Part shown: one piece after another, positions 1 through 64,000 of the stretch
How positions within the stretch are numbered: the stretch's first letter is position 1
How the letters are laid out: each line of letters begins with the position of its first letter
Source: an uncultured Clostridia bacterium
Lineage (GTDB): Bacteria; Bacillota; Clostridia; Lachnospirales; Lachnospiraceae
NCBI GenBank assembly: GCA_946626755.1
Contig: CAMOUW010000002.1
Coordinates: forward strand, 3,617-67,616
DNA: 64,000 nt
Reading direction: 5' to 3'
Translations under genes and position numbers: made by a program
The notes under the pieces: generated by a model
Seen by the model: only the letters and a program-made list of their open reading frames with translations
Database searches by the model: none
What the model was told of the DNA's origin: nothing

Positions 1-1
1 T

Positions 2-505
2 TTCGAAGAGAAATATCCTATTCTGGCAGAGTGGCTAAAAAAGCATAAAGGTCTTTATGTGGGGTTTAAGCTGCTTTATTACGGTCTGCCTGTTCTTATG
101 GTACTTATATATGTACTGTATGTGATACACAGATTCAGAGCATATGGAAAAAGGACACTTTTGAGAACAGTGGCAGTACCGGGAGCGGCTTTTGCATTCG
201 TATCTGTTTTCAGAAGGTTTTACAATAAGGAAAGGCCTTATGAAAGATTTGATTATGAACCGCTTATAGACAGAAAAAAAGCGGGTAAATCCATGCCGAG
301 CCGGCATGCTTTTTCCGCAGGCATAATTTCGGCGACCATAGCGGCTGATTACCCCATACTGGCTCCGTTTCTCTGGATACTGACCGGACTTATAGCGCTG
401 ACAAGACTGGTGGCAGGAGTTCATCATATAAAGGATCTTATAGCGGGGCTTATTTTGGCAGTAGCTACGCATATAGCGCTTAAATTACCAATAGGAAAAA
501 GATGA
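2..505 (+). CDS. PAP2-family membrane phosphatase (undecaprenyl-diphosphatase-like); N-terminus probably upstream of window
   Basis: PAP2 motifs are present: NKERPY, MPSRHAFSAG and TRLVAGVHHIKD. The frame is open from base 2, and the listed GTG at 59 may be internal. Confidence 0.75.
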   Translation, partial: FEEKYPILAEWLKKHKGLYVGFKLLYYGLPVLMVLIYVLYVIHRFRAYGKRTLLRTVAVPGAAFAFVSVFRRFYNKERPYERFDYEPLIDRKKAGKSMPSRHAFSAGIISATIAADYPILAPFLWILTGLIALTRLVAGVHHIKDLIAGLILAVATHIALKLPIGKR

Positions 506-567
506 TGGGGAAACAGCGTCATATTTGATAAAAACCATAAATCATATGTTGTGGGAGGTGACATTGT

Positions 568-1701
568 TTGGAAAAAAAAGACAGGAAAATGCGCTTGGGA
601 GAAAAAGGTCCCTTCATTTTTGCTGCCGCCGGTATGTTTCCCATCATTTTGAGTAATATAAAGTTCTCCTGGGCGATTTGGAGAGTGACCAGGATCAACC
701 TGCTGGCAGTACTAATAGTACTGTCAGCTTTCAGCGTTTTTTTTCAGATATACTCCTTTTTTAAAAAAAGTTACGGGCCTATGTACAAATATGGCATATG
801 GATTTCGGGCGTGTATCTTGGATTTCTGTTCTTTTTTGTGCCCCTGCATGCAGCAATAAGTGTTTTCGGGGCTATAACGGGTATCAACAAGATGAGTCTG
901 GTCATATCCTGGATTTTAGTTGTGGCGGCTTTATTTTGTGTGGCGGTTACGGTGTACGGTGTGATCCACGCACATAATATAAAGGTGGTCCGGTATGCGC
1001 TTGACACAGTTGGAAGCAAAACGTGCAGGATAGTCCAGCTTTCAGATCTCCACATGGGAAGTATTATAGGTCATAAGTATATAGAAAAGGTTGTTTCTGC
1101 AGTAAACAGGTTAAAGCCGGATGTGGTGATAATCACCGGGGATCTTTTTAATCTGGGAGTTGTGGCAGAATGCCGGGATATTGACCGTATAACTGCTTGT
1201 TTGCAAAAGCTCAGAAGTACTTACGGAGTATATGCCATACTTGGTAATCATGATCCTGCACCGGACGATAAAGATTTTAAAAGATTTGTAAGTGATACCG
1301 GTATGGTTTTTATAGACAATGCTATGCTGGAATTTGATGACTTTTATCTTTTGGGCAGAACCGGACTTCTTGATCCGGCTTATGACAGGAAAAATCTTAG
1401 CCGACTTATGGAAATGTGTTTCGACCGGGGTAAAAAAAGAATTGTTCTGGATCATGATCCCAGAGGTATAAATGACGCTGTAAGAAAGGGTGCTGATGTT
1501 GTGTTTTCCGGACATACTCACGCAGGGCAGTTGTTTCCACACACGTTATTTACAAGGTTGGTAGACGGAAAAAAATATTATCATGGTTATGACAGGTTTG
1601 GAGAGTCACACAGTATTATCTCCGCCGGTACGGGATTTTTTCAGGTGCCTATACGCGTAGGCAGCGACAGTGAAATAGTGTGTGCAGATATTAAAATGTG
1701 A
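568..1701 (+). CDS. Membrane-anchored metallophosphoesterase (YkuE/calcineurin-like)
   Basis: Has N-terminal TM helices followed by LSDLHMG, ITGDLF, GNHD and GHTHAGQ motifs. It is a paralogue of 49304-50407. Confidence 0.85.
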   Translation: MEKKDRKMRLGEKGPFIFAAAGMFPIILSNIKFSWAIWRVTRINLLAVLIVLSAFSVFFQIYSFFKKSYGPMYKYGIWISGVYLGFLFFFVPLHAAISVFGAITGINKMSLVISWILVVAALFCVAVTVYGVIHAHNIKVVRYALDTVGSKTCRIVQLSDLHMGSIIGHKYIEKVVSAVNRLKPDVVIITGDLFNLGVVAECRDIDRITACLQKLRSTYGVYAILGNHDPAPDDKDFKRFVSDTGMVFIDNAMLEFDDFYLLGRTGLLDPAYDRKNLSRLMEMCFDRGKKRIVLDHDPRGINDAVRKGADVVFSGHTHAGQLFPHTLFTRLVDGKKYYHGYDRFGESHSIISAGTGFFQVPIRVGSDSEIVCADIKM

Positions 1702-1793
1702 TGCAATAAAATCAAATGGTTCTGCGTTATACTTATGGAGGAAGTATAACGCGGAACCGTTTTTTGTTGAAAAGTAAGGGTGGGATTGTTGCT

Positions 1794-3284
1794 ATGGAAA
1801 ATGACGAAATAGAAAAGAAAATACAAAAAGCATATCATCAGATAACTCCGGATGCCCTGGAAGGCATTATGCGTGAATTGGAAAGTGACGGGAAAGAATC
1901 AAATGTTTACAAAAAAAGAACAAAAAGAAAATTTGGAGTGATGAAGATTCTTTCGGTTGCGGCTGCAGCAGCAGTGGCTGTTATAGGAGTATCTGTCGGA
2001 GCGACTCATTTTAACGGGACGTCTGTAGTTGCATCTACCGTTTCCATAGATGTAAATCCGGCATTAGAGATAAAGGTAAATAAGGATCAAAAAGTTTTGT
2101 CGGTAATACCTAAAAATGATGATGCAAAAGAAATAATCGGAAACATGGATTTTAGCAACACGGATGTGCGCGTTGTAGTGAATGCTATTTTAGGATCTAT
2201 GATCACTAAAGGCTATATAAGTGAGCTTGCTAATTCTATCCTTGTTAGTGTGGATGACGCTGATCCGGAAACGGCAAAGGTACTGCAGGACAAATTGATG
2301 GAAGATATAAATAAGACCATCAGTGGGGGTTCTTTTGACGGCGCTGTCTTGGGGCAGGTTATTACCAATGATGAAGAAATGGATACGGTAGCGGCAGAAT
2401 ACGGGATTACTGCAAGTAAAGCCCAGCTTATAAAGCAGATTACCGATCAGAATCCTACATTAAAATTTGATGACCTGGTTTCGCTTTCCATAAATGATCT
2501 GAATCTTTTGAAGAAGGATACAAAAGGGATAAGCTCTATAGGTGTGGCCAGTGAGGCAGCATATATCGGTTCGGAAGAAGCAGTCAGGATAGCACTGGTA
2601 AATGCAAATATAGACAAAGTCGATACAGAGTTCTTAAAAGTAGATTTCGATTATGAAAACGGGGTGATATGTTACGATGTAAGTTTTCATAAAAATGAAG
2701 AAGATCTGAATTATGATTACGATTACAATATTGACGCCTTGACAGGGGAAATGATCAGTTTTGAGAAGGAACTGGACAATCCTGAAGTTCTCGTTGTCAG
2801 TGAAAATATGCAGCTAAAGAAAACAGAAGAGGAAGCCAGAGCAGAAGCGTTTAAATTTGCCGGCAAAAACGAAGCTGACATTTTTGCGTATGAAATTGAG
2901 GTTGATGAAAAAAAGGTGCCTCATTATGATGTGGAGTTCAAATCTGAAGGTATGGAATACAACTACTCCGTTGGTTTATACCATGATGTCCTGTTTAAGA
3001 TGAAATGGGAAAAAGAAGAGGGTGGTCTGACGGATAAAATGTACGAACCTAGTGAGGAAGAAAAACTCAAGTTTATAGGAGAGGAAAAGGCCAAACAGAT
3101 AGCCATGCAGAAGGCAGGGGTTCTTGAAGGAGAGCTTTACGGCCTGGAGGTGGAGATAGAAAAAGACAGAAAAGGAATAGTATACGAAGTAGAGTTCAAG
3201 TCCGGAATCTATAGCTATAGTTACGATGTAGACAGTGTAACAGGCGAGATTGTGGACTATGAGATTGACTACTCAAATAAATAA
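1794..3284 (+). CDS. Single-pass membrane protein with repeated PepSY domains (anti-sigma-like N-terminal region)
   Basis: Has one TM helix (ILSVAAAAAVAVIGVSV). Repeated PepSY-type segments end in YDVSF, YDVEF and YEVEF...D..TGEI. The ATG at 1794 is preferred over the upstream ORF start. Confidence 0.6.
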   Translation: MENDEIEKKIQKAYHQITPDALEGIMRELESDGKESNVYKKRTKRKFGVMKILSVAAAAAVAVIGVSVGATHFNGTSVVASTVSIDVNPALEIKVNKDQKVLSVIPKNDDAKEIIGNMDFSNTDVRVVVNAILGSMITKGYISELANSILVSVDDADPETAKVLQDKLMEDINKTISGGSFDGAVLGQVITNDEEMDTVAAEYGITASKAQLIKQITDQNPTLKFDDLVSLSINDLNLLKKDTKGISSIGVASEAAYIGSEEAVRIALVNANIDKVDTEFLKVDFDYENGVICYDVSFHKNEEDLNYDYDYNIDALTGEMISFEKELDNPEVLVVSENMQLKKTEEEARAEAFKFAGKNEADIFAYEIEVDEKKVPHYDVEFKSEGMEYNYSVGLYHDVLFKMKWEKEEGGLTDKMYEPSEEEKLKFIGEEKAKQIAMQKAGVLEGELYGLEVEIEKDRKGIVYEVEFKSGIYSYSYDVDSVTGEIVDYEIDYSNK

Positions 3285-3339
3285 TTTACTTGACAAATCC
3301 TGTTCCGCTATATAGACTGATATTTACTTTAACAGTTAT

Positions 3340-3460
3340 TTTAATAGTCTTCGGGGCAGGGTGTGATTCCCTACCGGCGGTATAGCCCGCAAGCGCTGTG
3401 TGCGCATGATTTGGTGAGATTCCAAAGCCGACAGTATAGTCTGGATGAGAGAAGGATTGG
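3340..3460 (+). promoter_or_regulatory. FMN riboswitch (RFN element)
   Basis: Conserved RFN core: tcttcggggcagggtgtgattccctaccggcggtatagcccgc...gatttggtgagattccaaagccgacagtatagtctggatgagagaagga. It lies directly upstream of ribD. Confidence 0.93.
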
Positions 3461-3470
3461 TTTTTAGATA

Positions 3471-3509
3471 TAAGCCCCGTGGCATTCCGCCCCGGGGTTT
3501 GTTTTTTTG
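3471..3509 (+). terminator. Riboswitch expression-platform terminator
   Basis: GC hairpin (ccccg...cgggg) followed by tttgttttttt, located between the RFN aptamer and ribD. Confidence 0.7.
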
Positions 3510-3608
3510 AATTACATCATTTAGTTGTATATTATTTTCTGCACTGTTACATAGATACCTGAAAAAATGAGCTAAATGTATTCATATATTTTAGAAAGGA
3601 GGTATAAG

Positions 3609-4772
3609 ATGGATGATGTGAAGTTTATGGCAAGGGCTATAGAACTGGCAAAAAAAGGTGTCGGTGCGGTGGATCCCAATCCTTTGGTAGGTGCTGTGAT
3701 AGTAAAAGACGGACGGATCATAGGAGAGGGGTATCATGAGCGCATAGGAGGATTTCATGCCGAAAGAAATGCCCTGTCGTCTCTTAAAGAGGATGCATCG
3801 GGTGCGGTTATGTATGTGACGCTCGAACCCTGCTGTCATTATGGGAAGACGCCGCCATGTACTCAGGCCATTATAGAAAATAAAATTTCAAAGGTAGTTA
3901 TAGGGTCAAGAGACCCTAATCCGAAAGTACATGGTAAGGGCGTGGGTATATTGAGAGATGCCGGGATAGAGGTTGTGGAGGATTTTCTTAAAGAAGAGTG
4001 CGACGCTTTAAATGAGCGTTTCTTTCATTATATTTCCACAGGTACTCCTTATGTGGCTATGAAATATGCAATGACTGCGGATGGCAAGATTGCAACTAAA
4101 ACGGGAGCGTCAAAATGGATATCCGGAGAGGGATCCCGGGCGCGGGTGGCTGAACTCAGGAATGACTTTCCGGCTATAATGGCGGGAATAGGGACGGTTA
4201 TTTCTGATAATCCCAGGCTCACCAGCAGAATTGATGGCGGACGCGATCCTGTGCGTATTATATGCGACAGTGATGCCCGTATCACGATGGATAGTTATGT
4301 AGTAAACACGGCAAAGGATATACCTACTTATGTGGCTGTTGCCGTGCCGGAGATGGAAGAAGGCGTGGTTACAGACGTGATCAAAGATTCACATCCGTCA
4401 ATTCCGGACAAAATTCAAAGTCTGCTGGAAAAAGGTGTGAAAATTATAAATGTGCCTGATAGTCATTCGCCGGAGATCGTGGGAAAGAGACGTGTGGATC
4501 TTAGGAAACTCATGAATTATCTGGGGGAACAGGAGATTTCCGGTGTGCTGCTTGAGGGAGGTGCTATATTGAATTACAGCGCTCTGAAAGCAGGAATAGT
4601 ACATGAGATATATTCTTTTGCGGCACCGAAAATTTTCGGTGGAAAAGGAAGAAGTCCTGTAGAGGGTGAAGGAGTAGAACTTCCGTACCAGGCCTTTGAG
4701 TTGGAGTTAAAAAGTACTGAAATAATAGATGGTGATGTGCTTTTAAGGTATAAAGTAATTAACGGGAAATAA
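3609..4772 (+). CDS. ribD: Bifunctional riboflavin biosynthesis deaminase/reductase
   Basis: Has the CMP/dCMP deaminase zinc motifs (HAERNAL, PCCHYGKTPPC) plus a C-terminal RibD reductase domain. A GGAGG site lies 6 nt before the ATG at 3609. Confidence 0.93.
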   Translation: MDDVKFMARAIELAKKGVGAVDPNPLVGAVIVKDGRIIGEGYHERIGGFHAERNALSSLKEDASGAVMYVTLEPCCHYGKTPPCTQAIIENKISKVVIGSRDPNPKVHGKGVGILRDAGIEVVEDFLKEECDALNERFFHYISTGTPYVAMKYAMTADGKIATKTGASKWISGEGSRARVAELRNDFPAIMAGIGTVISDNPRLTSRIDGGRDPVRIICDSDARITMDSYVVNTAKDIPTYVAVAVPEMEEGVVTDVIKDSHPSIPDKIQSLLEKGVKIINVPDSHSPEIVGKRRVDLRKLMNYLGEQEISGVLLEGGAILNYSALKAGIVHEIYSFAAPKIFGGKGRSPVEGEGVELPYQAFELELKSTEIIDGDVLLRYKVINGK

Positions 4773-4804
4773 TAAGACTTATATAAATTTTGGAGGCTTA
4801 AGAT

Positions 4805-5461
4805 TTGTTTACTGGGATTGTGGAAGAAATAGGTAAAATATCTTCCTTTGACGTAAGGGGGCATTCCGGGAGTGTCACCATAAAGGCGGATAAGGTTTTG
4901 GAGGGCACACGTATTGGTGACAGTATAGCTGTAAATGGTATTTGTCTTACTGTTACAAAGATGGGAGACGGTTTTTTTACGGCAGACGTAATGGCTGAGA
5001 CGGTGAGAAGGAGTTCTTTGGCCCGCTGCGTTGCGGGAGCTTCTGTGAATCTTGAGAGAGCCATGGCGGCTGACGGAAGATTTGGAGGACATATTGTTTC
5101 CGGTCATATAGATGGCACCGGAACCATAAAAGAACTTAAAAGAGAGGAAAATGCGGTATGGATCACAGTGAGTGCGGATAAAGGGTTGCTTAGATACATT
5201 ATCGAAAAGGGTTCTGTGGCTATAGACGGAGTAAGCCTTACGGTTGCATATGTGGATGACGTTTGTTTTAAGGTTTCGCTTATTCCACATACCGGAGAGG
5301 AGACGATCTTGCTTTCAAAACGGAAAGGGGATCCTGTTAATCTTGAAACGGACATAGTCGGGAAATATATAGAAAAGCTGTTGTTTTCTAAAGGAGAAGA
5401 CAAAGAAGCAGGCAGGCAAACGGGAGTAACTATGGAAATGCTTGAAAGGTATGGCTTTTGA
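4805..5461 (+). CDS. ribE: Riboflavin synthase alpha chain
   Basis: Begins MFTGIVEEIG and shows the duplicated lumazine-binding repeat. Start codon is TTG, preceded by GGAGG. Confidence 0.92.
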   Translation: MFTGIVEEIGKISSFDVRGHSGSVTIKADKVLEGTRIGDSIAVNGICLTVTKMGDGFFTADVMAETVRRSSLARCVAGASVNLERAMAADGRFGGHIVSGHIDGTGTIKELKREENAVWITVSADKGLLRYIIEKGSVAIDGVSLTVAYVDDVCFKVSLIPHTGEETILLSKRKGDPVNLETDIVGKYIEKLLFSKGEDKEAGRQTGVTMEMLERYGF

Positions 5462-5566
5462 GGTGTGACGTAGTTTTCTTCAAAACAATATACGGTAAAA
5501 GCTAAATATTAAAAAATCGTGGAGAATACTTGTATTTAATGCATATTTGAAAAATAAGAAAAAGAG

Positions 5567-6808
5567 GTGAGTCTATTGGGTAAGGAAGAATATGAATATG
5601 ACAGTATAGAAAAGGCTTTGGAGGATCTGAAAGCGGGTAAGATCATTCTTGTGACTGATGATCCCGACAGGGAAAACGAAGGGGATATGATCTGTGCTGC
5701 TGAGTTTGCAACACAGGAAAATATCAATTTTATGGCTACTTATGCCAAAGGGCTTATATGTACTCCTATGAGTGAGGAGGTTGCAAACAGATTGGGGCTT
5801 CCTCCGATGGTGTCGGAAAATACGGACAATCATCAGACCGCATTTACGGTTTCGGTGGATCATGTGAATACCACCACAGGTATTTCTGCGGCTGAGCGTT
5901 CATTTACAATGATGGCGTGTGCCAAAGATAGTACAAAACCGACTGATTTGAGACGCCCCGGACATGTTTTTCCTCTGGTGGCAAGACACGGGGGAGTTTT
6001 GGCCAGAAACGGTCATACTGAAGCTACAGTAGATCTTCTGAGGCTTGCCGGGCTTTCCCGGTGCGGTGTGTGCTGTGAGATCATGGATGAAGACGGAACA
6101 ATGATGCGCACGCCCGGGCTTTGGGAACTGGCCAAAAAACATGGTCTCACATTTATAACAATAAAACAGCTGCAGGAATACTGCCGTATACATGAAAAGC
6201 ACGTAATTAGGGAGGCACAGGCTGCTCTTCCTACAAAATACGGGGAGTTTAAGATGTTTGGTTATATTAACGACATTACGCTGGAACATCATGTTGCACT
6301 TGTGAAAGGTGATATAGGAGATGGAGATGGAGTGCTTTGCAGAGTACACTCTGAATGTCTTACAGGAGATACCTTCGGATCCCTAAGATGTGATTGCGGA
6401 GAACAGCTCGCAAGATCCATGGAGGCTGTGGAAAAAGAGGGGCGCGGTATTATTCTGTATATGAGGCAGGAAGGCAGAGGCATAGGTCTGATAAATAAGA
6501 TCAAGGCTTATGCTCTTCAGGAACAGGGGCTGGATACTGTGGAGGCTAATATAAAACTGGGATTTGCTCCGGATATGAGAGAATACTGGGTAGGTGCCCA
6601 GATATTAAAGGATTTGGGAGTAAAATCTTTGCGGCTGTTGACTAACAATCCGGATAAGGTGTATGCTCTGTCTGATTTCGGTCTTGAAGTAAAGGAAAGA
6701 GTACCTATAGAGATAAAGCCTCAGAAATACGACTTGAAATATCTCAAAACCAAAAAGACGAAAATGGGACACATATTGAATGAAATCATGGCAGACCGGT
6801 CAGAGTGA
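5567..6808 (+). CDS. ribBA: Bifunctional 3,4-dihydroxy-2-butanone-4-phosphate synthase / GTP cyclohydrolase II
   Basis: DHBP synthase motifs (DRENEGD, HTEA) and GCHII motifs ([14 protein letters not shown]) are present. The start may be TTG at 5576 rather than GTG at 5567. Confidence 0.93.
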
Positions 6809-6857
6809 ATTACAGTTTAAATATAGAATCAAATAATTTTTATAAAGGAGAATAATT

Positions 6858-7331
6858 ATGACAAATATAACAACGATCGAAGGAAAACTTGTGGCACCTA
6901 AAGGAATGAAGGTGGGGATCGTGGCTTCACGTTTTAATGAGTTTATAACCAATAAGCTTTTGGGAGGTGCACTGGACGGTCTTGTAAGACACGGTGTGGA
7001 TGAAAAGAATATAACCGTAGCCTGGCTGCCCGGAGCATTTGAGATACCTGTTGCGGCTAAAAAGATGGCAGAGTCGGGAAAATATGATGCTGTGATATGT
7101 CTCGGAGCTGTTATACGAGGTGCCACAACCCATTATGATTATGTGTGCAACGAGGTGTCCAAGGGGATAGCACACATTTCCATGGAAACAGGAGTGCCGG
7201 CACTTTTTGGTGTTCTTACTACAGAAAACATTGAACAGGCCATAGAGAGAGCCGGAAGTAAAGGCGGAAACAAAGGATATGATTGTGCATTGTCCGCTAT
7301 AGAGATGGCGAATCTTTTGGCACAGATTTAA
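6858..7331 (+). CDS. ribH: 6,7-dimethyl-8-ribityllumazine synthase
   Basis: Typical RibH sequence ([33 protein letters not shown]). Strong RBS. Confidence 0.93.
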
Positions 7332-7684
7332 AATGGGTTTATGATCTTTCTGACATTTTTTAATATGCATTTAGGACAGGATGTTTAATAATGACGTGAT
7401 CTCAATGCATACTAGAGAATATCGGAAAGATCTTTTTTTGTGCTGTTATAATTTTCATTCTTTTGATATTTATAATATTAAACATTATGTTCATAAAAGC
7501 CGAAAAAGTCGGATTATAGGGGTTCCGTATCCCCCCAGGGGGGTTGTAAAAGGGGATTGTGAGAATATAATAAAAAAAAGATGATTCTGTACATTTTTTT
7601 ATTTTTTGTTTGTTTTTTAATGTAGGTACAGAAAGATTTATGCACGTTTTGATTTTATAATTCTTATATTTAGGAGATCGTGTT

Positions 7685-8629
7685 TTGAAGAGTTACATTG
7701 TAAAAAGATTATTACAGCTTATACCGATCATAATAGGCATCACTCTTTTATCATTTGCCATGATGCGTCTTGCGGGAAGTGATGCCGTGAATGAGATGTA
7801 TGCAAAGCAGGGGGCTATAGTTTCTGAAGAGGTTATACAAAAAGCTAGAGCTGAGCTGGGTCTGGATAAACCGTTTATAGTCCAGTATTTTATATGGTTG
7901 GGTAATCTGTTCAGAGGAGACATGGGAGTAAGTTATATTTCAGGAAAGAATGTATTTTCAACATTTGTTTCCAAACTTCCGGCGACCCTTCTCCTGACGC
8001 TTATGTCTATCATACTGACAGTTGCGGTTTCTCTGCCTTTGGGCATACTTGCAGCTGTTAAGCAGAATAAGGTTACTGATTATATTATAAGATTCTGTAC
8101 ATTTATCGGTAACTCAATGCCGAATTTCTTTATAGCATTGCTGCTTATGAATTTGTTGGCCATACAGTTGAAATGGCTTCCCGTTATGTCCTCCGGGACA
8201 AATTTCGTATCGGGGATTATGCCTACTCTGACGCTAGGTATTTCTATGGCTGCAAAATATACCAGGCAGGTGAGGGCTACTGTACTTGAGGAATTGGATA
8301 AGGAGTATGTAACAGGGCTAAAAGCAAAAGGAGTAAGAGGCGCGGTGATACTTTGGACAAGTGTTCTTAAGTCTTCTATGCTTACTATAGTTACACTGCT
8401 CGCACTATCCATAGGAAGTTTGCTTGGTGGTACAGCTATTGTAGAAAGTATCTTCATGTGGGATGGAGTAGGAAAACTGGCTGTGGACTGTATATCTAAC
8501 CGAGATTATCCTCTCATACAGGCATATGTGGTGTGGATGGCTATTATATATGTTGGAGTAAATCTGGTTACTGATATTTTGTATCACTACCTTGATCCCA
8601 GAGTAAGACTCGGTGGAATAAAGGATTAA
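7685..8629 (+). CDS. Peptide/nickel ABC transporter permease (OppB/DppB/NikB family)
   Basis: 314 aa with 6 TM helices, a BPD-transporter fold and the OppB-type N-terminus MKSYIVKRLLQLIP. Confidence 0.88.
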   Translation: MKSYIVKRLLQLIPIIIGITLLSFAMMRLAGSDAVNEMYAKQGAIVSEEVIQKARAELGLDKPFIVQYFIWLGNLFRGDMGVSYISGKNVFSTFVSKLPATLLLTLMSIILTVAVSLPLGILAAVKQNKVTDYIIRFCTFIGNSMPNFFIALLLMNLLAIQLKWLPVMSSGTNFVSGIMPTLTLGISMAAKYTRQVRATVLEELDKEYVTGLKAKGVRGAVILWTSVLKSSMLTIVTLLALSIGSLLGGTAIVESIFMWDGVGKLAVDCISNRDYPLIQAYVVWMAIIYVGVNLVTDILYHYLDPRVRLGGIKD

Positions 8630-8660
8630 TGATTGTAGTGTTTTTGTGAGGTTTTTAAAC

Positions 8661-10046
8661 TTGGAAGATACTAAAGAAAAGATTAAAAAAAATGTTGAAA
8701 AAACCGACAGAGAGATTTGGGATGAGCAGGTTCGGGCTTTTAAAGAAGGCATAGAGGCACAGGAGGCAGAAAGGAAAAAAGCTGCCGAAATGAAAAAAGA
8801 GGCTGCAAAGGAAGCTAGGGCAGCTGAAAAAGCTAAAAAAGCAGCCGAGAAAAAGGTGGCCGAAGAAGCCAAAGTAGCTGAAAAAGCTAAAAAAGCAGCT
8901 GAAAAAAAAGCGGCCGAGGAAGCTAAAGCAACCGAAAAGGCTAAAAAAGCAGCTGAAAAAAAAGCGGCCGAGGAAGCTAAGGCGACCGAAAAGGCTAAAA
9001 AAGCAGCTGAGAAAGAGAAAGCAGAAGAAGTTAGGGTGGCCGAAAAAGCTAAAAAAGAAACCGAGAAGATATCTAAAGAGGATAGACTCTTAAGAAGGGA
9101 AGAAAAAGATCTTAAAGCTGCAGCTTCAGTTGCTAAAGAGAATAAAGGCAGTCTTATAAAAGCGAACAGAAGAAGTGTGAAAAAAGGCAAGGACGCTGAT
9201 GGTATAACCATCAGGGTAAAGAAAATAAAAAAGAATAGGATAAAAAAGAAACTCATATTCTTTATAATCCTTGCAGCGGCATTGTTGTTTGTGTCTGTTT
9301 TTGCAAGACAGTTATGTCCTTATGATCCTTATAAGCAGGATCTGTCCCAGGCATTGCAGGCACCATCGCTTGAACATCTTTTGGGCACGGATCGTTACGG
9401 TCGTGATTTGTTCTCAAGAATCATTATGGGGAGTCAGGCAAGTATTTATTCTACGCTTCTCCTGGTGCTTATAGTTTCTGTAATAGGTACGGTGTTTGGT
9501 GTGTTTTGTGGTTGGAAAGGAGGAAAGGTAGATGCGGTTCTAATGAGGATTTCAGATATATTTCTGGCTTTTCCTGAATTGGTTTTTGCTCTTGCTGTTG
9601 CAGGTGTGCTTGGAGGGGGTATACAAAATGCGATTATTGCCATGGCAGCTGTTGCTTGGCCAAAATATGCGCGTATAGCCCGAAGTCAGACACTGGCTCA
9701 AAAGGAGACGGCCTACATGCATGCGGCAAGACTATCCGGAGATACTACATCCAAGATGATTTTCAGGCATATCCTGCCCAATATCCTGGGCCCCCTGCTT
9801 GTTACGGCCATGCTTGATATCGGTACCATGATGATGGGATTGTCAGGACTTTCATATTTGGGACTGGGTGTTATGCCGCCAACGGCAGAATGGGGCAGTA
9901 TGATGAGCGAGAGTCGGAGTATGTTGCAGATGTATCCGTGGGTTACTCTTTCTCCCGGTGTTGCGATTTTTGTATCAGTTATGATATTTAATCTTCTTGG
10001 TGATACAGTTAGAGATTATCTGGATCCTAAGCAGAGAACAAAATAG
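8661..10046 (+). CDS. Peptide/nickel ABC transporter permease (OppC/DppC/NikC family) with about 190-aa Lys/Ala/Glu-rich N-terminal extension
   Basis: The C-terminal about 270 aa form an OppC-type core (LCPYDPYKQDL, LGTDRYGRDLFSR). The same frame is open back to 8646. I prefer TTG at 8661 (MEDTKEK), which mirrors the MEDKNDE start of the ATPase at 12913. GTG at 9178 remains an alternative short start. Confidence 0.8.
   Translation: MEDTKEKIKKNVEKTDREIWDEQVRAFKEGIEAQEAERKKAAEMKKEAAKEARAAEKAKKAAEKKVAEEAKVAEKAKKAAEKKAAEEAKATEKAKKAAEKKAAEEAKATEKAKKAAEKEKAEEVRVAEKAKKETEKISKEDRLLRREEKDLKAAASVAKENKGSLIKANRRSVKKGKDADGITIRVKKIKKNRIKKKLIFFIILAAALLFVSVFARQLCPYDPYKQDLSQALQAPSLEHLLGTDRYGRDLFSRIIMGSQASIYSTLLLVLIVSVIGTVFGVFCGWKGGKVDAVLMRISDIFLAFPELVFALAVAGVLGGGIQNAIIAMAAVAWPKYARIARSQTLAQKETAYMHAARLSGDTTSKMIFRHILPNILGPLLVTAMLDIGTMMMGLSGLSYLGLGVMPPTAEWGSMMSESRSMLQMYPWVTLSPGVAIFVSVMIFNLLGDTVRDYLDPKQRTK
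8823..9066 (+). repeat. 54-bp (18-aa) tandem repeat, about 4.5 copies, encoding (E/A)EKAKKAAEKKAAEEAKAT
   Basis: The direct periodicity is visible in both DNA and protein (AEKAKKAAEKKVAEEAKV / AEKAKKAAEKKAAEEAKAT x2 / EKAKKAAEKEKAEEVRVA). Confidence 0.9.
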
Positions 10047-10061
10047 ATACTGTAATTACCG

Positions 10062-10141
10062 GCTAATAAAGTCGGTCGGGTAAGCACATTTTCATGTGTT
10101 TAGTAAAGAGCCTGCACTGTAAAGTGTGTTTACCCGGCTGA
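10062..10141 (+). other. Long imperfect intercistronic stem-loop between permease and binding-protein genes
   Basis: agtcggtcgggtaagcaca (10072-10090) pairs with tgtgtttacccggctgact (10123-10141) at about 16 of 19 positions. Confidence 0.45.
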
Positions 10142-10231
10142 CTTTGGCGGAGAGGGCGAAAAGTTCAAAGCCACGATGCCGGTTTTATTACAATCTAACA
10201 TTTTGGTTTTGTTAAGGAGGTTTTGTTAATT

Positions 10232-11845
10232 ATGAAAAAAAAGTTTTTGACACTGGGACTTATTGCGGGAGTTGCTATCCCTCTTGCAGCCTGCGGGGGA
10301 ACAGGCGGTGGTGAATCTACAAGTACGACAGCAGCTACAGAGGCAACGACTGCTGCCGCAGAATCTACGACTGCTGCAAGTTCTTCATCAAGCGGCGAGA
10401 AGAAGGTATTTACCTACGGAACTACCGGTTACGGCGTAGACATGCTTGATAACGGTACCAATCCCCATGACGGATACATGGGCTGGAGCGCTCTTCGTTA
10501 CGGTGTAGGTGAAACACTCTTTAAGTTTACGGACTCCATGGAGGTTGAGCCATGGCTTGCTACAGGATATGAGTTTGTTGATGATACACATTGCAAGATC
10601 ACACTTCGCGATGATGTAACATTTTCATCAGGAAGAAAGATGGACGGCCAGGCTGTTAAAGAATGCTTAGATGACCTGATCGCAGTTCATGACCGTGCCC
10701 CCGGAGACCTTAAGATTAAGGAGATTACGGCGGACGGAAACACTATCACGATCGAGACTACAGAGCCCTGTCCTGCTCTTATCAATTATCTTTCAGATCC
10801 TTACGGATGTATCATAGATATGCAGGTTCCCGAGAAGGACAGCATTGTAGTAGGTACAGGTCCGTTTATCTGTACAAAGGTACAGGATGAGCAGATGGAT
10901 CTCGTAAAGAATGAGAACTACTGGGGCGGCGAGGTTAAGAGTGATGAGGTTATCATCAAGGGTATCAGTGATGGTGACACACTTACCGCAGCTCTTCAGG
11001 CCGGTGAGGTAGACGCTACATACGGAATGCCTTATGCAAGCTATCCTTTGTTTGAAGGCAATCCTGAGTACGAATTCAGCGCATGCGAGACAAGCCGTCA
11101 GTTCTTCGGAAAGATGAACTACAACTCAGAGATCATGAAGGATGAGGCTGTTAGAAAAGCCATTGCCATGGGTATTGACAAGGAGGGCTTTGTGACTACC
11201 CTTCTTCAGGGTCACGGCGCTACATCAAAGGGACCCTTCCCTGCAAGCTTTGCATTTGGTGATAATACAGTAACAGCGCCTGCATATGATCCTGAAGGCG
11301 CAAAGGCCGCTCTTGATGCTGCAGGCTGGACGGTTGGCAGTGACGGGATAAGAGAGAAGGACGGAAAGAAGCTTTCCATCAACTGGCTTACATATCCCGG
11401 ACGTCAGGAGCTTCCTCTCCTTGCAGAGTCTGCACAGGCTACACTTAAGGAGATCGGGATCGACGTTCAGATCAACAACACAAAGGAGCATAAGACATTC
11501 TGGAAGGATGGAAACTATGATATCTATGTAAGCGCCATGGTTACCGCTCCTACAGGTGATCCCGAGTACTTCTTTACAACACACGCGCTTTCCGGATCAG
11601 CAAGTAACTATGAAGGATACAGCAACGCCAAGTTAGACGAGCTTGCTGCAACACTTCATAAGACCTTTGACGAGACAGAGAGAGGCAAGCTTGCTACAGA
11701 GATGAGTCAGATTTTAATTGATGATAGTGCATATGTATTTGCTTCACATCTTCAGATGAATATCATCAAGACAAAGGGAGTTTCCGGTCTGGAAGCGCAT
11801 CCCTGCGATTACTATGAAATCAACAAGGACACTGTTAAAGAATAA
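10232..11845 (+). CDS. ABC transporter substrate-binding lipoprotein, family 5 (peptide/nickel)
   Basis: Has a signal peptide with lipobox LAACGG, a Thr/Ala/Ser linker and an SBP_bac_5-like body. AGGAGG lies 11 nt upstream of the ATG at 10232. Confidence 0.88.
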   Translation: MKKKFLTLGLIAGVAIPLAACGGTGGGESTSTTAATEATTAAAESTTAASSSSSGEKKVFTYGTTGYGVDMLDNGTNPHDGYMGWSALRYGVGETLFKFTDSMEVEPWLATGYEFVDDTHCKITLRDDVTFSSGRKMDGQAVKECLDDLIAVHDRAPGDLKIKEITADGNTITIETTEPCPALINYLSDPYGCIIDMQVPEKDSIVVGTGPFICTKVQDEQMDLVKNENYWGGEVKSDEVIIKGISDGDTLTAALQAGEVDATYGMPYASYPLFEGNPEYEFSACETSRQFFGKMNYNSEIMKDEAVRKAIAMGIDKEGFVTTLLQGHGATSKGPFPASFAFGDNTVTAPAYDPEGAKAALDAAGWTVGSDGIREKDGKKLSINWLTYPGRQELPLLAESAQATLKEIGIDVQINNTKEHKTFWKDGNYDIYVSAMVTAPTGDPEYFFTTHALSGSASNYEGYSNAKLDELAATLHKTFDETERGKLATEMSQILIDDSAYVFASHLQMNIIKTKGVSGLEAHPCDYYEINKDTVKE

Positions 11846-11930
11846 TATATTTCTTATTTAACAAATATACTTTTCAACTTAGAGAAAAGGGGTTTTATCA
11901 CAAAATTGTCTATACTAAAGCCCCTTTATG

Positions 11931-12002
11931 TGGATCACTTAATACAAGTGATCCATGATCTAAACGGCTTGAGTTTTCTATAATTCAAGCCGTTTAGATC
12001 AT
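11931..12002 (+). other. Two adjacent perfect hairpins between the binding-protein gene and the ATPase genes
   Basis: First hairpin is tggatcact/agtgatcca (9 bp). Second is atgatctaaacggcttga/tcaagccgtttagatcat (18 bp perfect, 12-nt loop). There is no immediate T-run. Confidence 0.6.
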
Positions 12003-12040
12003 GGATTATAGGTTTTTATCATAACATTTACATAAAAGGT

Positions 12041-12832
12041 ATGATTATGGAAGATATTATTACGTATGACAATGTGGAAATATCCTACAGAGGCAAACCA
12101 GTGGTGCAGGATGTAAGCTTTGGTGTGAAAAAAGGGGAAATTCTGGGGATAGTTGGTGAGTCGGGAAGTGGTAAGAGTACTATCATAAAGGCTGCTATGG
12201 GATTACTGGGTGATGTTGGTCTTGTGACAAAAGGGGATATCTGGTTCGAGGGTAAAAATTTGCCGGATCTCTCTGAAAAAGAGATGAGGAAGATAAATGG
12301 TCCTAAATTGAGTATGATCTTTCAAAATGCAGTGGGTGCCATGTGTCCCATAAGGACAGTAGGGGCACAGATATATGAGAGTCTAAAGGAACACGGTCAT
12401 GATGATAAGGAAGAGTTCAAAAAGAACGCCATAGAAATGATGGCAAAAATAGGATTGACCGATGGAGAGAGAGTATTGGAAAGTTATCCTTTTGAATTAT
12501 CCGGCGGTATGAATCAGAGGGTTGCTATTTGTATGGCTATGCTCATGAACCCGGATATTCTTTTTGCTGATGAGCCTACGTCTGCGCTTGATGTTTCAGT
12601 ACAGAAGCGGGTGGTGGAGGAGATGGTTCAGATGAGGGATCATTTTAATACCACTATAATTATCGTTACTCATAATATCGGTGTGGTCAGAGCCATGTGT
12701 GATACGTGCCTTGTGCTTCAGCATGGTGATATCATGGAATATGGTGATGCAAAGCAGGTAATAGACAATCCGCAAAATGAATATACGAAGAAATTAATGG
12801 ACGCTGTTCCGAAACTTAAAAAAGCTGTGTAA
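12041..12832 (+). CDS. ABC transporter ATP-binding protein (OppD/DppD/NikD type)
   Basis: Walker A GESGSGKST, signature LSGGMNQR and Walker B ILFADEPTSALD are present. Confidence 0.9.
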   Translation: MIMEDIITYDNVEISYRGKPVVQDVSFGVKKGEILGIVGESGSGKSTIIKAAMGLLGDVGLVTKGDIWFEGKNLPDLSEKEMRKINGPKLSMIFQNAVGAMCPIRTVGAQIYESLKEHGHDDKEEFKKNAIEMMAKIGLTDGERVLESYPFELSGGMNQRVAICMAMLMNPDILFADEPTSALDVSVQKRVVEEMVQMRDHFNTTIIIVTHNIGVVRAMCDTCLVLQHGDIMEYGDAKQVIDNPQNEYTKKLMDAVPKLKKAV

Positions 12833-12912
12833 TCTTCAGTAAATGGAGATTTACCTTAGTGATTTGACGAAAGCAGCTGGTAATGGTGATTGTTATATAG
12901 AGGAATATTGCA

Positions 12913-13974
12913 TTGGAAGATAAAAATGACGAAGTAAAAAAAACGAAAGAAAAATTAACTGACAAATCAAAAAAAGCTGAAGAAAAGGCAGCAAAGGAAG
13001 CCGCTAAAGCTAAGGAAAGGGCTGAAAAGGAAGCGTTAAAAGCAAAAAGGAAGACAGCCAGAGATTCAGAAAGATCTAAAAAGATGGTAGAAAAGCTGGC
13101 GAAGAAGAAAGCAAAGGCCGGAATATATGCAGAGACTATAGAAAATGTAGCATCTTCAGGAACATCAGCTATTCATTATCTTTCACCTGAGGATAATCCT
13201 AATCTTGAAATTACGGATGATACTATTCTGGTCGTAAATAATCTTACCAAGGTTTTTCACAAGAAAGGACAGGGGGAGTTTACTGCAGTTGACCATGTCA
13301 GTTTTACGTTAAATAAGGGGGAGTGTCTGGGCATAGTAGGAGAGTCGGGAAGCGGTAAATCGACCATAGTAAAAATGATAACAAGGCTTTTAGATGCTAC
13401 TGAAGGGACGATTTCTTTGAACGGTAAAGATGTTACCAATGTTAAGGGCAAGGATCAGAGAGAGCTTTACAAAAATATACAGATGGTGTTCCAGATGCCT
13501 TTCGATTCTTTTGATCCCAGACATAATCTTGGTTGCGGCGTTGGAGAGAGTTTGAGAAACAACGGTATGTCGAAAGAGGATACCAACAAAAGAGTGGCAG
13601 AGCTTTTGGAGATGTGTGGACTTGAACCGGAGTTTGCATCCCGCTACCCACATCAGGTTAGTGGTGGACAGTGCCAGAGAGCAGCCATAGCGAGAGCTAT
13701 AGCCATAGATCCGGAGATACTGATCTGTGATGAGGCTACCAGTGCTCTTGACGTAACGGTTCAAAGGCAGGTTTTGGATCTTCTGGTGGAACTCCGGAAA
13801 AAACTTGGAATGTCATATCTGTTTATTTCCCATGATCTGGCAGTTGTCCAGCAGATATGTGACAGGGTATTGGTTTTGTATCACGGAAAGATAGTAGAGA
13901 CCGGTACTCCTGATGAGATAATAAACAGTCCCAAGGATCCATATACAAAAAATCTTGTGGAATCGGTATTGTGA
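12913..13974 (+). CDS. ABC transporter ATP-binding protein (OppF/DppF/NikE type) with about 100-aa Lys/Ala/Glu-rich N-terminal extension
   Basis: Walker A GESGSGKST, signature VSGGQCQR and Walker B ILICDEATSALD are present. Start is TTG at 12913, 7 nt after GAGGAA. An alternative ATG at 13083 would shorten the extension. Confidence 0.85.
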   Translation: MEDKNDEVKKTKEKLTDKSKKAEEKAAKEAAKAKERAEKEALKAKRKTARDSERSKKMVEKLAKKKAKAGIYAETIENVASSGTSAIHYLSPEDNPNLEITDDTILVVNNLTKVFHKKGQGEFTAVDHVSFTLNKGECLGIVGESGSGKSTIVKMITRLLDATEGTISLNGKDVTNVKGKDQRELYKNIQMVFQMPFDSFDPRHNLGCGVGESLRNNGMSKEDTNKRVAELLEMCGLEPEFASRYPHQVSGGQCQRAAIARAIAIDPEILICDEATSALDVTVQRQVLDLLVELRKKLGMSYLFISHDLAVVQQICDRVLVLYHGKIVETGTPDEIINSPKDPYTKNLVESVL

Positions 13975-13990
13975 TACATGATGTATTTTT

Positions 13991-14022
13991 GTCCCGGGTG
14001 GTTTACGTGGGACTTTTTTTTT
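13991..14022 (+). terminator. Rho-independent terminator of the ABC operon
   Basis: Hairpin gtccc...gggac followed by a run of about 9 T residues. Confidence 0.75.
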
Positions 14023-14037
14023 ATTATAGTATAGCGT

Positions 14038-15132
14038 ATGAAGATTATAAAAAAGAACCTGGTAATGTTTATAGCATTGGCAGCAGCCATTATCACTGCC
14101 TTTTTTGTGCCTCCGGATAAGGATTATATATCGTATTTTGATTTTAAAACCTTAACCTGCCTTTTTTGTGTACTTGCAGTTGTATGTGCATTAAAAAATA
14201 TAAAGTTCTTTTATATGTTGGCGCGTAAAGTTGTAGAACTGTCAAAAAATACCAGACTTAGTGTATTGGTTCTGGTATATATTACATTTATCGGATCTAT
14301 GCTGATAGCAAATGATATGGCACTTCTGACGTTTCTTCCCCTTGGATTTATTGTTCTTGACTCCACGGATAACAGGAAGTACATGGCATTTACATTCATC
14401 ATGCAAAACATTGCTGCCAATCTCGGGGGAATGCTCACTCCTTTTGGTAATCCTCAAAATCTGTATTTATATACGGCTTTTAACATACCTACAGGAGAAT
14501 TTGTTCTTATCATGCTTCCGCTTTTTTTGTTGTCTGTAGGCCTTATTACACTGTGTTGTTTCGTGTTTGTAAAGCCTGAGCCTATGCGTCTTAGTGATGA
14601 AGCGTTTAGCATAGACAAAAGGAAAATGATACTCTATCTTGCGCTTTTTGCCCTGGCTATAGCAATAGTATTCAGGGGAATACCCTATTGGATAGGCTTG
14701 ATAATCATTCCTATTGTACTTATATTTGCTGACAGAAAAGCACTTAAAGATGTGGATTACCCATTGCTCTTGACATTTGTTTTCTTTTTCATTTTTGCCG
14801 GAAATATGTCAAGAATAGATGCTGTAAGTACATTTTTATCAGGACTTCTTAGTAAAAATACACTTATTGTCAGCGCACTTTCATGCCAGTGTATAAGCAA
14901 TGTGCCATCGGCTATTCTTCTTTCGAGATTTACGCAGGATTACAGTCATTTACTTATGGGGGTAAATATAGGAGGTACCGGAACTATCATTGCATCCCTT
15001 GCGAGTCTTATTACCTTCAGAGAATATGTAAGTCACAATCCGGGTAAAGCCGGAGCTTATCTCGGGAAGTTTTCAGCGTTCAATTTTGCCTTTTTAGGTA
15101 TATTGCTGTTATTTGCCGAACTTGTATTATAA
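14038..15132 (+). CDS. ArsB/NhaD-superfamily (citrate-transporter-like) anion permease
   Basis: 364 aa and polytopic. Contains motifs typical of the CitMHS/ArsB-like fold (LTPFGNPQNLYLY, GVNIGGTGTIIASLA). Confidence 0.65.
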   Translation: MKIIKKNLVMFIALAAAIITAFFVPPDKDYISYFDFKTLTCLFCVLAVVCALKNIKFFYMLARKVVELSKNTRLSVLVLVYITFIGSMLIANDMALLTFLPLGFIVLDSTDNRKYMAFTFIMQNIAANLGGMLTPFGNPQNLYLYTAFNIPTGEFVLIMLPLFLLSVGLITLCCFVFVKPEPMRLSDEAFSIDKRKMILYLALFALAIAIVFRGIPYWIGLIIIPIVLIFADRKALKDVDYPLLLTFVFFFIFAGNMSRIDAVSTFLSGLLSKNTLIVSALSCQCISNVPSAILLSRFTQDYSHLLMGVNIGGTGTIIASLASLITFREYVSHNPGKAGAYLGKFSAFNFAFLGILLLFAELVL

Positions 15133-15535
15133 ATTACTAAAAAAGTGCAATTATTCATAAAAGAAATGTTTTTTTTGAAAATACCGAAAAAAATAAAGTG
15201 AAAATATCCCCCCATAGGGCTTATATGTGACTTTGAGAGATGGTACTATAATCTTGCCCGTTAAAGAGAAGAGGTTTTAGGGCTGTTGTTATTTGCTTAT
15301 AATTAATCATAACAATCAAAAATAATAGTTCGTTCTCTCCAACGATAGCTCTTCTCACTTTTGGGAAGCAGGTCGCCCTCCCAGCGATTTGCTTTCTTTT
15401 TTTTTTGCAAAATTTTAGGAAGATATAATTAGCTTTTATTTTTAAGAAAAATTGCAATAAAAAAACGCCGTGTGAGGCGTTTTCTTGGAGGTTACGTTAC
15501 TACTTATAAGTTCAGAAAATGAAATTTAGCACATT

Positions 15536-15642
15536 TTAGCTCCATATCGTTTTATCTATAAAATATGAAAAGGAGAACAATCCGCATGGCAAGATAAAGT
15601 ATGTATGGAGCTAAAAAGGTTTGTCTCACCATGCGGACAAAC
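15536..15642 (+). promoter_or_regulatory. Candidate structured leader RNA (nested hairpins with pseudoknot potential) upstream of the MATE gene
   Basis: 11-bp helix ttagctccata/tatggagctaa (15536-46 / 15604-14). Its loop segment tccgcatgg (15581-89) is complementary to ccatgcgga (15629-37), which lies inside the next hairpin gtttgtc/gacaaac. Confidence 0.3.
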
Positions 15643-15732
15643 ATAGTATTACATATATGCATTCTCTGTGTAAGCCCCGTAGGGGGATAAATATTTGATC
15701 ATTATTTTTATTTTAGTTTTGTGTACGCAATA

Positions 15733-15762
15733 ATAACCCCCCAGGGGGGTTAATTGTTTTTT
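15733..15762 (+). terminator. Terminator-like hairpin just upstream of the MATE start
   Basis: ataaccccccaggggggttaattgtttttt, that is a C6/G6 stem plus a T-run, 57 nt before the ATG at 15819. Confidence 0.5.
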
Positions 15763-15818
15763 GAAAAGGAGTACAATATATGAATATATAATCATGTGTT
15801 ATTATGGAGAGGGTTTAA

Positions 15819-17207
15819 ATGCGTCGTTCAGAGATTGATTTTACATCAGGCGGTATTTATAAGAAAATAGTACTTTTTATCTTGCCTATAATAGGAGCAT
15901 ATCTCATTCAGCAGGCTTACAATTCTGCTGATCTGATCTTTGCGGGGAACAGACTTGGAAAAACGGCATCGGCAGCTATAGGATCCAGCAGTCTTATAGT
16001 AGTGTTGGCTATTGGTCTTTGCGGAGGTCTTTCCGTAGGGACCGGCATTTTGTTTTCAAAGGCTTACGGCGCAAAGGATCTGGAAGCACAAAAAAGGATT
16101 GGAAGTGTTGTTCTTATTCTCTCCATTTTGTTTGGCGGGGCTGTAATGATGGCAGGTATGCTGCTTGCAAAACCTATTCTTATCCTTATGCAGACACCTC
16201 AGGATATTTTGGACATGGGGGTAGGGTATATAAGGATATATTTTTTAAGCCTGATTTCCATGATGTTGTTCAATATGACTGCCGGAATCCTAAGAGGAAC
16301 AGGGGATTCTCTTACACCTATGATATTTCAGATCATTTCCGGAGGAATAAATGTATTTCTGGACTGGCTGTTTATTACAATAATGCCTGACGGGATTATA
16401 GGTGTGGCATGGGCTACGGTTATATCTCAAACAGTGGCAGCTATAGGCACATATATTTATTTTAGAAAAGGTGATAAAAAACTATGGGTAAAGACTCATG
16501 ATGAAGAAGGAGGAAAGATAGATCCTGAAGAAGTACCTGAAGAGATGGGGGCTATAATAAAAAAGATATTTTCACTGGGACTGCCTGTGGGATTTCAGAG
16601 TATGCTTGTAACTCTTTCAAATATATTTATTCAGGCAAATATAAATTCCCTGGGAGTGGATGGGATTGCCGCTTTTACCGCTTATTTTAAAGTGGAGCTG
16701 TTCATGTATTATCCCATAATGTCACTGGGGCAGGCAGCTTTGTTTATGGTGGGACAAAATCTGGGAGCAAAGAAAACCGAAAGGATACGTCCATCTGTGG
16801 CAGCGGCAATTAAGATAGGTATTCCACTTGTTGCAGCTATAAGTGTAGTAATGTTATTCTTTGGTGCTTTTGTTTACAGAATATTCAATCCTGAAGCGGA
16901 GGTTATTAAATATGGTATGTCTATAATGTATGTTACAGCACCTCTGTACTGGACATATGTGATACTTGAAGTTTTATCAAATTCTATCAGAAGCTATGGA
17001 AAGACTAAAACAGCCATGTTGGTCACACTGATTTTGTTTGCCGGGGCAAGAGCTGCGCTTCTGGGGATTTATAATGCTGCCGGTATTTTGAATATATATA
17101 CGATCGCCAGTGTATTTCCTATCACATGGGTGGTTACGGTATTTACGTTTTATATAATATGGAAAAAACTACGACCTTCCGAAAAGAGTTTAAGGAAACT
17201 GAACTGA
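15819..17207 (+). CDS. MATE family efflux transporter
   Basis: 462 aa with 12 TM helices and a typical MATE N-terminus (ILPIIGAYLIQQAYNSADLIFAG). Confidence 0.88.
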   Translation: MRRSEIDFTSGGIYKKIVLFILPIIGAYLIQQAYNSADLIFAGNRLGKTASAAIGSSSLIVVLAIGLCGGLSVGTGILFSKAYGAKDLEAQKRIGSVVLILSILFGGAVMMAGMLLAKPILILMQTPQDILDMGVGYIRIYFLSLISMMLFNMTAGILRGTGDSLTPMIFQIISGGINVFLDWLFITIMPDGIIGVAWATVISQTVAAIGTYIYFRKGDKKLWVKTHDEEGGKIDPEEVPEEMGAIIKKIFSLGLPVGFQSMLVTLSNIFIQANINSLGVDGIAAFTAYFKVELFMYYPIMSLGQAALFMVGQNLGAKKTERIRPSVAAAIKIGIPLVAAISVVMLFFGAFVYRIFNPEAEVIKYGMSIMYVTAPLYWTYVILEVLSNSIRSYGKTKTAMLVTLILFAGARAALLGIYNAAGILNIYTIASVFPITWVVTVFTFYIIWKKLRPSEKSLRKLN

Positions 17208-17263
17208 ATTTACATATATCTTATTTAATAGTGATGATGTCAAGATTCTATAGAGTTAGAACA

Positions 17264-17296
17264 GGGATGCCTGAGGCGTCCTTTTTTATTTGTTTT
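17264..17296 (+). terminator. Rho-independent terminator after MATE gene
   Basis: ggatgcc-tga-ggcgtcc followed by ttttttatttgtttttt. A second hairpin (aagcacag...ctgtgctt) lies at 17312-17339. Confidence 0.7.
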
Positions 17297-17487
17297 TTCA
17301 AAAGCGTAAAAAAAGCACAGCGGAGAAGTCTGTGCTTTTAAATAGTTAATTGATTATGATTATGAGGTTGCGAGAAAAAAATCTCACAAGGCGACATTAA
17401 ATCATAAAAAACAACATTTGTCAAGCGTTTTTTTAAAATAATTAAAAATCTTCGAAAGCTACCAAACAGAATTGTGAAAAAACTATG

Positions 17488-17516
17488 TTGACACTGTCTT
17501 TTCAAGGGGATAATAT
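17488..17516 (+). promoter_or_regulatory. Sigma-A-type promoter for the surface-protein gene
   Basis: TTGACA, a 17-nt spacer, then TAATAT. Confidence 0.5.
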
Positions 17517-17576
17517 AGATAGTAAGATAGTGTTGTTTTTGATAGAAATGCTATGTTTTCGAGGAGGATTTTAGAA

Positions 17577-19172
17577 ATGAAGATAAAAGTCAAAGCTAAA
17601 AAATTTATATTTGCAGTGATGGCAGCTGTAGCTATAAGCATGCCTGCCGTGCAGATGTCAGCACCTTTAGCGGTCCATGCGGAAGAGATAAATGGGGACC
17701 TTCCGGATACTAATGAGGGAGACATACAGGGTACAAATACTGATGCTGATGGTGGAAAAGAGGCAGAGAACGATTTCCGGGTGAGTACGTTTGTAAATCC
17801 GGATGAAGAAGACGGAGAGGTTCATGGTACTCTTGTTTCTGATGTAAGCATTGCAAAGGCCGGAGATACTGTTACATTTACAGTCACACCTGAAGAGGGT
17901 TATAAGCTGGAAGACGGCATATTGTTTGTAACGGACTCCTCAAAACCGGATGAGTTTTATGAAGCGACAAAGACCGGTGAAAATACATTTACGGTCACTA
18001 TGCCGGCGGACAACATAACGGCTGAGGCATATTTTGTGAAAGTGCAGGACAGTTACAAGGTAAATACAAAAGTGAGTACTGATTCCAGAGATGGAAAGCT
18101 TTACGGAAGGTTAAAGACTGATCTTGCAGATGGTATGGCTAAGCCCGGAGATACCGTGACAGTTACTGCTACACCGGAAGTTACTTACGTTTTAAACAGT
18201 ATATTTGTATATGATAGAAGTGGTGAAGAGATAGGTGAAGAGGTAGGACTTCGCAATATAGATGAGAATACTTTTTCATTTATCATGCCCTCTGAAGAGG
18301 TGGACGTTGTTGGAGTTTTCCTGTCGGATGAAGAACTTGATTCTTTAATCGATTTTTGGGCAAACAGGAAAGATTATACAAATATAATGTCTCTTTATCT
18401 GGGCTCGGATGGTGTTTATACCGTAACAATTGTAAAACCTATATCTCTGAATAAAATAGAACAGTACGATTTTAAAGGTGTTTACGACAAAGAGCTTAAA
18501 CGTCTGGGATTTGATTCTTCTATAAAAACAATAATTACTTATGGTGAGAATGGTGACGTGGCTGACACGGTTGAGTCAAAAGCTCCCGGTGGTGCTCTTA
18601 TCAACAAAGACGGCATATTTTTCTTGAATATAGAAGGAGACGCTGAGGATAAAGAGCCTGTGCAGTTTGAGAAGATAGAAAGAGCTTATTTTACTAATAT
18701 AAGCGAATCGGAAAACGGAAATGTAATAGTTGAAAAAAATATGCCGGTACCCGGTGAACATGTGATCGTCAAGACAGTGCCTGATCTTGGGTTTGAAACC
18801 CAAAAAGTAAATGTGCTTGATGAAGACGGTAAAGAGGTGCCGGTTGGTAAAATCGGTCCCAATGCATTTGTCTTCTTTATGCCGAAGAGTGATGTAACTG
18901 TAAGCGCTACTTTTGTGGCTTCAGAAGCTGAGGAGGAACCTGTTGATCCAGGTGTTGAAAATGACAGCATAAACGGTCAGTCCGGTACTTTGGTGCCGTC
19001 TTCTGCAGGTAATGCAATAAACGGATATACGACCACCGGCGGAAATGTGGTTTATTCTACTGCAGTAAAGACAGGAAACGCCAATCTGCTTCCTCTTTGG
19101 ATCGGACTTGCTGCAGCATCTGCAGCTGCTGCAGTTACGCTGATAACAGTAAAGAAAAAGAGAAATAATTAA
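17577..19172 (+). CDS. Cell-surface protein with repeated InlB-B-repeat-like domains and a C-terminal sorting-signal-like tail
   Basis: Has a signal peptide. Repeats follow the pattern GDTVTFTVTPEEGYKL...ENTFTVTMPADNITAEAYF. The C-terminus reads AVKTGNAN, then a hydrophobic helix, then KKKRNN. Confidence 0.7.
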   Translation: MKIKVKAKKFIFAVMAAVAISMPAVQMSAPLAVHAEEINGDLPDTNEGDIQGTNTDADGGKEAENDFRVSTFVNPDEEDGEVHGTLVSDVSIAKAGDTVTFTVTPEEGYKLEDGILFVTDSSKPDEFYEATKTGENTFTVTMPADNITAEAYFVKVQDSYKVNTKVSTDSRDGKLYGRLKTDLADGMAKPGDTVTVTATPEVTYVLNSIFVYDRSGEEIGEEVGLRNIDENTFSFIMPSEEVDVVGVFLSDEELDSLIDFWANRKDYTNIMSLYLGSDGVYTVTIVKPISLNKIEQYDFKGVYDKELKRLGFDSSIKTIITYGENGDVADTVESKAPGGALINKDGIFFLNIEGDAEDKEPVQFEKIERAYFTNISESENGNVIVEKNMPVPGEHVIVKTVPDLGFETQKVNVLDEDGKEVPVGKIGPNAFVFFMPKSDVTVSATFVASEAEEEPVDPGVENDSINGQSGTLVPSSAGNAINGYTTTGGNVVYSTAVKTGNANLLPLWIGLAAASAAAAVTLITVKKKRNN

Positions 19173-19311
19173 TGGCCTTTTGCAACGAAAGGAACAGGAT
19201 GATTTCCTGATCTGATCATGAGATATAAAAGAACCTTATCCCGTAAAGCAAACCGCTTTTGGGATTCGGTTCTTTTTTACAATTATTTTTTAGGATACGT
19301 TTCGGGAGGTG

Positions 19312-20112
19312 ATGTATTTGATCATTGGAGCATGCATGCTGCCCCATCCGCCTGTAATTCTGCCTCAGGTGGGAAGGGGAGAAGAAAAAAAGATCGCAAA
19401 GACCACAGAGAGCTTTATGAAGGCAGGGGAGCTTATAGCGCAGTTAAAGCCTGAAACCATCGTGATAACAACCCCCCACAGCATTATGTACAGGGATTAT
19501 TTTCACATTTCCCCGGGGGAGTCGGCGCATGGCGACATGGGGCTTTTCAGGGCACCGGAACTTACATTTGACGTAAGATACGATACAGAGCTTACAGGTA
19601 TGATAAGTCATATGGCAGAAAAAAACGGTATTCCCGCAGGCACGGAAGGGGAGCGGGATCCGGAGCTTGATCATGGTGTCATGGTTCCGCTGTATTTTGT
19701 AAATAAGCTATATAAGGACTATAAGCTGGTGCGCATCGGGCTTTCCGGTCTGTCGCTAAAGAAGCATGTTGAATTCGGACGCATTATCCGTGATGCTGTA
19801 AATGAGACGGGGCGCCGTGTGTTTTTCATAGCTAGCGGTGATCTTTCCCACAGATTAAAGCCTGAAGGGCCTTACGGTTTTAATGATAAAGGCCCGGTGT
19901 ACGATGAGCGGATCATGGACGTGATGGGGGAAGCGAGGTTTGATGAACTTCTGGAGTTTCCGGATGACCTGCTTGAAAATGCGGCAGAGTGCGGACACAG
20001 AAGCTTTTGCATCATGTCGGGAGCATTGGAAGGTCTTGATGTAAAGCCTGAAAGATTAAGTCATGAGGATATATTCGGCGTGGGGTATGGTGTGGTAAGC
20101 TATAAAATATAA
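19312..20112 (+). CDS. LigB/Memo-superfamily (class III extradiol dioxygenase subunit B-like) protein
   Basis: Contains LPHPPVI, TPHS, DHGVMVPLYF, SGDLSHRL and AECGHRSF. The start is uncertain between 19309, 19312 and 19318. Confidence 0.65.
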   Translation: MYLIIGACMLPHPPVILPQVGRGEEKKIAKTTESFMKAGELIAQLKPETIVITTPHSIMYRDYFHISPGESAHGDMGLFRAPELTFDVRYDTELTGMISHMAEKNGIPAGTEGERDPELDHGVMVPLYFVNKLYKDYKLVRIGLSGLSLKKHVEFGRIIRDAVNETGRRVFFIASGDLSHRLKPEGPYGFNDKGPVYDERIMDVMGEARFDELLEFPDDLLENAAECGHRSFCIMSGALEGLDVKPERLSHEDIFGVGYGVVSYKI

Positions 20113-20160
20113 AATGGAACACAGCGAAATGTAAATTATTAGGCGTGAATCGGAACCGGT

Positions 20161-20188
20161 AATAACCCCCGTGGGGGGTTATTTTTTT
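20161..20188 (+). terminator. Rho-independent terminator
   Basis: aataaccccc-gtg-gggggttatt followed by a T-run. Confidence 0.75.
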
Positions 20189-20255
20189 GCTGTGTGAATG
20201 ATAGTATCGATGTGTAAATATACAAGCTGTACAAAAAACAAAAGGCGGGCAGAAC

Positions 20256-20855
20256 ATGGAAAAAGAAACAGAGGTTAAAACGGACAAAAGAAGATTGAAG
20301 TCGAGGACAAAGATAAAAGAAGCCTTTATTTCTTTGCACAAAAGAGAAGGATATGACGGGGTCACCATTACATCCATATGCGAAGAGGCTCATATCAGCA
20401 GGAGCACTTTTTATGCACATTATGATAATGTGACCGGGGTTTTGGAAGAGATACTTGACGAAGCCCTGCAGGAAACCGGGTCTTTCTGGGCAAAGCATCT
20501 TGATCTGATACCTGAAAAAGAAGAAAAAAATTGCAAAACACCTTTTTGTGTATTTGTCAGAGAAAATGACAGATACAGGAATATTTTCATAGATGACGCG
20601 TTCTCGTCTCTGATCGTAAAAAAACTAGTGGACCGGTCATCAGATATGTACTACAAATATATTTCCGGATATACAAAAATGACGCGGGAGCAGCTGCGGG
20701 CTGTTTTGGTTTTTCAGACCAGCGGATGCTTGTCTATCACCAAGATGGGGATACGTGAAAAGATGAAACGATGGGATTGTGTACGGGGATGTATAGATGA
20801 ATTTGTAAAAAGCGGAATAAAGGGTATCATAGAAAAAAATGAGAAGACCAAATAA
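20256..20855 (+). CDS. TetR/AcrR family transcriptional regulator
   Basis: Has the N-terminal TetR HTH (IKEAFISLHKREGYDGVTITSICEEAHISRSTFYAHY). Confidence 0.85.
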   Translation: MEKETEVKTDKRRLKSRTKIKEAFISLHKREGYDGVTITSICEEAHISRSTFYAHYDNVTGVLEEILDEALQETGSFWAKHLDLIPEKEEKNCKTPFCVFVRENDRYRNIFIDDAFSSLIVKKLVDRSSDMYYKYISGYTKMTREQLRAVLVFQTSGCLSITKMGIREKMKRWDCVRGCIDEFVKSGIKGIIEKNEKTK

Positions 20856-21036
20856 ATGTGTCCGTCAATGACATATATTCAAATGCGCTTTTTTACGGTG
20901 CAGTTTTTATTATACAAAATCGTACAATACGTACGATAACATGCCTTTCATATCCCCCGTACGGGGATGCATTTATTGTACACCTCGTATAAATTGTTAC
21001 ACAGGGGCGGGACAAAAACAGAAAGGAGTTTGTGTC

Positions 21037-21846
21037 TTGGAAGCTAAAGAAAGCGCTAAAAAATGGGACGGAGTTGCCGGCCAGTTCAATGACCTGAAAG
21101 TGCCTGCCTGGAAGGATGATCCTTTTTTGAAAATACTGGAAAAACTTCCGGTATGGACGCCGGATAGCGAAGTGCTGGATCTGGGATGCGGAGCGGGAAG
21201 ATACTCCATTGCCGTGGCAGACAGATGCGGTCATGTTACAGGAAGCGATGTTTCACCGAAGATGATAGAATTTGCCGTAAAGAAAAAAGAAGAATACGGC
21301 AAAGATAATATCAGCTTTATAAATGAATGCTGGCATGATATGGATATCAAAGAAAAGGGGATGGAAAAAAAATATGATCTCATATTCGGTCATATGACCC
21401 CTGCATTTGATACGGTGGATGACCTTGACAGAGCCGCTCAGGCCTGCAAAGGCTTTTGCGCACTTGCCACATTTGCAAAACGGGAAGCTCCGGTGGCAGA
21501 TGAGTTTCTAAAGTATATGAAAACCGAGTCCCGGTGGCATGATGAAAATAAGATCCCGGTTTTCTTTGAACATCTGTACAAAAATAAAAATTATCCGGTT
21601 GTGGACTATTATTACAGGGATGACACACAAGAGTTTTGCAGGGAGGATGCTGTGGCTTTTCTAAAGGACCGTTATATTCTGGATACTGCAGCCGAAGCAG
21701 ATGAAAAGAATGTTGAAAAAATATGTGATTTTGTAGACGCCCACATGAAAAACGGTATTTTTGTAAATGAGGTAAATTCCCTTATCGTAACATTAGTATG
21801 GAGAACGCAGGAGGTTGAGAATGGATTTGACAGCTATAAAAGATGA
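21037..21846 (+). CDS. Class I SAM-dependent methyltransferase
   Basis: Motif I VLDLGCGAGRYS is present. I chose TTG at 21037, 8 nt after GGAG, because the upstream part of the ORF looks non-coding. Confidence 0.75.
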   Translation: MEAKESAKKWDGVAGQFNDLKVPAWKDDPFLKILEKLPVWTPDSEVLDLGCGAGRYSIAVADRCGHVTGSDVSPKMIEFAVKKKEEYGKDNISFINECWHDMDIKEKGMEKKYDLIFGHMTPAFDTVDDLDRAAQACKGFCALATFAKREAPVADEFLKYMKTESRWHDENKIPVFFEHLYKNKNYPVVDYYYRDDTQEFCREDAVAFLKDRYILDTAAEADEKNVEKICDFVDAHMKNGIFVNEVNSLIVTLVWRTQEVENGFDSYKR

Positions 21847-22360
21847 TGATATGAGGCGTTGTGTGGAGTTTCACGGACATATCTGTCCCGGGCTTACCAT
21901 CGGATACAGAGCGGCAAAATATGCAATAAAGCTGCTTGATCTTAATTTTTCCGAAGATGAGGATGTGGTATGCGTTACTGAAAATGATGCATGCGGAGTA
22001 GATGCTATACAGGTGCTCCTTGGATGCAGCGCAGGAAAAGGCAATCTGCTCTTTCACATGAGAGGCAAGCAGGCATTTTCTTTTTACAACAGAACTTCAG
22101 GCAAGTCGGTAAGACTTGTTCTGAAGGCCGGAAATGATGGCAAAGAAAGAGATGAATGGCAGCAGGCGCTGATGGAGATGCCGGATGAGGATATTTTTGA
22201 AGTGAAAGAAGTTACGTTCAAACTTCCTGAAAAAGCAAAGATATTTGTTTCTTACCCTTGCGAAAAATGCGGTGAAATGACTGCCGAAAGCTTTATAAGG
22301 CTTGAGGACGGGAAGAAGCTTTGTCCGGATTGCTATGAGGAGTATTCGAGATTTTCATAA
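21821..22360 (+). CDS. FmdE-family protein with C-terminal zinc ribbon
   Basis: FHGHICPGLTIGYRA is the FmdE signature. The C-terminus has CEKCGE...CPDC. AGGAGG lies 6 nt before the ATG at 21821. Confidence 0.8.
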   Translation: MDLTAIKDDDMRRCVEFHGHICPGLTIGYRAAKYAIKLLDLNFSEDEDVVCVTENDACGVDAIQVLLGCSAGKGNLLFHMRGKQAFSFYNRTSGKSVRLVLKAGNDGKERDEWQQALMEMPDEDIFEVKEVTFKLPEKAKIFVSYPCEKCGEMTAESFIRLEDGKKLCPDCYEEYSRFS

Positions 22361-22527
22361 ATTAAGCGCTTTAACAATAATATATCGTTTAAAAATGCTA
22401 TAGTGCCTTTTGACTACGCATCAAAGCCGGGTTCTTTTATGGCATCTGTACAGTATCCTTAGCCTGTCGAAGGGTACATAAATAGTTTTAAATTTAGAAT
22501 AATCACACATAAACGGAGGATAATAAA

Positions 22528-23730
22528 ATGAAGTTCAAAAAAGGTTTAAAATATGCAGCACTTGGTCTGGCAGCGGCAGCTATGACGCCTGTTCTTGCGG
22601 CATGTTCAAGTGGCGGCGGTACGGAAAGCACAACTACAGCCAAGCAGGCGGAAACCACAACTGCGGCGGCTGATACCACTTCAACAACTGCAGCTTCCTC
22701 ATCCGGCGGAACAAAAACCATAACAGACAATACAGGAAGAACTGTAGAAGTTCCTGAAAAGGTAAATTCCGTAATAGGTCTTAACAACGGTCTTCGCTAT
22801 CTTTGCTATCTCGGCTGTGTAGACAAGGTTGTAGGCGTAGAGCAGGGTGAGATAGAAAAAGGCGATGAGAGGATAAATGTTGTAAAAGCTTATGGTCACA
22901 TAAATAAAGATAAGTGGCAGGATAAGCCTATAGTAGGAGAGGGAGGTTCCGGCGGTTATACCCCTTATGAAGAAGAGATCATAAACTGCGCACCTGATGT
23001 TATCATTGCAGGTTACTCAAAAGAGGATGCAGAGTCTCTGCAGCAGAAAACAGGAATCCCTGTGGTAGCGATCAATTCCGGAACATTATTCGGACAGGAT
23101 TATGACGATTCTCTGGAAGTCATCGGGGAAGTAATGGGCGTTGAAGACAGGGCGAAGGCCATAATAGATTATATCGATGAGGTTCAGGAGGATGTGGCTG
23201 CAAGGGCTGCAAAGGTGCCTGATGACAAGAAACCAAGCGTATACACCGGAGCCGTTTCATTTAAGGGCGGACACGGAATAGAAGGAACATACAGCAATTT
23301 TCCCATCTTTACGGTCCTTAATGCAAATGATGTATGCAAGGGGCTTTCAGACAAGGTGAACGGTATGACCATCGATAAGGAGAAGGTGCTGGAGTGGAAT
23401 CCTGACTACATTTTCCTTGATCCCAACAACAAATCATACGTAAAAGAGGATTATGATGCCAATCCGGACTATTATATCCAGCTTAAGGCGGTAGAAGACG
23501 GAAATGTATACACTTGTCTGGGTTATAACTGGTACCATACAAACATAGAAATAGCTCTTGCCGATACATATTATGTGGGAAGCGTGATCTATCCCGAGGC
23601 CTTTAGCGACATAGACCCCAAGGAGAAGGCAAAAGAGATCTTCAAGTTCTTCCTTGACTCCGATACTTATTATGACGACCTGGATAAAGCAGGCATGGGA
23701 TTTGGAAAGATAGATGTAAAAAATCTTTGA
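22528..23730 (+). CDS. ABC substrate-binding lipoprotein, FecB/BtuF (cluster A, PBP type 8) family
   Basis: Has lipobox LAACSSGGG, a Thr/Ala-rich linker and a periplasmic-binding-protein fold typical of iron-chelate or corrinoid binders. Confidence 0.8.
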   Translation: MKFKKGLKYAALGLAAAAMTPVLAACSSGGGTESTTTAKQAETTTAAADTTSTTAASSSGGTKTITDNTGRTVEVPEKVNSVIGLNNGLRYLCYLGCVDKVVGVEQGEIEKGDERINVVKAYGHINKDKWQDKPIVGEGGSGGYTPYEEEIINCAPDVIIAGYSKEDAESLQQKTGIPVVAINSGTLFGQDYDDSLEVIGEVMGVEDRAKAIIDYIDEVQEDVAARAAKVPDDKKPSVYTGAVSFKGGHGIEGTYSNFPIFTVLNANDVCKGLSDKVNGMTIDKEKVLEWNPDYIFLDPNNKSYVKEDYDANPDYYIQLKAVEDGNVYTCLGYNWYHTNIEIALADTYYVGSVIYPEAFSDIDPKEKAKEIFKFFLDSDTYYDDLDKAGMGFGKIDVKNL

Positions 23731-23813
23731 TCTTAAGCTTTTAGATGATAAGTAATACAAAAAAAATAAGACTGGAGTTTCAGATATGATCAATAAGAAA
23801 AGGCGGAACGCTC

Positions 23814-24884
23814 ATGGGGAGTAGTTCAAAGGCGAGATCTGATTATAATAAATTTGTCCGGAAAAAGGTTCTTGTTCTTGTTATTCTTTGCGCAGCTTTG
23901 TTTGCCCTGGCTATTTTTGCCATAGGTCAGGGCTCGGCGCACGTTTCCATATCAGAAATTTTCAAGACTTTTATCGGACAGGGAGAACCCAGATCCCAGA
24001 CAGTGGTCGTGGGAGTCAGGGTTCCGCGTGTGACTACGGCCATACTGGTGGGGGCTATTCTTGCCATTACCGGAGTGGTTATGCAAAGTGTACTGAAAAA
24101 TCCGCTGGCATCAGCATCCACCCTTGGTGTGTCAAACGGAGCATCATTCGGAGCAACTATAGCTATCATAGTTTTTTCGGCAGGCATCCAGAATTCCACA
24201 TCGGCAGCCAATGCCATAAGCGTGACCAATCCCTTTCTGGTAAGCACCTGCGCCTTTCTGGGAGGTATAGGGGCGACGATCATTATCATAGCCCTTTCCA
24301 GGATAAAACAGGTGGGGCAGCAGGGGCTGGTGCTTGCCGGCGTGGCTCTGAGCGCTATTTTTTCCGGAGCCAGCACACTGATACAATATTTTGCGGATGA
24401 CGTCCAGGTGGCAGCTGTTGTATTCTGGACATTTGGCGATCTCGGAAGCACCAGTATGAAAGAGGTTCTCATCATACTTGCAGCATTTGCAGGCGCATTT
24501 ATATTTTTTATGATAAACAGATGGAATTACAATGCCATGGAAAACGGCGAGGAAACTGCCAAGAGTCTCGGGGTAAATGTAAATCTGATCATGTACTCGA
24601 CTATGGCTGTTGCTGCATTTGCCACATCCATAGCCGTATCATATGTTGGTATCATAAGCTTTATCGGACTTATAGCCCCTCATATAATGAGGCGTTTTGT
24701 GGGGAATGATTACAGGTTTCTCATCCCTGTTTCAGCCGTAGCGGGAGCGCTTTTGCTTCTCGGGGCTGATTCATTTGCCCGTCTGATAATAGCGCCGATA
24801 ATTCTTCCTATAGGAGCCATTACTTCATTTGTGGGAGGACCGGTGTTCCTCTGGATATTGTTTAAGGGAGCTAAGAGAAAGTGA
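23814..24884 (+). CDS. FecCD-family ABC permease (iron-chelate/corrinoid uptake type)
   Basis: 356 aa with about 10 TM helices and FecCD signatures (ASASTLGVSNGASFGA, ITSFVGGPVFLWIL). Confidence 0.88.
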   Translation: MGSSSKARSDYNKFVRKKVLVLVILCAALFALAIFAIGQGSAHVSISEIFKTFIGQGEPRSQTVVVGVRVPRVTTAILVGAILAITGVVMQSVLKNPLASASTLGVSNGASFGATIAIIVFSAGIQNSTSAANAISVTNPFLVSTCAFLGGIGATIIIIALSRIKQVGQQGLVLAGVALSAIFSGASTLIQYFADDVQVAAVVFWTFGDLGSTSMKEVLIILAAFAGAFIFFMINRWNYNAMENGEETAKSLGVNVNLIMYSTMAVAAFATSIAVSYVGIISFIGLIAPHIMRRFVGNDYRFLIPVSAVAGALLLLGADSFARLIIAPIILPIGAITSFVGGPVFLWILFKGAKRK

Positions 24885-25726
24885 TAAATATAAAAGACAT
24901 AAACTTTTCTTATGGGAAAAGGGACATTTTAAAGGATATTTCCTTCGATATCCAGGACAATAAATGTATTGCCATACTGGGAAATAACGGCGCCGGCAAA
25001 AGTACGCTCATAAAGTGTCTTAACCGTATCATTCCGGTAAAGGGAGGCGTCGTGATGGTCAGCGGGGCGGACCTGTTTAAGATGCCCAGAAATGAGGTGG
25101 CAAAAAATATAGCATATGTGGCACAGAAAACGGAGACAAGCAGGGTTACGGTATATGACGCTATTCTTGTGGGACGCAAGCCTTATATAAAATGGGATAT
25201 AACGGCTGATGACAAAAAAATAGTAGATGATGTCATAGAGCATATGGATCTGGAGGATTTTACCCTCAGATTTATAGACGAGCTTTCCGGCGGGGAGCTT
25301 CAGAAGGTAATGCTTGCCAGAGCTATGGTGCAGCAGCCGAAGTTTCTGCTTCTTGATGAGCCTACCAGTAATCTGGATCCAAGAAACCAGTACGAGCTCA
25401 TGAAGAGGGTAAAGCATATAGCAAGGGAGCACAATATTTCAGTTGCAGTGGTGATACATGATCTGAACCTTGCGCTGCGCTATTGCGATAAGTTTTTGTT
25501 TATAAAGGACAGCAGGGTATTTGCATACGGAGATCATGACATCATGACGCCGAAGATAATTTCCGATGTTTATAACATGAAGTCGGATGTGATAGAGCAC
25601 AACGGCATAAAACTGGTAGTGCCCCTGCCGGATGAACCATATGAGCTGACTCACGGCGACGGGCATGGTCATGGTGGTATCAATGTGACTTCAAATGAGC
25701 ATGTTAAAGAGGCTTGTAATTCGTAA
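24881..25726 (+). CDS. ABC ATP-binding protein (FepC/FecE type) with His/Gly-rich C-terminal tail
   Basis: Walker A GNNGAGKST, signature LSGGELQK and Walker B LLLDEPTSNLD are present. The tail reads ELTHGDGHGHGGINVTSNEH. Confidence 0.88.
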   Translation: MINIKDINFSYGKRDILKDISFDIQDNKCIAILGNNGAGKSTLIKCLNRIIPVKGGVVMVSGADLFKMPRNEVAKNIAYVAQKTETSRVTVYDAILVGRKPYIKWDITADDKKIVDDVIEHMDLEDFTLRFIDELSGGELQKVMLARAMVQQPKFLLLDEPTSNLDPRNQYELMKRVKHIAREHNISVAVVIHDLNLALRYCDKFLFIKDSRVFAYGDHDIMTPKIISDVYNMKSDVIEHNGIKLVVPLPDEPYELTHGDGHGHGGINVTSNEHVKEACNS

Positions 25727-25833
25727 TACCTTGATCAGTGGACATAAACTATTACGGATGTTTCATATTGTATCACTGCGATGCATAGTAGTAAAATAAC
25801 ACCAAAGTGTTTACAGACCCTTGTAAATACTAA

Positions 25834-25929
25834 GGTGTTTTTTTTATAAGTTCCCGGAGTTGCAGACATATCTGTATGATAAAATAGGGATATACTGAAG
25901 TCTGTTGGATCTCGACAGGTTTTTAACGG
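25834..25929 (+). pseudogene. Remnant of the 3' end of a paralogue of the 26969-27598 gene
   Basis: Nucleotide similarity to 27485-27588. Translation F-PELQTYLYDKIGIY*SLLDLDRFLT matches LLELQTYLYEETGIYRSPLDLDRFLT and contains an in-frame stop. Confidence 0.7.
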
Positions 25930-26096
25930 ACAGGGCAAATTGAAATTATGAAACTTTATTGTAAATAAAACGGAACCAATTAAGTATAAGTCCGAAAGAG
26001 AAGTTATTGCGGCGGATATTGCAAATGGAAAATATATAATAACTGAAAATGGTTGGGTAGAATAATTATCTTAGGATAAAAAACAATTATCATATA

Positions 26097-26273
26097 GCGG
26101 AGTGGATAGCAGGTCTGAAAGGCGGAGCCGGAGCAAATGTGCCTCTTCACATCAGTAGATTTTTCCCACGTTATAAAATTCAGGATGCAAAAGCCACGGA
26201 TGTGGAACTTGTATATCGTCTTGCAGAAACAGCAAAAGTGTATTTGAAATATGTGTATACAGGCAACTGTTAA
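26097..26273 (+). pseudogene. Remnant: C-terminal 58 codons of a second AmmeMemoRadiSam radical-SAM gene
   Basis: Translates to AEWIAGLKGGAGANVPLHISRFFPRYKIQDAKATDVELVYRLAETAKVYLKYVYTGNC*. The full-length gene at 29960-30892 reads AEWIAGLKGGEGVNVPLHLSRFFPRHKMADAEATDVGMVYRFAEIAREYLKFVYTGNC*. No upstream coding part is present. Confidence 0.85.
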
Positions 26274-26445
26274 ATCCGGCTTATCCGGATTTATTAAAAG
26301 CATAATTCATTCTTTCTGCTTGAAAAATCAGTGTAAAATTATCGTAAAAAGGTTTATAATTATCTAAATTGTTGACAAAACGATCAGTGGCATCACTTTT
26401 GGTCACAACATCATAACATTTGTATTATTATTAGATAGAGAAAAA

Positions 26446-26877
26446 ATGAGTGATAAAAAGAATATGTGGTTATTATTAGCTTTACTTTCAGCTGTTTTTG
26501 CAGCCCTTACTTCAATACTTGCAAAAATAGGGATAGAAGATGTGGATTCTCATTTAGCTACCGCTATAAGAACCTTAGTAGTGGTAGGCATGTCCTGGCT
26601 TATGGTGTTTATCACCCACTCTCATACAGGTATAACTGCAATAAGCGGAAAAAGCTGGTTGTTTCTGATCTTATCAGGTCTTGCGACCGGAGCCTCGTGG
26701 CTGTGCTATTTTTATGCCATAAAGGTTGGTGATGTGTCAAAGGTTGTTCCGATAGACAAGTTAAGCGTGGTTATAACTATAGTGCTGGCAATTATTTTTC
26801 TGCATGAGGAGTTTACTTTAAAGACAGGTATAGGCGCTGCCTTGATAACGGCAGGCACACTTCTTATGGTCTTGTAA
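26446..26877 (+). CDS. Small EamA-domain (DMT superfamily) membrane transporter
   Basis: 143 aa with 4-5 TM helices and a single EamA repeat (LLSAVFAALTSILAKIG...). Confidence 0.75.
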   Translation: MSDKKNMWLLLALLSAVFAALTSILAKIGIEDVDSHLATAIRTLVVVGMSWLMVFITHSHTGITAISGKSWLFLILSGLATGASWLCYFYAIKVGDVSKVVPIDKLSVVITIVLAIIFLHEEFTLKTGIGAALITAGTLLMVL

Positions 26878-26968
26878 AAGTCTGTGATGTATACTGCGAA
26901 AAATGTATGATGAGCATTGGCGGATATAAATAAACAGCAATATAATAGTTTGGTGTAAAGGAGATTAT

Positions 26969-27598
26969 ATGATTAATCTGGATACAGTTAAGGAATTTGA
27001 GAGGTTTACGGAAAACTACAGAGCGCGCTGGTCCTATGCCGGATCTATTCTCTACGGTATGTGCAGGGAAAGGCCCAGGCATGACCTGAAAGATGTGGCA
27101 GCTTCAAAACTATTCCTGATAAGCCGCGGTTTTTTTGATGCTGACGGAAGGGCGTCGCAAATACCTGAGGATGAAGAGTTTTATTATGATGTCATAGCCC
27201 CGGTGATGCAAAGTGAGGCTTCGCGCATAGATTCCTACATAAGCCTGTTAAACGAAGACTGCCGAAAGATAAAAGACAGCAGGACATATATACTCGAGGC
27301 GCACAAATATCTTATGGATCTGTTTTCGGATATAAAATATTTTAACAACAGGATGCTTGCCGCAAGATATCTGCATTTTCATTGTCCGAAGATGGTATAT
27401 CTGTACAGTGAAAAGGCAGACAAGCGTTTAAGCGATATGGTAAGCCCCGAAAAAGAGGGGGATAAGTCTGAAAAATGTGACGGTATATATGCGGGATTTT
27501 TTGATAAGCTCCTGGAGCTGCAGACATATTTGTATGAAGAAACGGGGATATACAGAAGTCCGCTGGATCTCGACAGGTTTTTAACGGCAAAAAAGTAA
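26969..27598 (+). CDS. Hypothetical protein (209 aa, no recognisable family)
   Basis: Clean ORF with an RBS (aaaggag). A decayed paralogue fragment lies at 25834-25929. Confidence 0.55.
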   Translation: MINLDTVKEFERFTENYRARWSYAGSILYGMCRERPRHDLKDVAASKLFLISRGFFDADGRASQIPEDEEFYYDVIAPVMQSEASRIDSYISLLNEDCRKIKDSRTYILEAHKYLMDLFSDIKYFNNRMLAARYLHFHCPKMVYLYSEKADKRLSDMVSPEKEGDKSEKCDGIYAGFFDKLLELQTYLYEETGIYRSPLDLDRFLTAKK

Positions 27599-27613
27599 GG
27601 ATGGAGTTTTAAA

Positions 27614-28204
27614 ATGAAAAATGAAAGTGAAAAAGATCCTCTTGCATGGGAAGAGGTACGTACAGAACATATAGTACGGGACAAATGGATAGATTTCAGA
27701 AGGTCTTCATACCGCCTTCCCGACGGAAATGAGGTGGAGCCCTTCTACAGCTACAGCCGTAAGGATTATGTAGTGATAGTGGCGTCAGACACGGAAGGCA
27801 ATTACATCTGTGTCCGTCAGTTCAGACAGGGGGTCAGGGAGGTTACGACGGAGTTTCCTGCCGGTGGCATAGAGCGAAAAGACGGAAAGGAATACGGCAG
27901 TCGTGAGGGCTTTTCTGCGGAGGATGCGCTTGAAGCCGCAAAGCGGGAGCTTCTGGAGGAAACGGGATATATATCAGATGAATGGAAGCCTTTGCTTGTG
28001 ATCCCCTCAAATGCCACCATCGCAGACAATTATGCGCATATTTTTTCTGCTAAAAACTGCCGCAGGTCATCCGGACAATCACTTGACGATACGGAATTTG
28101 TTGAGGTGGTGACACATTTGCCTGAAGAAATAGAAGAGATGATAAAAAATGGAGAATTTCAGCAGGCGATGCATGTAATGGCGTGGCTGCTGGAGAAAAT
28201 ATGA
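27614..28204 (+). CDS. NUDIX hydrolase (ADP-ribose pyrophosphatase-like)
   Basis: Nudix box GGIERKDG...EAAKRELLEETGY is present. Confidence 0.85.
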   Translation: MKNESEKDPLAWEEVRTEHIVRDKWIDFRRSSYRLPDGNEVEPFYSYSRKDYVVIVASDTEGNYICVRQFRQGVREVTTEFPAGGIERKDGKEYGSREGFSAEDALEAAKRELLEETGYISDEWKPLLVIPSNATIADNYAHIFSAKNCRRSSGQSLDDTEFVEVVTHLPEEIEEMIKNGEFQQAMHVMAWLLEKI

Positions 28205-28248
28205 TATAATAAAGAGAGGGGAGACATAGAAAAAGGAGGAGAACAACA

Positions 28249-29097
28249 ATGAAGAAGAGGATCATAACGGGTGTAGGCATGGCGTGCCTCGCAGCAGGTC
28301 TGGGACTTGCCGGGTGCGGCGCTGCCGCAGGTACAGCTGCTACGGAGCCAAAGGCTTCCTCTGAGGCAGTCACAGATAAAGACACTATGTATCAGGTGGC
28401 TTTACTGCAGTCATTGACACAGGGTTATTATGACGGAATAATAACCGTAGGTGAATTAAAGCAGCACGGCGATACGGGAATAGGCACATTTGAAGGGGTA
28501 AACGGTGAACTGATCGCTTTAGACGGTGTGGTTTACCAGGCTTTAAGTGACGGCAGCATAAATATTCCCGCAGACAATGAGCCGATCCCATTTTCAAATG
28601 TTACATGGTTTGAGGAGGACGGCAAGGCAGATCTGTCCGATATAGGAAGCATGCAGGCGCTGCAGGAAGAGCTGAATAAAGTCGTATCCGAAAAGGGGAA
28701 GAATCTGTTTTACATGGTTAAGATACCCGGGAAATTTAAGCATATAAAAGTGCGGAGCGAGTACAAGCAGGAAAAGCCCTATATCATGCTTGATGAGGCG
28801 CTTAAAAAAGACCAGGTAGAGACAGACCTTGATGATATATCCGGAACGATGGTGGGAATATACTGTCCTGATTATGTAAAGGGACTGAATTCGGCAGGCT
28901 GGCATTTTCATTTTATAACCGAAGATATGTCAAAGGGCGGACATGTCTTGGCGGTGGAGATAGATAAAGCCACAGCTGTTTATGACATAACCGATTCCTT
29001 TGAAATGCATCTTCCGGAGAATGCGGATTTCCAGAAAATGGAGCTGTCAAAAAATGTGGATGAGGCCATAAAGAGCGCCGAGACAAGAACAAATTGA
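28249..29097 (+). CDS. Acetolactate decarboxylase-family protein with lipoprotein signal peptide
   Basis: AlsD-family core (YQVALLQSLTQGYYDG, GDTGIGTFEGVNGELIALDG, GWHFHFI) is preceded by the lipobox signal MKKRIITGVGMACLAAGLGLAGC. Confidence 0.8.
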   Translation: MKKRIITGVGMACLAAGLGLAGCGAAAGTAATEPKASSEAVTDKDTMYQVALLQSLTQGYYDGIITVGELKQHGDTGIGTFEGVNGELIALDGVVYQALSDGSINIPADNEPIPFSNVTWFEEDGKADLSDIGSMQALQEELNKVVSEKGKNLFYMVKIPGKFKHIKVRSEYKQEKPYIMLDEALKKDQVETDLDDISGTMVGIYCPDYVKGLNSAGWHFHFITEDMSKGGHVLAVEIDKATAVYDITDSFEMHLPENADFQKMELSKNVDEAIKSAETRTN

Positions 29098-29137
29098 TCG
29101 GAATCTTTTAGTATTTAACTGATTTGCGAAATAGTGT

Positions 29138-29174
29138 GCGGTTATCTGTTCAGATATGACAGATGACCGCTTTT
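29138..29174 (+). terminator. Rho-independent terminator
   Basis: gcggttatctgt...acagatgaccgc followed by tttt. Confidence 0.65.
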
Positions 29175-29210
29175 GCAATATATGTATTTAAAACAAACGG
29201 AGGAAAAGCC

Positions 29211-29726
29211 ATGGAGGATGCTTACGTAACACTGGCGAGGGAGTCTCTCACCTCATATATTAAAACAGGAAGGAAGACAGGCGTGCCGGATGGTCTGCCT
29301 GCTGAAATGCTTGACAGGCGGGCAGGGGTATTTGTTTCTTTGCATAAGGACGGCGCCCTCAGAGGATGTATAGGAACGATCGCGCCGGTACAGGCTTCCA
29401 TAGCAGAAGAGATCATAGAGAATGCTATCAGCGCTTCCACGAGAGATCCAAGATTTCCCGAGGTAAGAGAAGATGAGATCGATGATCTGGAAATAAGCGT
29501 TGATGTCCTTGGTCCGATGGAAAAGATAAAGGATGAGGCGGAGCTGGATGTGAAACGATACGGGGTTGTGGTCACAAAGGGCTGGCAGAGAGGACTTCTG
29601 CTCCCGAATCTTGAGGGGGTGGACACGGTGCAGTATCAGGTGTCCATAGCAAAGCAAAAAGCAGGGATAGATCCGGCAGATAAAGATGTTGAGCTTCAGA
29701 GGTTTGAGGTTGTACGTCATTTTTGA
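29211..29726 (+). CDS. AMMECR1-domain protein (AmmeMemoRadiSam system protein A)
   Basis: AMMECR1 signature [18 protein letters not shown], plus DPRFPEV and [19 protein letters not shown] at 29211 has an RBS. Confidence 0.88.
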
Positions 29727-29959
29727 TCTGTTATACTGGTAATAACATGTTTGGAAGGCATATATAAAAGATGTTGCGATCTTCGATGCAGAGATGGACT
29801 CAAAATGCAAGAAAATTGTGTGTATTTAACAGAGTTGCAGCCTTTGATGCCGGGATGGATAACTTATTGAGTTTAGTTATGACAAAACCTGCTTTTTGCA
29901 AATTATGAAAAAACACAAGACAATGACAGATGATATATAACTAAAAGGTGAGCATATCT

Positions 29960-30892
29960 ATGAGCAAATGCGATGTATGTTTCAGAAATTGTGATATCCC
30001 CGAAGGAGGTACAGGGTGGTGCCATGCAAGGGGAAACAGGTACGGAGGGATCGTGCCGGTAAATTACGGTATCGTCACCGGGCTTGCCCTTGATCCCATA
30101 GAGAAGAAACCGCTGAACCGGTTTTACCCCGGAAGCAAAATACTGTCTGTAGGCAGCTTCGGGTGCAATCTTAACTGCCCTTTCTGCCAGAATTATGAGA
30201 TAGCAAGGGCTTTTTCAAGTGGAGAGGATTCTGAAGGCTGTAAAGATCGCGGGAAAGCTGCGGGCTTCAAAAACGATCCGGAAATATTATACAGAGATGA
30301 TGACGGTCTGCACCGGTTGAATACAAGATCTGTATCACCTGAAGAACTTGCGGGGATGGCGCTGGAACTAAAAGACAGGGGGAATATCGGTGTTGCATAC
30401 ACCTATAATGAACCGCTGGTGGGTTATGAATACCTGATTGATTGCGCCGGGCTTGTGAGAAAAAACGGTATGAAAAACGTCCTTGTATCTAACGGTTGTG
30501 TGAGTCGTGATGTGGCAGAAAAAGTCATAGGAGCGGTAGATGCAGCAAATATCGACCTGAAGTGCTTTACTGAAAAAGGATACGCCAACCTGCTTGGAGG
30601 GGATATCACATTTACAAAAAACTTTATAGAATCGGCTGCAGGGCGCATTCATCTGGAGATAACGACTCTTATCGTGCCCGGGTTAAACGACAGTGAGGAG
30701 GAGATCAGGCGGGAAGCAGAATGGATAGCCGGATTGAAGGGCGGTGAGGGTGTAAATGTGCCGCTGCATTTAAGCCGTTTCTTCCCCCGGCATAAAATGG
30801 CGGACGCTGAAGCGACGGATGTGGGGATGGTATACCGCTTTGCGGAGATCGCAAGAGAGTATCTTAAATTTGTGTATACAGGGAATTGCTAA
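29960..30892 (+). CDS. AmmeMemoRadiSam system radical SAM enzyme
   Basis: N-terminal Cys cluster (CDVCFRNC...WCHAR), radical SAM motif CNLNCPFCQN and family C-terminus LSRFFPRHKM...YTGNC. Confidence 0.88.
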   Translation: MSKCDVCFRNCDIPEGGTGWCHARGNRYGGIVPVNYGIVTGLALDPIEKKPLNRFYPGSKILSVGSFGCNLNCPFCQNYEIARAFSSGEDSEGCKDRGKAAGFKNDPEILYRDDDGLHRLNTRSVSPEELAGMALELKDRGNIGVAYTYNEPLVGYEYLIDCAGLVRKNGMKNVLVSNGCVSRDVAEKVIGAVDAANIDLKCFTEKGYANLLGGDITFTKNFIESAAGRIHLEITTLIVPGLNDSEEEIRREAEWIAGLKGGEGVNVPLHLSRFFPRHKMADAEATDVGMVYRFAEIAREYLKFVYTGNC

Positions 30893-30945
30893 GCTTTTCG
30901 AATGGTACATACAATGAGAAATTAATTTAGTATGCATTATGATAT

Positions 30946-31846
30946 TTACTTCTTCAACATTTTTACCGTAAACAAAACTGCCACCACAGCCGCCGCGGCT
31001 TCAGCCACCGGAAGGGCTATCCATATCAAAACTTCCGCATCCGGCAGACGGCTGAATAGGAAAGCGAGAGGAAGGGGTATTATAAGCAGCCGCAACAGAG
31101 ACACTACAAGTGAAGGAATTCCCCGGTTCAGAGCCTGAAATACTCCCTGGAGAGCCATATTTACACCCACACACAAAAATCCGATGGCTGCGATACGCAT
31201 GGCTCTTATACAAAGAAGGGCAGAGTGATCCGACACACCGAACATGGAAGTCAGTTGTGGCGCAAATACCTCAAATGCAAATGTACCTGCGCACATTACA
31301 ATGCAGCAAAACAAAACGCCCTAACGAGAGCCTGCAAGAACCCTGTCCTTTTTTCCTGCGCCGTAGTTATAAGCAACGACCGGAGAGATGACATCCCTGA
31401 GTCCGAAAAGAGCATACAGTAAGAATTGTTGCATCTTGAAAAACACTCCGTAGGCAGTAACGGCAGCCACTGATACAGAGCCGAAAATGAGATTCAGACC
31501 GTAGGACATGACCGATAGCAGCCCCTGCATGAGGATGGCCGGTCCCGCGATCTTAAATATCCCTCTTATTATTTCGCCATCCGGCTTAATGTATCCTATT
31601 CCTTTGGGGTATTTCATTATTTTTATGAAAATGCAATGCCGCCGCAACTATCATGGACACGATCTGTCCGATGACCGTAGCTATGGCTGCACCCCTTATG
31701 CCAAGCGCCGGGAATCCCAAAAGGCCGAATATCATAATGGGATCAAGGACAAGGTTGGTGAGGGCGCCGCATATCTGGGCTATGGTGGAGTATATGGTCT
31801 TTCCCGTTGCCTGCAACAGTTTTTCATATAATCTGAAACCTCGCAT
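30946..31846 (-). pseudogene. MATE efflux transporter pseudogene (N-terminal about 130 codons missing, one frameshift and one stop)
   Basis: Three consecutive minus-strand ORF pieces (31846-31586, 31647-31321, 31314-30946) together read as TM5-TM12 of a MATE protein. Confidence 0.8.
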
Positions 31847-32029
31847 GAAAATCGTTTTTTTACGCTGATCTTAAGACTTTTTTATGATTTTTACATATAT
31901 CCGGATTTGTTTTAATAAGAAAATAAGAACATATCAACTATAAATGAAAACACATCCTGACATACCGGTTGAACAGGAAATGTGTTTTACCAGGATAGAG
32001 TAAAGTCGGATGAAACAGAGTAAAAAGCA

Positions 32030-32169
32030 TATATAAGAATCATATCAGTATCTATAGAAGATATAAAACCTGAGCCCGGCTCGGAGGCTATCATGACGAT
32101 CACGGAAAAAATGCCTGTGAGTATGAGGCTCTTTTTAAACAGACCTTTAAGCTCGGTAGTATTTCCGGA
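32030..32169 (-). pseudogene. Fragment duplicated from the 3' part of the MATE gene at 42517-43857
   Basis: 32053-32169 matches 42823-42939 with about 5 mismatches in 117 nt. 32030-32052 matches the stop-codon region and downstream sequence (42487-42524) with the hairpin deleted. Orientation is the same. Confidence 0.85.
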
Positions 32170-32186
32170 ATCGAACAGGATAATAT

Positions 32187-33215
32187 TTATCTGTAAAGCT
32201 TCCGGTAATACGCAGGATTAAATCCTGTGTGTTTTCTGAAAAATTCCGTAAAACTGCCGGGTTTTTTAAAGCCGGTGCGGTCTGCGATCTCTTTTATCGT
32301 AAGGTCGGTGGAAATTAGGAATAAACGGGACTTTTCTATAAGAATACTGTTTCTGTATTCAGAAACAGTACATCCCGTCACCTGTTTAAATGTGTATTTC
32401 AGCTTTGCAGGACTCATGCATGCTGTTCTTGCCAGAGCTTCCAAACTGTCTCTTTTTTCGGGAGCATCGCTTAAAAGCCGGGTAAGTTCTGAGATTTTTA
32501 CAATATCCTCACTGCTTACGCTGCTGCCGGGACCGTGGTCTGCAACAGGCCTGCCATCAACGGGCACGACGCCGGTTTCAAGATCTGCGGCTTTCCGCAT
32601 AAGTACAGAGAGGATTTCGTGAAGCTTACTTTCATAAAACAACACAGATTCGCTGCCTATATGCCTTGTCTTATTTAAATGTATCTGTCCGGCTATGATT
32701 GTTATTTCCGGTAAGGAGCCGAAATCGGACACCTTTGACAAGGCGTCGTAGGAAGACTTTATATCCAGTTGAAAAACTTCTTTTACATATCGTATGTATT
32801 TATCGGGATCGATCATAATTACAAATCCTTCAAATGCTTTTCCTGAAGACAGATTAAAAAGCCTTTCTTCAGGGAATCCGCTTATGTATCTTATTGTCCC
32901 CTGATGCAGCACGTGCCCTCTTTCATCTACAGCATTTACCTGAGAGAAACATGTAATGAAATGAAGCCCGGTATTCATGTAAAGATTTATGTTATTTTCC
33001 GGTTTTGTTTCAAAGCAGAAAAAAGCAGCAATGGTTCCCAAAGTGTAAATAAGGCATTTGCCAGCACTATTGTCACTTCCCGGAGTATAAAGATGCAGAT
33101 TGTTGTATGAGACGAAAGTCTTTTCTTTTTGCAGATCAAATGTGTCTGTTATTTTTTTTATTATTTCTTCAAGATTCTTTTTCATGGTTTTCCTGTACAT
33201 TTTTCTTGTATTCAT
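32187..33215 (-). CDS. AraC-family transcriptional regulator (divergent from the pilus operon)
   Basis: C-terminal AraC HTH (LEALARTACMSPAKLKYTFKQVTGCTVSEYRNSILIEKSRLFL...IKEIADRTGFKKPGSFTEFFRKHTGFNP). Confidence 0.85.
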   Translation of the reverse strand: MNTRKMYRKTMKKNLEEIIKKITDTFDLQKEKTFVSYNNLHLYTPGSDNSAGKCLIYTLGTIAAFFCFETKPENNINLYMNTGLHFITCFSQVNAVDERGHVLHQGTIRYISGFPEERLFNLSSGKAFEGFVIMIDPDKYIRYVKEVFQLDIKSSYDALSKVSDFGSLPEITIIAGQIHLNKTRHIGSESVLFYESKLHEILSVLMRKAADLETGVVPVDGRPVADHGPGSSVSSEDIVKISELTRLLSDAPEKRDSLEALARTACMSPAKLKYTFKQVTGCTVSEYRNSILIEKSRLFLISTDLTIKEIADRTGFKKPGSFTEFFRKHTGFNPAYYRKLYR

Positions 33216-33288
33216 GCAACCTTTTTAATTAATACCGCTTTCGGATAATATCCTTCCTCTAACGGCTAAAATAACAGTAAATGTGTTG

Positions 33289-33342
33289 CATTAGCCGCTG
33301 CCAACTGATATACGTATATCCATGAGTTATCCTATGCTAACT
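33289..33342. promoter_or_regulatory. Two copies of the AGTTAG-N6-CTAACT dyad in the AraC/pilus intergenic region
   Basis: cattagccgctgccaact (33289-33306) and agttatcctatgctaact (33325-33342). Confidence 0.55.
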
Positions 33343-33423
33343 ACAAAGGTAATCATATCAGAATAATTTGCGGTTGTGAAGTTTAAATTTAAAAAGGAAA
33401 CGAGGAGGCTATGAAAAGAGAGG

Positions 33424-35259
33424 ATGATGAAAAAGAAAAAGATAGCATGGAAGCGGTTCAGGGCAGGGAAGGTGTCCGCGCTTCTTCTGGCAACGGCTGT
33501 TGCTGCGGCGCCTGTAACGGGACTTGCGGCTGTAACGGCTGAAAATGTGCTTGCAGTGACAGGTTCTGAGATCGCAGAGGACGGTACATATTCTTCTGCA
33601 GTGACTGTCAGCAAGTATAAAAATGGCAAGCTGGATAAGACTTACCGGGGTACGGTTTATGTTTCCGTTGCTGACGGGAAGATTTCAAATATCAACGTCT
33701 ATGCTTCGGATAAGCAGGACAGATTTGATGAGCTTTTAAGAGGTGTGCGGTCAAGCTATATAGGACAGCCTGCTACATTGAGCGGTATAGAGGCGGCTGT
33801 AGATACTGTTTCCTCCGCTACGGCGAAGGGAAGTGCTAACACTTATTCCGAAAAATATTATGTATCAAATCTTACGGATGCGATCGAAAACGCCATAAAA
33901 GGTGCACCGGCGGCAACAACGCCGGACACAACAGGAGCAGATATCCCTGATGGTGTTTACACCGGAAGGGCAGATATGGGTAGCAATGATCATTACATTA
34001 CCCTTAATGTGACTGTTTCAAACGGGAAGATCACGGATATCGCAGTAAATGATGCCGACGGAAATTGGGATAATCTTCTGTCCCAGGTAAAGTCTTCCTA
34101 TATAGGCACAAATGCTGAGGCTGCCAATGTGGATGCGGTGACTTCGGCTACAACACAAGGGTACAGGGAAGCAATTGCCCGGGCGATAAAAAATGCCCTT
34201 GCGGGAAATCCTAATACCGGTGGCACAGGTGATGATCCGGGAGGAAACACAGGAAATTCGGGAGAAAACAGCAGTGGTACCGGGAACAGCTCGGCCGGTG
34301 ACGGATACAGCATAGTCAAAAAAATTAAAAAAGCTGCAAAAGGCGTTACGACACCTGATGCTGTGTTTACATTTACCATGACACCAAAGGACGGAGCGCC
34401 GCAGATAAGCAGTAAGACTATCAGTATAAACGAAGACAGTGACCTGTCGTCTCTTAAAGCCGGTATCGGGCTGACGTCCGAAGATCTCTCAAAGTTTACC
34501 GAAGCCGGGATTTATGAATATATCCTGACTGAGGAAACCGGCAGGCTATCTCCGACGGCAAAAGGAGACATGTCCTACAACACCGGCAACAATTCCTATC
34601 TTGTGCGTTATAAGATCTGGTACAACAACGGTGTGCTTGAACCGGCGGCGGTCACTGTTCATGAGATCAAAAACGGAACGGTATCTGACGAAAAAACGGA
34701 GATTCCTGAGTTCGAAAACTGCTACACGGTATCTTCGCAGCTTACAGTAAGTAAGTCTGTAAAAGGCGAACATGCTGATAAAAACAAAAAGTTTGAGTAC
34801 AGCGTCACATTTACAGAGGATGAGGCAAATGCGGGGTTAAATCTTACTTCAACGGCGGTGCTTAAGAAAAACGGAACCGAAGTGGCGGCAGGCACACAGC
34901 TTGATTACGGCACACAGTACACATTCAGCCTGAGTGACGGGGAGACCGTGCTTTTCACGGTACCGGCGGGGACGGATTATGAACTCATGGAGGCTGCTTC
35001 GGAAAGCTACACCCCTTCTGCAAATGTAGTGACCGATGGAAAGGCTGAAACGAAGTCGGCAGGAACAGGTGCGGCACTTACGGTACAGTCTTACATAGGT
35101 GAAAACGAGAATAAGGCCGAGTTTACCAATACCTATGAGGACAATCCTCTGACGGGGCTGGCAGGCGGTGGAGGACCTTTGTTCATACTGCTGCCTGTCG
35201 GTGCCGGAGCGATAGTACTGCTGGCTTTAGACAGGAAGAGAAGGGCAGCAAAAAAATGA
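33424..35259 (+). CDS. Sortase-anchored pilin-type protein carrying two N-terminal FMN-binding (FMN_bind, ApbE-substrate) domains
   Basis: Signal peptide, then two FMN_bind-like domains with motifs VDTVSSAT (33802-33822) and VDAVTSAT (34132-34152). A G/N/S linker follows, then Spy0128/SpaA-like isopeptide pilin domains (AVFTFTMTPKDGAP, AGIYEYILTEETG, LTVSKSVKG, FTNTY). The sorting signal is NPLTG, a TM helix and DRKRRAAKK. Confidence 0.85.
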   Translation: MMKKKKIAWKRFRAGKVSALLLATAVAAAPVTGLAAVTAENVLAVTGSEIAEDGTYSSAVTVSKYKNGKLDKTYRGTVYVSVADGKISNINVYASDKQDRFDELLRGVRSSYIGQPATLSGIEAAVDTVSSATAKGSANTYSEKYYVSNLTDAIENAIKGAPAATTPDTTGADIPDGVYTGRADMGSNDHYITLNVTVSNGKITDIAVNDADGNWDNLLSQVKSSYIGTNAEAANVDAVTSATTQGYREAIARAIKNALAGNPNTGGTGDDPGGNTGNSGENSSGTGNSSAGDGYSIVKKIKKAAKGVTTPDAVFTFTMTPKDGAPQISSKTISINEDSDLSSLKAGIGLTSEDLSKFTEAGIYEYILTEETGRLSPTAKGDMSYNTGNNSYLVRYKIWYNNGVLEPAAVTVHEIKNGTVSDEKTEIPEFENCYTVSSQLTVSKSVKGEHADKNKKFEYSVTFTEDEANAGLNLTSTAVLKKNGTEVAAGTQLDYGTQYTFSLSDGETVLFTVPAGTDYELMEAASESYTPSANVVTDGKAETKSAGTGAALTVQSYIGENENKAEFTNTYEDNPLTGLAGGGGPLFILLPVGAGAIVLLALDRKRRAAKK

Positions 35260-35291
35260 TGGATATTATAAAATAAAAGGAGATTTATTTG

Positions 35292-37457
35292 ATGAAGAAT
35301 ATATTTACTAAAGGCTTTGCGGCTGCTGTAGGTGTGATGACGGCGGCTGCGTCGGTATTTGGAATGGGTACAGCAAGCACATATGCTGCTGAAAATATAG
35401 CACATACAAAAAGTATAGAAGGAAGCGGTGATGATTATACACTTAAGCTTACCGTAACAGGTAAGGATAAGAAGGATGAAAGTACGATAACGACTACTAC
35501 AAACGGACATGCAGATATTTTGCTGGTACTGGACAGGACCGGATCCATGAGTTCATCCCTTGGAGACGGAACAAGACTGCAGGCTTTGCAGACAGCGGCT
35601 AAAAGCTTTGTATCCGGACTTAAGGATGATGAAGCTTCAAATATATCTGTTGTTACATTCGGAATGACGGACAATGAAGGCAAAACCCCTGTGGATGTGG
35701 CGCAGGGCTGGACTACCGTATCATCCGTAAGCAAGGCAAATATAAACAATATAATTAACGGAATGACGCTGCATAATCCGAACAATGCCTACAATACGAC
35801 ATATTATCCGGGTCTTTCCAAGGCAGATGAACAGCTGACACAGGTCAGCAACACCGGAAACAACAAATATGTAATATTCTTTTCCGACGGCGAGAATTCA
35901 GATTCTTCTTATGGATATAACTTAAGCGGTATGGCAACTACGGTTAAGAGCAAAGCTACCGTATTTACACTGGGCATCCCTGTGGCAGATCCCTGGGGCG
36001 GTATGTTCGGAGGTTCGGCCAGTACTGATCCTGCTGATCTGAAAAACATGGCTTCCTCTGCTGATAAGTATTATTCCATCAACGATGCAAACGCAATGAG
36101 CAACGCATTTACACAGGCACTTCAGGTGATCAAGGAAGAGACGACCATTACAAGCACTCCCATGACAAATGTGACCATAACGGATGTGTTAAGTGATTAT
36201 GTGGAACAGAACGGGGATATAACCGTTTCAGGCAACAGCGGAAAGGTTACTGCACAGTCTGTAAACGGCAAAAATATAAGTGTGACTCTTGATACGATCC
36301 CTGATGGTGAGACGGTGACGGTGTCCATACCCGTTAAGCCTTCACAGGCTGCAAAAGATGCGGCTGATGCTGCGGGTAATACGGACAGTACGTTTAAAAC
36401 CAATAAGGGTGCGACACTTAAGTTTTTCTATAAAGCACAGGAGCAGAATCTGGATTATGCCGAAGAACCGCAGATAACCCTTACCGGTACACAGCACAAC
36501 GATCCCGCAACGAAGCCTTCCGATATCAGCTTTAAGCTTTCCAAGGTTTTAGAGGTTAAGGCGGGTGATAAAACAGTACCGGATGCCACGTTTAAATTTA
36601 CGGCAGTAAGTAATGATGCAGATGCACCCGCAATAACCATAGACGATGTCACATTTACATCAGCGGATACTCTTAATTCGGAAAATAAGGTTAGTAAGGA
36701 AATAAGTTTTGCGCTTCCTGAGGCAGCTGCATTTACAAAGGCAGGTACTTATACCTATACGATCACAGAAACAGCCGATACATATACCGGGGACGGTTTC
36801 ATGACTTATGACGATGCAAGCTATACACTTACGGTGAAGGTTTGCGAAACTGCGCAGGGAATGACCTATGACGACGGTAACGGGACCCATATCGTGCTTG
36901 CAAATGCCGATGGTGACAAGGTCAGCGGACTTGAGTTTAACAATGAGTATGACAAGGATGTAGAAGAGACTACACTGGTTGTAAGTAAGACGGTTGAGGG
37001 GGATCATGCAAATAAGAATCAGGAGTTTGAGTATACGATTTCCTTTACGGATCCCGGGAATGCCAAGGATGTAAAGCCGGCAAGGGGTACGGAGAGTATA
37101 GAGTTTGGCACGGATTATACATTTAAGCTGAAGGACGGGGAGACGGCAGAGTTTTCCCTTCCCGTAGGAACAAAGTATACTATTGTGGAGACAGGTGCGG
37201 ACAGTTATGAAGCAAAAGCAGTGATCACCTGCGGTGACACACAGGATACCAAAAGCGCAGGCGTAGGAGCAGATCTGACTGTAAGTGATGTGACCGCCGT
37301 AAACGGTGTGAACAAGGCGGACTTTACCAATACTTATGTGGATAACCCATTGACAGGACTTGCTAACGGAAAAGGACCTTTGTTTATAATAATTCCCATC
37401 GCAGCAGGAGCAGTGGTTCTGCTTGCGGTAGCCAATAAGAGAAGAGCAAGAAGATAA
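35292..37457 (+). CDS. Pilus tip adhesin candidate: VWA domain followed by isopeptide pilin domains and NPLTG sorting signal
   Basis: Signal peptide, VWA/MIDAS-like ILLVLDRTGSMSS, pilin-domain motifs (ATFKFTAVSNDADAP, AGTYTYTITETAD, VVSKTVEGDHANKN, FTNTY), then NPLTG, a TM helix and KRRARR. Confidence 0.85.
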   Translation: MKNIFTKGFAAAVGVMTAAASVFGMGTASTYAAENIAHTKSIEGSGDDYTLKLTVTGKDKKDESTITTTTNGHADILLVLDRTGSMSSSLGDGTRLQALQTAAKSFVSGLKDDEASNISVVTFGMTDNEGKTPVDVAQGWTTVSSVSKANINNIINGMTLHNPNNAYNTTYYPGLSKADEQLTQVSNTGNNKYVIFFSDGENSDSSYGYNLSGMATTVKSKATVFTLGIPVADPWGGMFGGSASTDPADLKNMASSADKYYSINDANAMSNAFTQALQVIKEETTITSTPMTNVTITDVLSDYVEQNGDITVSGNSGKVTAQSVNGKNISVTLDTIPDGETVTVSIPVKPSQAAKDAADAAGNTDSTFKTNKGATLKFFYKAQEQNLDYAEEPQITLTGTQHNDPATKPSDISFKLSKVLEVKAGDKTVPDATFKFTAVSNDADAPAITIDDVTFTSADTLNSENKVSKEISFALPEAAAFTKAGTYTYTITETADTYTGDGFMTYDDASYTLTVKVCETAQGMTYDDGNGTHIVLANADGDKVSGLEFNNEYDKDVEETTLVVSKTVEGDHANKNQEFEYTISFTDPGNAKDVKPARGTESIEFGTDYTFKLKDGETAEFSLPVGTKYTIVETGADSYEAKAVITCGDTQDTKSAGVGADLTVSDVTAVNGVNKADFTNTYVDNPLTGLANGKGPLFIIIPIAAGAVVLLAVANKRRARR

Positions 37458-37478
37458 AGACACTCTTCGGAGATTGAT

Positions 37479-38351
37479 ATGATATGCAGGATATATAAAA
37501 AACAAATATATATTAAATTCTTATATGCTTTTGTTATCGGATTATTTATCATAATGTTTAATGCAACTATGACCATGGCGTCACAGGTAAAAATTCCAGT
37601 ACGGGTAAATGTGCCTGAATTCGCAACAGAAGGGGCAGTACAGCTGGTGCTTATACCAAAGAGTGAGGACTGCCCCTTGCCGTCAGGTAGTAAAGGGGGT
37701 GAGTGCAGAGTTGTGGCAGATGGTACATTTACAGGGTTTGAAATGGAGTTTTACGGTGCCGGTGATTACAGGTATGAGCTGGTTGCTGAGGCAGTTGAAG
37801 GGTTTGAGTGTCCGGTGTCACAGTATGATCTTCTTGTGCGTGTGAGGCCGGACGATACCTTTCAGGTGGCGGTCTATAACAGATCAGGTGAGAAGTGTGA
37901 GGCAGAATATACATTTACCGGTTCGCAAACAAATGTTAAGGATTTTACGGATGTTGAACCTGAGACCGGGGAAGAGAAGAAGACGGCAGATGATGTGAGA
38001 GAAAATGTTAAGAGTGATGTAACGATTGAAAAAGGTGCACAAGAAGAAAGTCCGGCAGAACAAACAATAACAGGGGACGAAACGGAACCTGCGAAACTGA
38101 AACAGACAGAAGGACAGGCAAATGTGCCGGAAATGAAAATGACAGCGGCGTCATCAGGAACGGCAGAGGGCGTTAAAGCAAAAACGGTCTCAATGGTCGC
38201 ATCGAATACCGTAAATATGCAAAAAACAGGCAGCCGTACATCCCCCGACACAGGTGATAAGGCGGATATTTACCTTCTGCAGATCGCTGCCGTATCTGCC
38301 GGAGTCCTGGTCTTTGCAGTGATGATGTATCTCAGAGGCAAAAAGGAATGA
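37479..38351 (+). CDS. Small pilin-like sortase substrate (base/minor pilin candidate) with SPDTG sorting signal
   Basis: Signal peptide and a single pilin-like Ig domain (GAGDYRYELVAEAVEG...YDLLVRV). An acidic linker is followed by SPDTG, a TM helix and RGKKE. Confidence 0.7.
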   Translation: MICRIYKKQIYIKFLYAFVIGLFIIMFNATMTMASQVKIPVRVNVPEFATEGAVQLVLIPKSEDCPLPSGSKGGECRVVADGTFTGFEMEFYGAGDYRYELVAEAVEGFECPVSQYDLLVRVRPDDTFQVAVYNRSGEKCEAEYTFTGSQTNVKDFTDVEPETGEEKKTADDVRENVKSDVTIEKGAQEESPAEQTITGDETEPAKLKQTEGQANVPEMKMTAASSGTAEGVKAKTVSMVASNTVNMQKTGSRTSPDTGDKADIYLLQIAAVSAGVLVFAVMMYLRGKKE

Positions 38352-38354
38352 TTT

Positions 38355-39212
38355 ATGAACAAAGCGGCACGAAGGATTCTTTACATTTTTGACGAAGTTA
38401 TAAATTTTATAGTTCTTGCTATCTTTGTAGTGCTTACTTTATTTTGCATTTACATTTACACAGACAGCGGGCGGCTGGAAGCGGAAGCGGACACTGCCCG
38501 CTTTGTCCAGTTTAAGCCGGTGGAAAAGGAGCATCTGACATTTACACAGTTATGTGAGAGGAATCCGGATGTGTTCGGCTGGATAAGCATAGATGATACG
38601 GGGGTGGACTATCCGCTGGTTCAGGGCAGGAATAATTCGGAATATGTAAATATGACGCCGGAGCGGACATTTTCCCTGACCGGCAGTATCTTTCTTGATT
38701 ATCGTAATAACAGGAGTCTGACGGATAAGGTATCCGTAATATACGGGCATCATATGGAAAAGGACAGGCTGTTCGGAGGCTTCGATAAGTTTGAGGATAA
38801 GACTTACTTTGTGGAGCATGAAACAGGCAGCATTGTTTTTGATGATATGATTTACGGTATCAGGATTTTTGCGTTCCTTAAGGCGGACGGTTATGATACA
38901 AGCGTATATAATCCCAGGGTTACTGAGGCAGAGTTTCCGGCGTGGAAGGAACATATCATGAGTCTTGCGCTGCAAAAGGGCGAGGTGCCGGGTGACGGTG
39001 CAAGAGTGCTTTTACTTAGTACCTGCGCAAGCATGGATACTAATCAGAGGCTGATACTTGCTGCGGAGCTTGGGGAAGGGGTACCGCTTCCGGATGAAGT
39101 ACCGGAAGGAGTTGCGATCACATGGGCGTGGCCGGTGGCGGTTGCTGTGGCAGCAGGGTGTGCTGTTGTCCTTTTGGTGATTACTATACGTAAAAAACAT
39201 AAGAGAAGATAA
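38355..39212 (+). CDS. srtB: Class B sortase (pilus-associated) with extra C-terminal TM anchor
   Basis: N-terminal TM helix, NPDVFGWISIDDTGVDYPLVQG, GSIFLDYRNN, VIYGHHM and active-site LLLSTC. C-terminal hydrophobic helix followed by RKKHKRR. Confidence 0.85.
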   Translation: MNKAARRILYIFDEVINFIVLAIFVVLTLFCIYIYTDSGRLEAEADTARFVQFKPVEKEHLTFTQLCERNPDVFGWISIDDTGVDYPLVQGRNNSEYVNMTPERTFSLTGSIFLDYRNNRSLTDKVSVIYGHHMEKDRLFGGFDKFEDKTYFVEHETGSIVFDDMIYGIRIFAFLKADGYDTSVYNPRVTEAEFPAWKEHIMSLALQKGEVPGDGARVLLLSTCASMDTNQRLILAAELGEGVPLPDEVPEGVAITWAWPVAVAVAAGCAVVLLVITIRKKHKRR

Positions 39213-39234
39213 AGAATTTACGAACAGGAGTAAT

Positions 39235-39792
39235 ATGAATATCAGAGAGTCATACAGTGCAGATATGATTGAAGAAAAAGAAAATGAGAAAAAAAAGGCC
39301 GCCACATTTACAGGTTCTCTTATCTCATTATTGGTGAAGATTGGGATAATAACCGGTGTTGTAGTTTTTATAGCTTTTTTTGTGTTGAATCTTCACACGG
39401 CTTCGGGTTTAGCCATGAGCCCGTCTGTTAAAGACAGGGATCTGGTCATCACATATCGTTTTGATAAAGATTATGCGGCAAGGGATGTAATCGTACTTGA
39501 TGTTATGGGGGAAAGGCAGGTTCGAAGAGTGGTGGCGGTAAGCGGCGATACGGTGGACGTTACATCTGAGGGTCTGCGTGTAAACGGATACCTGCAGCAG
39601 GAGCAGTATGCGCAGGGGGAGACTCTTGCTTTTGAAAGTGATGTGGAGTATCCGGTTACTTTACAGCCCGGAGAGATTTTTGTACTTGGAGACAACAGGG
39701 AAAAATCCACGGACAGCCGGGTATACGGCCCGGTGAAGGCAAGAGACACGGTAGGGAGTGTAATTGCCGTATTCAGATACCGTGATTTTTGA
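39235..39792 (+). CDS. Signal peptidase I homologue lacking the Ser/Lys catalytic dyad (SipA/LepA-like pilus assembly factor candidate)
   Basis: S26 fold motifs are retained (GDNREKSTDSRVYGPV). The SM-x-PT box reads GLAMSPSV (Ser to Ala). The KR-x-x-G-x-PGD box reads VRRVVAVSGDTV (Lys to Arg). Confidence 0.8.
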   Translation: MNIRESYSADMIEEKENEKKKAATFTGSLISLLVKIGIITGVVVFIAFFVLNLHTASGLAMSPSVKDRDLVITYRFDKDYAARDVIVLDVMGERQVRRVVAVSGDTVDVTSEGLRVNGYLQQEQYAQGETLAFESDVEYPVTLQPGEIFVLGDNREKSTDSRVYGPVKARDTVGSVIAVFRYRDF

Positions 39793-39821
39793 CTGCACGA
39801 TGAAAAAAGCTAAACGACAGC

Positions 39822-40922
39822 TTATTTTCTTACCACAGTTGTGCTGAAAGTGTCTGATGTGAAACTTTCACTGATCCCTTCCGTAACATACAGCATATCT
39901 GTATCATCCATAAGAATGGTCTCAAAATCGTTGCTATGGGATTTCCAGAAATCCAGTGCCTTGTCTCTTCCCATGACGTAAAGAGCAGTGGAGAGGGCAT
40001 CTGCCATTATCGCATCCTTACTGATCACGGTGACGGAGATAAGCCCCTTGTCAGCAGGATATCCGGTGGCAGGATCCATGATGTGATGATAGTACCTGCC
40101 GTCCTGTTTAAAGTTACGTTCATAGCCGCCGGAGGTGATCACGGCTACATCTGATGCGGTAAGTATGCCGATAAAATCCGTATTCTCATAAGGGCTGCTT
40201 ATCCCCACACGCCAGAGACTGCCGTCCGGTTTTGTGCCTAAAAGTTGTACGTTTCCGCCCAGATTTACCATACCGCTTGCAATGCCTTTATCCTTGAAAA
40301 GCTTTATAAGGGCATCTGAAGTATAGCCCTTTGCTATTCCGCCCAGATCTATTTCCATAGCTTTATTTTCAAATTCTATTTCATTCGTTTTTTTGTCAAA
40401 ACTTATTTCTGACAGATCGGTATTTTCCAAAATGTCATTTATTGTATCGGCAGAGGGGACTTTATAATTCTGAGAAATAAAGCCCCACTCTTTAAGAAGG
40501 GGATAAAGGCTTATATTAAAAGCTCCGTCGGTAAGCTGCCATGCTTCCATAGCTTGTTCCAAAAGGTGTGCGGTATCATCGTCAAGAACGGCGGTCTTCT
40601 CTTTGTTTAACTTTGATACAGCGCTGGTTTCTATTTCGGTGGACAGTCTGTTTTCTATGTCATTTACAAGAGATTCGCCTTCCTGTACGACAGCAGCCGC
40701 ATTCTCACCGTATGCAGTAAGAGTCATAAAGGTATCCATGGCAAAAAAAGCTGCCTCTGCAGGTATGGCGGAGACAGTGTTTTTTTCGTTAAGTACTGCA
40801 GTGCTTCCGGCTGCGACAGTTTCCGGAACATCCGGATTATTCTTGGCCGTACAGCCTGTGATGATCATACAACCTGTAAAAACAGGCAATGTAAATGTAA
40901 TAAAAAATCGTTTTGTATTCAT
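39822..40922 (-). CDS. apbE: FAD:protein FMN transferase (ApbE family) lipoprotein
   Basis: Lipobox (VFTGC/ITGC) followed by the ApbE motifs AMDTFMTLTAYG, IDLGGIAKGY, VNLGGNVQLLG, WRVGISSP, AVITSGGYERNF, HHIMDPATGYPA and ADALSTALYVMG. Confidence 0.9.
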   Translation of the reverse strand: MNTKRFFITFTLPVFTGCMIITGCTAKNNPDVPETVAAGSTAVLNEKNTVSAIPAEAAFFAMDTFMTLTAYGENAAAVVQEGESLVNDIENRLSTEIETSAVSKLNKEKTAVLDDDTAHLLEQAMEAWQLTDGAFNISLYPLLKEWGFISQNYKVPSADTINDILENTDLSEISFDKKTNEIEFENKAMEIDLGGIAKGYTSDALIKLFKDKGIASGMVNLGGNVQLLGTKPDGSLWRVGISSPYENTDFIGILTASDVAVITSGGYERNFKQDGRYYHHIMDPATGYPADKGLISVTVISKDAIMADALSTALYVMGRDKALDFWKSHSNDFETILMDDTDMLYVTEGISESFTSDTFSTTVVRK

Positions 40923-41092
40923 ATCTGTTCCGTTTTCCGTTTCTTTATTGTTTTCTGTAAGTATTTTAAATTAATCAAATCAATGTGTATCTTCAATGGT
41001 CTTATGTTAAGACATTTCAAAGCACCCTTCGACCACTCTTCAAGGTAGAGCTTATTAAGGGGATCTACATTGTAACTTTAATAATCTGTCTT

Positions 41093-41617
41093 TTACTGCC
41101 GGCGTTTTTTGGCGGTCGTTATCAAGAATGCATCTGACGGCAAATGCTGCATTACCGAATGTGATATAAGTCCGTTTACAAATCCGCAGACCAGACCTGA
41201 AAAGATAAGCAGCGGAAAATATCCGAAAACATTCAGATTCGACACTACAAAAGATGCAGTTATTACCTGGGCAAGATTGTGTGTTATACCCCCTGCAACG
41301 GAAACACCGATAACAGAAAACAATCCGGTTTTTTTAAGCAATGACATTACGCTCAGGCTTAAAAGGGCGCCTGTCATTGCATACATACATCCAAACATAC
41401 CGCTGAAAAGAAGACCACTGAGTAAAACACGCATAACATTTACGGCAAAGGAATATTTGGTACCTATGCAGTAGAGAGTCATGATGATAACGATATTTGC
41501 AAGTCCGAGCTTTATTCCGGGAATGCCCAGATTAAAGGGAATCAGAAATTCTATATATGAAAATATCATGGCAAGGGACGTAAGTAGTGTTGCCATAGTA
41601 AGACTCTTTGTGTTCAT
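41093..41617 (-). CDS. Gx transporter family protein (Hpre_diP_synt_I-type membrane protein)
   Basis: About 175 aa with 5 TM helices and GIPGIKLGLANIVII, typical of the family found beside ApbE and NusG-II genes. The ATG at 41617 avoids overlap with the upstream gene. Confidence 0.7.
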   Translation of the reverse strand: MNTKSLTMATLLTSLAMIFSYIEFLIPFNLGIPGIKLGLANIVIIMTLYCIGTKYSFAVNVMRVLLSGLLFSGMFGCMYAMTGALLSLSVMSLLKKTGLFSVIGVSVAGGITHNLAQVITASFVVSNLNVFGYFPLLIFSGLVCGFVNGLISHSVMQHLPSDAFLITTAKKRRQ

Positions 41618-41621
41618 TTTT

Positions 41622-41999
41622 TTAACGCGCCACTGCGTCGACCTCCTTCTCATTACCGGTTATCTCAAGCACGACTTTATGGGGCAGGCATACAATGGTC
41701 TCACCATGCTTACCTATGCTGTGTTCATGCACACAGTCAAAGCCGGGACAGTTTGCATTTACCATATCGACCCTTCCGTTCTTTATTTCAAAAGTGTTTA
41801 GATCTTCACCGTTGCTTACGGTCACAGTGGAATCAATGGATGTGTTGTAGGTTCCGTAAAGTTTTCCGTCCACCGTCACTCTGAGAGTCTGTCCTTCAGA
41901 CTTACCCAAAATAAGAACTGCCGACAACCAGATTCCTGCGACCACTATAGCCGCTATAAGTATGATATCTGCCCTTTTTATTATTTTAAACCCACTCAT
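41622..41999 (-). CDS. NusG domain II-containing membrane-anchored protein
   Basis: N-terminal TM helix, then TVDGKLYGTY...NGRVDMVNANCPGFDCVHEHSIGKHGETIVCLPHKVVLEI, which fits the NusG_II/DUF1312 pattern with its Cys pair. Confidence 0.7.
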   Translation of the reverse strand: MSGFKIIKRADIILIAAIVVAGIWLSAVLILGKSEGQTLRVTVDGKLYGTYNTSIDSTVTVSNGEDLNTFEIKNGRVDMVNANCPGFDCVHEHSIGKHGETIVCLPHKVVLEITGNEKEVDAVAR

Positions 42000-42078
42000 A
42001 TCTCTTATGTAAATACGCCGTGTGGCAAAACTGAATTCTGAATTTTATATCAAACAGATTACAGGAATGATCCGCAAT

Positions 42079-42120
42079 TGTTAGAGCGTGCTAACTTGAT
42101 ATAGTTTACCAATGCTAACT
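42079..42120. promoter_or_regulatory. Two copies of the AGTTAG-N6-CTAACT dyad upstream of the NusG-II/Gx/ApbE operon
   Basis: tgttagagcgtgctaact (42079-42096) and agtttaccaatgctaact (42103-42120). Confidence 0.55.
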
Positions 42121-42516
42121 GAAGGTGTCAAGGTGTAAACATGAGGAAAAGTCAACAAAAAAATTGACAATTGCAGATATGAGTTCTGTTTATTATGAAT
42201 GCAAAGAAACCTAAGAAGCAAATAATGTAAAAAGCATTGCTTTGCTTGTTGGTGAGTCATTTAATATACCTGTTCCGTCTTACGAAAGAGTAGAGAATAT
42301 ACTGGATTTTATTATTTGTATGCAGATATTTACACGTAAACCGCAAATTTTATATTTGTCATGGATGAATACACATATCTGCGTAAAACAGCTGAGGGAC
42401 TGGATAACATTTATTATGATGACCATTTACTTTGATTACGGAATCTGCAGGGGGTGTTAAATGTTTGCCTGAAAATACGGTTTCATTTTAAGAATCAGAT
42501 ACTGATAAAGTACATA

Positions 42517-43857
42517 TCAGTATCTGTATTTTTTACGGAATATAATAAGACAAATGATACTGAGTACAAGGGCGGCTGCCTCCGCCACTATCACCGATCC
42601 CCAGATACCGTTCACGCCTAAAAAGCCGGGAAGGATAAGGATGCTTAGCACTTCAAAAACAAGAGTCCTAGCAAATGAGATAAGAGCGGATACGGGACCG
42701 TTGTTTAAGGCGGTAAAAAATGAGGAGGCAAACATATTAAAGCCCATGAAAAGAAAGGCTACGGAGTATATCCTGAAGGCGTTGACCGTTAAGTTCATAA
42801 GCTCCGCGTCATATCCCACAAATATAGAAGATATAAAACCTGAGCCCAGCTCGGAGGCTATCGTGACGATCACGGAAAAAATGCCTGTGAGTATGAGGCT
42901 CTTTTTAAACAGACCTTTAAGCTCGGCAGTATTTTCGGAGCCGTAATTATAAGAAATGACAGGAGCCGCCCCCAGAGAATAGCCCATAAAAAGACCGGCT
43001 GCAACGGTGAAATAATACATGATGACGCCGTATGCCGCAACTCCGGGCTCGCCTATGTATTTTAACAGCTGCATATTGTAGAGCATATCCACAACTGATG
43101 CAGCAATATATGTCATCAGCTCAGAGGAGCCGTTCAGACAGGATCTGAGGATAGCCTTCCCGTTAAACCGGGTCTTTCCGATACGAAGGAGGCTCTTGTT
43201 CTTAGTAATAAAGTAAATAAGTGGTAAAACACCACCCAGAAACTCACTTATGACCGTGGCGGTAGCTGCTCCGCTTACCCCAAAGGAAAGCTGTCCCACC
43301 AGAAGCCAGTCCAGGAAAATATTGGCAACGCCGGAAAAGACTGTTATCACAAGACCCAGATGAGGTTTTTCCGCAGTGACCAGAAAACTCTGGAAAACAT
43401 TCTGGAGCATAAAGGGGATAAGTGAGATAAGGCTTATGCGGGCATATTGTACGCATATGGGCAGCATATCTGGAGTTGCCCCCAGAGCAGATGCGATATC
43501 CGCGATAAAGATGTACCCTACGATATCCAGGACCGCCCCGCAGGCTATGACAAAATATATGAGCAGAGAAAAGATCTCATTTGCCTTTTTACTCTTGCCC
43601 TGTCCCAGAGTCATGGATACCAGGGCGCTGCCGCCGGTGCCTATCATAAAGCCCATGGACGAAAGGATCATAAGGACCGGCATGATGAGATTGACTGCTG
43701 CAAATGCAGTGGCGCCTACATAGTTGGACACGAAAAAACCGTCTATGATGATGTAAATAGATGAAAAGATCATCATAGCTATGGAAGGAAGTGTAAAGCG
43801 CAGCAGGCGCCGGAATGTAAAATGATCGGAAAGCTGTATCTTCATAAAAAACCTCAA
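42517..43857 (-). CDS. MATE family efflux transporter (intact)
   Basis: 446 aa with 12 TM helices and MATE N-terminal motifs. Its 3' part is the source or paralogue of the fragment at 32030-32169. Confidence 0.88.
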   Translation of the reverse strand: MRFFMKIQLSDHFTFRRLLRFTLPSIAMMIFSSIYIIIDGFFVSNYVGATAFAAVNLIMPVLMILSSMGFMIGTGGSALVSMTLGQGKSKKANEIFSLLIYFVIACGAVLDIVGYIFIADIASALGATPDMLPICVQYARISLISLIPFMLQNVFQSFLVTAEKPHLGLVITVFSGVANIFLDWLLVGQLSFGVSGAATATVISEFLGGVLPLIYFITKNKSLLRIGKTRFNGKAILRSCLNGSSELMTYIAASVVDMLYNMQLLKYIGEPGVAAYGVIMYYFTVAAGLFMGYSLGAAPVISYNYGSENTAELKGLFKKSLILTGIFSVIVTIASELGSGFISSIFVGYDAELMNLTVNAFRIYSVAFLFMGFNMFASSFFTALNNGPVSALISFARTLVFEVLSILILPGFLGVNGIWGSVIVAEAAALVLSIICLIIFRKKYRY

Positions 43858-44040
43858 AGATAATGCAAAACGTGTTATATAGAAGATTATAAGAGGTTAT
43901 AAGAATTTTTTCAAATGTGCGGGGTGCAGTTAAAAACTCCATCGATGCCGATGAACTTTTTACTTAAATCGGGTAAAAACTATTGAACAATGAAGCTTTT
44001 ATGCTTTAATCAAATAAAAACAGTGTAGAGGAAAGTTGTT

Positions 44041-44551
44041 TTGATAAAAAGACCATTATATACAGAGCTGTTGAAAAAATATAGAGACCATTTATAATTA
44101 TATAACCTGGCTGGAGCAGGCATTTATCATATACAGATGTAAAAGGTATGACATTCAAGGTAAAGAAGTGCTTAAAACCCAGGAAAAATATTACATTGCC
44201 GACCCTTCATTAAAATATTCGAGACTCGGTTTTGATCCGAAAGGAATATCTGCTATCTTAGAGAATTTAGTATATTTTGAGCTAAGAAGAAGAGGTTTTG
44301 ATGTTTACATAGGCAAATTCAAAGATATGGAGATCGATTTTGTTGGTATCAATAAAGACGAAAGGATTTATATTCAGGTATGCAGAAATATTCCTGAAGA
44401 TTCAAATCGCGAAACAGATAATCTTCTTAAGATAAACGATCAGTTTCCGAAGTATGTTGTTACTCTGGATGAATACGTCAAAGGGATTTATGAGGGGATA
44501 AGAATCGTTCATCTTGCGGATTTTTTGAGTGGTAAATACCGGGGTGAATGA
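44041..44551 (+). pseudogene. AAA-ATPase/DUF4143-family gene with large internal deletion
   Basis: 44041-44097 encodes the family N-terminus LIKRPLYTELLKKYRDHL followed by a stop. 44168-44551 encodes only the DUF4143 C-terminal part. The P-loop region is absent. Confidence 0.65.
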
Positions 44552-44677
44552 TTCCGGAAATCTTATTCGTCAAATAAACTGAAACGAGTGGGTTCCGTGG
44601 AAGAGCTTATGAAAATGTTTCAGGAATTATTGATCATAAAGTTTTTTTAATAGTTTTATAAAAAAGGAAGGTTCAAT

Positions 44678-45400
44678 ATGGAAGCACGTTTAAAACAGAA
44701 GCTCCTGCCGGTCATAATAATGCTGATCGCCGCTATATCTGCAGCATTTACCGTTGCGGCATGCCAGCCGGCAGCAAAAGATCAAAAGATTGCAGATGTC
44801 AAGGCTGATTACGTCATCACAAAGGTAAAGGGAGATATAAACTGGGAGGACATCCCTGCATTTGATATAGATCAGGTTTTATGGACAGATGATTACGGCA
44901 TAAGAGCAAAGGGACAGCTTTGTTATGACAAGGATAATCTTTATGTACACCTGTCAGCAAAGGAAAAGGATATCCGCGCTGAAAATACGGAGCCTCTTAC
45001 ACCGGTATATGAAGACAGTTGTCTTGAATTTTTCTTCATGCTGGAGGGTGAGGAGAAATACTTCAATTTTGAGACAAATCCAAACGGAGTTTTAAATAAA
45101 CAGGTGGGTATCACAAAAACCGACCGCATTTCGCTTGTGAGAGAGGATGACAAAGAATATTTTGACATCAGGACAGATAGAACTTCAGAAGGTTGGGAAG
45201 TGTATTACAAGATTCCCCTTGAGTTCATGAAGGTGTTCTACCCGGATTATGAGTATAGTGGGGTTTTACTTGCAAATGCGTACAAATGCGGCAACAAGAC
45301 GGTAAATAAGCACTACCTTTCATGGAAGCCTGTGAACAGTGAAAAGCCGAACTTTCATGTCACATCAAGTTTTGGAAGGATGAGTTTTGAGGATCAGTAA
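44678..45400 (+). CDS. Lipoprotein with carbohydrate-binding family 9-like (DOMON-like) domain
   Basis: Lipobox VAACQ, then DNLYVHLSAKE...EDSCLEFFF...YFNFETNPNG...YKCGN, resembling CBM9-like proteins. Confidence 0.55.
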   Translation: MEARLKQKLLPVIIMLIAAISAAFTVAACQPAAKDQKIADVKADYVITKVKGDINWEDIPAFDIDQVLWTDDYGIRAKGQLCYDKDNLYVHLSAKEKDIRAENTEPLTPVYEDSCLEFFFMLEGEEKYFNFETNPNGVLNKQVGITKTDRISLVREDDKEYFDIRTDRTSEGWEVYYKIPLEFMKVFYPDYEYSGVLLANAYKCGNKTVNKHYLSWKPVNSEKPNFHVTSSFGRMSFEDQ

Positions 45401-45449
45401 ATGATCATGCTGTATGACAGCAAAAAATAGATTAAAAAAGGAGACGTAC

Positions 45450-45983
45450 ATGACAGAGAAGATCAACTTAATGGAATATACCGGACACATAGCAAACATG
45501 CTTCCCAAAGGCATATTGCTAAACACCAATGCAGACAAGTTCAATTCCATGGTGATAGGCTGGGGAAACATCGGGACCACCTGGAATATGTCTACATTTG
45601 TGGCGTATGTGAGGGAGAACCGCTATACGAAAGGCTGCATCGACAAAACCGGCGAGTTTTCCGTAAGCATTCCCATTGATGCGCCGGATCCGGACATCAA
45701 CAAAATTTGCGGTTGGAAGTCCGGACGTGATATCGACAAGGTAAATGAAGCGGGACTCACGGTATGCGAGCCCGTTGCATTAAATACGCCGGGGATAAAG
45801 GAATATCCCCTCACTCTGGAATGCAGGGTGCTGCACAAATGTGAGATAGACCTGTCGCAGCTGCCGGAAGAAATAAGAGAAAAGATGTATCCGCAGGATG
45901 TGGAAGGCACATATCCCATGGCAAACAGGGATACACATACGGTGTATACGGCGCAGATCGTGGAGGCGTATATCATAAAATAA
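45450..45983 (+). CDS. Flavin reductase-like (FMN-binding split-barrel) protein
   Basis: LPKGILLNTNADKFNSMVIGWGNIGT and RYTKGCIDKTGEFSVSIP are typical of the flavin_reduct family. ATG at 45450 follows GGAGA. Confidence 0.65.
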   Translation: MTEKINLMEYTGHIANMLPKGILLNTNADKFNSMVIGWGNIGTTWNMSTFVAYVRENRYTKGCIDKTGEFSVSIPIDAPDPDINKICGWKSGRDIDKVNEAGLTVCEPVALNTPGIKEYPLTLECRVLHKCEIDLSQLPEEIREKMYPQDVEGTYPMANRDTHTVYTAQIVEAYIIK

Positions 45984-46222
45984 AATGGTATCAGGTTTTT
46001 CCCTGCAAACTATTTCTTCTTACAAAAACTGCTTGATTAATGATATATGATAATGTAAAATACCGGTCATGGGTTTATTCAAATAATCCGTGGGTGGTAT
46101 TTTTCTTTATACATACCGTATCTGACCGGGTTTTTCTATTCATTTTATAAGAAAACAAGTTGTGTTAAAATGAGAGCGATACAAGTCGCTCTTATTTTTT
46201 CGTATTCCGACAGGAGGTTCCT

Positions 46223-47213
46223 ATGCCCAGAACAAGTAATCAGAAACTCAAGCTTTTATATCTTGCAGACATTTTACTGTCTGAAACAGATGAAGATCAT
46301 CCGCTGACCCTTAGGGAGATCATATCAAAACTTAAAGGTTTCGATATATCGGCGGACAGAAAGACACTTTATCAGGATTTTGAAGTGCTCAGAGAATACG
46401 GATATGACATCATCTCTGAAAAAAGAGGGAGAAGCTGCTGTTATTTTCTCGGAGAACGAAGCTTTGAACTGCCGGAGCTGGAGCTCCTGGTGGATTCAGT
46501 CCAGTCGGGCAAAATTCATTACCGACAAAAAATCCGGCGCTCTCATAAAAAAGCTGGAGTCACTGACCAGCAGACATTTGGCAAAGCAGCTGAACCGTCA
46601 GGTGGTGATATCCGGCAGGGTAAAGACCATGAACGAAAGCATTTATTACAATGTAGACAGACTGCATGAAGCCATAAACTGCGACAGGCAGATCACCTTT
46701 AATTACTTTCAGTGGAATATAAAAAAAGAGCAGGAACTTCGCCACGACGGAAAGCTTTATAAGGTCAGTCCCTGGGGTCTCATGTGGGATGACGAAAACT
46801 ATTATCTTGTGGCGTATGATGCAGAGGAAGAGATAATAAAGCATTTCCGGGTGGATAAAATGCTAAGGATAGCCATTTCGGAGGATAAGCGCAAAGGAAA
46901 GTCGTGTTTTAAGGATTTCGATCTGCCAAGATATACTAAAAGTATTTTCGGCATGTTCGGAGGGACTCCGGAGAGAGTAACATTTGAAGCGGCAGATCAC
47001 ATGGCCGGAGTTATGATAGACAGGTTTGGCAAGGATCTTACCATCATCCCGTTGGGTAAAGATCACTTTAAAGCCTCGGTAAATGTGCTTGTCAGTCCCC
47101 AGTTTCTTGCGTGGATGATATCTCTGGGACGTGATGTGCGCATCACCGCGCCGGCAAATGTGGTGGACATGATGCGGGATGAGATAAAAAGACTGAATGA
47201 GATGTATATGTAG
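46223..47213 (+). pseudogene. HTH + WYL-domain transcriptional regulator interrupted by a frameshift (or sequencing error) at the GGG run 46507-46509
   Basis: The N-terminal wHTH ORF (46223-) and the WYL/WCX ORF (-47213) overlap in different frames. Removing one G would join VDSVQS to AKFITDKKSGALIKKLE. Confidence 0.65.
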
Positions 47214-47306
47214 ATTACAGCGGGAAGATTATTTATTGAATAACAGCCGTGACCGTTATATGATCGTTAAATGTAAAGTACAGTTTTTCAATAAGTTTGT
47301 GCTTAC

Positions 47307-47408
47307 AACACCCGAAAGGGTATAATTATAATGCGGTACCCACACTTATACCTTAAAGGGTATAAATGTGTTTTTTTTTATTGAAATTATACCCTAAAGG
47401 GATTATAA
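47307..47408. promoter_or_regulatory. Three palindromic operator-like sites upstream of the hipB-like gene
   Basis: cacccgaaagggtataa, ttataccttaaagggtataa (47346-47365) and ttataccctaaagggattataa (47387-47408). The shared dyad is TATACC-N5-GGGTATA. Confidence 0.55.
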
Positions 47409-47415
47409 TCTGATT

Positions 47416-47631
47416 ATGAATAGTATAAGTGAGTTTGTAAAAAAAGAAAGAAAAAAAGCGGGTCTTACTCAGGAAGAGTTTGCTCTCAGATCCGGGCTCG
47501 GGTTGAGGTTTGTAAGAGAATTGGAGCAGGGCAAGGAAACTGTAAGACTGGACAAAGTTAATCAGGCTTTGAGGATGTTTGGCAAATGCGCCGTGCCCGG
47601 AAATGAAGATGATGAGGAGGATAAGACATGA
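47416..47631 (+). CDS. hipB: XRE-family HTH protein (HipB-like)
   Basis: HTH_3 motif KKAGLTQEEFALRSGLGLRFVRELEQGK. An ATGA overlap couples it to the next gene. Confidence 0.8.
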   Translation: MNSISEFVKKERKKAGLTQEEFALRSGLGLRFVRELEQGKETVRLDKVNQALRMFGKCAVPGNEDDEEDKT

Positions 47632-47966
47632 GGGGCGTATTCAGAAAAGCCGCGGTTTATGTACAGGATATAAAAGCCGGAACTTTAGAAGAGACGGATG
47701 AAGGGTATATTTACACATATGACACGGATTATATTTGCGGGGATAATCCTGTAGCTGTCAGTCTTACCTTGCCGATACGTGAAGAAAGCTACAGATCACC
47801 AAGTCTTTTCCCTTTTTTTGACGGACTGATCCCTGAAGGATGGCTTCTCAATGTTATAGTTCACAACTGGAAGACTGATATAAATGACAGATTTGGCCTT
47901 CTTCTCATTTCATGCAGGGATTGTATAGGCGATGTAAGCATAATTCCGGAGGGGGTTGCAAAATGA
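47628..47966 (+). CDS. HipA N-terminal-subdomain protein (HipS-like)
   Basis: Couple_hipA pattern: AAVYVQDIKAGTLEE...YIYTYD...FFDGLIPEGWLL...FGLLLISCRDCIGDVS. Confidence 0.8.
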   Translation: MRGVFRKAAVYVQDIKAGTLEETDEGYIYTYDTDYICGDNPVAVSLTLPIREESYRSPSLFPFFDGLIPEGWLLNVIVHNWKTDINDRFGLLLISCRDCIGDVSIIPEGVAK

Positions 47967-48925
47967 GGTGTTTATGTTGCGGAAAAAAGCTGGGACAAAA
48001 TGCTTCGGAAAAAGAAGTCAGAGTTTCCTGGCATACTAAATGTATAATGAATTTTTTTGGCTCTGAGATTATGCCTGAAATACGCCTTGATACAAATGCG
48101 CTTGAGGATCATGCAAAAAGTGGAGTAGATGCAGGGGTTAGCGTTACAGGCGTGCAAAAAAAAATATCTCTTGGGCTTTCAAAGACCGGAAAAAACAGAC
48201 TTACCATGGTGTATTATCCGGCAGGTTACATTTTAAAGCCCCAAACACATGAATATCCTTACCTTCCGGAGTTTGAATATCTTGCTATGCGCATGGCGAA
48301 AATTGCAGGAATCAAAACGGTGCCCTTTGCCCTGATAAAGGAAAATGATGAACTTGCGTATATTACGACGCGTATAGACAGAAGCAGGCCGGGAGAAGAG
48401 ACAGTTAAGTTTGCCATGGAAGATTTTTGTCAACTTGCCGGAAAAATGACATTTTATAAATATAAGGGATCATATGAGTTGTGTGCCAGAATAGTAAAAA
48501 GTTTTTCATCACAAAAGGGTCTTGATCTGTCGGAAATATTTATAAGAGTAGTTTTTTCTTACATAGTGGGAAATTCGGATATGCATTTGAAAAACTTTTC
48601 CTTGATAGAAAGAGAACCGTCAGGCAGAGACTTTATGCTTTCGCCGGCCTACGACATTTTGCCTGTAAATGTGATCTTGCCGGATGATAAAGATGAAACA
48701 GCGCTTGCGCTGAATGGCAAAAAAAGGAATCTGAGGCGAAAGGATTTTACAGCATTTGCAGAAAGCTGTGATCTAAATAAAAAAACATCAGACAAAATCA
48801 TTGACAAGCTTTGTTCTTATCGTGATAAGTATATTGACGAATGCAATAATTCACTGCTTCCGGATGATCTTATCGAAAAGGAAACGAAGCTTATAGAAAA
48901 GAGGATAGGTAAGTTGTTGCTCTGA
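47963..48925 (+). CDS. HipA-family Ser/Thr kinase core without the N-subdomain (HipT-like toxin)
   Basis: Gly-rich loop SVTGVQKKISL, catalytic loop GNSDMHLKNFSL and SPAYDILP. N-terminal CCGK...H..C element. Couples to the preceding gene through an ATGA overlap. Confidence 0.8.
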   Translation: MRCLCCGKKLGQNASEKEVRVSWHTKCIMNFFGSEIMPEIRLDTNALEDHAKSGVDAGVSVTGVQKKISLGLSKTGKNRLTMVYYPAGYILKPQTHEYPYLPEFEYLAMRMAKIAGIKTVPFALIKENDELAYITTRIDRSRPGEETVKFAMEDFCQLAGKMTFYKYKGSYELCARIVKSFSSQKGLDLSEIFIRVVFSYIVGNSDMHLKNFSLIEREPSGRDFMLSPAYDILPVNVILPDDKDETALALNGKKRNLRRKDFTAFAESCDLNKKTSDKIIDKLCSYRDKYIDECNNSLLPDDLIEKETKLIEKRIGKLLL

Positions 48926-48971
48926 AAATATATGCGGTTCTTGTTTTATTACAGGTATAAAAGGTGTATTT

Positions 48972-49307
48972 ATGAAGTATTGTATGGTTATCGTGACATT
49001 TGCAGATGAGGCTGAGGCGGACAGGATCATTTCCGTATTACTCGAAGACAGGCTTATTGCCTGCGCGCAGCTTCAGGAGATAAAAAGCAGGTATATATGG
49101 AAAGGCGGGCAGATCCGGGACAGTGAGGTGCTGGCCTTTTTAAAGACAAGAGCCGGTCTGTATGAAGCAGTGGAGGCCCGCGTCCGGGAACTGCATTCCT
49201 ATGAGGTGCCGGAGATAATCTGCGTGCCTGTTGAAAAGGGTCTGCCGGAGTATCTGGCGTGGATAGATGAGAATACAGAGGATGGGAAAGACGGGAATCT
49301 CAAATGA
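48972..49307 (+). CDS. cutA: Divalent-cation tolerance protein CutA
   Basis: CutA1 pattern: VIVTFADEAEADRI...LIACAQL...YIWKG...SYEVPEII. Confidence 0.85.
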   Translation: MKYCMVIVTFADEAEADRIISVLLEDRLIACAQLQEIKSRYIWKGGQIRDSEVLAFLKTRAGLYEAVEARVRELHSYEVPEIICVPVEKGLPEYLAWIDENTEDGKDGNLK

Positions 49308-50407
49308 CAGCAGGAAGATACGTTTTTTGGATAATCATGGTGGCGGTCTGGCTGGTTGTTTTGTCAGTTGTGCAGATCCCCCTCAGAAGGAAAAGATCGC
49401 TGCCGCTAAGGATCATTATACTGGCGGTCAAGGTTATATTGGGGATCTTACTGGCCTTTGTGCTTGTGGCCTTATACATTGAACCGATCTTTAGGTTTGA
49501 GATCCCTTTGGCAGCGCTCTATGTGGCGCTTTTTGGTGAGAGTGCGGGGGATCTGCTGCACCTTATATTTGTCCGGTCAAAAAATAAGAACCGTAACAGA
49601 TTGCATATTTTGCTCGGGGTGATCTGTACGGCGGCATATATGATCTACGGCACGGTCAATATGCAGACGGTGACTGCTGAACATCTTACAGTAACCTCTG
49701 CAAAATTGGATAAACCCTATAAATTTGTTTTTGTTTCCGACCTGCATGTGGGATCGGCTCAAAGCATGAGCACAACGGAAAACACTATCCGCAGGATAAA
49801 TGAGGAAAATGCGGATTTTGTCGTACTTGGCGGTGATATCGTGGATATCCGGACAACCCGGGAGGAAATGGAAAAGACTTTTTCACTTATCGGTGAAATA
49901 GAGGCTCCGGTTTTTTATATTTACGGCAACCATGACCGTCAAAGAGATTATGATCATGTGGCAAAGAAAACATTTTCAGAGGAGGAACTTGAAAGCGCGA
50001 TCCTGTCAAACGGGATCCGGATACTTCGGGATGAATGGATATCTTTCTCGGAGGATCTGGTCATATTTGGAAGAGAAGACGCCTTTGCTCCTGAGCGGAA
50101 GAAGATAGATGAGATCGAAAAGCGGCCTGAGGATAAATTTGTATTGCTTGCAGATCACTCGCCTTATGAAAAGTCGGATATCATAGCTTCAAAAGCGGAT
50201 CTTCAGGTATCTGGACACACCCATGCGGGACAGCTGTTTCCGCTGCAGTGGGTATACAGACTTTTAGGCTATGAAGCCTATGGCTGGTTCCGTCATGGTG
50301 ATACACAGCTGTATGTCAGCAGCGGCGCTTCGGGGTGGAACTATCCCTTCCGCACAGAGGCAGGATGCCACTATGATGTGATAAGCATTTTGCCTGATAA
50401 TATATAA
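49304..50407 (+). CDS. Membrane-anchored metallophosphoesterase (paralogue of 568-1701)
   Basis: TM helices followed by VSDLHVGS, GGDIVD, GNHD and GHTHAGQLFP. Confidence 0.85.
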   Translation: MTAGRYVFWIIMVAVWLVVLSVVQIPLRRKRSLPLRIIILAVKVILGILLAFVLVALYIEPIFRFEIPLAALYVALFGESAGDLLHLIFVRSKNKNRNRLHILLGVICTAAYMIYGTVNMQTVTAEHLTVTSAKLDKPYKFVFVSDLHVGSAQSMSTTENTIRRINEENADFVVLGGDIVDIRTTREEMEKTFSLIGEIEAPVFYIYGNHDRQRDYDHVAKKTFSEEELESAILSNGIRILRDEWISFSEDLVIFGREDAFAPERKKIDEIEKRPEDKFVLLADHSPYEKSDIIASKADLQVSGHTHAGQLFPLQWVYRLLGYEAYGWFRHGDTQLYVSSGASGWNYPFRTEAGCHYDVISILPDNI

Positions 50408-50491
50408 AGATGCAAAAAACAATGAGGATAATAAAAAGGATAAACTACTACAGCAACGTATAGGAAACATAGCCCTGACATTGGAGATGAA

Positions 50492-51178
50492 ATGAGCATA
50501 AACGAAGAGATAAGAAAAACTCTTTTCCAAATGAAAGACGAAAAATATAAAGCCTTTCAAAGCAAACTGATCCCTACCGTTGATCCGGAGTTTTTTATAG
50601 GCGTGCGAACGCCCGAACTTAGGAAATATGCAAAAACACTGGGAAAATGTGAGGATATCGGAATTTTCTTAAAAGCGCTGCCTCATTTATATTTTGACGA
50701 AAACCAGCTTCATGCCTTCATTATTTCAAATATAAAGGACTTTGATGAGTGCCTTGAGTCAGTGCAAAGCTTTCTGCCTTTTGTAGACAACTGGGCAACC
50801 TGTGACCAGATGACGCCGCAGGTTTTTAAAAAGAACAGGCGAAAGCTTCTTGACCCGGTCCCGGTATGGCTTGCATCAGGCCGGACGTATACAGTCAGAT
50901 TCGGTATAAAAATGCTGATGGAGCATTTTCTCGATGAGGAGTTTGATCTTATTTATCCGGATATGGTGGCAAAAATACGATCGGATGAATATTACATACA
51001 GATGATGGCGGCATGGTATTTTGCCACAGCCCTTGCAAAGCAGTATGACAGTATAGTGCCGTATCTGGAGGATAAGAAACTTGACCTGACGGTGCATGGA
51101 AAAACCATTCAAAAGGCGGTGGAAAGTTACCGTATTACTCCGGAGAAAAAAGAATACCTGAAGAGTCTGAAGATATAA
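50492..51178 (+). CDS. DNA alkylation repair protein (AlkD/HEAT-like repeat family)
   Basis: YKAFQSKLIPT...IGVRTPELRKYAK...NWATCD are typical of the family. Confidence 0.8.
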   Translation: MSINEEIRKTLFQMKDEKYKAFQSKLIPTVDPEFFIGVRTPELRKYAKTLGKCEDIGIFLKALPHLYFDENQLHAFIISNIKDFDECLESVQSFLPFVDNWATCDQMTPQVFKKNRRKLLDPVPVWLASGRTYTVRFGIKMLMEHFLDEEFDLIYPDMVAKIRSDEYYIQMMAAWYFATALAKQYDSIVPYLEDKKLDLTVHGKTIQKAVESYRITPEKKEYLKSLKI

Positions 51179-51269
51179 TCTGAAGATAAAATCTTAAGAT
51201 ATGATCTGAAGATAAAATAAGAAAAAACGTAAAAAAGTTTATTGACAGATATAATTCTTTTGTGTATAG

Positions 51270-51395
51270 TTGACAAAGTTAGCCTTAGGCAACTATTATT
51301 TTTTGTACACCAGTTAGCATAAGACAACTGACTTGTTTTCCCGTCAACAGTATTTGGCGGGAAAAATAAAAACCCATAGTTAGCAATAACTAACT
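51270..51395 (+). promoter_or_regulatory. Promoter with three AGTTAG-N6-CTAACT dyads upstream of the MacB-type ABC operon
   Basis: TTGACA (51270-75), an 18-nt spacer and TATTAT (51294-99). The dyad agttagccttaggcaact (51277-94) fills the spacer. Further dyads are agttagcataagacaact (51312-29) and agttagcaataactaact (51378-95). The last sits inside a longer hairpin cccatagtta...taactatggg followed by tttt. Confidence 0.6.
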
Positions 51396-51466
51396 ATGGG
51401 TTTTCCGGTTGTTTCAAGAAATGTTGTCAGACAGGCTTCAAAAAAACAGCAGGAGGTATTTAAAAC

Positions 51467-52168
51467 GTGTACATAGAAGTTAAAGACCTGAAAAAAGCCT
51501 ACGGAACAGGCGAGAACCACACTCAGGTCCTAAAGGGTATCAGTACAGGTATAGAAAAAGGAAATATGTGTGTCATACAGGGGACCAGCGGATCGGGAAA
51601 GTCCACTTTTTTAAACTGTATCGGCGGTCTTGAGACAGCAGACTCGGGAATTATAAATGTTGACGGAGTGGAGATCACCGGTCTAAAAAAAGATAAGCTT
51701 TCCGAATACCGGAGGGAGAAGCTTGGTTTTATATTTCAGTTTTATAACCTTGTTCCCGATCTTACGGTTATGGAAAACATCCAGGTTTGTGAATACCTGT
51801 CAAAAGACAGGCTGGATGCGGAGGAGCTGCTTGATGTACTGGGGATGTCGGCTCATAAAAATAAGTTTCCGGCACAGCTTTCCGGTGGTCAGCAGCAAAG
51901 ATGCGCCATAGCGAGAGCCCTTGTGAAAAACCCCGAAATACTTTTGTGCGATGAGCCCACAGGCGCGCTGGATTCCAAGACATCAAAAGAAATACTGGTC
52001 TTACTGGAAAAGATAAATAAAAAATACAATACAACCATCCTTCTGGTAACTCACAACAATGCCATAAAAGATATGGTTCACCGGGTGATAGTGATAAAAG
52101 ACGGATGTATCATAAAAGATTACAAGAATGACGCTCCGGTTCCGGCAGAGCAGCTTGAAGATGTATAA
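51467..52168 (+). CDS. ABC ATP-binding protein (MacB/LolD/FtsE-like)
   Basis: GTG start, Walker A GTSGSGKST, signature LSGGQQQR and Walker B LLCDEPTGALD. Confidence 0.9.
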   Translation: MYIEVKDLKKAYGTGENHTQVLKGISTGIEKGNMCVIQGTSGSGKSTFLNCIGGLETADSGIINVDGVEITGLKKDKLSEYRREKLGFIFQFYNLVPDLTVMENIQVCEYLSKDRLDAEELLDVLGMSAHKNKFPAQLSGGQQQRCAIARALVKNPEILLCDEPTGALDSKTSKEILVLLEKINKKYNTTILLVTHNNAIKDMVHRVIVIKDGCIIKDYKNDAPVPAEQLEDV

Positions 52169-52183
52169 GAGGCGGAGGTTGAG

Positions 52184-54469
52184 ATGGGTAGGGTTCTTGA
52201 TAAAAGAATATTAAGACAGTTAAGAAAGAATTTTCTGCGTTATCTGATACTTTTTGCTCTTGTGGCAGTCAGTATGTATATGATCATCAGCATGGTATCT
52301 GCAGCTGAAACCGTAATGCTTGGATCAGAAAAGGCAAATTCCGCTAATGCAGTGGAAGACGGAGAGTTTACCACTATCGTGCCGCTTACCGGAGAAGAGA
52401 AAAAAACTCTCGGGGACAAGGGCACGGAAATAGAAGAAAGCGCAAGCACAGATATTGCCCTTGATGACGGTTCAGTGCTGCGCGCCATGAAATTAAGGGA
52501 AAAGATAAACAAAATACAGACTGACGAAGGACGATATCCGCAGGCTGATAACGAGCTGGTGCTTGAAAAAAGATATGCTTATTTGCATTCCCTTAAAACA
52601 GGAGACAGGATCACTATATCCGGGAAGGAATATACCATCAGCGGAACGGGAAGTGTTCCTGACTATGATCAGCCCTATAAAAATATATTTGATATGGTGG
52701 CCGACAGCGAGCATTTCGGTCTGATATTTCTTACAGACAGCGGGTATGAGGGCCTGACCGGTCAGGATCCTGAAAGGGTTCAGGAATATACATATTTTTA
52801 CCGGCTGGGAGATGAAAGCGACAGGGAGTTAAGAGACAGGATAAAAGAGATAAGATTCACTCCGGAAGCTTTAGCGGCGCAGACCGGGAGCCCGGGTGAA
52901 GGCATAGGAAAGCTTGAACTGTTTACGGAAAGCGAAGATAACCCGAGGATAAACGCAGCAGTCAATGACATTAAGATGAATAAAACAGTGGGGCTGTTCG
53001 CAGGAGTAGTCATGCTTATATTGCTGGCATATGTGATCTCAGTATTTGTAGGGCATCAGATAAATGCTGATAGCGGTGTTATTGGGGCGCTTTACGCTCT
53101 TGGTGTGAAAAAAAACAATATGATCAGACATTATCTGAAGCTTCCGGTGATCATCACTCTGGCAGCGGGGATAGCAGGCACGGTTTTAGGCTTCAGTCCT
53201 GTAGGGATGGATGTGCAGATGCACAGCACCTATGATTATTACTCGCTGCCTGTATTTGATAAAACTTATCCCGTATATCTCATCATTTACGGAGTAGTTG
53301 TGCCGCCGCTGATAGCTATGGCAGTAAATTTTCTTGTTTTAAATAAAAAGATGTCCGGTACGGCCCTTTCTCTTATGAGAAATGCCCAAAAACAAAAGGA
53401 AGGCAGCCGTCTTAAGCTCTCTAAGATGAAATTTATAAACAAATTCCGTATCAGGCAGATGACAAGAGAATCAAAAACTGCATTAACGGTTGTTGCGGGC
53501 ATGTTTATAGCTTTACTGATACTGATGCTGGGAGTAAACTGTCTTGTTTTTTGCAGACATGTCGAAAAGGAAAATGTTGAAGACACAAGATATGAATACA
53601 TGTACACCCTTAAGAAGCCTTTGGATAATGTGCCTGAAGGCGCGCAGGAATGTTTTGTACGATCACTTTCAAAAACAGACAGGGGCTATACGCTGGGCGT
53701 GACGCTTTTGGGGATAAAGGACGATAATACATATTTTGACGCCCGCCCCGGCAAAGGAGTAAGCAATGCCGTGGTGGGTTCGGGATTTGCGACCAAATAC
53801 AACGTAAAAGAAGGGGACATATTTACACTGACAGATTCGGCGCAGGACAGAGAATATGCTTTCCGTGTACAGGGTGTGGCTGATTATTCCGTGGGTCTTA
53901 CCGTGTTTATGGACATAGAAAGCATGAGGGAATTATTCGGACAGGACACCGGTTTTTACAACGTTTTACTGTCTGATAAAAGTCTGGATATAGACAGCGG
54001 CAGTCTTTTTTCAACACAGACAAAAAAAGATGTTGAACGGGCTTCAAAGATATTCATAAGCAAAATGACAGGCTTCTTTACGATAATGATAGTTCTTTCC
54101 GTGTTCATATTCGGAGCAGTTATGTTTTTGATGTTCAATGTAATGGTGGACAGGGCTTCCTATGGAATATCCCTGATGAAGATATTCGGATACAGGAACA
54201 GAGAAGTCAGAAAAATGTATATGTATGGAAATCTGTATCTTGTGATCGCGAGTGCCATCATATGCGTTCCTCTGGCAAAGCTTCTTATGGACATGGCATA
54301 TCCGGAGATGGTGGCCAATGTGACCTCGGGAACATTTCTGAGTATGCCTGCAGTATGGTACGGAGTGATCATTGCAGGTGTTGCGGCAGTCTGCATGGTA
54401 ATAATCGGTGTTTTAAACGGAAAACTGAGAAAGATAACGCCGGCGGTGGTTTTGAAAAACAGAGAATAA
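52184..54469 (+). CDS. FtsX/MacB-type ABC permease (761 aa, two FtsX modules)
   Basis: Has large extracytoplasmic domains and duplicated 4-TM FtsX-like segments. Confidence 0.85.
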   Translation: MGRVLDKRILRQLRKNFLRYLILFALVAVSMYMIISMVSAAETVMLGSEKANSANAVEDGEFTTIVPLTGEEKKTLGDKGTEIEESASTDIALDDGSVLRAMKLREKINKIQTDEGRYPQADNELVLEKRYAYLHSLKTGDRITISGKEYTISGTGSVPDYDQPYKNIFDMVADSEHFGLIFLTDSGYEGLTGQDPERVQEYTYFYRLGDESDRELRDRIKEIRFTPEALAAQTGSPGEGIGKLELFTESEDNPRINAAVNDIKMNKTVGLFAGVVMLILLAYVISVFVGHQINADSGVIGALYALGVKKNNMIRHYLKLPVIITLAAGIAGTVLGFSPVGMDVQMHSTYDYYSLPVFDKTYPVYLIIYGVVVPPLIAMAVNFLVLNKKMSGTALSLMRNAQKQKEGSRLKLSKMKFINKFRIRQMTRESKTALTVVAGMFIALLILMLGVNCLVFCRHVEKENVEDTRYEYMYTLKKPLDNVPEGAQECFVRSLSKTDRGYTLGVTLLGIKDDNTYFDARPGKGVSNAVVGSGFATKYNVKEGDIFTLTDSAQDREYAFRVQGVADYSVGLTVFMDIESMRELFGQDTGFYNVLLSDKSLDIDSGSLFSTQTKKDVERASKIFISKMTGFFTIMIVLSVFIFGAVMFLMFNVMVDRASYGISLMKIFGYRNREVRKMYMYGNLYLVIASAIICVPLAKLLMDMAYPEMVANVTSGTFLSMPAVWYGVIIAGVAAVCMVIIGVLNGKLRKITPAVVLKNRE

Positions 54470-56244
54470 TGGATAAAAAACATATGAATAAAATAAAAAA
54501 AGAAAAAGAGCAGGGTCTTTTATCACGTATTTTTTACTATGCCGGAAGTTATAAAAGATCATACATTTTAAGCATAATTCTTGCCACGGCGGGAGTGGCA
54601 TGCGAGATCATCCCGTTCTTTCTGACAGGCAATATTATAAATATGCTTATAGGAGGCAACAGGTTATTTGCGGCATATCTGCCTTTGTGCATCTGGATCG
54701 GTATTTTTTGGACAGGGCGTGTGATTTTTCATACCTTTTCAACCGGGGTGTCGCATAAGGCCACGTTCAAAGTGCTTGGCAATATCAGGAAAGTCATGTG
54801 TGAGAGACTGGCCAAAGCGCCCCTTGGCACGGTCTTAAATATACCTTCAGGAGAGCTGAAAAGCACAATGATAGAAAGAGTGGATTCCATGGAAACCACT
54901 CTGGCGCATATCATACCGGAGATGACTTCAAATCTTCTGGCGCCTCTTGCCATGTTTGTGATAATGCTTTTTATAGACTGGAGAATGGCGCTGGTCTCTC
55001 TGATCACATTTCCCATAGGGCTGCTTTCATTTGCGACTATGCTAAAGGATTATGGATCAAGACAGGCAAATTATGTGGAAAAAACAAAGATACTGAATGA
55101 TACGGCCGTTGAGTATATAAACGGAATAGAGGTCATAAAAGCCTTTGGCAAGTCAGAAAGCTCATATGGCAAATTTGTAAACGCAGCAAAAGAAGCCGCA
55201 TCAAGCTGCATTGACTGGATGCGGGCAAGTCTCGGAGGGATGGCAGGAAGTCTGGCGATAGCGCCATGTACCATGCTTTCGGTCCTGCCCATAGGCGGTA
55301 TATTGTTTGCATTGGGAAGCCTGACATCTGAAAAGTTTATACTGATCATCATACTTTCCGTGGGTCTGGTTACTCCGATAATAACGGTTATGAGTTACCT
55401 GGATGATTTCGCCAAGGCAAAGATAATATTTGAAGAGGTGGACGGGATAGTAAATCTGGAAGAATTAAAAAGACCTTCCGAAAGCAAAGGATTACCCGGA
55501 AAAAATGATATAAGACTTGAAAATGTGCATTTTGGCTATGGCGGAAAAGAAGGCACGGAGATCCTCCATGGTATAGATCTGTCCATACCCGAAGGGAAGA
55601 TGACTGCGATCGTAGGTCCGTCAGGGAGCGGCAAATCTACCATAACGAAGCTTATAGCATCTCTTTGGGATGTGACCGGAGGGAGTATAAAGCTTGGAGG
55701 CACAGACATAAGAGACATAGCTCTTGATGACTATAATTCACGCATTGCGTATGTTTCCCAGGATAATTATCTTTTCGATATGTCTGTACGTGAAAATATA
55801 CGCATGGGACGACCGGGCGCGACTGATGCGCAGGTAGAGGAAATTGCCCGTAAGAGCGGCTGCCATGATTTTATAATGGGGCTGGAAAAAGGATATGAAA
55901 CGATAGCGGGCGGGGCAGGAGGACATTTGTCCGGGGGTGAGCGTCAGCGTATAACCATAGCAAGAGCAATGTTTAAAGATGCTCCCATAGTTATTCTTGA
56001 TGAGGCGACTGCTTATACCGATCCTGAAAACGAGGCCCTCATACAGTCTTCAGTTGCCGGGCTCGTAAAAGGAAAGACGCTTATAGTAATAGCTCACAGG
56101 CTTTCAACGATAGCTGACGCTGACAAGATCGTTGTGGTAAATAAAGGCAGGATTGACAGCACAGGCACCCACCGGGAGCTCCTTGCAATGGGAGGACTCT
56201 ACAGATCCATGTGGGATGCCCATATGTCATCAAAGGACGGATGA
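54469..56244 (+). CDS. ABC transporter ATP-binding/permease half-transporter (exporter fold), subunit 1
   Basis: 6-TM domain plus an NBD (GPSGSGKST, LSGGERQR, VILDEATAYTD). The ATG at 54469 overlaps the preceding stop. The longer ORF starting at 54262 is rejected. Confidence 0.88.
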   Translation: MDKKHMNKIKKEKEQGLLSRIFYYAGSYKRSYILSIILATAGVACEIIPFFLTGNIINMLIGGNRLFAAYLPLCIWIGIFWTGRVIFHTFSTGVSHKATFKVLGNIRKVMCERLAKAPLGTVLNIPSGELKSTMIERVDSMETTLAHIIPEMTSNLLAPLAMFVIMLFIDWRMALVSLITFPIGLLSFATMLKDYGSRQANYVEKTKILNDTAVEYINGIEVIKAFGKSESSYGKFVNAAKEAASSCIDWMRASLGGMAGSLAIAPCTMLSVLPIGGILFALGSLTSEKFILIIILSVGLVTPIITVMSYLDDFAKAKIIFEEVDGIVNLEELKRPSESKGLPGKNDIRLENVHFGYGGKEGTEILHGIDLSIPEGKMTAIVGPSGSGKSTITKLIASLWDVTGGSIKLGGTDIRDIALDDYNSRIAYVSQDNYLFDMSVRENIRMGRPGATDAQVEEIARKSGCHDFIMGLEKGYETIAGGAGGHLSGGERQRITIARAMFKDAPIVILDEATAYTDPENEALIQSSVAGLVKGKTLIVIAHRLSTIADADKIVVVNKGRIDSTGTHRELLAMGGLYRSMWDAHMSSKDG

Positions 56245-57986
56245 GGTGGACCATGTTCAGAACGATATATAAATTTTTCGGTTTTTGTAATGAAAAGAAC
56301 AGAAAGCAATTCAAAGTGTCTGTTGTTTTGGGGGTTTTAAATGCCTTCTTTATTGCATTCAGGATCCCCGCGATAGATCTGATGCTGTCAGGTATAACGG
56401 GAGGCAATGTACATGCAGGTCATATTCTGGGGAGTCTCGGAATACTTGCTGCAAGCGTGACGGGACAGATCATCGTTTACAAAAAAATGGCCATGCTGCA
56501 GACGATAGCCGGTTATGAAACTGCTGCCGGCAAGCGTATTGAAATAGCAGAGCATATGAGATATATGCCCATGGGTTATTTTAATAAAAACAGTCTGGGA
56601 GAGATAACCTCGGTGACAACAAACACCATGGAAAACCTGGGGGATGTGGCTACAAGGGTTGTGATGCTGACATTTCAGGGAATACTTACCACTGCGCTTA
56701 TGATCGTATTTATGCTTTTCTACGACTGGCGCACCGGTCTTATATCGCTTGCGGGTTTTGGAGTGTTTTTTGCAGTTAATTCCGTTATGAGAAAGAAAAC
56801 GGCAAATATTTCCGAAACCAAGCTTGAAGATGATACACGCATGACGGAAAAGCTTCTTGAATACATACAAGGTATCACGGAAGTCAAATTCTATAATCTG
56901 ACCGGGTTTTACAGAAAAAATATAGACAGAGTCATAGAAAAAGCTTCAGAAACCAACACTGAGATGGAGAAAAAGGTAAACAGGTACTCGCCGTGGCAAA
57001 CCATCGTTACAAAGGCGACGGGAACCGTTATGAGCATTGCCGCGATAGCATTTTTCCTTGGGGGTTCCATGCCGCTTATGAACTGTATCCTTATGATCAT
57101 TTCATCATTTATGGTGTTTTCGGGTCTGGAGCAGGCGGGAAGCTTTTCCGCGCTTATGCGTATAGTGGATATTTCCGTGGATAAGGCAAATGCGGTCTTA
57201 TCCGTAAAGACTATGGATATAAATGGTGAAAATATCACTCCGGCAACTCATGATATAGAAGCGCAGGATATCACATTTGCATATGATCAAAGAAAAATAA
57301 TAGACGGAGTGAGCATTACCATACCTGAAAAGACCACAGTCGCCTTTGTGGGACCTTCCGGAAGCGGTAAAACGACGCTGTGCCATCTTCTTGCAAGATT
57401 TTGGGACGCGGACGAAGGCCGGGTCAGCCTTGACGGAAGGAATGTGAAGGACTACAGCTACGACAGTCTGATGGAAAATTTTAGTTTTGTATTTCAAAAT
57501 GTATATCTTTTTCATGACACAATAGCCAACAATATACGCTTTTCAAGACCGGAGGCTTCTATGGAGGAGGTTATCGATGCGGCCAAAAGGGCTTGCTGCC
57601 ATGATTTTATAACGGAACTTCCTAATGGGTATGAAACCGTTATCGGAGAGGGTGGAGCATCTCTTTCAGGCGGAGAAAAGCAGCGCATATCCATAGCGCG
57701 GGCGATAATGAAGGATGCCCCTGTGATCGTGCTTGATGAAGCTACTGCCAATGTGGATCCGGAAACTGAAAAGGAGCTTATGGAAGCAATAGAAGCTCTT
57801 ACGAATGAAAAAACTGTTTTCATGATAGCTCACAGATTAAAAACAGTAAGAAATGCAGATAAGATATGCGTTATAGATAAAGGGCAGATAGTGCAGCAGG
57901 GCACTCATGATGAACTTATAAGCCGGGAAGGAATCTACAGGGACTTTGTGGATCAGAGAAACAGGGCTGTAAGCTGGAAACTGTAA
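56241..57986 (+). CDS. ABC transporter ATP-binding/permease half-transporter, subunit 2
   Basis: 6-TM domain plus an NBD (GPSGSGKTT, LSGGEKQR, IVLDEATANVD). The start is 56241 (ATGA overlap) or 56253. Confidence 0.88.
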   Translation: MRWTMFRTIYKFFGFCNEKNRKQFKVSVVLGVLNAFFIAFRIPAIDLMLSGITGGNVHAGHILGSLGILAASVTGQIIVYKKMAMLQTIAGYETAAGKRIEIAEHMRYMPMGYFNKNSLGEITSVTTNTMENLGDVATRVVMLTFQGILTTALMIVFMLFYDWRTGLISLAGFGVFFAVNSVMRKKTANISETKLEDDTRMTEKLLEYIQGITEVKFYNLTGFYRKNIDRVIEKASETNTEMEKKVNRYSPWQTIVTKATGTVMSIAAIAFFLGGSMPLMNCILMIISSFMVFSGLEQAGSFSALMRIVDISVDKANAVLSVKTMDINGENITPATHDIEAQDITFAYDQRKIIDGVSITIPEKTTVAFVGPSGSGKTTLCHLLARFWDADEGRVSLDGRNVKDYSYDSLMENFSFVFQNVYLFHDTIANNIRFSRPEASMEEVIDAAKRACCHDFITELPNGYETVIGEGGASLSGGEKQRISIARAIMKDAPVIVLDEATANVDPETEKELMEAIEALTNEKTVFMIAHRLKTVRNADKICVIDKGQIVQQGTHDELISREGIYRDFVDQRNRAVSWKL

Positions 57987-58105
57987 AGCTTTCTTAACCA
58001 TTGCCGGAAAATGTGATAAAATAAGGGCGTTGTGATTACGCTCTTATTTTTATGGAAATTAAAAACAGGGGATGTGATCTATCACACAGATAAGGAGTGT
58101 ATCAT

Positions 58106-58570
58106 ATGAAATTTCTTATTCAAAGGGTAAATGAAGCATCGGTAGAAGTGGACGGAGAAACGACAGGAAGCATTGAAAAGGGCTTTCTGGTATTTATAGG
58201 TGTGTCTGATACGGATACAAAAAATATAGCTGATAAAATGATAAAAAAGCTTCTGGGGCTCAGGATATTTGCAGATGAAGCCGGCAAGACCAATCTTTCC
58301 GTAAAAGATGTGGGAGGCAGCCTCCTTCTTGTGTCCCAGTTTACGCTGTATGCTGACTGCAGAAAAGGCAACCGCCCGAGCTTTACTTCTGCCGGGGCAC
58401 CGGCTCTTGCGGAGGAACTCTATGAGTATATAATAGAAGAATGCAGGAAGGAGTTTACAGATTTTGCGCATGTGCAGACCGGCGTGTTCGGCGGGGATAT
58501 GAAGGTGTCACTTGTAAATGACGGCCCCTTTACGATAATGCTGGATTCTGATGAGATAATCAATAGTTGA
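58106..58570 (+). CDS. dtd: D-aminoacyl-tRNA deacylase
   Basis: [22 protein letters not shown] and NDGPFTI are present. Confidence 0.92.
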
Positions 58571-58590
58571 TACAGGAGGTTTGTGATCTT

Positions 58591-59523
58591 ATGAAAGATT
58601 CTCACATTTCAAGAAAACCGAAGATCTACAGCGGCTATAAAAATTTACCAAACGCAAGAGCTTCCGAAGAGATCACCGAGGGGTGTCTTGTTCTGGAAGG
58701 AGGCGGATGGAGAGGTCTGTATACCCAGGGTGCGCTGGATGCCCTTATGGAAGAGGGGATCAATTTCCGCAATGTCATAGGCGTGTCTGCAGGCGCCCTT
58801 TCCGCCATGGGTTATCTGTCAGGACAGATAGGCATTTGCGCCAGGGTAAATCTAAAATACAGGCACGACCCCAAATACTGCGGTATGGGAGCTATGATCG
58901 AAGATGGCGGGATTATGGGATTTACCTACTTTTTCAAAACCATCGCTGAGCGTGAGGGGTTTGACTGGGACAGGTTTTTTTCTCCGGAAAGACGTCTTCT
59001 GGTGACTGCCACGAATTTAAAAACCGGCAAGATAGAATATTTCGAAAAGGGTAAATGTAATATCAGAAAAGCCATAAAAGCATCTGCCACGGTTCCTTTT
59101 ATGTCTGCGCCTGTAAAGATAAAGGGCGTACCCTACCTGGATGGAGGATGTGTGGAGAAAATCCCCTACAGGTATGCAAAAGAAGAGGGATATGAAAAAA
59201 TAGTTGTCATACGGACCAGAGACAGGGCTTACAGAAGAAATGAGGAAAAAAGCGTATTTAAAAGCTTCCTGCGAAAAGCTGCCTACCTTCCTTATCCCGA
59301 ATTTCAAAAAGGAATGGCTGAGGTAAATGCAGACTATAACAGATGCATCGATGAAATAATGGCAGATGAAGAAGCAGGTCGTGTATTCATGCTGGCTCCC
59401 CTTGATCCTGTTGATATCAGTAAGTTTGACGGGGATATGGAAAAACTCGGCGGATTGTATGAAAGAGGTTACACAGAGATGAAAGACAATATACAGGGAC
59501 TCAGGGATTATCTGAAAAAATAG
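58591..59523 (+). CDS. Patatin-like phospholipase family protein
   Basis: Oxyanion GGGWRG and nucleophile elbow GVSAGA are present, with DGG near the C-terminal half. Confidence 0.85.
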   Translation: MKDSHISRKPKIYSGYKNLPNARASEEITEGCLVLEGGGWRGLYTQGALDALMEEGINFRNVIGVSAGALSAMGYLSGQIGICARVNLKYRHDPKYCGMGAMIEDGGIMGFTYFFKTIAEREGFDWDRFFSPERRLLVTATNLKTGKIEYFEKGKCNIRKAIKASATVPFMSAPVKIKGVPYLDGGCVEKIPYRYAKEEGYEKIVVIRTRDRAYRRNEEKSVFKSFLRKAAYLPYPEFQKGMAEVNADYNRCIDEIMADEEAGRVFMLAPLDPVDISKFDGDMEKLGGLYERGYTEMKDNIQGLRDYLKK

Positions 59524-59534
59524 AAGCTAATGAT

Positions 59535-59579
59535 AAAAAATTCCCCCGGGAGTAAATGCTCCCGGGGGAATTGATTTTA
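59535..59579. terminator. Bidirectional terminator between convergent genes
   Basis: aaaaaa-ttcccccgggag-taaatg-ctcccgggggaa-ttgatttt, a perfect 12-bp stem. Confidence 0.8.
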
Positions 59580-59864
59580 TGCCGCATCTGCGTATTTTTC
59601 AAGTATTTTTTTAAGAGAAGCCACGGATGCGCTCTGCACTCGTTCCACACGTGTATCCATGCCTTTTATTTCGTCAAGAGCACAGTGTACCATCTTGTGA
59701 GACATACAATTGGTGAAAAAAATCATAAGATCAGGTTCGCCGATCTTATTCTTAAGCCTTGCTACAGGCTTGATAAATGTCTTTACCTTATGCTTATATT
59801 TTTGACAGATATCCACGTACTGGCGCTCCATGCGCTCATTTCCCCCTACTATTACAATACTCAT
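59577..59864 (-). CDS. DUF2325-domain small protein
   Basis: 95 aa. MSIVIVGGNERMERQY...DLMIFFTNCMSHKM... fits the DUF2325 pattern. Confidence 0.6.
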   Translation of the reverse strand: MSIVIVGGNERMERQYVDICQKYKHKVKTFIKPVARLKNKIGEPDLMIFFTNCMSHKMVHCALDEIKGMDTRVERVQSASVASLKKILEKYADAA

Positions 59865-59894
59865 AAAAACCTCCGTTATATATAGATCAAAATA

Positions 59895-60202
59895 GATTAG
59901 CCTTAACTAACTTGCTTGAAGTCATTATAGTTAGCGTTAGGTAACTTGTCAAGTGGTTTTTGTAAAATATGCAAAATATAATATTTGTCAAAGGGCTTGA
60001 CAAATATTTCCAAATAATATAATCTTTAACCGCATGTAGTTAGCATTATCTAATTAGCGCCTTCTAACGGGGCGCTTTTAAAACTCTTTGTGGTTAGTCT
60101 ATTCTAATTAGTATGTGCTTACCTTATGCGTTTGCGTCCGCTGTTACCGGGCGCAAAAAAAATAAATGCGAGTTAGCTTCACCTAATAAGCGTGGGCTAA
60201 CA
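59895..60202. promoter_or_regulatory. Divergent promoter region with an array of at least 6-7 AGTTAG-N6-CTAACT dyads
   Basis: Sites are gattagccttaactaact (59895), agttagcgttaggtaact (59929), agttagcattatctaatt (60038), aattagcgccttctaacg (60052), ggttagtctattctaatt (60092) and agttagcttcacctaata (60171), plus a half-site at 60185-60202. The palindrome tttgtcaa-aggg-c-ttgacaaa (59985-60005) supplies TTGACA boxes on both strands. Confidence 0.65.
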
Positions 60203-60233
60203 AAAAACAATTTTAAGATCAGGGAGAGAGTAT

Positions 60234-62030
60234 ATGCCACGGGCTTTAAAATATAATAAAAGAAAATGGATAGTCATAGCTTTCATGGCATTGCTGTTTC
60301 TGCAGATATTTCCTTCATTTACCGCAAAAGCGGATGTGGAGTATTACGAAAAGTGGCCTGAATATGAGGCGGCAAACAATATACAAAACGTCACCTGGAA
60401 TAATGTGGCGGATGCCATGGACCAGGTATTGGATGCAGCGATAGAGGCTTATGAAAAGGGTGATACCAAAGCGGCTTATGACCGTATAAATAATGCCTAC
60501 TACGGATATTATGAGATAACAGGCTTTGAACGGGTTGCCATGGGCTACATACCCGGAGGGCGAAAATCCCAGATGGAGCTGCAGTTTTCAAATTGCAAAT
60601 CCGTAGCCAAGAAAAACGGAAGTCTTGATGATTTCAAAAAAGAAGTTGAAACCCTGCGTTCCATGCTGCATGAGGATGCCAATGTCCTGGATGGCGTAAG
60701 TGATACTTCTGCAAAGGAGGATGAGAAAGAAACAAAAGCCACAAAGCTTTTTGCTTCAAAATATTATCCCAAATGGCCGGAGTACGAGACTGATTCAGGT
60801 ATCACTTCGCCTACATGGAATGATGTAACAGATGCCATGGTGGAGGTGCTGAAAAAAGGAAAGGAAGCATTCCGGGCGGGGGACCTTAAAGCTGCTTACG
60901 ACTATGTAAATGACGCATACTACGGCTACTACGAAATAACCGGATTTGAGCGTGTTGCCATGGGCTATATACCGGGGGGACGGAAATCCCAGATGGAGCT
61001 GCAGTTTTCAAACTGCAAATCCGTGGCAAAAAAGAACGGCAGCCTTGAGGACTACGAAAAGGAAGTGGACACACTTATGTCTATGCTCCGCGAAGATGCC
61101 CATGTCCTTGACGGAACCACGCCGGAGGAGTCCGGGAGCGCGTCGTCGGGGGGGAACAGGTCAGCGGGAGCCGCTACATTTATCGCCTGCTTTACCATCA
61201 TACTGAGAGAAGGGTTTGAAGCTATCCTGGTAGTGGGCGCAATAGTTGCTTATCTGGTGAAGGCAAAGGGCGAAAAAGATGACCGTATCCGTAAAAAAAT
61301 GGTGCGGCCTGTATATATAGGAGCCATACTGGGTATTGCCGCCAGCTTTTTATCGGCGCTTATCCTGAACCAGCTGAAGCTTGCAAACAGCGCATCACAG
61401 GAGATCATAGAAGGAGTTACGGCGCTGATAGCGGTGGCAGTACTTTACTGGGTAAGTAACTGGATGCTGTCGAAGTCGGAATCCGAAGCCTGGAGCACCT
61501 ACATAAGAAACAAGGTGGAGAAATCATCGAAAAACGGAAGCGTATTTGCCCTGGCATTTACGGCGTTTCTGGCGGTATACAGAGAAGGAGCCGAGGTTAT
61601 CCTGTTCTTCCAGCCCATGATCGCAGGGGGCAATCTGAACATGGTATGGGGAGGATTTATAGTGGGATGTGTTGCTCTCGTGTTTGTGTTCCTTGCCATA
61701 AGGTTCCTGAGTATAAAGATCCCTCTGAAGCCCTTCTTTATAGCCACAAGTATTCTGATGTTTGTCATGGCCTTCGCATTCCTGGGTTCGGGGATCAAAG
61801 AGCTTATAGAAGGTGATGTTATCACGGCTACCATGCCGGCGTGGCTGTCATGGATACCCATGGGATCGGAGGGCATCGCATCCTTCCTGGATATACTGGG
61901 AATATATCCTATAGTTGAAACATTTATACCCCAGATGATACTGGTCGGCGTAACGATAGTTATTTTCATCTGGCACCTGAAACGAAACAAAAAGCTCAGG
62001 GAAGCATCACGATCGGTGCAGGAGGCTTAG
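60234..62030 (+). CDS. FTR1-family iron permease with a duplicated N-terminal extracytoplasmic domain
   Basis: Signal/TM segment, two 118-aa repeats, then the permease with REGFE (REXXE) and a second REGAE motif and 7 TM helices. Confidence 0.88.
   Translation: MPRALKYNKRKWIVIAFMALLFLQIFPSFTAKADVEYYEKWPEYEAANNIQNVTWNNVADAMDQVLDAAIEAYEKGDTKAAYDRINNAYYGYYEITGFERVAMGYIPGGRKSQMELQFSNCKSVAKKNGSLDDFKKEVETLRSMLHEDANVLDGVSDTSAKEDEKETKATKLFASKYYPKWPEYETDSGITSPTWNDVTDAMVEVLKKGKEAFRAGDLKAAYDYVNDAYYGYYEITGFERVAMGYIPGGRKSQMELQFSNCKSVAKKNGSLEDYEKEVDTLMSMLREDAHVLDGTTPEESGSASSGGNRSAGAATFIACFTIILREGFEAILVVGAIVAYLVKAKGEKDDRIRKKMVRPVYIGAILGIAASFLSALILNQLKLANSASQEIIEGVTALIAVAVLYWVSNWMLSKSESEAWSTYIRNKVEKSSKNGSVFALAFTAFLAVYREGAEVILFFQPMIAGGNLNMVWGGFIVGCVALVFVFLAIRFLSIKIPLKPFFIATSILMFVMAFAFLGSGIKELIEGDVITATMPAWLSWIPMGSEGIASFLDILGIYPIVETFIPQMILVGVTIVIFIWHLKRNKKLREASRSVQEA
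60342..61115 (+). repeat. Intragenic tandem duplication (2 x about 118 aa, 420-bp period) in the FTR1 N-terminal domain
   Basis: 60342-60695 versus 60762-61115. They share YY.KWPEYE...W(N)(N/D)V.DAM...AYYGYYEITGFERVAMGYIPGGRKSQMELQFSNCKSVAKKNGSL...VLDG. A 44-aa stretch is identical in protein but differs at many synonymous DNA positions. Confidence 0.9.
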
Positions 62031-62107
62031 CTGTCCTGCCGTTCGGAAGAGAGACCGGCGGCAGTAATAAAACTTTTTCATGCATGTAACAAGGGAGGTT
62101 TTGAAAA

Positions 62108-62809
62108 ATGAAATTCAGAAAAGTATCAGCATTATTTATGGCAGCCGGAGTAGGAGCAGTTGCTCTTGCAGGCTGCGCAGGTTCGGGTAGCGGTACAGGA
62201 ACCGAAACAACTACCACAACAACATCTGCAGCCGCAGCTGCAGCCGCAACTGAAACCGAGGCTGCCGGAGCCGCAGCGCCCGGACAGCAGGCAGGCTTTG
62301 AGGAATTCCCCGTTGGTGACGACCTTGAGCTTGACTGGGATGACAAGGCAGGCGGAAGTACTCTCAATGTAGCGGGTGTATATTTCCAGCCCGTAGATCT
62401 GGAGCCCAGCGGAGGCGGTCTTGCGGCAGCGGATGCATCCTTCCACATTGAGGCAGACATCAGCGCAGGAGCAAACAATGTAGGCTATGAGATCGGTACT
62501 TATGTACCTCAGCTTACTGTAGATTATGAGATCGCTCCCGCCGATGCAAATGCCGAGAAGAAAGAGGGAGTTAATTATGCGGCAGGAACATTTATGGACA
62601 TGAATGCTTCCGACGGTCCCCACTACGGTGCAAATGTAAAGCTTACAGAGGCAGGCTCCTACAAGGTTAAATTTACCATCAAGAGCCCTGAGGCAAAGGG
62701 ATGGGTTCTTCATACCGATGCGGAGACAGGTGTAGAGGGAAGATTCTGGTCAGAGCCTCTTGTAGCAGAGTGGGATTGGGATTACGTTCCCCAGGAATGG
62801 AATAACTGA
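62108..62809 (+). CDS. P19/Tpd-family iron-transport lipoprotein
   Basis: Lipobox LAGCAGS and a T/A linker. The core has VAGVYFQPVDLEP, HIEADISA, VPQLTVDYEI and MNASDGPHYGANVKL, typical of the Iron_transport (P19) family. Confidence 0.85.
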   Translation: MKFRKVSALFMAAGVGAVALAGCAGSGSGTGTETTTTTTSAAAAAAATETEAAGAAAPGQQAGFEEFPVGDDLELDWDDKAGGSTLNVAGVYFQPVDLEPSGGGLAAADASFHIEADISAGANNVGYEIGTYVPQLTVDYEIAPADANAEKKEGVNYAAGTFMDMNASDGPHYGANVKLTEAGSYKVKFTIKSPEAKGWVLHTDAETGVEGRFWSEPLVAEWDWDYVPQEWNN

Positions 62810-62843
62810 TAAATTTTTTCTTCATAGTTCGTTTATATAAAAA

Positions 62844-62885
62844 AGCCATAGCGCCGGCTGCATTTGACGCTGTGGCTATTTCGTA
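62844..62885 (+). terminator. Hairpin terminator/attenuator after the P19 gene
   Basis: agccatagcg...cgctgtggct followed by atttcgtattt (weak T-run). Confidence 0.45.
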
Positions 62886-62926
62886 TTTATATACTTTATA
62901 TACTTTTTTTTTACAGGAAAGAGCAA

Positions 62927-64000
62927 ATGTTAAAATATCTCATCGCTGTTGTTGAGGGGCTTTTACTATACAGCACGGTCATCGGTCTGTTGTTTGCCAC
63001 GGCAAAACAGCAAAACAGAAAAAAACAAACAATATCGGTCCTTACGGGGGTATTTGCAGGCATAGGATTTGCCATAGTCATTGCCTGTCTTACCCAGTTT
63101 ACAACCATTATAAAAAGGGGCTACTGGAATATCTGGTTCATGATCATAGGGATCGGCGCTGCGGTTATTTATTCCGTCTGTTTATGGATATCAGCAGGAA
63201 AAAAGAAGGGCAGGATACACGGAGCGGTATGGAGCGCGGCCGGGGGAGTGCTGGCCGGCGATATGATCGCCTACAGCCTGCCTGCGGTGCTTATGTTTCC
63301 GGGAGAGTTTGTGCTGGCGGACGAAAGTGTATTCAGTACAGAGTTTTTGCTGAAGTTCATCGGATATCTTCTGGGATTTCTAATAATCATACTTACAGCA
63401 GTGGCTGTGTACAGGGTGGTCAGAGTATTGTCCGCCGGATGGATACGGACATTGTTTACGGTGGTTTTGGCGCTGTTTTGCGTAACGGCTTCAGGCGTCC
63501 TGATCCAATCTATGTTTAACAGGTGGATAAAGGTAAGCTCCGGGCTTTTCGGCTATTCATCCTTTGTTGTAAACAATTTTAACGGTTTTCTGACGGGAGT
63601 TCTTTTGATCGCCCTGATATTCCCCATTGCCCTTATAGCCGTAAGCGGCGGGAAAAATGAGGAGTACAGCAATCCGGCCCAAAGAAGAAGGATACGGGCG
63701 GCAGGCAGAGGAAAGAGACGTTGGGCCGTATTTCTGATCGTACTGTTTGGTATAGGGATTTTTACACTTACGGGTCTGAAGTCTTATAACGAGCGCGAGG
63801 TGACACTTTCTCCGGCAGAGCCCTTTGAGCTTGCAGGAGAAGAGATACATATACCGTCGCAGCAGATAGAAGACGGACATTTACACAGATTTGCATACAA
63901 GGCATCTGACAATACCGAGGTGCGTTTTATAGTCATAAAGAAAAATGAAGCGTCCTACGGAGTGGGGCTGGATGCCTGCGATATATGCGGCGAAACCGGG
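62927..64000 (+). CDS. Polytopic membrane protein with C-terminal DUF2318-type Cys-motif domain (partial, runs off the window; not in the supplied ORF track)
   Basis: My own translation from the ATG at 62927 gives 358 codons with no stop: MLKYLIAVVEGLLLYS...multiple TM helices...HLHRFAYKASDNTEVRFIVIKKNEASYGVGLDACDICGETG. The last motif is characteristic of DUF2318 proteins found in FTR1/P19 loci. Confidence 0.75.
   Translation, partial: MLKYLIAVVEGLLLYSTVIGLLFATAKQQNRKKQTISVLTGVFAGIGFAIVIACLTQFTTIIKRGYWNIWFMIIGIGAAVIYSVCLWISAGKKKGRIHGAVWSAAGGVLAGDMIAYSLPAVLMFPGEFVLADESVFSTEFLLKFIGYLLGFLIIILTAVAVYRVVRVLSAGWIRTLFTVVLALFCVTASGVLIQSMFNRWIKVSSGLFGYSSFVVNNFNGFLTGVLLIALIFPIALIAVSGGKNEEYSNPAQRRRIRAAGRGKRRWAVFLIVLFGIGIFTLTGLKSYNEREVTLSPAEPFELAGEEIHIPSQQIEDGHLHRFAYKASDNTEVRFIVIKKNEASYGVGLDACDICGETG

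Follow-up and report, generated by a model that had tools for sequence, protein, structure and literature searches.

A class B sortase pilus locus with an FMN_bind-headed pilin and a converging flavin export and ApbE operon

The locus described here lies in a 64-kb stretch of DNA (the window), whose host is described as a gut-type Gram-positive bacterium. An open reading frame (ORF) check of the window recovered all nine ORFs of the block that an earlier sequence-only reading had delimited at 32187-41999. Searches of Pfam and NCBIfam agreed with its family assignment for eight of the nine genes, the exception being the small pilin, which matched neither collection. The genes, and a promoter-like site upstream of the last operon, are as follows:

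32187-33215, minus strand: AraC-family regulator, divergent, 342 aa (Pfam HTH_18 8.2e-21, HTH_AraC 1.3e-12)
33424-35259, plus strand: FMN-head pilin, 611 aa (Pfam FctA and DUF7601 pilin domains)
35289-37457, plus strand: VWA-head pilin, 722 aa (VWA_2 5.4e-9, FctA 2.1e-12, DUF7601 1.1e-15)
37479-38351, plus strand: small pilin, 290 aa, candidate base, FctB-like (five-orthologue alignment)
38355-39212, plus strand: pilus-type class B sortase, 285 aa (TIGR03064 2e-42)
39235-39792, plus strand: SipA/LepA-like signal-peptidase homologue, predicted inactive, 185 aa (Peptidase_S26 4.8e-24)
39822-40922, minus strand: lipoprotein ApbE-family FAD:protein FMN transferase, 366 aa (ApbE 5.5e-85, 285 bits)
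41093-41653, minus strand: EetB-family membrane protein (PF07456 1.2e-35)
41622-41999, minus strand: NusG_II-domain membrane protein (NusG_II 1.1e-25)
42103-42131, minus strand: promoter-like site, TTGACA-17-TAAACT with TG, 5′ of the NusG_II-eetB-apbE operon (consensus match only; the promoter count across the region is not above that in shuffles)

Sequence comparison supports reading the pilus genes as an operon of the FCT/PI-2 type that relies on a class B sortase and SipA and is governed by a divergent AraC regulator. The sortase scores 145.2 bits against TIGR03064, slightly short of the cut-off of 153.75, and has the His in IYGHH, the Cys in LLSTC and the Arg in NQRLI. Its best solved relatives are the SrtB-family structure 4y4q (1.9e-42) and then Spy0129, the class B pilus sortase of S. 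pyogenes (3psq, 1.5e-35), whereas NPQTN sortases are more distant (∼1e-19). The S26 homologue finds its best PDB matches in S. pyogenes SipA (4n31, 9.6e-14) and LepA (4k8w). Aligned with the active signal peptidase 4nv4, it has Ala in place of the nucleophile Ser and Arg in place of the general-base Lys, and by these residues it is a catalytically inactive, SipA-like protein. Chaperones of the SipA type are known from systems with a polymerised shaft (PMC7900414). The sortase, this homologue and the pilin-module matches given below thus uphold the earlier calls of an FCT-type Gram-positive pilus locus and a dead signal peptidase. In an alignment of five orthologues, the small pilin consists of a signal peptide, a β-rich domain of ∼115 aa that contains the invariant Lys139, a variable acidic low-complexity tail and an SPDTGD sorting signal. 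Its sorting motif, [S/T/A]P[D/S]TG, differs from the DNPLTG of the large subunits and, compared with the description of FctB (PMC7900414), this small FctB-like pilin is likely the wall-anchoring base.

The 611-aa pilin runs from a signal peptide through two FMN_bind-type domains, a Gly/Asn/Ser-rich linker, an FctA-type domain and DUF7601 to a DNPLTG sorting signal:

33562-33918, plus strand: FMN_bind-like domain 1, residues 47-165 (hhalign against domain 2, 98.8%, E 4.5e-17)
33802-33822, plus strand: candidate flavinylation motif 1, D127-T-V-S-S-A-T133 (motif scan)
33937-34209, plus strand: FMN_bind domain 2, residues 172-262 (Pfam FMN_bind 23.9 bits, scanned alone)
34132-34152, plus strand: candidate flavinylation motif 2, D237-A-V-T-S-A-T243 (motif scan)
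34210-34305, plus strand: low-complexity Gly/Asn/Ser/Thr/Asp linker from FMN module to pilin module (pLDDT <50, residues 265-316)
34306-35139, plus strand: shaft-type two-domain pilin module, FctA domain plus DUF7601 (Foldseek, profile against PDB)
35140-35256, plus strand: cell-wall sorting signal, DNPLTG with a hydrophobic segment and an RKRRAAKK tail (sequence)

Scanned in isolation, domain 2 exceeds the 22-bit threshold that Pfam sets for FMN_bind, and its profile matches the solved FMN-binding domains 8p2b (1.8e-7) and 8p2a (3.6e-7) with the motif in register. Domain 1, which carries two insertions relative to domain 2, is by profile alignment a clear paralogue of it; its FMN_bind-type status is assigned solely via that homology, as domain 1 alone gave no direct Pfam or PDB match. 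For the full-length 611-aa protein, Pfam FMN_bind was not reported at E ≤ 0.01, and Foldseek with the N-terminal model returned nothing at E ≤ 1e-3 (IscU 0.02, FMN domain 8p2a 0.09). The two domains proposed earlier are thus borne out as FMN_bind-type, directly for the second and through its paralogue for the first. The structures 8p2b and 8p2a are crystallised FMN domains of multi-flavinylated proteins.

Both motifs depart from D-x-x-[S/T]-G-A-[S/T] in having Ser at the consensus Gly; in another protein, a Gly-to-Ala change at the motif halved flavinylation (PMC12052999). Across five orthologues, motif 1 keeps D127, S130, S131 and T133 unchanged and A132 becomes Pro in P0003 and P0005 (reading SSPT), while in motif 2 D237, T240, A242 and T243 are invariant among orthologues and the Gly position is Ser, Thr or Gly. 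Neither the Asp nor the acceptor Thr of either motif varies among orthologues that are 58-100% identical, or in more distant carriers of the module. Among all ORFs of ≥100 aa across the window, D..[ST][GS]A[ST] is found in the FMN-head pilin only, where it occurs twice, once in the expected loop of each domain. We infer from these motifs that FMN may be attached to this pilin; the earlier statement of two covalent flavins per subunit is stronger than a pair of off-consensus motifs, one of them SSPT in two orthologues, allows.

The linker varies from ∼10 residues (P0005) to ∼65 (P0002) across the alignment and is not conserved. In Foldseek, the pilin module behind it matches PitB (9e-16), Spy0128 (1e-12) and Cpa (3e-8), and its profile matches T-antigens, PitB and Spy0128 in the PDB at 6e-76 to 5.5e-36; the pilin modules here are thus a far closer match to structures of major pilins than to Cpa, a tip pilin. 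All residues of the candidate isopeptide triads (K299/E365-E370/N432 and K444/E520-E523/N569) are invariant in orthologues, as are NPLTG and the candidate acceptor lysine, K424 (nt 34693-34695). A Lys eight residues N-terminal to the isopeptide Asn is common to most plain pilins of ∼350 aa, and in Spy0128 K161 and N168 are the counterpart of the omega-loop lysine and isopeptide Asn (PMC7900414).

The VWA-head pilin, likely a tip adhesin, has the MIDAS residues D82, T84, S86, T170 and D200 in place, with position 84 taken by either Thr or Ser across homologues. Over its C-terminal 330 aa it shares 39% identity with the FMN-head pilin, both proteins end in a DNPLTG signal, and K544, invariant along with N552, is the counterpart candidate acceptor lysine. 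Because it shares the module, signal and lysine, these features do not reveal the order of the subunits or their copy number. The large subunits are best explained as shaft-type FctA/PitB pilin modules with exchangeable N-terminal heads. The name backbone-type pilin, given earlier to the 611-aa protein, suits its complete shaft-type module and fits the VWA-head pilin equally, and the same equivalence weakens the claim of a polymerised shaft made of the FMN pilin. A plain shaft pilin of ∼350 aa is absent from this locus and from every orthologous locus.

Converging on the pilus operon is an operon in the order NusG_II, EetB-family FAD-export subunit and lipoprotein ApbE, in which the NusG_II gene overlaps the eetB start by 32 nt and the ApbE N-terminus carries lipobox-like FTGC and ITGC. 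PF07456 is the EetB family, an ECF-S-like FAD-export subunit (Listeria) needed for extracytosolic flavinylation; eetB is colocalised with apbE in 2,169 genomes, and in Clostridia its commonest companion is Rnf (PMC9973259). The NusG_II protein is probably the EetA partner of EetB. The sequence-only reading had recognised this ApbE operon with its NusG-II and Gx membrane proteins, and the profile matches confirm all three, sharpening Gx to the EetB family. No gene for quinone-linked or cytochrome membrane electron input lies in the block, the rest of the window being annotated in part.

Apart from two short gaps, nucleotide homology to a related locus, L004, extends from 32193 to 42144 at 85-92% identity, with apbE at the same position and flanks that are unrelated or displaced; the nine genes move together as one unit between these two genomes. 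In L001-L004 and L007 the AraC regulator is likewise divergent and in the same place. In L002, NusG_II and eetB still adjoin the pilus cassette after rearrangement, and in L001, the locus of the most divergent orthologue, the cassette is followed by a DUF4405 gene (35.9 bits, cut-off 26.7), DUF4405 being a flavinylation-associated haem-b cytochrome (PMC11334425). Flavin-trafficking or flavinylation-associated genes adjoin the cassette in each of the four orthologous contexts whose flanks are long enough, but ApbE itself does so in only two of these, both close relatives (87% protein identity). The block 32187-42144 is best explained as one functional unit in two parts, the pilus genes and the converging flavin operon. 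The full-length FMN-head architecture occurs in P0001-P0005 only, and among 1.84e9 representatives the FMN-pilin fusion accounts for just two 50%-identity clusters, P0001 and P0010. An independent fusion of FMN_bind (DAVSGAT) to a pilin, P0044, sits in a tandem pilin/sortase locus, and the same double FMN module heads large VWA/CnaB proteins bearing sorting signals. The flanks of three distant carriers of the FMN module (L005, L013, L014) are without ApbE, EetB or sortase.

Because flavin export and attachment genes adjoin the pilus genes, the fibre may carry redox-active cofactors. Our preferred reading, with a probability of roughly 0.6, is a SipA-aided class B sortase pilus with an FMN-displaying pilin that is flavinylated via the neighbouring FAD-export/ApbE operon. 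The pilin would leave the cytoplasm through Sec and stay membrane-bound by way of its sorting signal, and the EetB-family subunit and its NusG_II partner would export FAD. At the outer membrane face, lipoprotein ApbE would place FMN on T133 and T243, the final Thr of each D-x-x-[S/T]-S-A-T. The class B sortase, together with the inactive SipA homologue, would cut after the Thr of NPLTG and link it either to the following subunit, through candidate lysine K424 or K544, or to the base pilin, through candidate lysine K139. A housekeeping sortase would attach the base pilin to peptidoglycan. Such assembly would yield a covalent fibre, or a short stalk, that presents covalent flavins beyond the wall, beside a metal-dependent adhesin. 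This structure would most likely be used for redox reactions with a surface or particle that is bound, as reduction of Fe(III) or another extracellular acceptor, or exchange with a soluble shuttle.

Flavins may also be displayed without a flavin shaft, either on short heteromers, in which an FMN- or VWA-head pilin makes a single link to the small base pilin, or on an FMN pilin acting as an accessory or alternative tip, so that one or a few flavin copies form a local surface reductase or shuttle-recycling site rather than a chain. The missing plain shaft pilin, the resemblance of both large pilins to tip adhesins with functional heads, the distal N-terminal FMN module of single large sortase-anchored VWA proteins elsewhere and the unconserved linker length make this credible, if on balance unlikely: SipA-type chaperones come from shaft-polymerising systems (PMC7900414), and the complete major-pilin module and omega-loop lysine of both large pilins would be superfluous for a pure tip subunit.

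We consider it distinctly improbable that the FMN_bind-fold domains are degenerate, flavin-free structural or binding heads, with NusG_II-eetB-apbE serving other proteins such as Rnf and the adjacency reflecting shared ancestry of a variable region. The weak or absent family scores, the Ser in both motifs and SSPT in two orthologues would fit such heads, as would the usual pairing of eetB with Rnf in Clostridia (PMC9973259), the restriction of ApbE adjacency to the two closest relatives and the distant carriers lacking ApbE nearby. However, the Asp and acceptor Thr persist in orthologues and distant carriers alike, eetAB stayed beside the cassette after rearrangement, DUF4405 adjoins the most divergent orthologue, and the window offers no other motif-bearing ORF. 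That the three proteins with sorting signals are just attached singly to peptidoglycan by the class B sortase, in the Isd-type NPQTN fashion, seems very improbable indeed. The sub-threshold TIGR03064 score of the sortase and the similarity of NP.TG to NPQTN-type class B signals allow for this, but the enzyme is far nearer 4y4q and Spy0129 (1e-42, 1e-35) than NPQTN sortases, the locus holds a SipA-like inactive peptidase, the pilin modules have their homologues in major pilins that polymerise, and the gene set resembles that of FCT and PI-2 loci.

Literature searches found no description of an FMN-bearing sortase pilus, in keeping with the earlier remark that none was known, and the sequence-only interpretation as a whole is partly supported. 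Where it went too far was in likening the fibre to a multihaem filament, given a block without a membrane electron-input component and with variable linkers. On the preferred flavin-displaying pilus, FMN heads would lie about one pilin length apart on very variable linkers, so this anatomy does not imply the fixed cofactor chain of a multihaem filament, and a nanowire reading is speculative. The locus is a real, unusual combination of two known systems, in which the pilus gene set runs parallel to the FCT and PI-2 loci and the VWA-head pilin has a counterpart in PitA, the tip pilin of S. oralis PI-2, in that this too is a VWA protein (7vcr, 7w6b).

All nine open reading frames of the block at 32187-41999 are present at the coordinates that the sequence-only reading had given them, and were assigned by Pfam and NCBIfam models as follows.

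Genes of the block, with family assignments (E-values and bit scores where noted)
32187-33215, minus strand: AraC-family regulator
33424-35259, plus strand: 611-aa protein with FctA and DUF7601 pilin domains (the FMN-head pilin)
35289-37457, plus strand: 722-aa protein with VWA_2, FctA and DUF7601 domains (the VWA pilin)
37479-38351, plus strand: 290-aa protein without a family match (the small pilin)
38355-39212, plus strand: class B sortase (TIGR03064, 2e-42; 145.2 bits, below the cut-off of 153.75)
39235-39792, plus strand: Peptidase_S26 homologue
39822-40922, minus strand: ApbE (5.5e-85, 285 bits)
41093-41653, minus strand: PF07456 membrane protein (1.2e-35)
41622-41999, minus strand: NusG_II protein

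The five plus-strand genes are separated by only 3-29 nt, and the last three minus-strand genes converge on them, with the PF07456 and NusG_II genes overlapping by 32 nt. Scans for promoters and terminators returned counts no higher than in shuffles.

The nearest solved structures to the sortase are the SrtB-family enzyme 4y4q (1.9e-42) and the class B pilus sortase of S. pyogenes, Spy0129 (PDB 3psq, 1.5e-35), while NPQTN-specific sortases reach only ~1e-19. The catalytic positions (GHH, STC and Arg) align with those of 4y4q and Spy0129. For the Peptidase_S26 homologue, the best solved relatives are S. pyogenes SipA (PDB 4n31, 9.6e-14) and LepA (PDB 4k8w), and alignment to the active signal peptidase 4nv4 places an alanine at the nucleophilic serine (GLAMSPS) and an arginine at the general-base lysine (VRRVVAV). 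With both dyad residues replaced and SipA and LepA as nearest structures, the protein is therefore a SipA-type inactive homologue, in keeping with its earlier description as a catalytically dead signal peptidase. SipA is required for assembly of the FCT-2/3/4 pili (PMC7900414). The small pilin, for which no family-model or structure match was obtained, consists of a ~115-aa beta-rich domain with an invariant candidate acceptor lysine (K139) and an acidic low-complexity tail of highly variable length, and its sorting motif, [S/T/A]P[D/S]TG, differs from that of the large pilins. As far as its sequence goes, it would fit the pattern of FctB, a base pilin processed by another sortase. A pilus-type class B sortase and a SipA-type homologue are present, and so, at the level of sequence and fold, is a two-domain pilin module, as expected from the proposal of an FCT-type pilus locus, and we put the probability that the locus is a sortase pilus cluster at about 0.9.

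The C-terminal 320 residues of the FMN-head pilin match PitB shaft pilins by sequence. An AlphaFold model of the full-length protein (mean pLDDT 61, with ~90 in the C-terminal domain) was searched with Foldseek, where the matches are dominated by the pilin module and include PitB (9e-16) and the major pilin of S. pyogenes, Spy0128 (1e-12), with the tip pilin Cpa at only 3e-8. A profile built from the modules of the FMN-head and VWA pilins together with 18 plain ~350-aa relatives matched T-antigens, PitB and Spy0128 in the PDB over their full length (6e-76 to 5.5e-36), but Cpa and the VWA tip pilin PitA over one domain only (~1e-15). Two candidate isopeptide triads, K299/E365-E370/N432 and K444/E520-E523/N569, are invariant among five orthologues of the FMN-head pilin. 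The candidate acceptor lysine K424, located 8 residues ahead of the first isopeptide Asn, is also invariant and common to most plain pilins, and occupies the position equivalent to the Spy0128 acceptor K161, which is 7 residues ahead of N168 (PMC7900414).

The VWA pilin carries the same module, 39% identical to that of the FMN-head pilin over 330 aa, and shares its sorting signal, DNPLTGLA.G.GPLFI. The VWA-pilin counterpart of K424, K544, is invariant in six homologues, and the MIDAS residues are kept in the VWA head. Describing the FMN-head pilin as backbone-type was thus correct in that its shaft-type module is complete, but overlooked that the VWA pilin has the module equally. Both large pilins of the locus are therefore shaft-type subunits with a head, and a plain shaft pilin is absent here, as it is from every orthologous locus and from the related locus L008. 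Both proteins would qualify as the major pilin, so that name is given to neither. The acceptor lysine, considered as a discriminator between shaft and tip, fails because both pilin families keep it. Incorporation of the FMN-head pilin in more than one copy has a little under an even chance in our estimate.

The N-terminal half of the FMN-head pilin required separate analysis of its two domains, as Pfam reported no FMN_bind in the full-length protein. When residues ~168-275 were scanned alone, domain 2 matched FMN_bind (PF04205) at 23.9 bits (E = 6.8e-5; cut-off 22). Its profile finds two crystal structures of FMN-binding domains from multi-flavinylated proteins (8p2b, 1.8e-7; 8p2a, 3.6e-7), and its motif is in register with those of the solved domains (VDAVTsAT versus DVHSGAT and DAVSGAT). 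Domain 1 (residues 47-165) gave no direct FMN_bind match in any scan, and its profile found only insignificant HPr-like matches in the PDB; hhalign against domain 2 (98.8%, E = 4.5e-17) shows the two to be clear paralogues, domain 1 having two insertions. Of the two FMN_bind domains claimed from the sequence, the second therefore stands above the Pfam cut-off when taken alone, whereas the first is assigned only through its hhalign match to the second. No PDB match came from searching with the N-terminal 228 aa as a single sequence. When the N-terminal 220 residues were modelled separately (pLDDT 75), both halves showed the order beta-beta-beta-alpha-loop-alpha, and Foldseek with this model found nothing at E ≤ 1e-3, with IscU at the top (0.02) and the FMN domain 8p2a at 0.09. 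IscU was rejected as a fold analogue because the module is without cysteine ligands. That the N-terminal domains are FMN_bind homologues is, in our judgement, very probable.

Each domain contains one ApbE-type motif with a candidate acceptor threonine, D127-TVSSA-T133 in domain 1 and D237-AVTSA-T243 in domain 2, and the motif occurs in no other ORF of ≥100 aa within the 64-kb window. In the published flavinylation motif, D-x-x-[S/T]-G-A-[S/T], replacing Gly with Ala cut the flavinylation of one test protein by half (PMC12052999). Both motifs here (DTVSSAT and DAVTSAT) have a serine at the consensus Gly position. Among orthologues, the domain-2 motif ends in SAT, TAT or GAT, one orthologue having the canonical DAVTGAT, and the domain-1 motif ends in SSAT or SSPT, while the motif Asp and acceptor Thr are invariant. 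An N-terminal signal sequence, read by eye, and the sorting signal point to an extracytosolic location for the protein.

The adjacent ApbE had been called an extracytoplasmic lipoprotein, and both its family score (5.5e-85) and an N-terminus that looks lipobox-like by eye bear this out. Listeria EetB, which belongs to PF07456, is an ECF-S-like subunit that binds FAD and is needed for the FAD export that feeds extracytosolic flavinylation by the ApbE homologue FmnB, and eetB colocalises with eetA in 3,328 and with apbE in 2,169 of 4,214 eetB-bearing genomes (PMC9973259). Since an EetB-family gene lies beside apbE, the operon is read as a flavin-export and attachment module, and we infer from gene order that the NusG_II gene encodes the EetA partner. 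Families of Ndh2 and the demethylmenaquinone pathway are absent from the nine genes, and the annotated neighbouring genes are unrelated. Flavinylation of at least one domain of the FMN-head pilin by the adjacent ApbE is somewhat more likely than not.

The block was compared with related loci for linkage of its genes. Nucleotide homology with L004, whose pilin is 87% identical, extends over 32193-42144 (85-92% identity, interrupted by two short gaps). To the left the two sequences are unrelated, and the right flank of L004 is DNA located 12 kb further out in the window. The nine genes thus act as a single unit in two contexts. In L002 (pilin 70% identical), the NusG_II and eetB genes (72% nucleotide identity) are on the opposite side, beside AraC, and no apbE is found within the 17.7 kb of sequence. 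The position directly after the SipA-like gene, where the window has apbE, holds a 169-aa ORF without a Pfam match (L002 12022-12531, plus strand). The most divergent orthologous cassette, L001 (58%), encodes a DUF4405/cytochrome-b561-like membrane protein (16975-17634, plus strand; 35.9 bits, cut-off 26.7) at a distance of 0.9 kb from the SipA gene, downstream of a short LuxS-family ORF, with the sequence ending ~240 bp later. In Firmicutes, the haem-b cytochromes of the DUF4405 family colocalise with apbE and the flavin exporter (PMC11334425). L003, L007 and L009 are too short to inform on linkage. The flanks of L005, L013 and L014, distant carriers of the N-terminal double module, contain no ApbE, EetB or sortase; the linkage belongs to the FMN-head pilin family and not to the module generally. 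L010 and L011, related pilus loci without an FMN head, served as negative controls for ApbE linkage on contigs too short to say much; L010 has its class B sortase and SipA-like protein called as one 478-aa gene (13126-14562, plus strand), and in L011 the two genes are adjacent and overlapping (1989-3420, plus strand).

The surroundings of the block contain several further features. The ~12 kb of the window at 42145-54516 are missing from L004, where the block abuts an ABC-transporter pair (window 54517-57418), and look like a variable region; they encode MatE, a CBM9 lipoprotein, a Flavin_Reduct protein, a WYL/WCX regulator, a HipA_C kinase, a metallophosphoesterase and a DNA_alkylation protein. 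The intact MatE gene (42517-43857) is immediately right of the block, and ~0.3 kb to the left of the block are three overlapping ORFs (30946-31868, minus strand) that appear to be pieces of one MATE-type efflux gene, probably a frameshifted pseudogene. Two adjacent genes at 29163-30892 (plus strand), AMMECR1-family and radical-SAM by eye, resemble an AmmeMemoRadiSam-type pair.

Five full-length relatives of the FMN-head pilin were recovered by a word-indexed search among 5.8 billion proteins, and an exhaustive HMM search of 1.84 billion representatives found the full architecture in two clusters, P0001 and P0010, with the remaining matches being pilin-module-only proteins (mostly plain ~350-aa pilins) or carriers of FMN-type domains. 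With the N-terminal module as query, the word-indexed search gave one protein, from a contig end; the genome scan gave a single locus, the distant module carrier L005 in 'Clostridiales bacterium UBA7011', and the metagenome scan three further distant loci with the module alone. The FMN-head pilin family is known from metagenomes only. Several FMN-domain carriers are proteins of 1000-1800 aa that combine an FMN-like module, VWA, CnaB/SpaA and a terminal sorting signal (LPSTG in P0026, PPLTG in P0118, IVDTG in P0014, VVNTG in P0015 and QPQTG in P0016/L005). The unusual double FMN-like module of the FMN-head pilin recurs in L005 (3819-7646, plus strand), L013 and L014, where it directly follows the signal peptide and starts AV(T/S)G.(E/Q).A.DG.Y, and the same module heads P0013-P0016, P0026 and P0118, large VWA and CnaB/SpaA carriers mostly with sorting signals. 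To judge by their domains, the large carriers would be flavin-module-capped adhesins, of which no description was found in the literature examined.

P0044 (L008 3269-4849, plus strand) is an independent fusion of one canonical FMN_bind (DAVSGAT), Flg_new and an FctA-type pilin with the sorting signal NALTG, and comes last in a tandem of three head-bearing pilins, ahead of a small pilin and a class B sortase. Other heads are carried by its paralogues P0061, P0103, P0116 and P0134. P0044 and the large carriers with sortase signals indicate that FMN heads on sortase substrates are recurrent but rare, and often occur with a VWA adhesin. In the literature outside subscription-only papers, no account joining flavinylation with a sortase and FMN-binding was found, ApbE does not occur in the top-ranked papers on pilins and sortases, and the one genome report that brings FMN-binding domains together with LPXTG is unrelated. 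This agrees with the sequence-only reading, to which no described flavinylated pilus was known, and the main text of two genomic flavinylation surveys does not mention sortase, LPXTG or pilin.

The sequence-only observation is thus confirmed and its interpretation borne out in part. The best-supported reading of the block is an FCT/PI-2-type pilus with modular heads, one of which would be a two-flavin module matured by the adjacent EetB/ApbE. In a bolder reading, the class B sortase would polymerise the FMN-head pilin into a covalent shaft with two covalent flavins per subunit, and electrons would hop between tethered heads by bounded diffusion, which we consider improbable. If true, a Gram-positive anaerobe would have an extracellular conduit that is based on flavin and needs no haem, with a VWA adhesin at its end to hold the acceptor. 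Against a wire, an electron-input gene is absent from the block, the heads would be spaced by the two-domain pilin module, and the linker varies from ~10 to ~65 residues among orthologues. Given such linkers, electrons could pass from head to head only where tethered domains collide or soluble shuttles carry them, and not through a fixed cofactor stack, and it is unlikely that they travel along the fibre at all. That FMN heads are repeatedly paired with MIDAS-type VWA adhesins points to redox chemistry at a bound surface.

The block bears on how Gram-positive bacteria that lack multihaem cytochromes carry electrons through and beyond their thick wall. PplA and other flavinylated lipoproteins work at the surface of the membrane, and multi-flavinylated proteins have been proposed as longer conduits whose assembly principle is not known. 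If the flavin pilin is polymerised by the sortase, the assembly principle would be a fibre that is covalent throughout, cofactors included. Even as a surface display of flavin only, the system would extend ApbE substrates to sortase-anchored proteins. The locus also shows FctA-type pilins accepting exchangeable functional heads, which is relevant to engineered redox-active or cofactor-bearing protein fibres.

The block was also compared with known systems. Its likeness to the OmcS/OmcZ-type multihaem filaments is one of concept only, an extracellular polymer with redox cofactors; the FMN-head pilin has no haem motifs, with a single Cys and no CxxCH, its subunits would be joined by sortase isopeptide bonds instead of non-covalent stacking, and its cofactors would be on tethered heads about one pilin length apart and not in a continuous van der Waals stack. 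The multi-flavinylated extracytosolic proteins of Firmicutes (Meheust 2021; Huang 2024; Tong 2023, structures 8p2a/8p2b) share FMN_bind domains that are strung in tandem like beads outside the cell, the best solved-structure sequence match to domain 2 (8p2a/8p2b) and a proposed role in longer-range electron transfer. In that literature they are discussed along with SLH, Rib, FIVAR or LysM wall-binding partners, and multiplicity here would arise from covalent polymerisation of a two-flavin subunit and not from many domains per chain.

The flavin-based EET locus of Listeria monocytogenes (PplA, FmnB/ApbE, EetA/EetB, FmnA, Ndh2, DmkA/B) likewise combines a protein outside the cytoplasm that bears two FMN_bind domains with an ApbE-family transferase that is a lipoprotein, and it encodes an EetB-family subunit for FAD export together with a small partner gene. 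However, PplA is a membrane-tethered lipoprotein and not a sortase substrate, and the block here is without Ndh2, quinone-synthesis and ECF-T (FmnA) genes and has Ser for Gly in its motifs. With the PI-2 pilus of S. oralis/pneumoniae (PitA, SipA, PitB, SrtG) and the FCT-2/3/4 pili of S. pyogenes (Cpa, SipA/LepA, FctA, class B SrtC, FctB), the block shares its class B pilus sortase, a signal-peptidase chaperone without activity, and a two-domain FctA/PitB-type module that has isopeptide triads and a lysine in the omega loop. It further has a VWA protein as likely tip pilin, the role of PitA in S. oralis, an adjacent AraC-type regulator, and a small candidate base pilin with a distinct sorting motif. 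Unlike these pili, it has an extra head on every large subunit and no plain shaft pilin, one head is an FMN_bind-type pair, which we found described for no pilin, sipA is last in the gene order, and the host is Clostridia-like and known from metagenomes alone. The FMN-head pilin locus joins two known systems in a new variant, one that is rare and, because its gene set is defined (sortase, SipA, ApbE and EetB), directly testable.

Follow-up and report, generated by a model that had tools for sequence, protein, structure and literature searches.

The closest described systems are the DNA boxes of DtxR-family repressors. One IdeR dimer sits on the first and third CCTAA repeats of the 19-bp box TTAGGTTAGSCTAACCTAA, which corresponds to TTAG-N6-CTAA, and half of such a box accommodates a single dimer (PMC8464063). 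For MntR, the box of enterobacteria reads AACATAGCnnnnGCTATGTT (PMC1698941), and the B. subtilis protein binds arrays of 18-bp sites, each composed of two inverted 9-bp repeats (PMC11882963). The iron-responsive TroR of Haloferax volcanii recognizes TTTAGGC-NNN-CCTAAA; its tandem motifs lie approximately 30 bp apart, and either of them suffices for repression (PMC10783522). At the level of gene content, Méheust et al. (2021) linked P19/FTR1 clusters with FMN-binding proteins to iron assimilation (PMC8238504). In B. breve, a cluster of FTR1-family, FtsX and FMN-binding genes, together with apbE, was needed for growth under iron chelation (PMC5449479).

For the 64-kb stretch of Lachnospiraceae DNA analysed here (the window), the initial annotation had proposed a recurrent 18-bp dyad restricted to four intergenic regions. 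A search for AGTTAGNNNNNNCTAACT (AGTTAG-N6-CTAACT) with up to two mismatches yielded 12 matches, all of which fell inside these four regions, at the coordinates and with the sequences first reported (Table 1). Dinucleotide-preserving shuffles (n = 100) gave an expectation of 2.17 matches (sd 1.38, maximum 5), and none of them reached 12. With up to three mismatches, there was no excess over chance in the window (21 observed, 25 expected); therefore, the signal is carried by the good copies. The annotation had listed 13 copies and a half-site. The additional copy at 33289 was counted as real because it is kept at the same position in locus L051 despite its three mismatches. The second members of the "double dyads" (60052, 60106, and 60185), among them one listed copy and the half-site, appear doubtful, as they are not kept in the closest relative, L009. 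Such overlapping pairs occur in the window only with a 14-bp offset. When the window and the FTR1 loci of other genomes were taken together (419 kb, 87% coding), 60 matches were intergenic and 2 were coding. Position counts from 73 non-redundant sites returned A-G-T-T-A-G, N6, C-T-A-A-C-T, giving the consensus AGTTAGC-N4-GCTAACT with the core TTAG-N6-CTAA.

Table 1. Dyads, promoters, and genes of the four regions (window coordinates). The 12 matches with up to two mismatches are all of the listed dyads except those starting at 33289, 60106, and 60185.
Feature	Position	Strand	Remarks
AraC-family regulator	32187..33215	-	always divergent from FMN-pilin operon
Dyad CATTAGCCGCTGCCAACT	33289..33306		5' of pilus operon; 3 mismatches; L051 has CATTAGCTGCGGCTAACT at same position
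Dyad AGTTATCCTATGCTAACT	33325..33342		36 bp downstream of first pilus-operon dyad; conserved in L051 and L052
Target operon 1	33424..39792	+	pilin with two FMN-binding domains, VWA tip pilin, 290-aa protein, sortase, signal peptidase
Target operon 2	39822..41999	-	NusG_II-domain protein, Hpre_diP_synt_I membrane protein, ApbE flavin transferase
Dyad	42079..42096		~+1 to +18 of minus-strand NusG_II/Hpre_diP_synt_I/ApbE operon promoter
Dyad	42103..42120		over -10 box (TAAACT) of minus-strand promoter 42131-42103
ApbE-operon promoter	42103..42131	-	TTGACA-17-TAAACT, TG ahead of -10 box
ABC-operon promoter, sigma-70-type	51270..51299	+	11/12 matches, 18-bp spacer
Dyad	51277..51294		fills 18-bp spacer of promoter TTGACA(51270)-TATTAT(51299)
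Dyad	51312..51329		~+7 to +24 of ABC-operon promoter 51270-51299
Perfect dyad AGTTAGCAATAACTAACT	51378..51395		within terminator-like hairpin 51369-51404
Target operon 3	51467..57986	+	ABC ATPase, FtsX permease, two ABC proteins of exporter-type fold
Target gene 4a	59577..59864	-	DUF2325 protein
Dyad	59895..59912		~+6 to +23 of minus-strand DUF2325 promoter; conserved in L009
DUF2325 promoter, consensus	59924..59952	-	12/12 matches
Dyad	59929..59946		17-bp spacer of minus-strand promoter TTGACA(59952)-TATAAT(59924); conserved in L009
Likely FTR1 promoter	59997..60025	+	TTGACA, then TATAAT after 15 bp or TAATCT after 17 bp
FTR1-leader dyad 1	60038..60055		directly downstream of likely FTR1 promoter; conserved in L009
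Overlapping second dyad	60052..60069		2 mismatches; doubtful; unconserved in L009; overlaps GC hairpin 60056-60076
FTR1-leader dyad 2	60092..60109		conserved in L009
Extra match	60106..60123		3 mismatches; second member of double dyad; doubtful; unconserved in L009
FTR1-leader dyad 3	60171..60188		46 bp 5' of FTR1 start codon; conserved in L009
"Half-site"	60185..60202		second member of double dyad; doubtful; unconserved in L009
Target operon 4b	60234..62809	+	FTR1-family permease, P19 (Iron_transport)

The dyads overlap promoter-like sequences. They lie between the -35 and -10 boxes, cover the -10 box, or sit at approximately +6 to +23 of strong sigma-70-type promoters, and the placement of the 51277 copy inside a TTGACA-18-TATTAT promoter was confirmed. 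At the ABC, DUF2325, and ApbE promoters, a second dyad is located just past the expected start. The same layout was found in L007, L002/L003, L012, and L041. The FTR1 promoter was read by eye at a place where the promoter scan made no call; L009 has kept its -35 box and spacing. Two features count against a repressor acting at these sites: the pilus promoter is weak, with dyads that decay in the more distant pilin loci, and three operators across the 200-nt FTR1 leader are unusual for a simple repressor.

The dyad is conserved across phyla 5' of iron-uptake genes. In 20 of 22 genomes (species-level loci), it lies no more than 400 bp 5' of the FTR1 orthologue; these range from Lachnospiraceae to Eggerthellaceae and include high-GC Coriobacteriia. 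Of random 400-bp windows taken from the same loci, only 4.6% hold a copy. Dyads also precede feoA/feoB (L008, L029), and the metal-uptake genes FTR1/P19 and feoAB are among the targets of the promoter-overlapping sites. Two copies lie 5' of a DUF3793-flavodoxin gene pair in L051. This regulon content (FTR1/P19, feoAB, flavodoxin) is typical of iron starvation. ApbE genes with upstream dyads occur in unrelated lineages; in L040, L041-43, and L049, dyads are found ahead of ApbE and of a secreted protein bearing the flavinylation motif DGISSAT. The proposal that the pilus, ApbE, ABC, and FTR1/P19 operons share one regulon is thereby supported, with the membership of the pilus limited to closer relatives.

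The overlap with promoters, the conservation at FTR1, and the dyads 5' of ApbE elsewhere argue for the operator of a metal-responsive repressor, as was guessed at the outset. The spacing of the inverted repeat (TTAG-N6-CTAA, approximately 18 bp, 73 sites) fits one winged-helix dimer. The resemblance of the half-sites to those of DtxR/IdeR held up, but the claimed difference in spacing was wrong: TTAG-N6-CTAA is the span of one IdeR/DtxR dimer, and it also fits the MntR and TroR boxes. It is thus likely that the dyads are DNA operators, each bound by one dimer of a short two-domain, metal-dependent repressor of the DtxR/MntR family encoded outside the window. From the sequences, we infer the binding protein, the repression, and iron as the signal. 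In the metal-replete cell, the dimer, most likely loaded with Fe(II), would sit in or over the core promoter (-35/-10 spacer or -10 box) and at a second type of site approximately 24-36 bp further downstream (roughly +6 to +23), blocking RNA polymerase. In the iron-poor cell, the repressor would leave the DNA, and FTR1/P19, the FtsX/ABC transporters, DUF2325, the ApbE operon, and the two-FMN-domain pilus would be transcribed together.

No DtxR-family gene was found within the 64-kb window. In the surveyed loci, a two-domain DtxR-family gene (approximately 127 aa) is divergent from FTR1 with a dyad between them (L012), and in an unrelated locus (L015) a second one is transcribed away from a DUF6110 gene that carries a dyad; L013 has a third, at a distance of 3.8 kb from FTR1. 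The family is very widespread in Lachnospiraceae. Among its 120 best matches, the recognition helix is nearly invariant (8 of 12 positions invariant), and Cys102, Glu105, and His106 are invariant. The regulator gene is usually far from any dyad and not autoregulated; therefore, the link between protein and motif rests on the geometry and on two or three adjacencies.

The same operator architecture could serve a protein whose signal is Mn(II), some other metal, or redox, making this a manganese or mixed-metal regulon. The candidate scores best with the Mn-sensing MntR models of NCBIfam and with MntR structures (its closest solved relative is E. coli MntR, 2H09), and JGI labels its relatives "Mn-dependent". 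The candidate carries Asn or Asp at the position of DtxR Met10, which, together with the MntR scores, keeps Mn(II) among the possible metals. Moreover, dyads adjoin a ZIP transporter gene and precede DUF6110 and P-type ATPase genes (L007, L015), and the L010 array, with its 20-bp period, recalls the multi-dimer arrays of B. subtilis MntR. Against manganese stand the iron-starvation regulon, the invariant Cys at the DtxR Cys102 position in place of MntR Glu99, and a family score of 83 bits compared with the MntR equivalog cut-off of 153. We consider a signal other than iron rather unlikely.

In Firmicutes, iron regulation usually falls to Fur. This standing, a dyad located 19 bp 5' of a Fur-family gene in L005, and the fact that the DtxR-family gene is mostly not beside a dyad would suit a regulator of another family, such as this Fur protein or one of the Rrf2, MarR, or ArsR type. 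The dyad, however, has neither the 7-1-7 nor the GATAAT-hexamer character of a Fur/PerR/Zur box. Fur-box-like sequences (7-1-7, TGATAATnATTATCA type, up to three mismatches) were absent from the four window regions and present in 1 of 22 FTR1 upstream regions. The core and spacing equal those of three independently defined DtxR-family motifs, and one Fur adjacency compares with three DtxR-family co-localisations. A binder from another family is, in our judgement, improbable.

If the dyads acted at the RNA level, as 5'-leader hairpins that serve for attenuation or bind a protein, pairing of the arms should matter. Across the six arm pairs of the 73 sites, there were 100 one-sided departures from the consensus versus 6 two-sided ones, 3 of them complementary; therefore, the sequence and not the pairing is conserved. 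Several copies do lie downstream of likely promoters, and the FTR1 leader folds better than its shuffles (z = -2.35). The 51378 copy is indeed part of a longer hairpin followed by a T-run, since the 15-pair structure passed a terminator-like scan that demands a T-rich tail. It is the only copy in a terminator-like context, and the long stem is missing in L051, although the 18-mer itself is identical there (position 14055). At least three copies sit in promoter spacers or over a -10 box, 5' of any transcript start, and across loci the dyad words recur in inverted, everted, and direct arrangements. No Rfam match was found in any of the four dyad regions. The hairpin alternative of the initial annotation is therefore left unsupported, and we regard it as very improbable. 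The sole Rfam match in the window is an FMN riboswitch at 3343-3460.

That the adjacent AraC-family regulator or DUF2325 itself binds the dyads is scarcely credible. All five pilin loci do have an AraC gene divergent from the pilus operon, and in L005 and L011 AraC-type genes are located 5' of FTR1. The latter, however, resemble the window AraC in the generic HTH region only, an AraC gene is missing from the neighbourhood of most dyad-bearing loci, and DUF2325 has no recognisable DNA-binding domain. The pilus region contains conserved direct repeats, CGGATAA and CGGCTAA, 21 bp apart within 33240-33269, which seem to suit the AraC protein better than the dyads do. The product of this conserved, divergent AraC gene is probably a second, local regulator of the pilus operon.

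The gene names originally given (AraC, pilins, sortase, ApbE, FtsX/ABC, DUF2325, FTR1, and P19) agree with Pfam. The pilin matches FMN_bind (PF04205) in two stretches, with 33.3 bits against a cut-off of 22. Its motifs, DTVSSAT and DAVTSAT, resemble flavinylation sites, with Ser where the [S/T]GA[S/T] motif has Gly. The protein has a signal peptide and a sorting region, and ApbE is encoded 4.6 kb away. By domain, motif, secretion, and nearby ApbE, the pilin can be classed as a predicted target of ApbE flavinylation. We tentatively propose that iron starvation induces a sortase pilus, its shaft subunit bearing two covalently flavinylated FMN-binding domains, together with ApbE and two membrane partners that would load the flavin. 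Such an extracellular redox polymer might act on Fe(III) remote from the cell, reducing it to Fe(II) for FTR1/P19. If true, the FMN pilus would be a Gram-positive, flavin-based equivalent of conductive pili, serving iron assimilation instead of respiration.

A full-text literature search found no published description of the dyad motif or its regulon. For Lachnospiraceae and related abundant gut and rumen anaerobes, the dyad provides an iron box that is open to testing, and with it a candidate for a global regulator; the box appears to extend to Coriobacteriia. It is directly usable for annotating iron regulons in metagenome-assembled genomes. The shared operator ties extracytosolic flavinylation (ApbE and FMN-binding proteins) to FTR1/P19 uptake, a link formerly proposed by comparative genomics from gene clustering alone. 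The FMN-binding-domain pilin, in turn, points to an undescribed, iron-regulated type of surface pilus.

The dyad shares with the actinobacterial IdeR/DtxR iron box (TTAGGTTAGSCTAACCTAA) the half-site core TTAG/CTAA, there within the CCTAA repeat, the half-site distance of one dimer, and the overlap with iron-uptake promoters. The classical 19-bp box, with its four CCTAA repeats, holds two interleaved dimer sites at a 5-bp offset, whereas the window has single 18-bp sites, alone or paired 24-36 bp apart. The proteins differ as well: IdeR is only distantly related to the candidate (E ~1e-7), IdeR/DtxR has an SH3-like third domain, and DtxR has Met10, while the candidate lacks this domain and has Asn at that position. 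The MntR boxes (xTAGC-N4-GCTAx) are likewise 18 bp long, bind one two-domain dimer, and can form arrays; their half-site is CATAG instead of GTTAG, and they control mntH/mntABC instead of an iron-type regulon. Further differences are the Glu99/Cys exchange and the sub-cut-off scores of the candidate. TroR, an iron-responsive DtxR-family repressor of iron uptake, has the identical TTAG-N6-CTAA core, but it is archaeal, acts at another promoter type approximately 100 nt 5' of start codons, and its sites have other flanking bases. The P19/FTR1 clusters and the B. breve bfeUO-sifABCDE genes have the same content (FTR1, P19, FtsX/ABC, an FMN-binding protein, and ApbE dependence). That work defines gene clusters rather than a common cis element, and the motif proposed 5' of bfeUO, AAAATCAAGACTGTTGTT, is unlike the dyad (PMC5449479). 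Here, a sortase-type pilin carries the FMN-binding domains, and the operator joins parts that are spread across 27 kb. We read the operator as one of a known, DtxR-family kind, and the interest lies in the regulon, which joins ApbE and a two-FMN-domain pilin to FTR1/P19.

The window contained 12 matches to AGTTAGNNNNNNCTAACT with at most two mismatches, as against 2.17 ± 1.38 (maximum 5) in 100 dinucleotide-preserving shuffles. All 12 dyads fell inside four intergenic regions, at 33.3, 42.1, 51.3, and 59.9–60.2 kb, which bears out the confinement noticed in the initial annotation. The search with three mismatches remained at chance level (21 observed vs. 25 expected in the window). The signal is therefore carried by the good copies only, and the copies used had at most two mismatches or were conserved. 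Pfam supported the names first given to the neighboring genes. The pilus dyads lie between the gene of an AraC regulator and an operon for two FctA/DUF7601 pilins, one of them bearing a VWA domain, together with a sortase and a signal peptidase. The ApbE operon encodes NusG_II, Hpre_diP_synt_I, and ApbE, and the ABC operon an ABC ATPase, an FtsX permease, and two ABC_membrane proteins; DUF2325, FTR1, and P19 were identified at the fourth region.

With the FTR1 protein as query and one genome per species, 22 loci were obtained from rumen and gut Lachnospiraceae, Eubacterium, other Clostridia, other Bacillota, and Coriobacteriia/Eggerthellaceae, the last with about 60% G+C. In 20 of these loci, a dyad (at most two mismatches) was located no more than 400 bp upstream of FTR1, whereas 4.6% of random 400-bp windows from the same loci contain one. 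In the window and the FTR1 loci together, 60 matches were intergenic and 2 coding, 87% of the sequence being coding. Alignment with L009, the closest relative, showed that both DUF2325 dyads are kept, as is the first dyad of each overlapping pair in the FTR1 leader; the overlapping second members (60052, 60106, 60185) are not conserved. The dyad is a real cis-regulatory element and is conserved.

Dyads precede further genes outside the window. A dyad was found upstream of feoA/feoB in L008 and L029, and two dyads, at 3687 and 3721, precede a DUF3793–flavodoxin gene pair in the pilin homologue locus L051, which fits the iron-sparing replacement of ferredoxin by flavodoxin. ABC exporter-fold pairs have a dyad upstream in L007 and L051, and L007 carries another before a DUF6110/P-type ATPase unit adjoining a ZIP gene. 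In L005, a dyad precedes a Fur-family gene. Feo, FTR1/P19, and flavodoxin form the classic iron-starvation set. Because the regulon holds these genes, iron is the most likely signal judging by gene content, with manganese as the main alternative. DUF2325, which has the strongest promoter/operator pair in the window, is a family without known function; a Campylobacter homologue, Cj1384c, is under PerR control and shows strong induction by oxidative stress, being the top induced gene under photo-oxidative stress (PMC9426514).

The metagenome scan with ApbE yielded 12 loci. In three lineages (L040; L041–43; L049), a dyad lies directly upstream of ApbE proteins only 43–47% identical to that of the window; the remaining loci were without it. 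The dyad in L041 follows the consensus TTGACA/TATAAT promoter of a monocistronic ApbE gene by 5 bp, and a second one lies in front of the adjacent downstream gene, whose product is a secreted choline-binding-repeat protein bearing a flavinylation-like DGISSAT motif. This protein may represent a further kind of iron-regulated flavoprotein at the cell surface. The major pilin of the sortase-type pilus operon matched FMN_bind (PF04205) at its N-terminal in two stretches (33.3 bits vs. a cut-off of 22), and the two FMN-binding domains contain the motifs DTVSSAT and DAVTSAT. This match and these motifs make the flavinylated pilus proposed earlier plausible. Among the four pilin homologues found, L051 (87% identical) retained both pilus-operon dyads and L052 (70%) one, and the dyads were degenerate in L053 (62%) and L054 (58%). 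In each of the five pilin loci, the AraC gene diverges from the pilus operon and the direct repeats beside its start are kept; these repeats are probably the sites to which the AraC protein itself binds.

The proposed regulon would connect FTR1/P19 iron uptake with predicted ApbE-dependent flavoproteins outside the cytosol, one of which is the pilin with FMN-binding domains. In B. breve, an FTR1-family/FtsX/FMN-binding cluster and apbE are required under iron chelation (PMC5449479). Comparative genomics has linked FMN-binding proteins to P19 clusters, with neither pili nor sortase mentioned (PMC8238504). Rfam gave a single match in the whole window, an FMN riboswitch (109 bits). It precedes a gene run that, as read from protein N-termini, appears to be a riboflavin biosynthesis operon. 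Flavin supply and flavin-using surface proteins thus occur in one window, differently controlled.

Coordinates of features in the window and in homologous loci
Feature	Locus	Coordinates	Strand	Description
FMN riboswitch	Window	3343–3460		
Putative riboflavin gene run	Window	3576–7331		
AraC-side direct repeats	Window	33240–33269		CGGATAA and CGGCTAA (TTCGGATAA and AACGGCTAA), 21 bp apart
Major pilin gene	Window	33424–35259		611 aa
Promoter with dyad 42103	Window	42131–42103	minus	Dyad overlaps –10 box; drives ApbE operon
Promoter with dyad 51277	Window	51270–51299		Dyad fills 18-bp spacer of TTGACA–TATTAT
DUF2325 gene	Window	59577–59864		
Promoter with dyad 59929	Window	59952–59924	minus	Dyad fills 17-bp spacer of perfect TTGACA–TATAAT; drives DUF2325
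Second palindrome	Window	59980–60006		ATATTTGTCAA-agggc-TTGACAAATAT
FTR1-leader hairpin	Window	60056–60076		AGCGCC...GGCGCT
FTR1-leader hairpin	Window	60131–60157		TTTGCGTCCG...CGGGCGCAAA, then A8
CTAACT repeats, FTR1 leader	L010	3948–4130		Unit CTAACTnnAGAATGATAnnn
Everted arrangement (Coriobacteriia)	L014	4269–4346		
Everted arrangement (Coriobacteriia)	L016	406–483		
Everted arrangement (Coriobacteriia)	L018	1292–1369		
DGISSAT protein region	L041	6977–8781		
DUF3793–flavodoxin gene pair	L051	2644–3740 (with both dyads)		
Leader-like element	L055	4760–4800		ggcggtgaagattcctctcgtctgatcgttcaccgc
Leader-like element	L059			ggcggtgaagattcctctcgtctgatcgttcaccgc
Leader-like element	L015	about 20290–20330		ggcggtgaagattcctctcgtctgatcgttcaccgc

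The promoter scan located three dyads within core promoters; among them, the dyad at 51277 indeed occupies its spacer exactly, as the initial annotation had claimed. Each of the three is followed, 24–36 bp further on, by a second dyad at about +1 to +24. At FTR1, the first dyad (60038) comes shortly after a conserved TTGACA at 59997. This likely promoter was read from the sequence by eye and was not called by the scan because of its spacer length. In the pilus region, the scan gave no good sigma-70 match, and a weak promoter there fits activator dependence. The layout was seen again in homologous loci: the dyad lies within the spacer in L007, covers the –10 box in both L002 and L003, and follows that box closely in L012 and L041.

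Dyads could also act as RNA hairpins in 5' leaders, a reading offered earlier together with the description of the copy at 51378 as part of a longer hairpin. The terminator-like stem at this copy is present; it is, however, peculiar to the genome of the window, and L051 has the identical 18-mer without the stem. We compared the six arm pairs of 73 non-redundant dyad sites, using the two-mismatch threshold, which admits compensatory double changes. Departures from the consensus were one-sided in 100 cases and two-sided in 6, only 3 of which were complementary. Since compensatory changes are rare though admitted, the sequence and not the pairing is conserved. Moreover, transcription is expected to start downstream of three of the copies, the hexamers are also found in everted order in Coriobacteriia and as direct repeats in L010, and Rfam returned no match in the four dyad regions. 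RNA hairpins were therefore rejected as a general explanation. LytTR- or AgrA-like direct repeats, an idea prompted by the AGTT core and the L010 array, were ruled out by nearly all sites being inverted repeats, and MerR-type activation from the spacer by spacers of 17–18 bp and not 19–20 bp.

In the FTR1 upstream region of the Coriobacteriia, GCACACCTAACT-N7-AGTTAGGTGTGC forms an everted pair and is accompanied by AGTTAGTCAGGTCGAACTAACT, readable as two dyads with a 4-bp offset. The arrangement is unlike that of the Lachnospiraceae; some between-species differences in this long palindrome preserve G-U pairing. In the FTR1 leader of L010, CTAACT is directly repeated about eight times with a period of 20 bp, and these repeats could form an array of adjacent dimer sites with one good half-site each, by analogy with the MntR arrays at mneP. 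In the window, two GC-rich hairpins separate the three FTR1-leader dyads; L009 has both at the corresponding positions, with loops that differ, and neither hairpin clearly qualifies as a terminator. A second palindrome overlaps the –35 box of the probable FTR1 promoter and is not retained in L009.

The dyad is best explained, on sequence grounds, as the operator of a two-domain DtxR/MntR-family repressor, probably Fe(II)-sensing. L012 encodes a 127-aa Fe_dep_repress + Fe_dep_repr_C protein divergently from FTR1, with a dyad between the genes. In L015 (Eggerthellaceae), the gene for a 129-aa relative with 39% identity diverges from a DUF6110 gene that has three dyads upstream, and in L013 a DtxR-family gene lies 3.8 kb from FTR1. 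The L012-type regulator has thousands of relatives, the best 120 of which (74–96% identical to the L012 protein) belong to Lachnospiraceae, Eubacterium, and other Eubacteriales. In these 120, the recognition helix F-K-K-S-S-V-S-(V/I)-A-M-K-N is nearly invariant (8 of 12 positions identical in all), and Cys102, Glu105, and His106 are invariant. The closest solved relative is E. coli MntR, and the candidate scores under the NCBI MntR cut-offs. We take its Cys to align with DtxR Cys102, where MntR has Glu99, a lead that hints at Fe(II).

Seven regulator homologues were looked up (15 loci, seven representative ones scanned), and no dyad was found at their own promoters; dyads in the scanned loci occurred only beside neighboring feoAB genes or FTR1. 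The regulator gene usually does not adjoin a dyad and, in these loci, shows no sign of autoregulation. Because it is rarely beside a dyad, the link between the candidate protein and the motif rests on geometry and a few adjacencies. Literature searches found no described DtxR regulon in Lachnospiraceae or tied to P19/FTR1. A conserved leader-like element, matching no Rfam family, was observed upstream of Eggerthellaceae DtxR-family genes.

Fur-type boxes were absent from the four dyad regions and from 21 of the 22 FTR1 upstream regions. The spacing had been considered to differ from that of DtxR-type sites. In IdeR–DNA crystal structures, however, one subunit binds each CCTAA repeat of TTAGGTTAGSCTAACCTAA, with a dimer on repeats 1 and 3, and a designed half box binds a single dimer with comparable affinity (PMC8464063); the spacing of repeats 1 and 3 equals TTAG-N6-CTAA. 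The enterobacterial MntR box is AACATAGCnnnnGCTATGTT (PMC1698941), and in B. subtilis an MntR dimer covers an 18-bp site of two 9-bp inverted repeats, arrays being possible (PMC11882963). The iron-responsive TroR of Haloferax recognizes TTTAGGC-NNN-CCTAAA, and its tandem motifs are spaced by about 30 bp (PMC10783522). The dyad shares its core, spacing, and paired-site habit with the IdeR, MntR, and TroR sites, in agreement with the metal-responsive regulator and DtxR-like half-sites first suspected. The dyad itself is a further example of a known operator type, and the regulon is the more interesting part.

Follow-up and report, generated by a model that had tools for sequence, protein, structure and literature searches.

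Tandem FMN_bind-type domains fused to an isopeptide-type pilin: a candidate flavin-bearing sortase pilus in uncultured Clostridia

A single open reading frame of an uncultured Clostridia bacterium joins two FMN_bind-type domains to a two-domain pilin of the isopeptide type, and it heads a sortase pilus operon beside which lie genes predicted to export and transfer flavin. We call its product the FMN-pilin, and by the window we mean the whole 64-kb stretch of DNA that was analysed. We show how the domains of the protein are arranged, what they are homologous to, which residues are conserved, which genes make up the operon and which are linked to it; all this is, we think, probably best explained by a sortase pilus whose subunit, the FMN-pilin, displays covalently bound flavins for extracellular redox chemistry. 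The features of the gene are as follows.

33424..35259, plus strand: FMN-pilin ORF, 611 aa (alternative start 33427)
33424..33540, plus strand: Sec-type signal peptide, read from the sequence, extent approximate
33553..33918, plus strand: FMN_bind-type domain 1 (residues ~44-165), diverged, with insertions; pLDDT 86-94
33802..33822, plus strand: motif 1, DTVSSAT, with predicted acceptor T133 (codon 33820-33822)
33937..34209, plus strand: FMN_bind-type domain 2 (residues ~172-262); Pfam FMN_bind, 24.4 bits
34132..34152, plus strand: motif 2, DAVTSAT, with predicted acceptor T243 (codon 34150-34152)
34210..34302, plus strand: flexible Gly/Asn/Ser/Thr/Asp linker (residues 263-293); pLDDT <50
34303..34731, plus strand: pilin N-domain, FctA type, with K299, E370, N432 and the candidate linking Lys K424 (34693-34695)
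34732..35139, plus strand: pilin C-domain, DUF7601/DUF5979, with the triad K444, E523, N569; pLDDT 95-98
35143..35256, plus strand: cell-wall sorting signal, comprising NPLTG (35143-35157), a membrane helix and an RKRRAAKK tail

From its N-terminus the protein runs through a signal peptide (a basic N-region, MMKKKKIAWKRFRAGK, then a hydrophobic Ala-rich core; pLDDT <50), the two FMN_bind-type domains, the linker, the two isopeptide-type pilin domains, NPLTG, the membrane helix and the basic tail. A first-pass annotation had read the signal peptide, motifs, linker, pilin strands, NPLTG, helix and tail from the translation, and each lies where it had been placed, with K299 in IVKKIKK, K444 in LTVSKSVKG, E523 in YELMEAA, N432 in EFENCY and N569 in FTNTY. 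Its central proposal, two FMN_bind-type domains fused to an isopeptide pilin, is borne out by Pfam, by a profile search of PDB sequences, by hhalign, by Foldseek on the pilin half and by conservation of the triads. The public gene call (P0001) starts one codon later, at 33427, and gives 610 aa. Five orthologues show 58-87 % identity, and the linker between the two halves ranges from ~12 to ~75 residues across orthologues.

The gene neighbourhood comprises a pilus operon, a divergent regulator and a flavin cassette on the opposite strand.

32187..33215, minus strand: AraC-family regulator, divergent from the pilus operon (Pfam HTH_18, HTH_AraC)
35289..37457, plus strand: VWA-domain pilin, tip-adhesin candidate (Pfam VWA_2, FctA, DUF7601)
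37479..38351, plus strand: small third sortase substrate, basal-pilin candidate, conserved in four other loci
38355..39212, plus strand: class-B pilus-type sortase (TIGR03064 145 bits, slightly below the cutoff of 153.75)
39235..39792, plus strand: SipA/LepA-like non-catalytic signal-peptidase homologue, pilus assembly factor (Pfam Peptidase_S26)
39822..40922, minus strand: ApbE flavin transferase, predicted lipoprotein (Pfam ApbE, 285.5 bits)
41093..41653, minus strand: EetB-family ECF-S-like FAD exporter subunit (Pfam PF07456, 123 bits)
41622..41999, minus strand: NusG_II-domain membrane protein, EetA-like (Pfam PF07009, 90 bits)

With its AraC regulator, VWA pilin, small base-like pilin, class-B sortase and non-catalytic SipA, the operon is one of the PI-2/FCT type, among whose features are a class-B sortase and a non-catalytic SipA (PMC7900414, PMC10548224). 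The regulator holds the equivalent position in the related loci L001, L002, L003, L015 and L012. The sortase finds its best PDB matches in 4y4q (1.9e-42) and 3psq (1.5e-35), and the signal-peptidase homologue in SipA (4n31) and LepA (4k8w); in the latter protein the Ser position of the S26 consensus is presumably occupied by Ala (AMSPS) and the Lys position by Arg (VRRV). The third sortase substrate, for which searches of Pfam and the PDB gave no match, has a single small domain, in which one Lys (GEK) is invariant, together with an acidic linker and an SPDTG-type signal that is accompanied by a membrane helix and a basic tail. The VWA pilin matches the FMN-pilin at 39 % identity along ~330 aa (residues 295-610; E 4e-53), nearly twice the ~170 aa over which the first-pass annotation had correctly recognised the homology, and the two proteins have a common two-domain stalk and an identical DNPLTG...GPLFI sorting region, a likeness that fits their entry into one polymer. 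The operon encodes no plain shaft pilin.

The pilin half of the fusion is modelled by AlphaFold with pLDDT >90 and is recognised by Pfam as FctA (residues 301-435) followed by DUF7601 (54.8 bits), and phmmer against the PDB returns PitB and FctA-domain proteins (7w7i, 4s3l, 7f7y). A Foldseek comparison, with Spy0128 named beforehand as one of the references, places the shaft pilins PitB and Spy0128 at the top (E 4e-21 to 1e-16; TM 0.60-0.65 on the target), at a sequence identity to PitB of just ~22-23 %. The body is FctA/PitB-like, and of the earlier description as Spy0128/SpaA-like only the first term is kept; the SpaA label was dropped for lack of a match to PF17802 (Pfam SpaA). Residue conservation was followed in 35 relatives, 29 plain pilins and six fusions. 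In the N-domain of the plain pilins K299 is kept in 26 of 29, E370 in 27, N432 in all and K424 in 25, and the fusions keep all four residues (6/6); the C-domain triad K444, E523 and N569 is invariant in both sets (29/29 and 6/6), and T577 and G578 of the sorting signal are present in 29/29 plain pilins. Both Lys/Glu/Asn triads, nearly invariant, appear competent to form the predicted isopeptide bonds; the hallmarks had been noted before, although the list omitted the catalytic Glu of the first pilin domain, E370 (YEYILTEE). The search for a pilin-motif Lys that had also been suggested found no YPKN but a candidate, K424, at the position equivalent to K161 of Spy0128: K424 sits 8 residues before the isopeptide Asn N432, and K161 7 residues before N168. 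In this alignment column PitB of S. pneumoniae shows Gln. The VWA neighbour keeps this candidate linking Lys too, so sequence alone does not single out the protein that would form the shaft.

How might such a pilus be built and loaded? The sequence of steps that we infer covers how the protein is flavinylated and polymerised, where it sits in the fibre, which way the electrons flow and what accepts them. Sec would export the FMN-pilin precursor, which the C-terminal helix would keep in the membrane; the EetB and EetA-like proteins would export FAD, from which the lipoprotein ApbE would move FMN to T133 and T243. The class-B sortase, aided by the non-catalytic SipA homologue, would then cut NPLTG after Thr577 and link this residue to a Lys, for which K424 is the candidate, in the following subunit. 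In the resulting fibre the VWA protein would be the adhesive tip and the small third protein the cell-wall-anchored base, and the FMN_bind domains would ride on a flexible tether, N-terminal to a two-domain isopeptide-stabilised stalk. Covalent flavins would thereby be held beyond the peptidoglycan, where they could take part in passing electrons, outside the cytosol, to iron, flavins, oxygen or other acceptors.

The place of the FMN-pilin in this fibre is less easily fixed. If it were the repeating shaft subunit, a reading that we regard as rather unlikely, the pilus would carry two covalent flavins every ~10-11 nm on flexible tethers (a PitB-type subunit is 110 Å long; PMC10548224) and would amount to a flavin-based, heme-free 'nanowire'. 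Electrons would in that case pass by collisions of neighbouring tethered flavin domains or by free flavin shuttles, and the VWA tip of this Gram-positive anaerobe would attach the fibre to the surface of the acceptor. A bulky head at the N-terminus is typical of a tip pilin and not of a shaft pilin, which counts against a shaft role. It is quite possible, although we lean against it, that the FMN-pilin carries its flavins on a stalk or at the tip of the pilus and is not a repeating shaft unit at all: either a wall-anchored monomer whose Ig-like domains are a spacer through the peptidoglycan, and so a sortase-anchored counterpart of PplA, or an alternative tip subunit, interchangeable with the VWA protein on a short fibre. 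The plan of a head on a two-domain stalk does parallel that of the VWA neighbour and of the 'head' pilins in L011, and the double module lies at the distal end of the VWA tip-adhesin-like proteins P0012, P0014, P0016 and P0032, yet the structures closest to the stalk itself are shaft pilins. Likewise K424, invariant in 6/6 fusions and kept in 25/29 plain shaft-type pilins, argues against a monomer or tip, whereas the same candidate acceptor Lys in the VWA protein favours them. The operon has no plain shaft pilin, and if neither of its large proteins polymerises, the class-B sortase and SipA are left with no fibre; however, in L017, as far as its contig extends, there is likewise a VWA-pilin unaccompanied by a separate small pilin for the shaft.

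We turn to the flavin half of the sortase-assembled, flavin-displaying pilus that we favour. In a six-frame translation of the window D-x-x-[ST]-[GS]-A-[ST] occurs exactly twice, both times in the FMN-pilin ORF, against chance expectations of ~0.5 copies over six frames and 0.0024 per 611-aa protein; the two copies exceed chance, and the same search found no other motif-bearing ORF in the 64 kb. Scanned alone, domain 2 passes the Pfam FMN_bind cutoff of 22 and domain 1 falls under it (17 bits, E 0.0096), and hhalign aligns the two domains, motif upon motif, with a probability of 99.4 % (E 5e-21); domain 1 is a duplicate of domain 2 that has diverged. Among PDB sequences, a profile built from the double module ranks two FMN-binding domains, 8p2a (E 7e-4) and 3o6u (E 1.8e-3), first. 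Both match in domain 2 with the motif in register, DAVTSAT aligning with DAVSGAT of 8p2a, which is SaFMN3-D2 and has FMN covalently bound to Thr (PMC10339131). Against 5.8 billion sequences the same profile gave matches annotated PF04205 in 47 of 47 cases at E <= 1e-10. By these comparisons both N-terminal domains qualify as FMN_bind homologues.

Are they still flavinylated? They could have degenerated into non-flavinylated relatives that form a head binding, for instance, free flavins, a ligand of the host or a mineral surface, with the neighbouring ApbE and EetAB serving other substrates of the genome, but we consider this improbable. The canonical flavinylation motif is D-x-x-[S/T]-G-A-[S/T], just before the C-terminal helix (PMC12052999), and DTVSSAT and DAVTSAT each agree with it at six of seven positions, the Asp and the acceptor Thr among them, and lie where they are expected. 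The exception is a Gly-to-Ser change in both, which the pattern D-x-x-[ST]-[GS]-A-T of the first-pass annotation fits but masks, and in two orthologues the Ala before the acceptor of domain 1 is in addition replaced by Pro (SSPT). Flavinylation efficiency is therefore uncertain, most of all for domain 1. Against degeneration, a G-to-A change merely halves flavinylation of a model substrate (PMC12052999), and in relatives with several FMN_bind domains, P0011 and P0044 for example, the corresponding position is taken by turns by [ST]-S-A-[ST] and the canonical [ST]-G-A-[ST]; motif matches in P0037 and P0052 were set aside as spurious, since they lie within a pilin domain or in low-complexity sequence. 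Among the orthologues D127 and T133 do not vary, nor do D237, A242 and T243 of motif 2, and across 18 module homologues of different architectures, down to 37-49 % identity, the acceptor is always Ser or Thr and the motif Asp is conserved. The sub-cutoff Pfam score of domain 1 favours degeneration, and so does the structural comparison: Foldseek on the N-terminal model gave no significant match, with 3o6u, 8p2a and 8p2b at E 0.14-0.27 (target-normalised TM 0.38-0.52) and outranked by IscU, and we do not count it in favour of the FMN_bind fold. The secondary structure of the model (three strands, helices, motif loop, helix) is compatible with FMN_bind.

The genes beside the operon bear on the same question. 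The FMN-pilin is predicted to be extracytosolic from its signal peptide and sorting signal, and a cognate ApbE gene is nearby: apbE lies 30 bp past the end of the pilus operon, at the coordinates and with the identity that the first-pass annotation had given it, and its product has an N-terminus (...IITGC) that reads as a lipobox. From its position we take the NusG_II-domain gene to be EetA-like. PF07456 is the EetB family, and in Listeria EetB is needed for PplA flavinylation; eetB colocalises with eetA in 3,328 genomes (PMC9973259). In Clostridia eetB and apbE often serve Rnf (PMC9973259), which would suit degenerate domains, whereas the lack of any other motif-bearing ORF in the window speaks against degeneration. 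Pfam scans of the window ORFs found no membrane electron-transfer component such as Rnf, Ndh2, DUF4405 or another cytochrome, which counts against the reading that we favour, and likewise no ECF-T (FmnA), DmkA/B or quinone-synthesis genes. In L015 a 10-kb block is collinear at 82-92 % nucleotide identity, with an unrelated left flank, apbE in the equivalent position and eetB adjacent; in L002 the eetA/eetB pair is still beside the pilus operon, although differently arranged. Of the four loci whose flanks are informative, three thus link eetAB or apbE to the pilus operon, which speaks against degeneration; no apbE occurs in the flanks of L001, L002 and L003 as far as their contigs reach, which speaks for it. 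In L001 a DUF4405 cytochrome b, of a flavinylation-associated family (PMC11334425), is encoded ~1 kb downstream. An FMN riboswitch controlling the apbE cassette was ruled out, the sole RFN element being upstream of ribD. A promoter-like site precedes the eetA-like gene; in the promoter/terminator scan, matches were no commoner than in shuffled sequence.

The fusion is rare, with only two clusters at 50 % identity in a set of 1.84 billion protein representatives and no relatives among GTDB species representatives in a single-protein query, but an assembly or gene-calling artefact, or a decaying functionless chimera, is effectively ruled out by an uninterrupted ORF in at least six independent metagenome assemblies (45-87 % identity), by a dN/dS of 0.10-0.15 in each of the four domains, and so in both halves (synonymous sites are saturated in the more distant pairs), and by the absence of internal stop codons from the ORFs compared. 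A GTDB scan with the orthologue alignment matched only a 1275-aa VWA relative in Clostridiales bacterium UBA7011, a JGI metagenome scan only three loci, all of this distant relative, and a word-indexed search with the N-terminal module alone gave one match. VWA/Cna_B/SpaA proteins that carry sorting signals (P0012, P0014, P0016, P0032) are likewise headed by the double module, and a different FctA pilin (P0028) by a single FMN_bind domain; the double module stands alone in P0018, and P0017 is a distant VWA-pilin. We found no description of a flavin-module/pilin fusion in the literature.

Our results connect proteins that have been studied apart. In its pilin half the FMN-pilin resembles PitB of the S. 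pneumoniae and S. oralis pilus islet-2 and FctA/Spy0128 of S. pyogenes FCT-2/3/4. The body likewise consists of two CnaB-type domains, each with its Lys-Asn triad, and the sorting signal is again a non-canonical xPxTG; a YPKN pilin motif is absent, and the candidate linking Lys lies in the loop just before the last N-domain strand. The accompanying genes, too, are those for a class-B sortase, a SipA/LepA that lacks catalytic residues, a large adhesin for the tip, a small pilin for the base and a regulator of the AraC type (PMC7900414, PMC10548224). Unlike these pilins the FMN-pilin has ~250 extra N-terminal residues (the two FMN_bind domains and the flexible linker), its operon is linked to apbE and eetAB, and its tip protein carries a VWA domain where Cpa has thioester domains. 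We know of no described PitB or FctA pilin with N-terminal FMN_bind domains. In its flavin half it resembles Listeria monocytogenes PplA, likewise extracytosolic, with two FMN_bind domains, and encoded beside an ApbE-type transferase and EetB/EetA (PMC9973259); but PplA is a membrane-tethered lipoprotein, whereas the FMN-pilin has no lipobox and is a predicted sortase substrate with a pilin stalk, and of the Listeria EET locus set (PplA, FmnB/ApbE, EetA, EetB, FmnA, Ndh2, DmkA/B) only ApbE, EetB and EetA have counterparts in the window. A further parallel is offered by the multi-flavinylated 'beads-on-a-string' proteins, secreted Gram-positive proteins with tandem FMN_bind domains (Meheust et al. 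2021; Huang et al. 2024; SaFMN3, CbFMN4, Tong et al. 2023), for which wall association via SLH, Rib, FIVAR or LysM domains on neighbouring proteins has been described and a long-range 'nanowire-like' role suggested (PMC8238504). Their repeats lie in one polypeptide, whereas here multiplicity would arise by sortase polymerisation of a two-flavin subunit. Finally, the Ebp pili of Enterococcus faecalis, also sortase-assembled with a VWA/MIDAS tip adhesin, contribute to extracellular electron transfer (Ho et al. 2025, PMC11878085), but solely by adhesion of cells to iron oxides, PplA being a separate membrane protein there; in the pilus described here the redox-type domains, predicted to be flavinylated, are within the pilus subunit.

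How do Gram-positive bacteria without multi-heme cytochromes move electrons across and past a thick cell wall? The known flavin-based system stops at membrane-tethered PplA and depends on diffusible shuttles. A flavin-bearing pilus subunit would unite two separate and well-studied systems, sortase pili and extracytosolic flavinylation, and the FMN-pilin is a concrete candidate for redox chemistry away from the cell that can be tested genetically and biochemically. We know of no earlier sortase pilus with a built-in cofactor function instead of a purely adhesive one; if our reading holds, this would be the first, and a self-polymerising, isopeptide-stabilised, flavin-loadable fibre might find use as a bioelectronic scaffold. 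The significance goes beyond one gene, since the double flavin module occurs on several classes of sortase-anchored pilus proteins in uncultured Clostridia.

The best-supported reading of the protein encoded at 33424-35259 (FMN-pilin) is that it is a subunit of a PI-2/FCT-type pilus and displays two ApbE-flavinylated domains beyond the cell wall, where flavin domains on a flexible tether would serve extracytosolic redox chemistry. The architecture, homologies, conserved residues, operon make-up and gene linkage are shown by the analysis, and from them we infer that the subunit would be flavinylated and polymerised, would take up a position in the fibre, and would depend on an electron donor and an acceptor. 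The first-pass annotation had described two flavinylation motifs fused to an isopeptide pilin with a sorting signal; every element it listed is present in the translation at the positions it gave, and its interpretation is supported, with the corrections given here.

Sequence elements of the FMN-pilin, from its translation
33802-33822, +, flavinylation-type motif 1, DTVSSAT (domain 1)
34132-34152, +, flavinylation-type motif 2, DAVTSAT (domain 2)
Residues 263-293, +, Gly/Asn/Ser-rich linker
C-terminal half, +, strands with the Lys, Glu and Asn residues of both pilin domains
35143-35157, +, sorting signal NPLTG, then a hydrophobic helix and a basic tail

The ORF encodes 611 aa, and the identical protein of the public gene call (P0001) has 610, starting one codon later. 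Within 33396-33430, the first ATG (33424) has a strong GGAGG 16 nt before it, and another ATG, out of frame, stands at 33411; both the ribosome-binding site and the start codon (33424 or 33427) are therefore ambiguous.

How secure are the flavin domains? D-x-x-[ST]-[GS]-A-[ST] occurs twice in the six-frame translation of the 64 kb, both times inside this ORF, where a protein of its size would hold ~0.0024 copies by chance. Pfam FMN_bind has no match in a whole-protein scan; scanned alone, domain 2 reaches 24.4 bits and domain 1 reaches 17 (cutoff 22). A profile of the ~225-residue double module, built on 18 aligned proteins and run against PDB sequences, has FMN-binding domains as its top two matches, 8p2a (E 7e-4) and 3o6u (E 1.8e-3), and places the FMN-pilin motif in register with DAVSGAT of 8p2a, the SaFMN3-D2 crystal structure with FMN covalently bound to Thr (PMC10339131). 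Against 5.8 billion proteins, the profile gave 47 matches at E <= 1e-10, all 47 annotated PF04205 and some named at source 'FMN-binding protein' or 'Rnf complex G'. The two domains also align with each other, motif on motif (hhalign probability 99.4 %, E 5e-21), and domain 1, in which the first hairpin is longer and the motif is followed by an insertion, is by this comparison a duplicate of domain 2 that has diverged. In its canonical form the ApbE motif reads D-x-x-[S/T]-G-A-[S/T]; both FMN-pilin motifs have Ser at the Gly position, and two orthologues have SSPT in domain 1. The motif Asp and the acceptor hydroxyl are kept in 18/18 module sequences, [ST]-S-A-[ST] sites alternate with canonical ones in multi-FMN_bind relatives, and in a model substrate G-to-A or A-to-V lowers flavinylation by about half without abolishing it (PMC12052999). 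An AlphaFold model of the N-terminal part (pLDDT 76.5) has the strand and helix order expected for FMN_bind; in Foldseek, however, it finds FMN_bind structures only at E 0.14-0.27, ranked under IscU.

The C-terminal half is a PitB/FctA-type pilin. Pfam assigns FctA to residues 301-435 and DUF7601 to residues 439-570, phmmer matches PitB and FctA-domain structures, and the full-length model exceeds pLDDT 90 throughout both pilin domains. In Foldseek this model matches shaft pilins best, namely PitB from S. oralis and from S. pneumoniae (E about 1e-20, target TM 0.60-0.65) and Spy0128, with the tip adhesins Cpa, PitA and SpaC scoring lower. Across 29 plain ~350-aa pilins aligned with six fusion proteins, both triads, K299/E370/N432 and K444/E523/N569, show almost no variation. 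K424, eight residues before N432, is kept in 25 of the 29 plain pilins and all six fusions; because it is conserved and positioned like the linking Lys of Spy0128, K161, seven residues before N168 (PMC7900414), we regard it as a candidate inter-subunit acceptor. The YPKN motif is absent, as it is from FctA.

Four genes follow the FMN-pilin gene with intergenic gaps of 4-30 bp, and the operon's left neighbour is a divergent regulator.

Pilus operon downstream of the FMN-pilin, and its left neighbour
32187-33215, -, AraC-type regulator
35289-37457, +, VWA-domain pilin sharing the full two-domain stalk and sorting region of the FMN-pilin
37479-38351, +, small single-domain third sortase substrate; invariant Lys, acidic linker, distinct SPDTG-type signal
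38355-39212, +, class-B sortase, nearest solved relatives 4y4q and 3psq
39235-39792, +, S26 homologue nearest to SipA/LepA

The VWA-domain pilin is 39 % identical to the FMN-pilin over 330 aa. The solved relatives of the sortase are the pilus polymerases SrtG1 and Spy0129, and read against the S26 consensus, the S26 homologue presumably has Ala and Arg in place of the catalytic Ser and Lys. In these features the small third substrate is similar to FctB, the basal pilin (PMC7900414). This gene set is that of the SipA-dependent class-B-sortase pili, S. pyogenes FCT-2/3/4 and S. pneumoniae PI-2 (PMC7900414, PMC10548224).

Would the FMN-pilin build the shaft of such a fibre or sit at its tip? Arguing for the shaft are the match to shaft pilins as closest structures, the conservation of K424 and the lack of another shaft candidate in an operon that encodes no plain shaft pilin. 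Against it, a bulky head at the N terminus usually belongs to a tip subunit, the module is borne by tip-like adhesins elsewhere, and the VWA neighbour retains the same Lys, so the FMN-pilin may be either a shaft or a tip subunit. In a shaft, the flavins would be spaced by the pilus subunit length of ~11 nm (PMC10548224). Direct tunnelling does not span such a distance, so any transfer along the fibre would need collisions between tethered domains or soluble shuttles, which is speculation on our part.

A supply of flavin for the pilus subunit may lie next door, where three predicted flavin-trafficking genes lie 30 bp past the operon end on the opposite strand.

Predicted flavin-trafficking genes
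39822-40922, -, ApbE with lipobox
41093-41653, -, EetB-family protein (PF07456)
41622-41999, -, NusG_II-domain protein

EetB is an ECF-S-like subunit that exports FAD for ApbE-dependent PplA flavinylation in Listeria, and eetB and eetA are colocalised in 3,328 genomes, eetB and apbE in 2,169 (PMC9973259). At L015, the locus of an 87 %-identical orthologue, the block from AraC to NusG_II keeps its gene order over window 32193-42144 at 82-92 % nucleotide identity. To its left the sequences are unrelated, and to its right they are set apart by an indel of 12.4 kb. At L002 (70 % identity), an eetA/eetB pair adjoins the operon again, but behind the AraC gene. A third orthologue locus, L001, has a gene ~1 kb downstream of the operon for DUF4405, a flavinylation-associated b-type cytochrome family (PMC11334425), and the encoded protein could serve there as transmembrane electron donor. 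ApbE was not found within the flanks of L001, L002 and L003, the last of which is too short to be informative, and the 64-kb window showed no membrane electron donor (Ndh2, Rnf, cytochrome or DUF4405 homologue).

The L001 gene (16927-17634) encodes a DUF4405 / cytochrome-b561-like membrane protein at 35 bits, with LuxS gene fragments between it and the operon. The segment missing from L015, an indel between related genomes (window 42144-54517, ~12.4 kb), holds a MatE transporter, a WYL-domain regulator, a CBM9-like lipoprotein (44678-45400), a Flavin_Reduct protein (45414-45983), a HipA-like toxin kinase (47912-48925) and other genes. Adjoining the AraC gene on the left, where L015 similarity stops, three short overlapping ORFs (30946-31846, -) resemble MATE-family transporter fragments in translation and are probably a disrupted gene. 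Some 26 kb from the flavin-pilus locus, an FMN riboswitch (RF00050, 109 bits, 3343-3460) precedes a complete riboflavin operon (3343-7331; ribD 3576-4772, ribE 4805-5461, ribBA 5567-6808, ribH 6858-7331), so flavin is made by the organism itself. At 60234-62809 a 598-aa FTR1 iron permease adjoins a P19 Fe2+-transport lipoprotein; P19/FTR1 clusters of Gram-positive bacteria frequently contain a protein that binds FMN and depends on ApbE (PMC8238504). No flavinylation-motif ORF lies near this pair within the window, past whose end the cluster may extend. What looks like an AmmeMemoRadiSam-type trio (LigB/Memo-like, AMMECR1, radical SAM), split between 19309-20112 and 29163-30892, 9 kb apart, is unrelated to the FMN-pilin.

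The full fusion is rare. Only two clusters, P0001 and the 45 %-identical P0009, have it in an exhaustive HMMER search over 1.84 billion 50 %-identity representatives; a 90 %-clustered database holds five orthologues, and matches to the pilin half are mostly plain ~350-aa pilins. The double module, at 37-49 % identity, also stands at the N terminus of large VWA/Cna_B/SpaA/GramPos_pilinBB proteins with LPXTG-type signals (P0012, P0014, P0016, P0032), one of them in an AraC-plus-sortase locus, and P0028, in a row of paralogous 'head' pilins, is another FctA pilin headed by a single FMN_bind domain. Since the module occurs on several types of pilus protein, fusion of flavin domains to sortase pili is recurrent, each form being rare. 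The P0028 row (L011 1-6289) comprises three consecutive paralogous ~530-aa pilins with a common Flg_new + FctA stalk and differing N-terminal heads, that of P0028 carrying a canonical DAVSGAT motif, which suggests a pilin family with interchangeable heads.

Purifying selection acts on both halves of the FMN-pilin gene (dN/dS 0.10-0.15). Set against L015 (5166-7094), 33424-35259 shows strongly mosaic synonymous divergence, low in FMN domain 2 (dS 0.06) and the pilin C-domain (0.09) and high in FMN domain 1 (0.37), the pilin N-domain (0.76) and the linker (1.5), suggesting that lineages have recombined inside the gene, a common occurrence in surface antigens. Among orthologues the linker varies between ~12 and ~75 residues.

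We found no description of a flavinylated sortase substrate or pilin in full-text literature that includes few subscription journals. Nearest to it, multi-flavinylated proteins, sometimes encoded beside SLH, Rib, FIVAR or LysM proteins, have been described together with a speculative nanowire analogy (PMC8238504, PMC11334425), and the Ebp pili of E. faecalis promote EET purely through adhesion to iron oxides (PMC11878085). The FMN-pilin combines two known kinds of system in an arrangement that is rare but recurrent, and directly testable.
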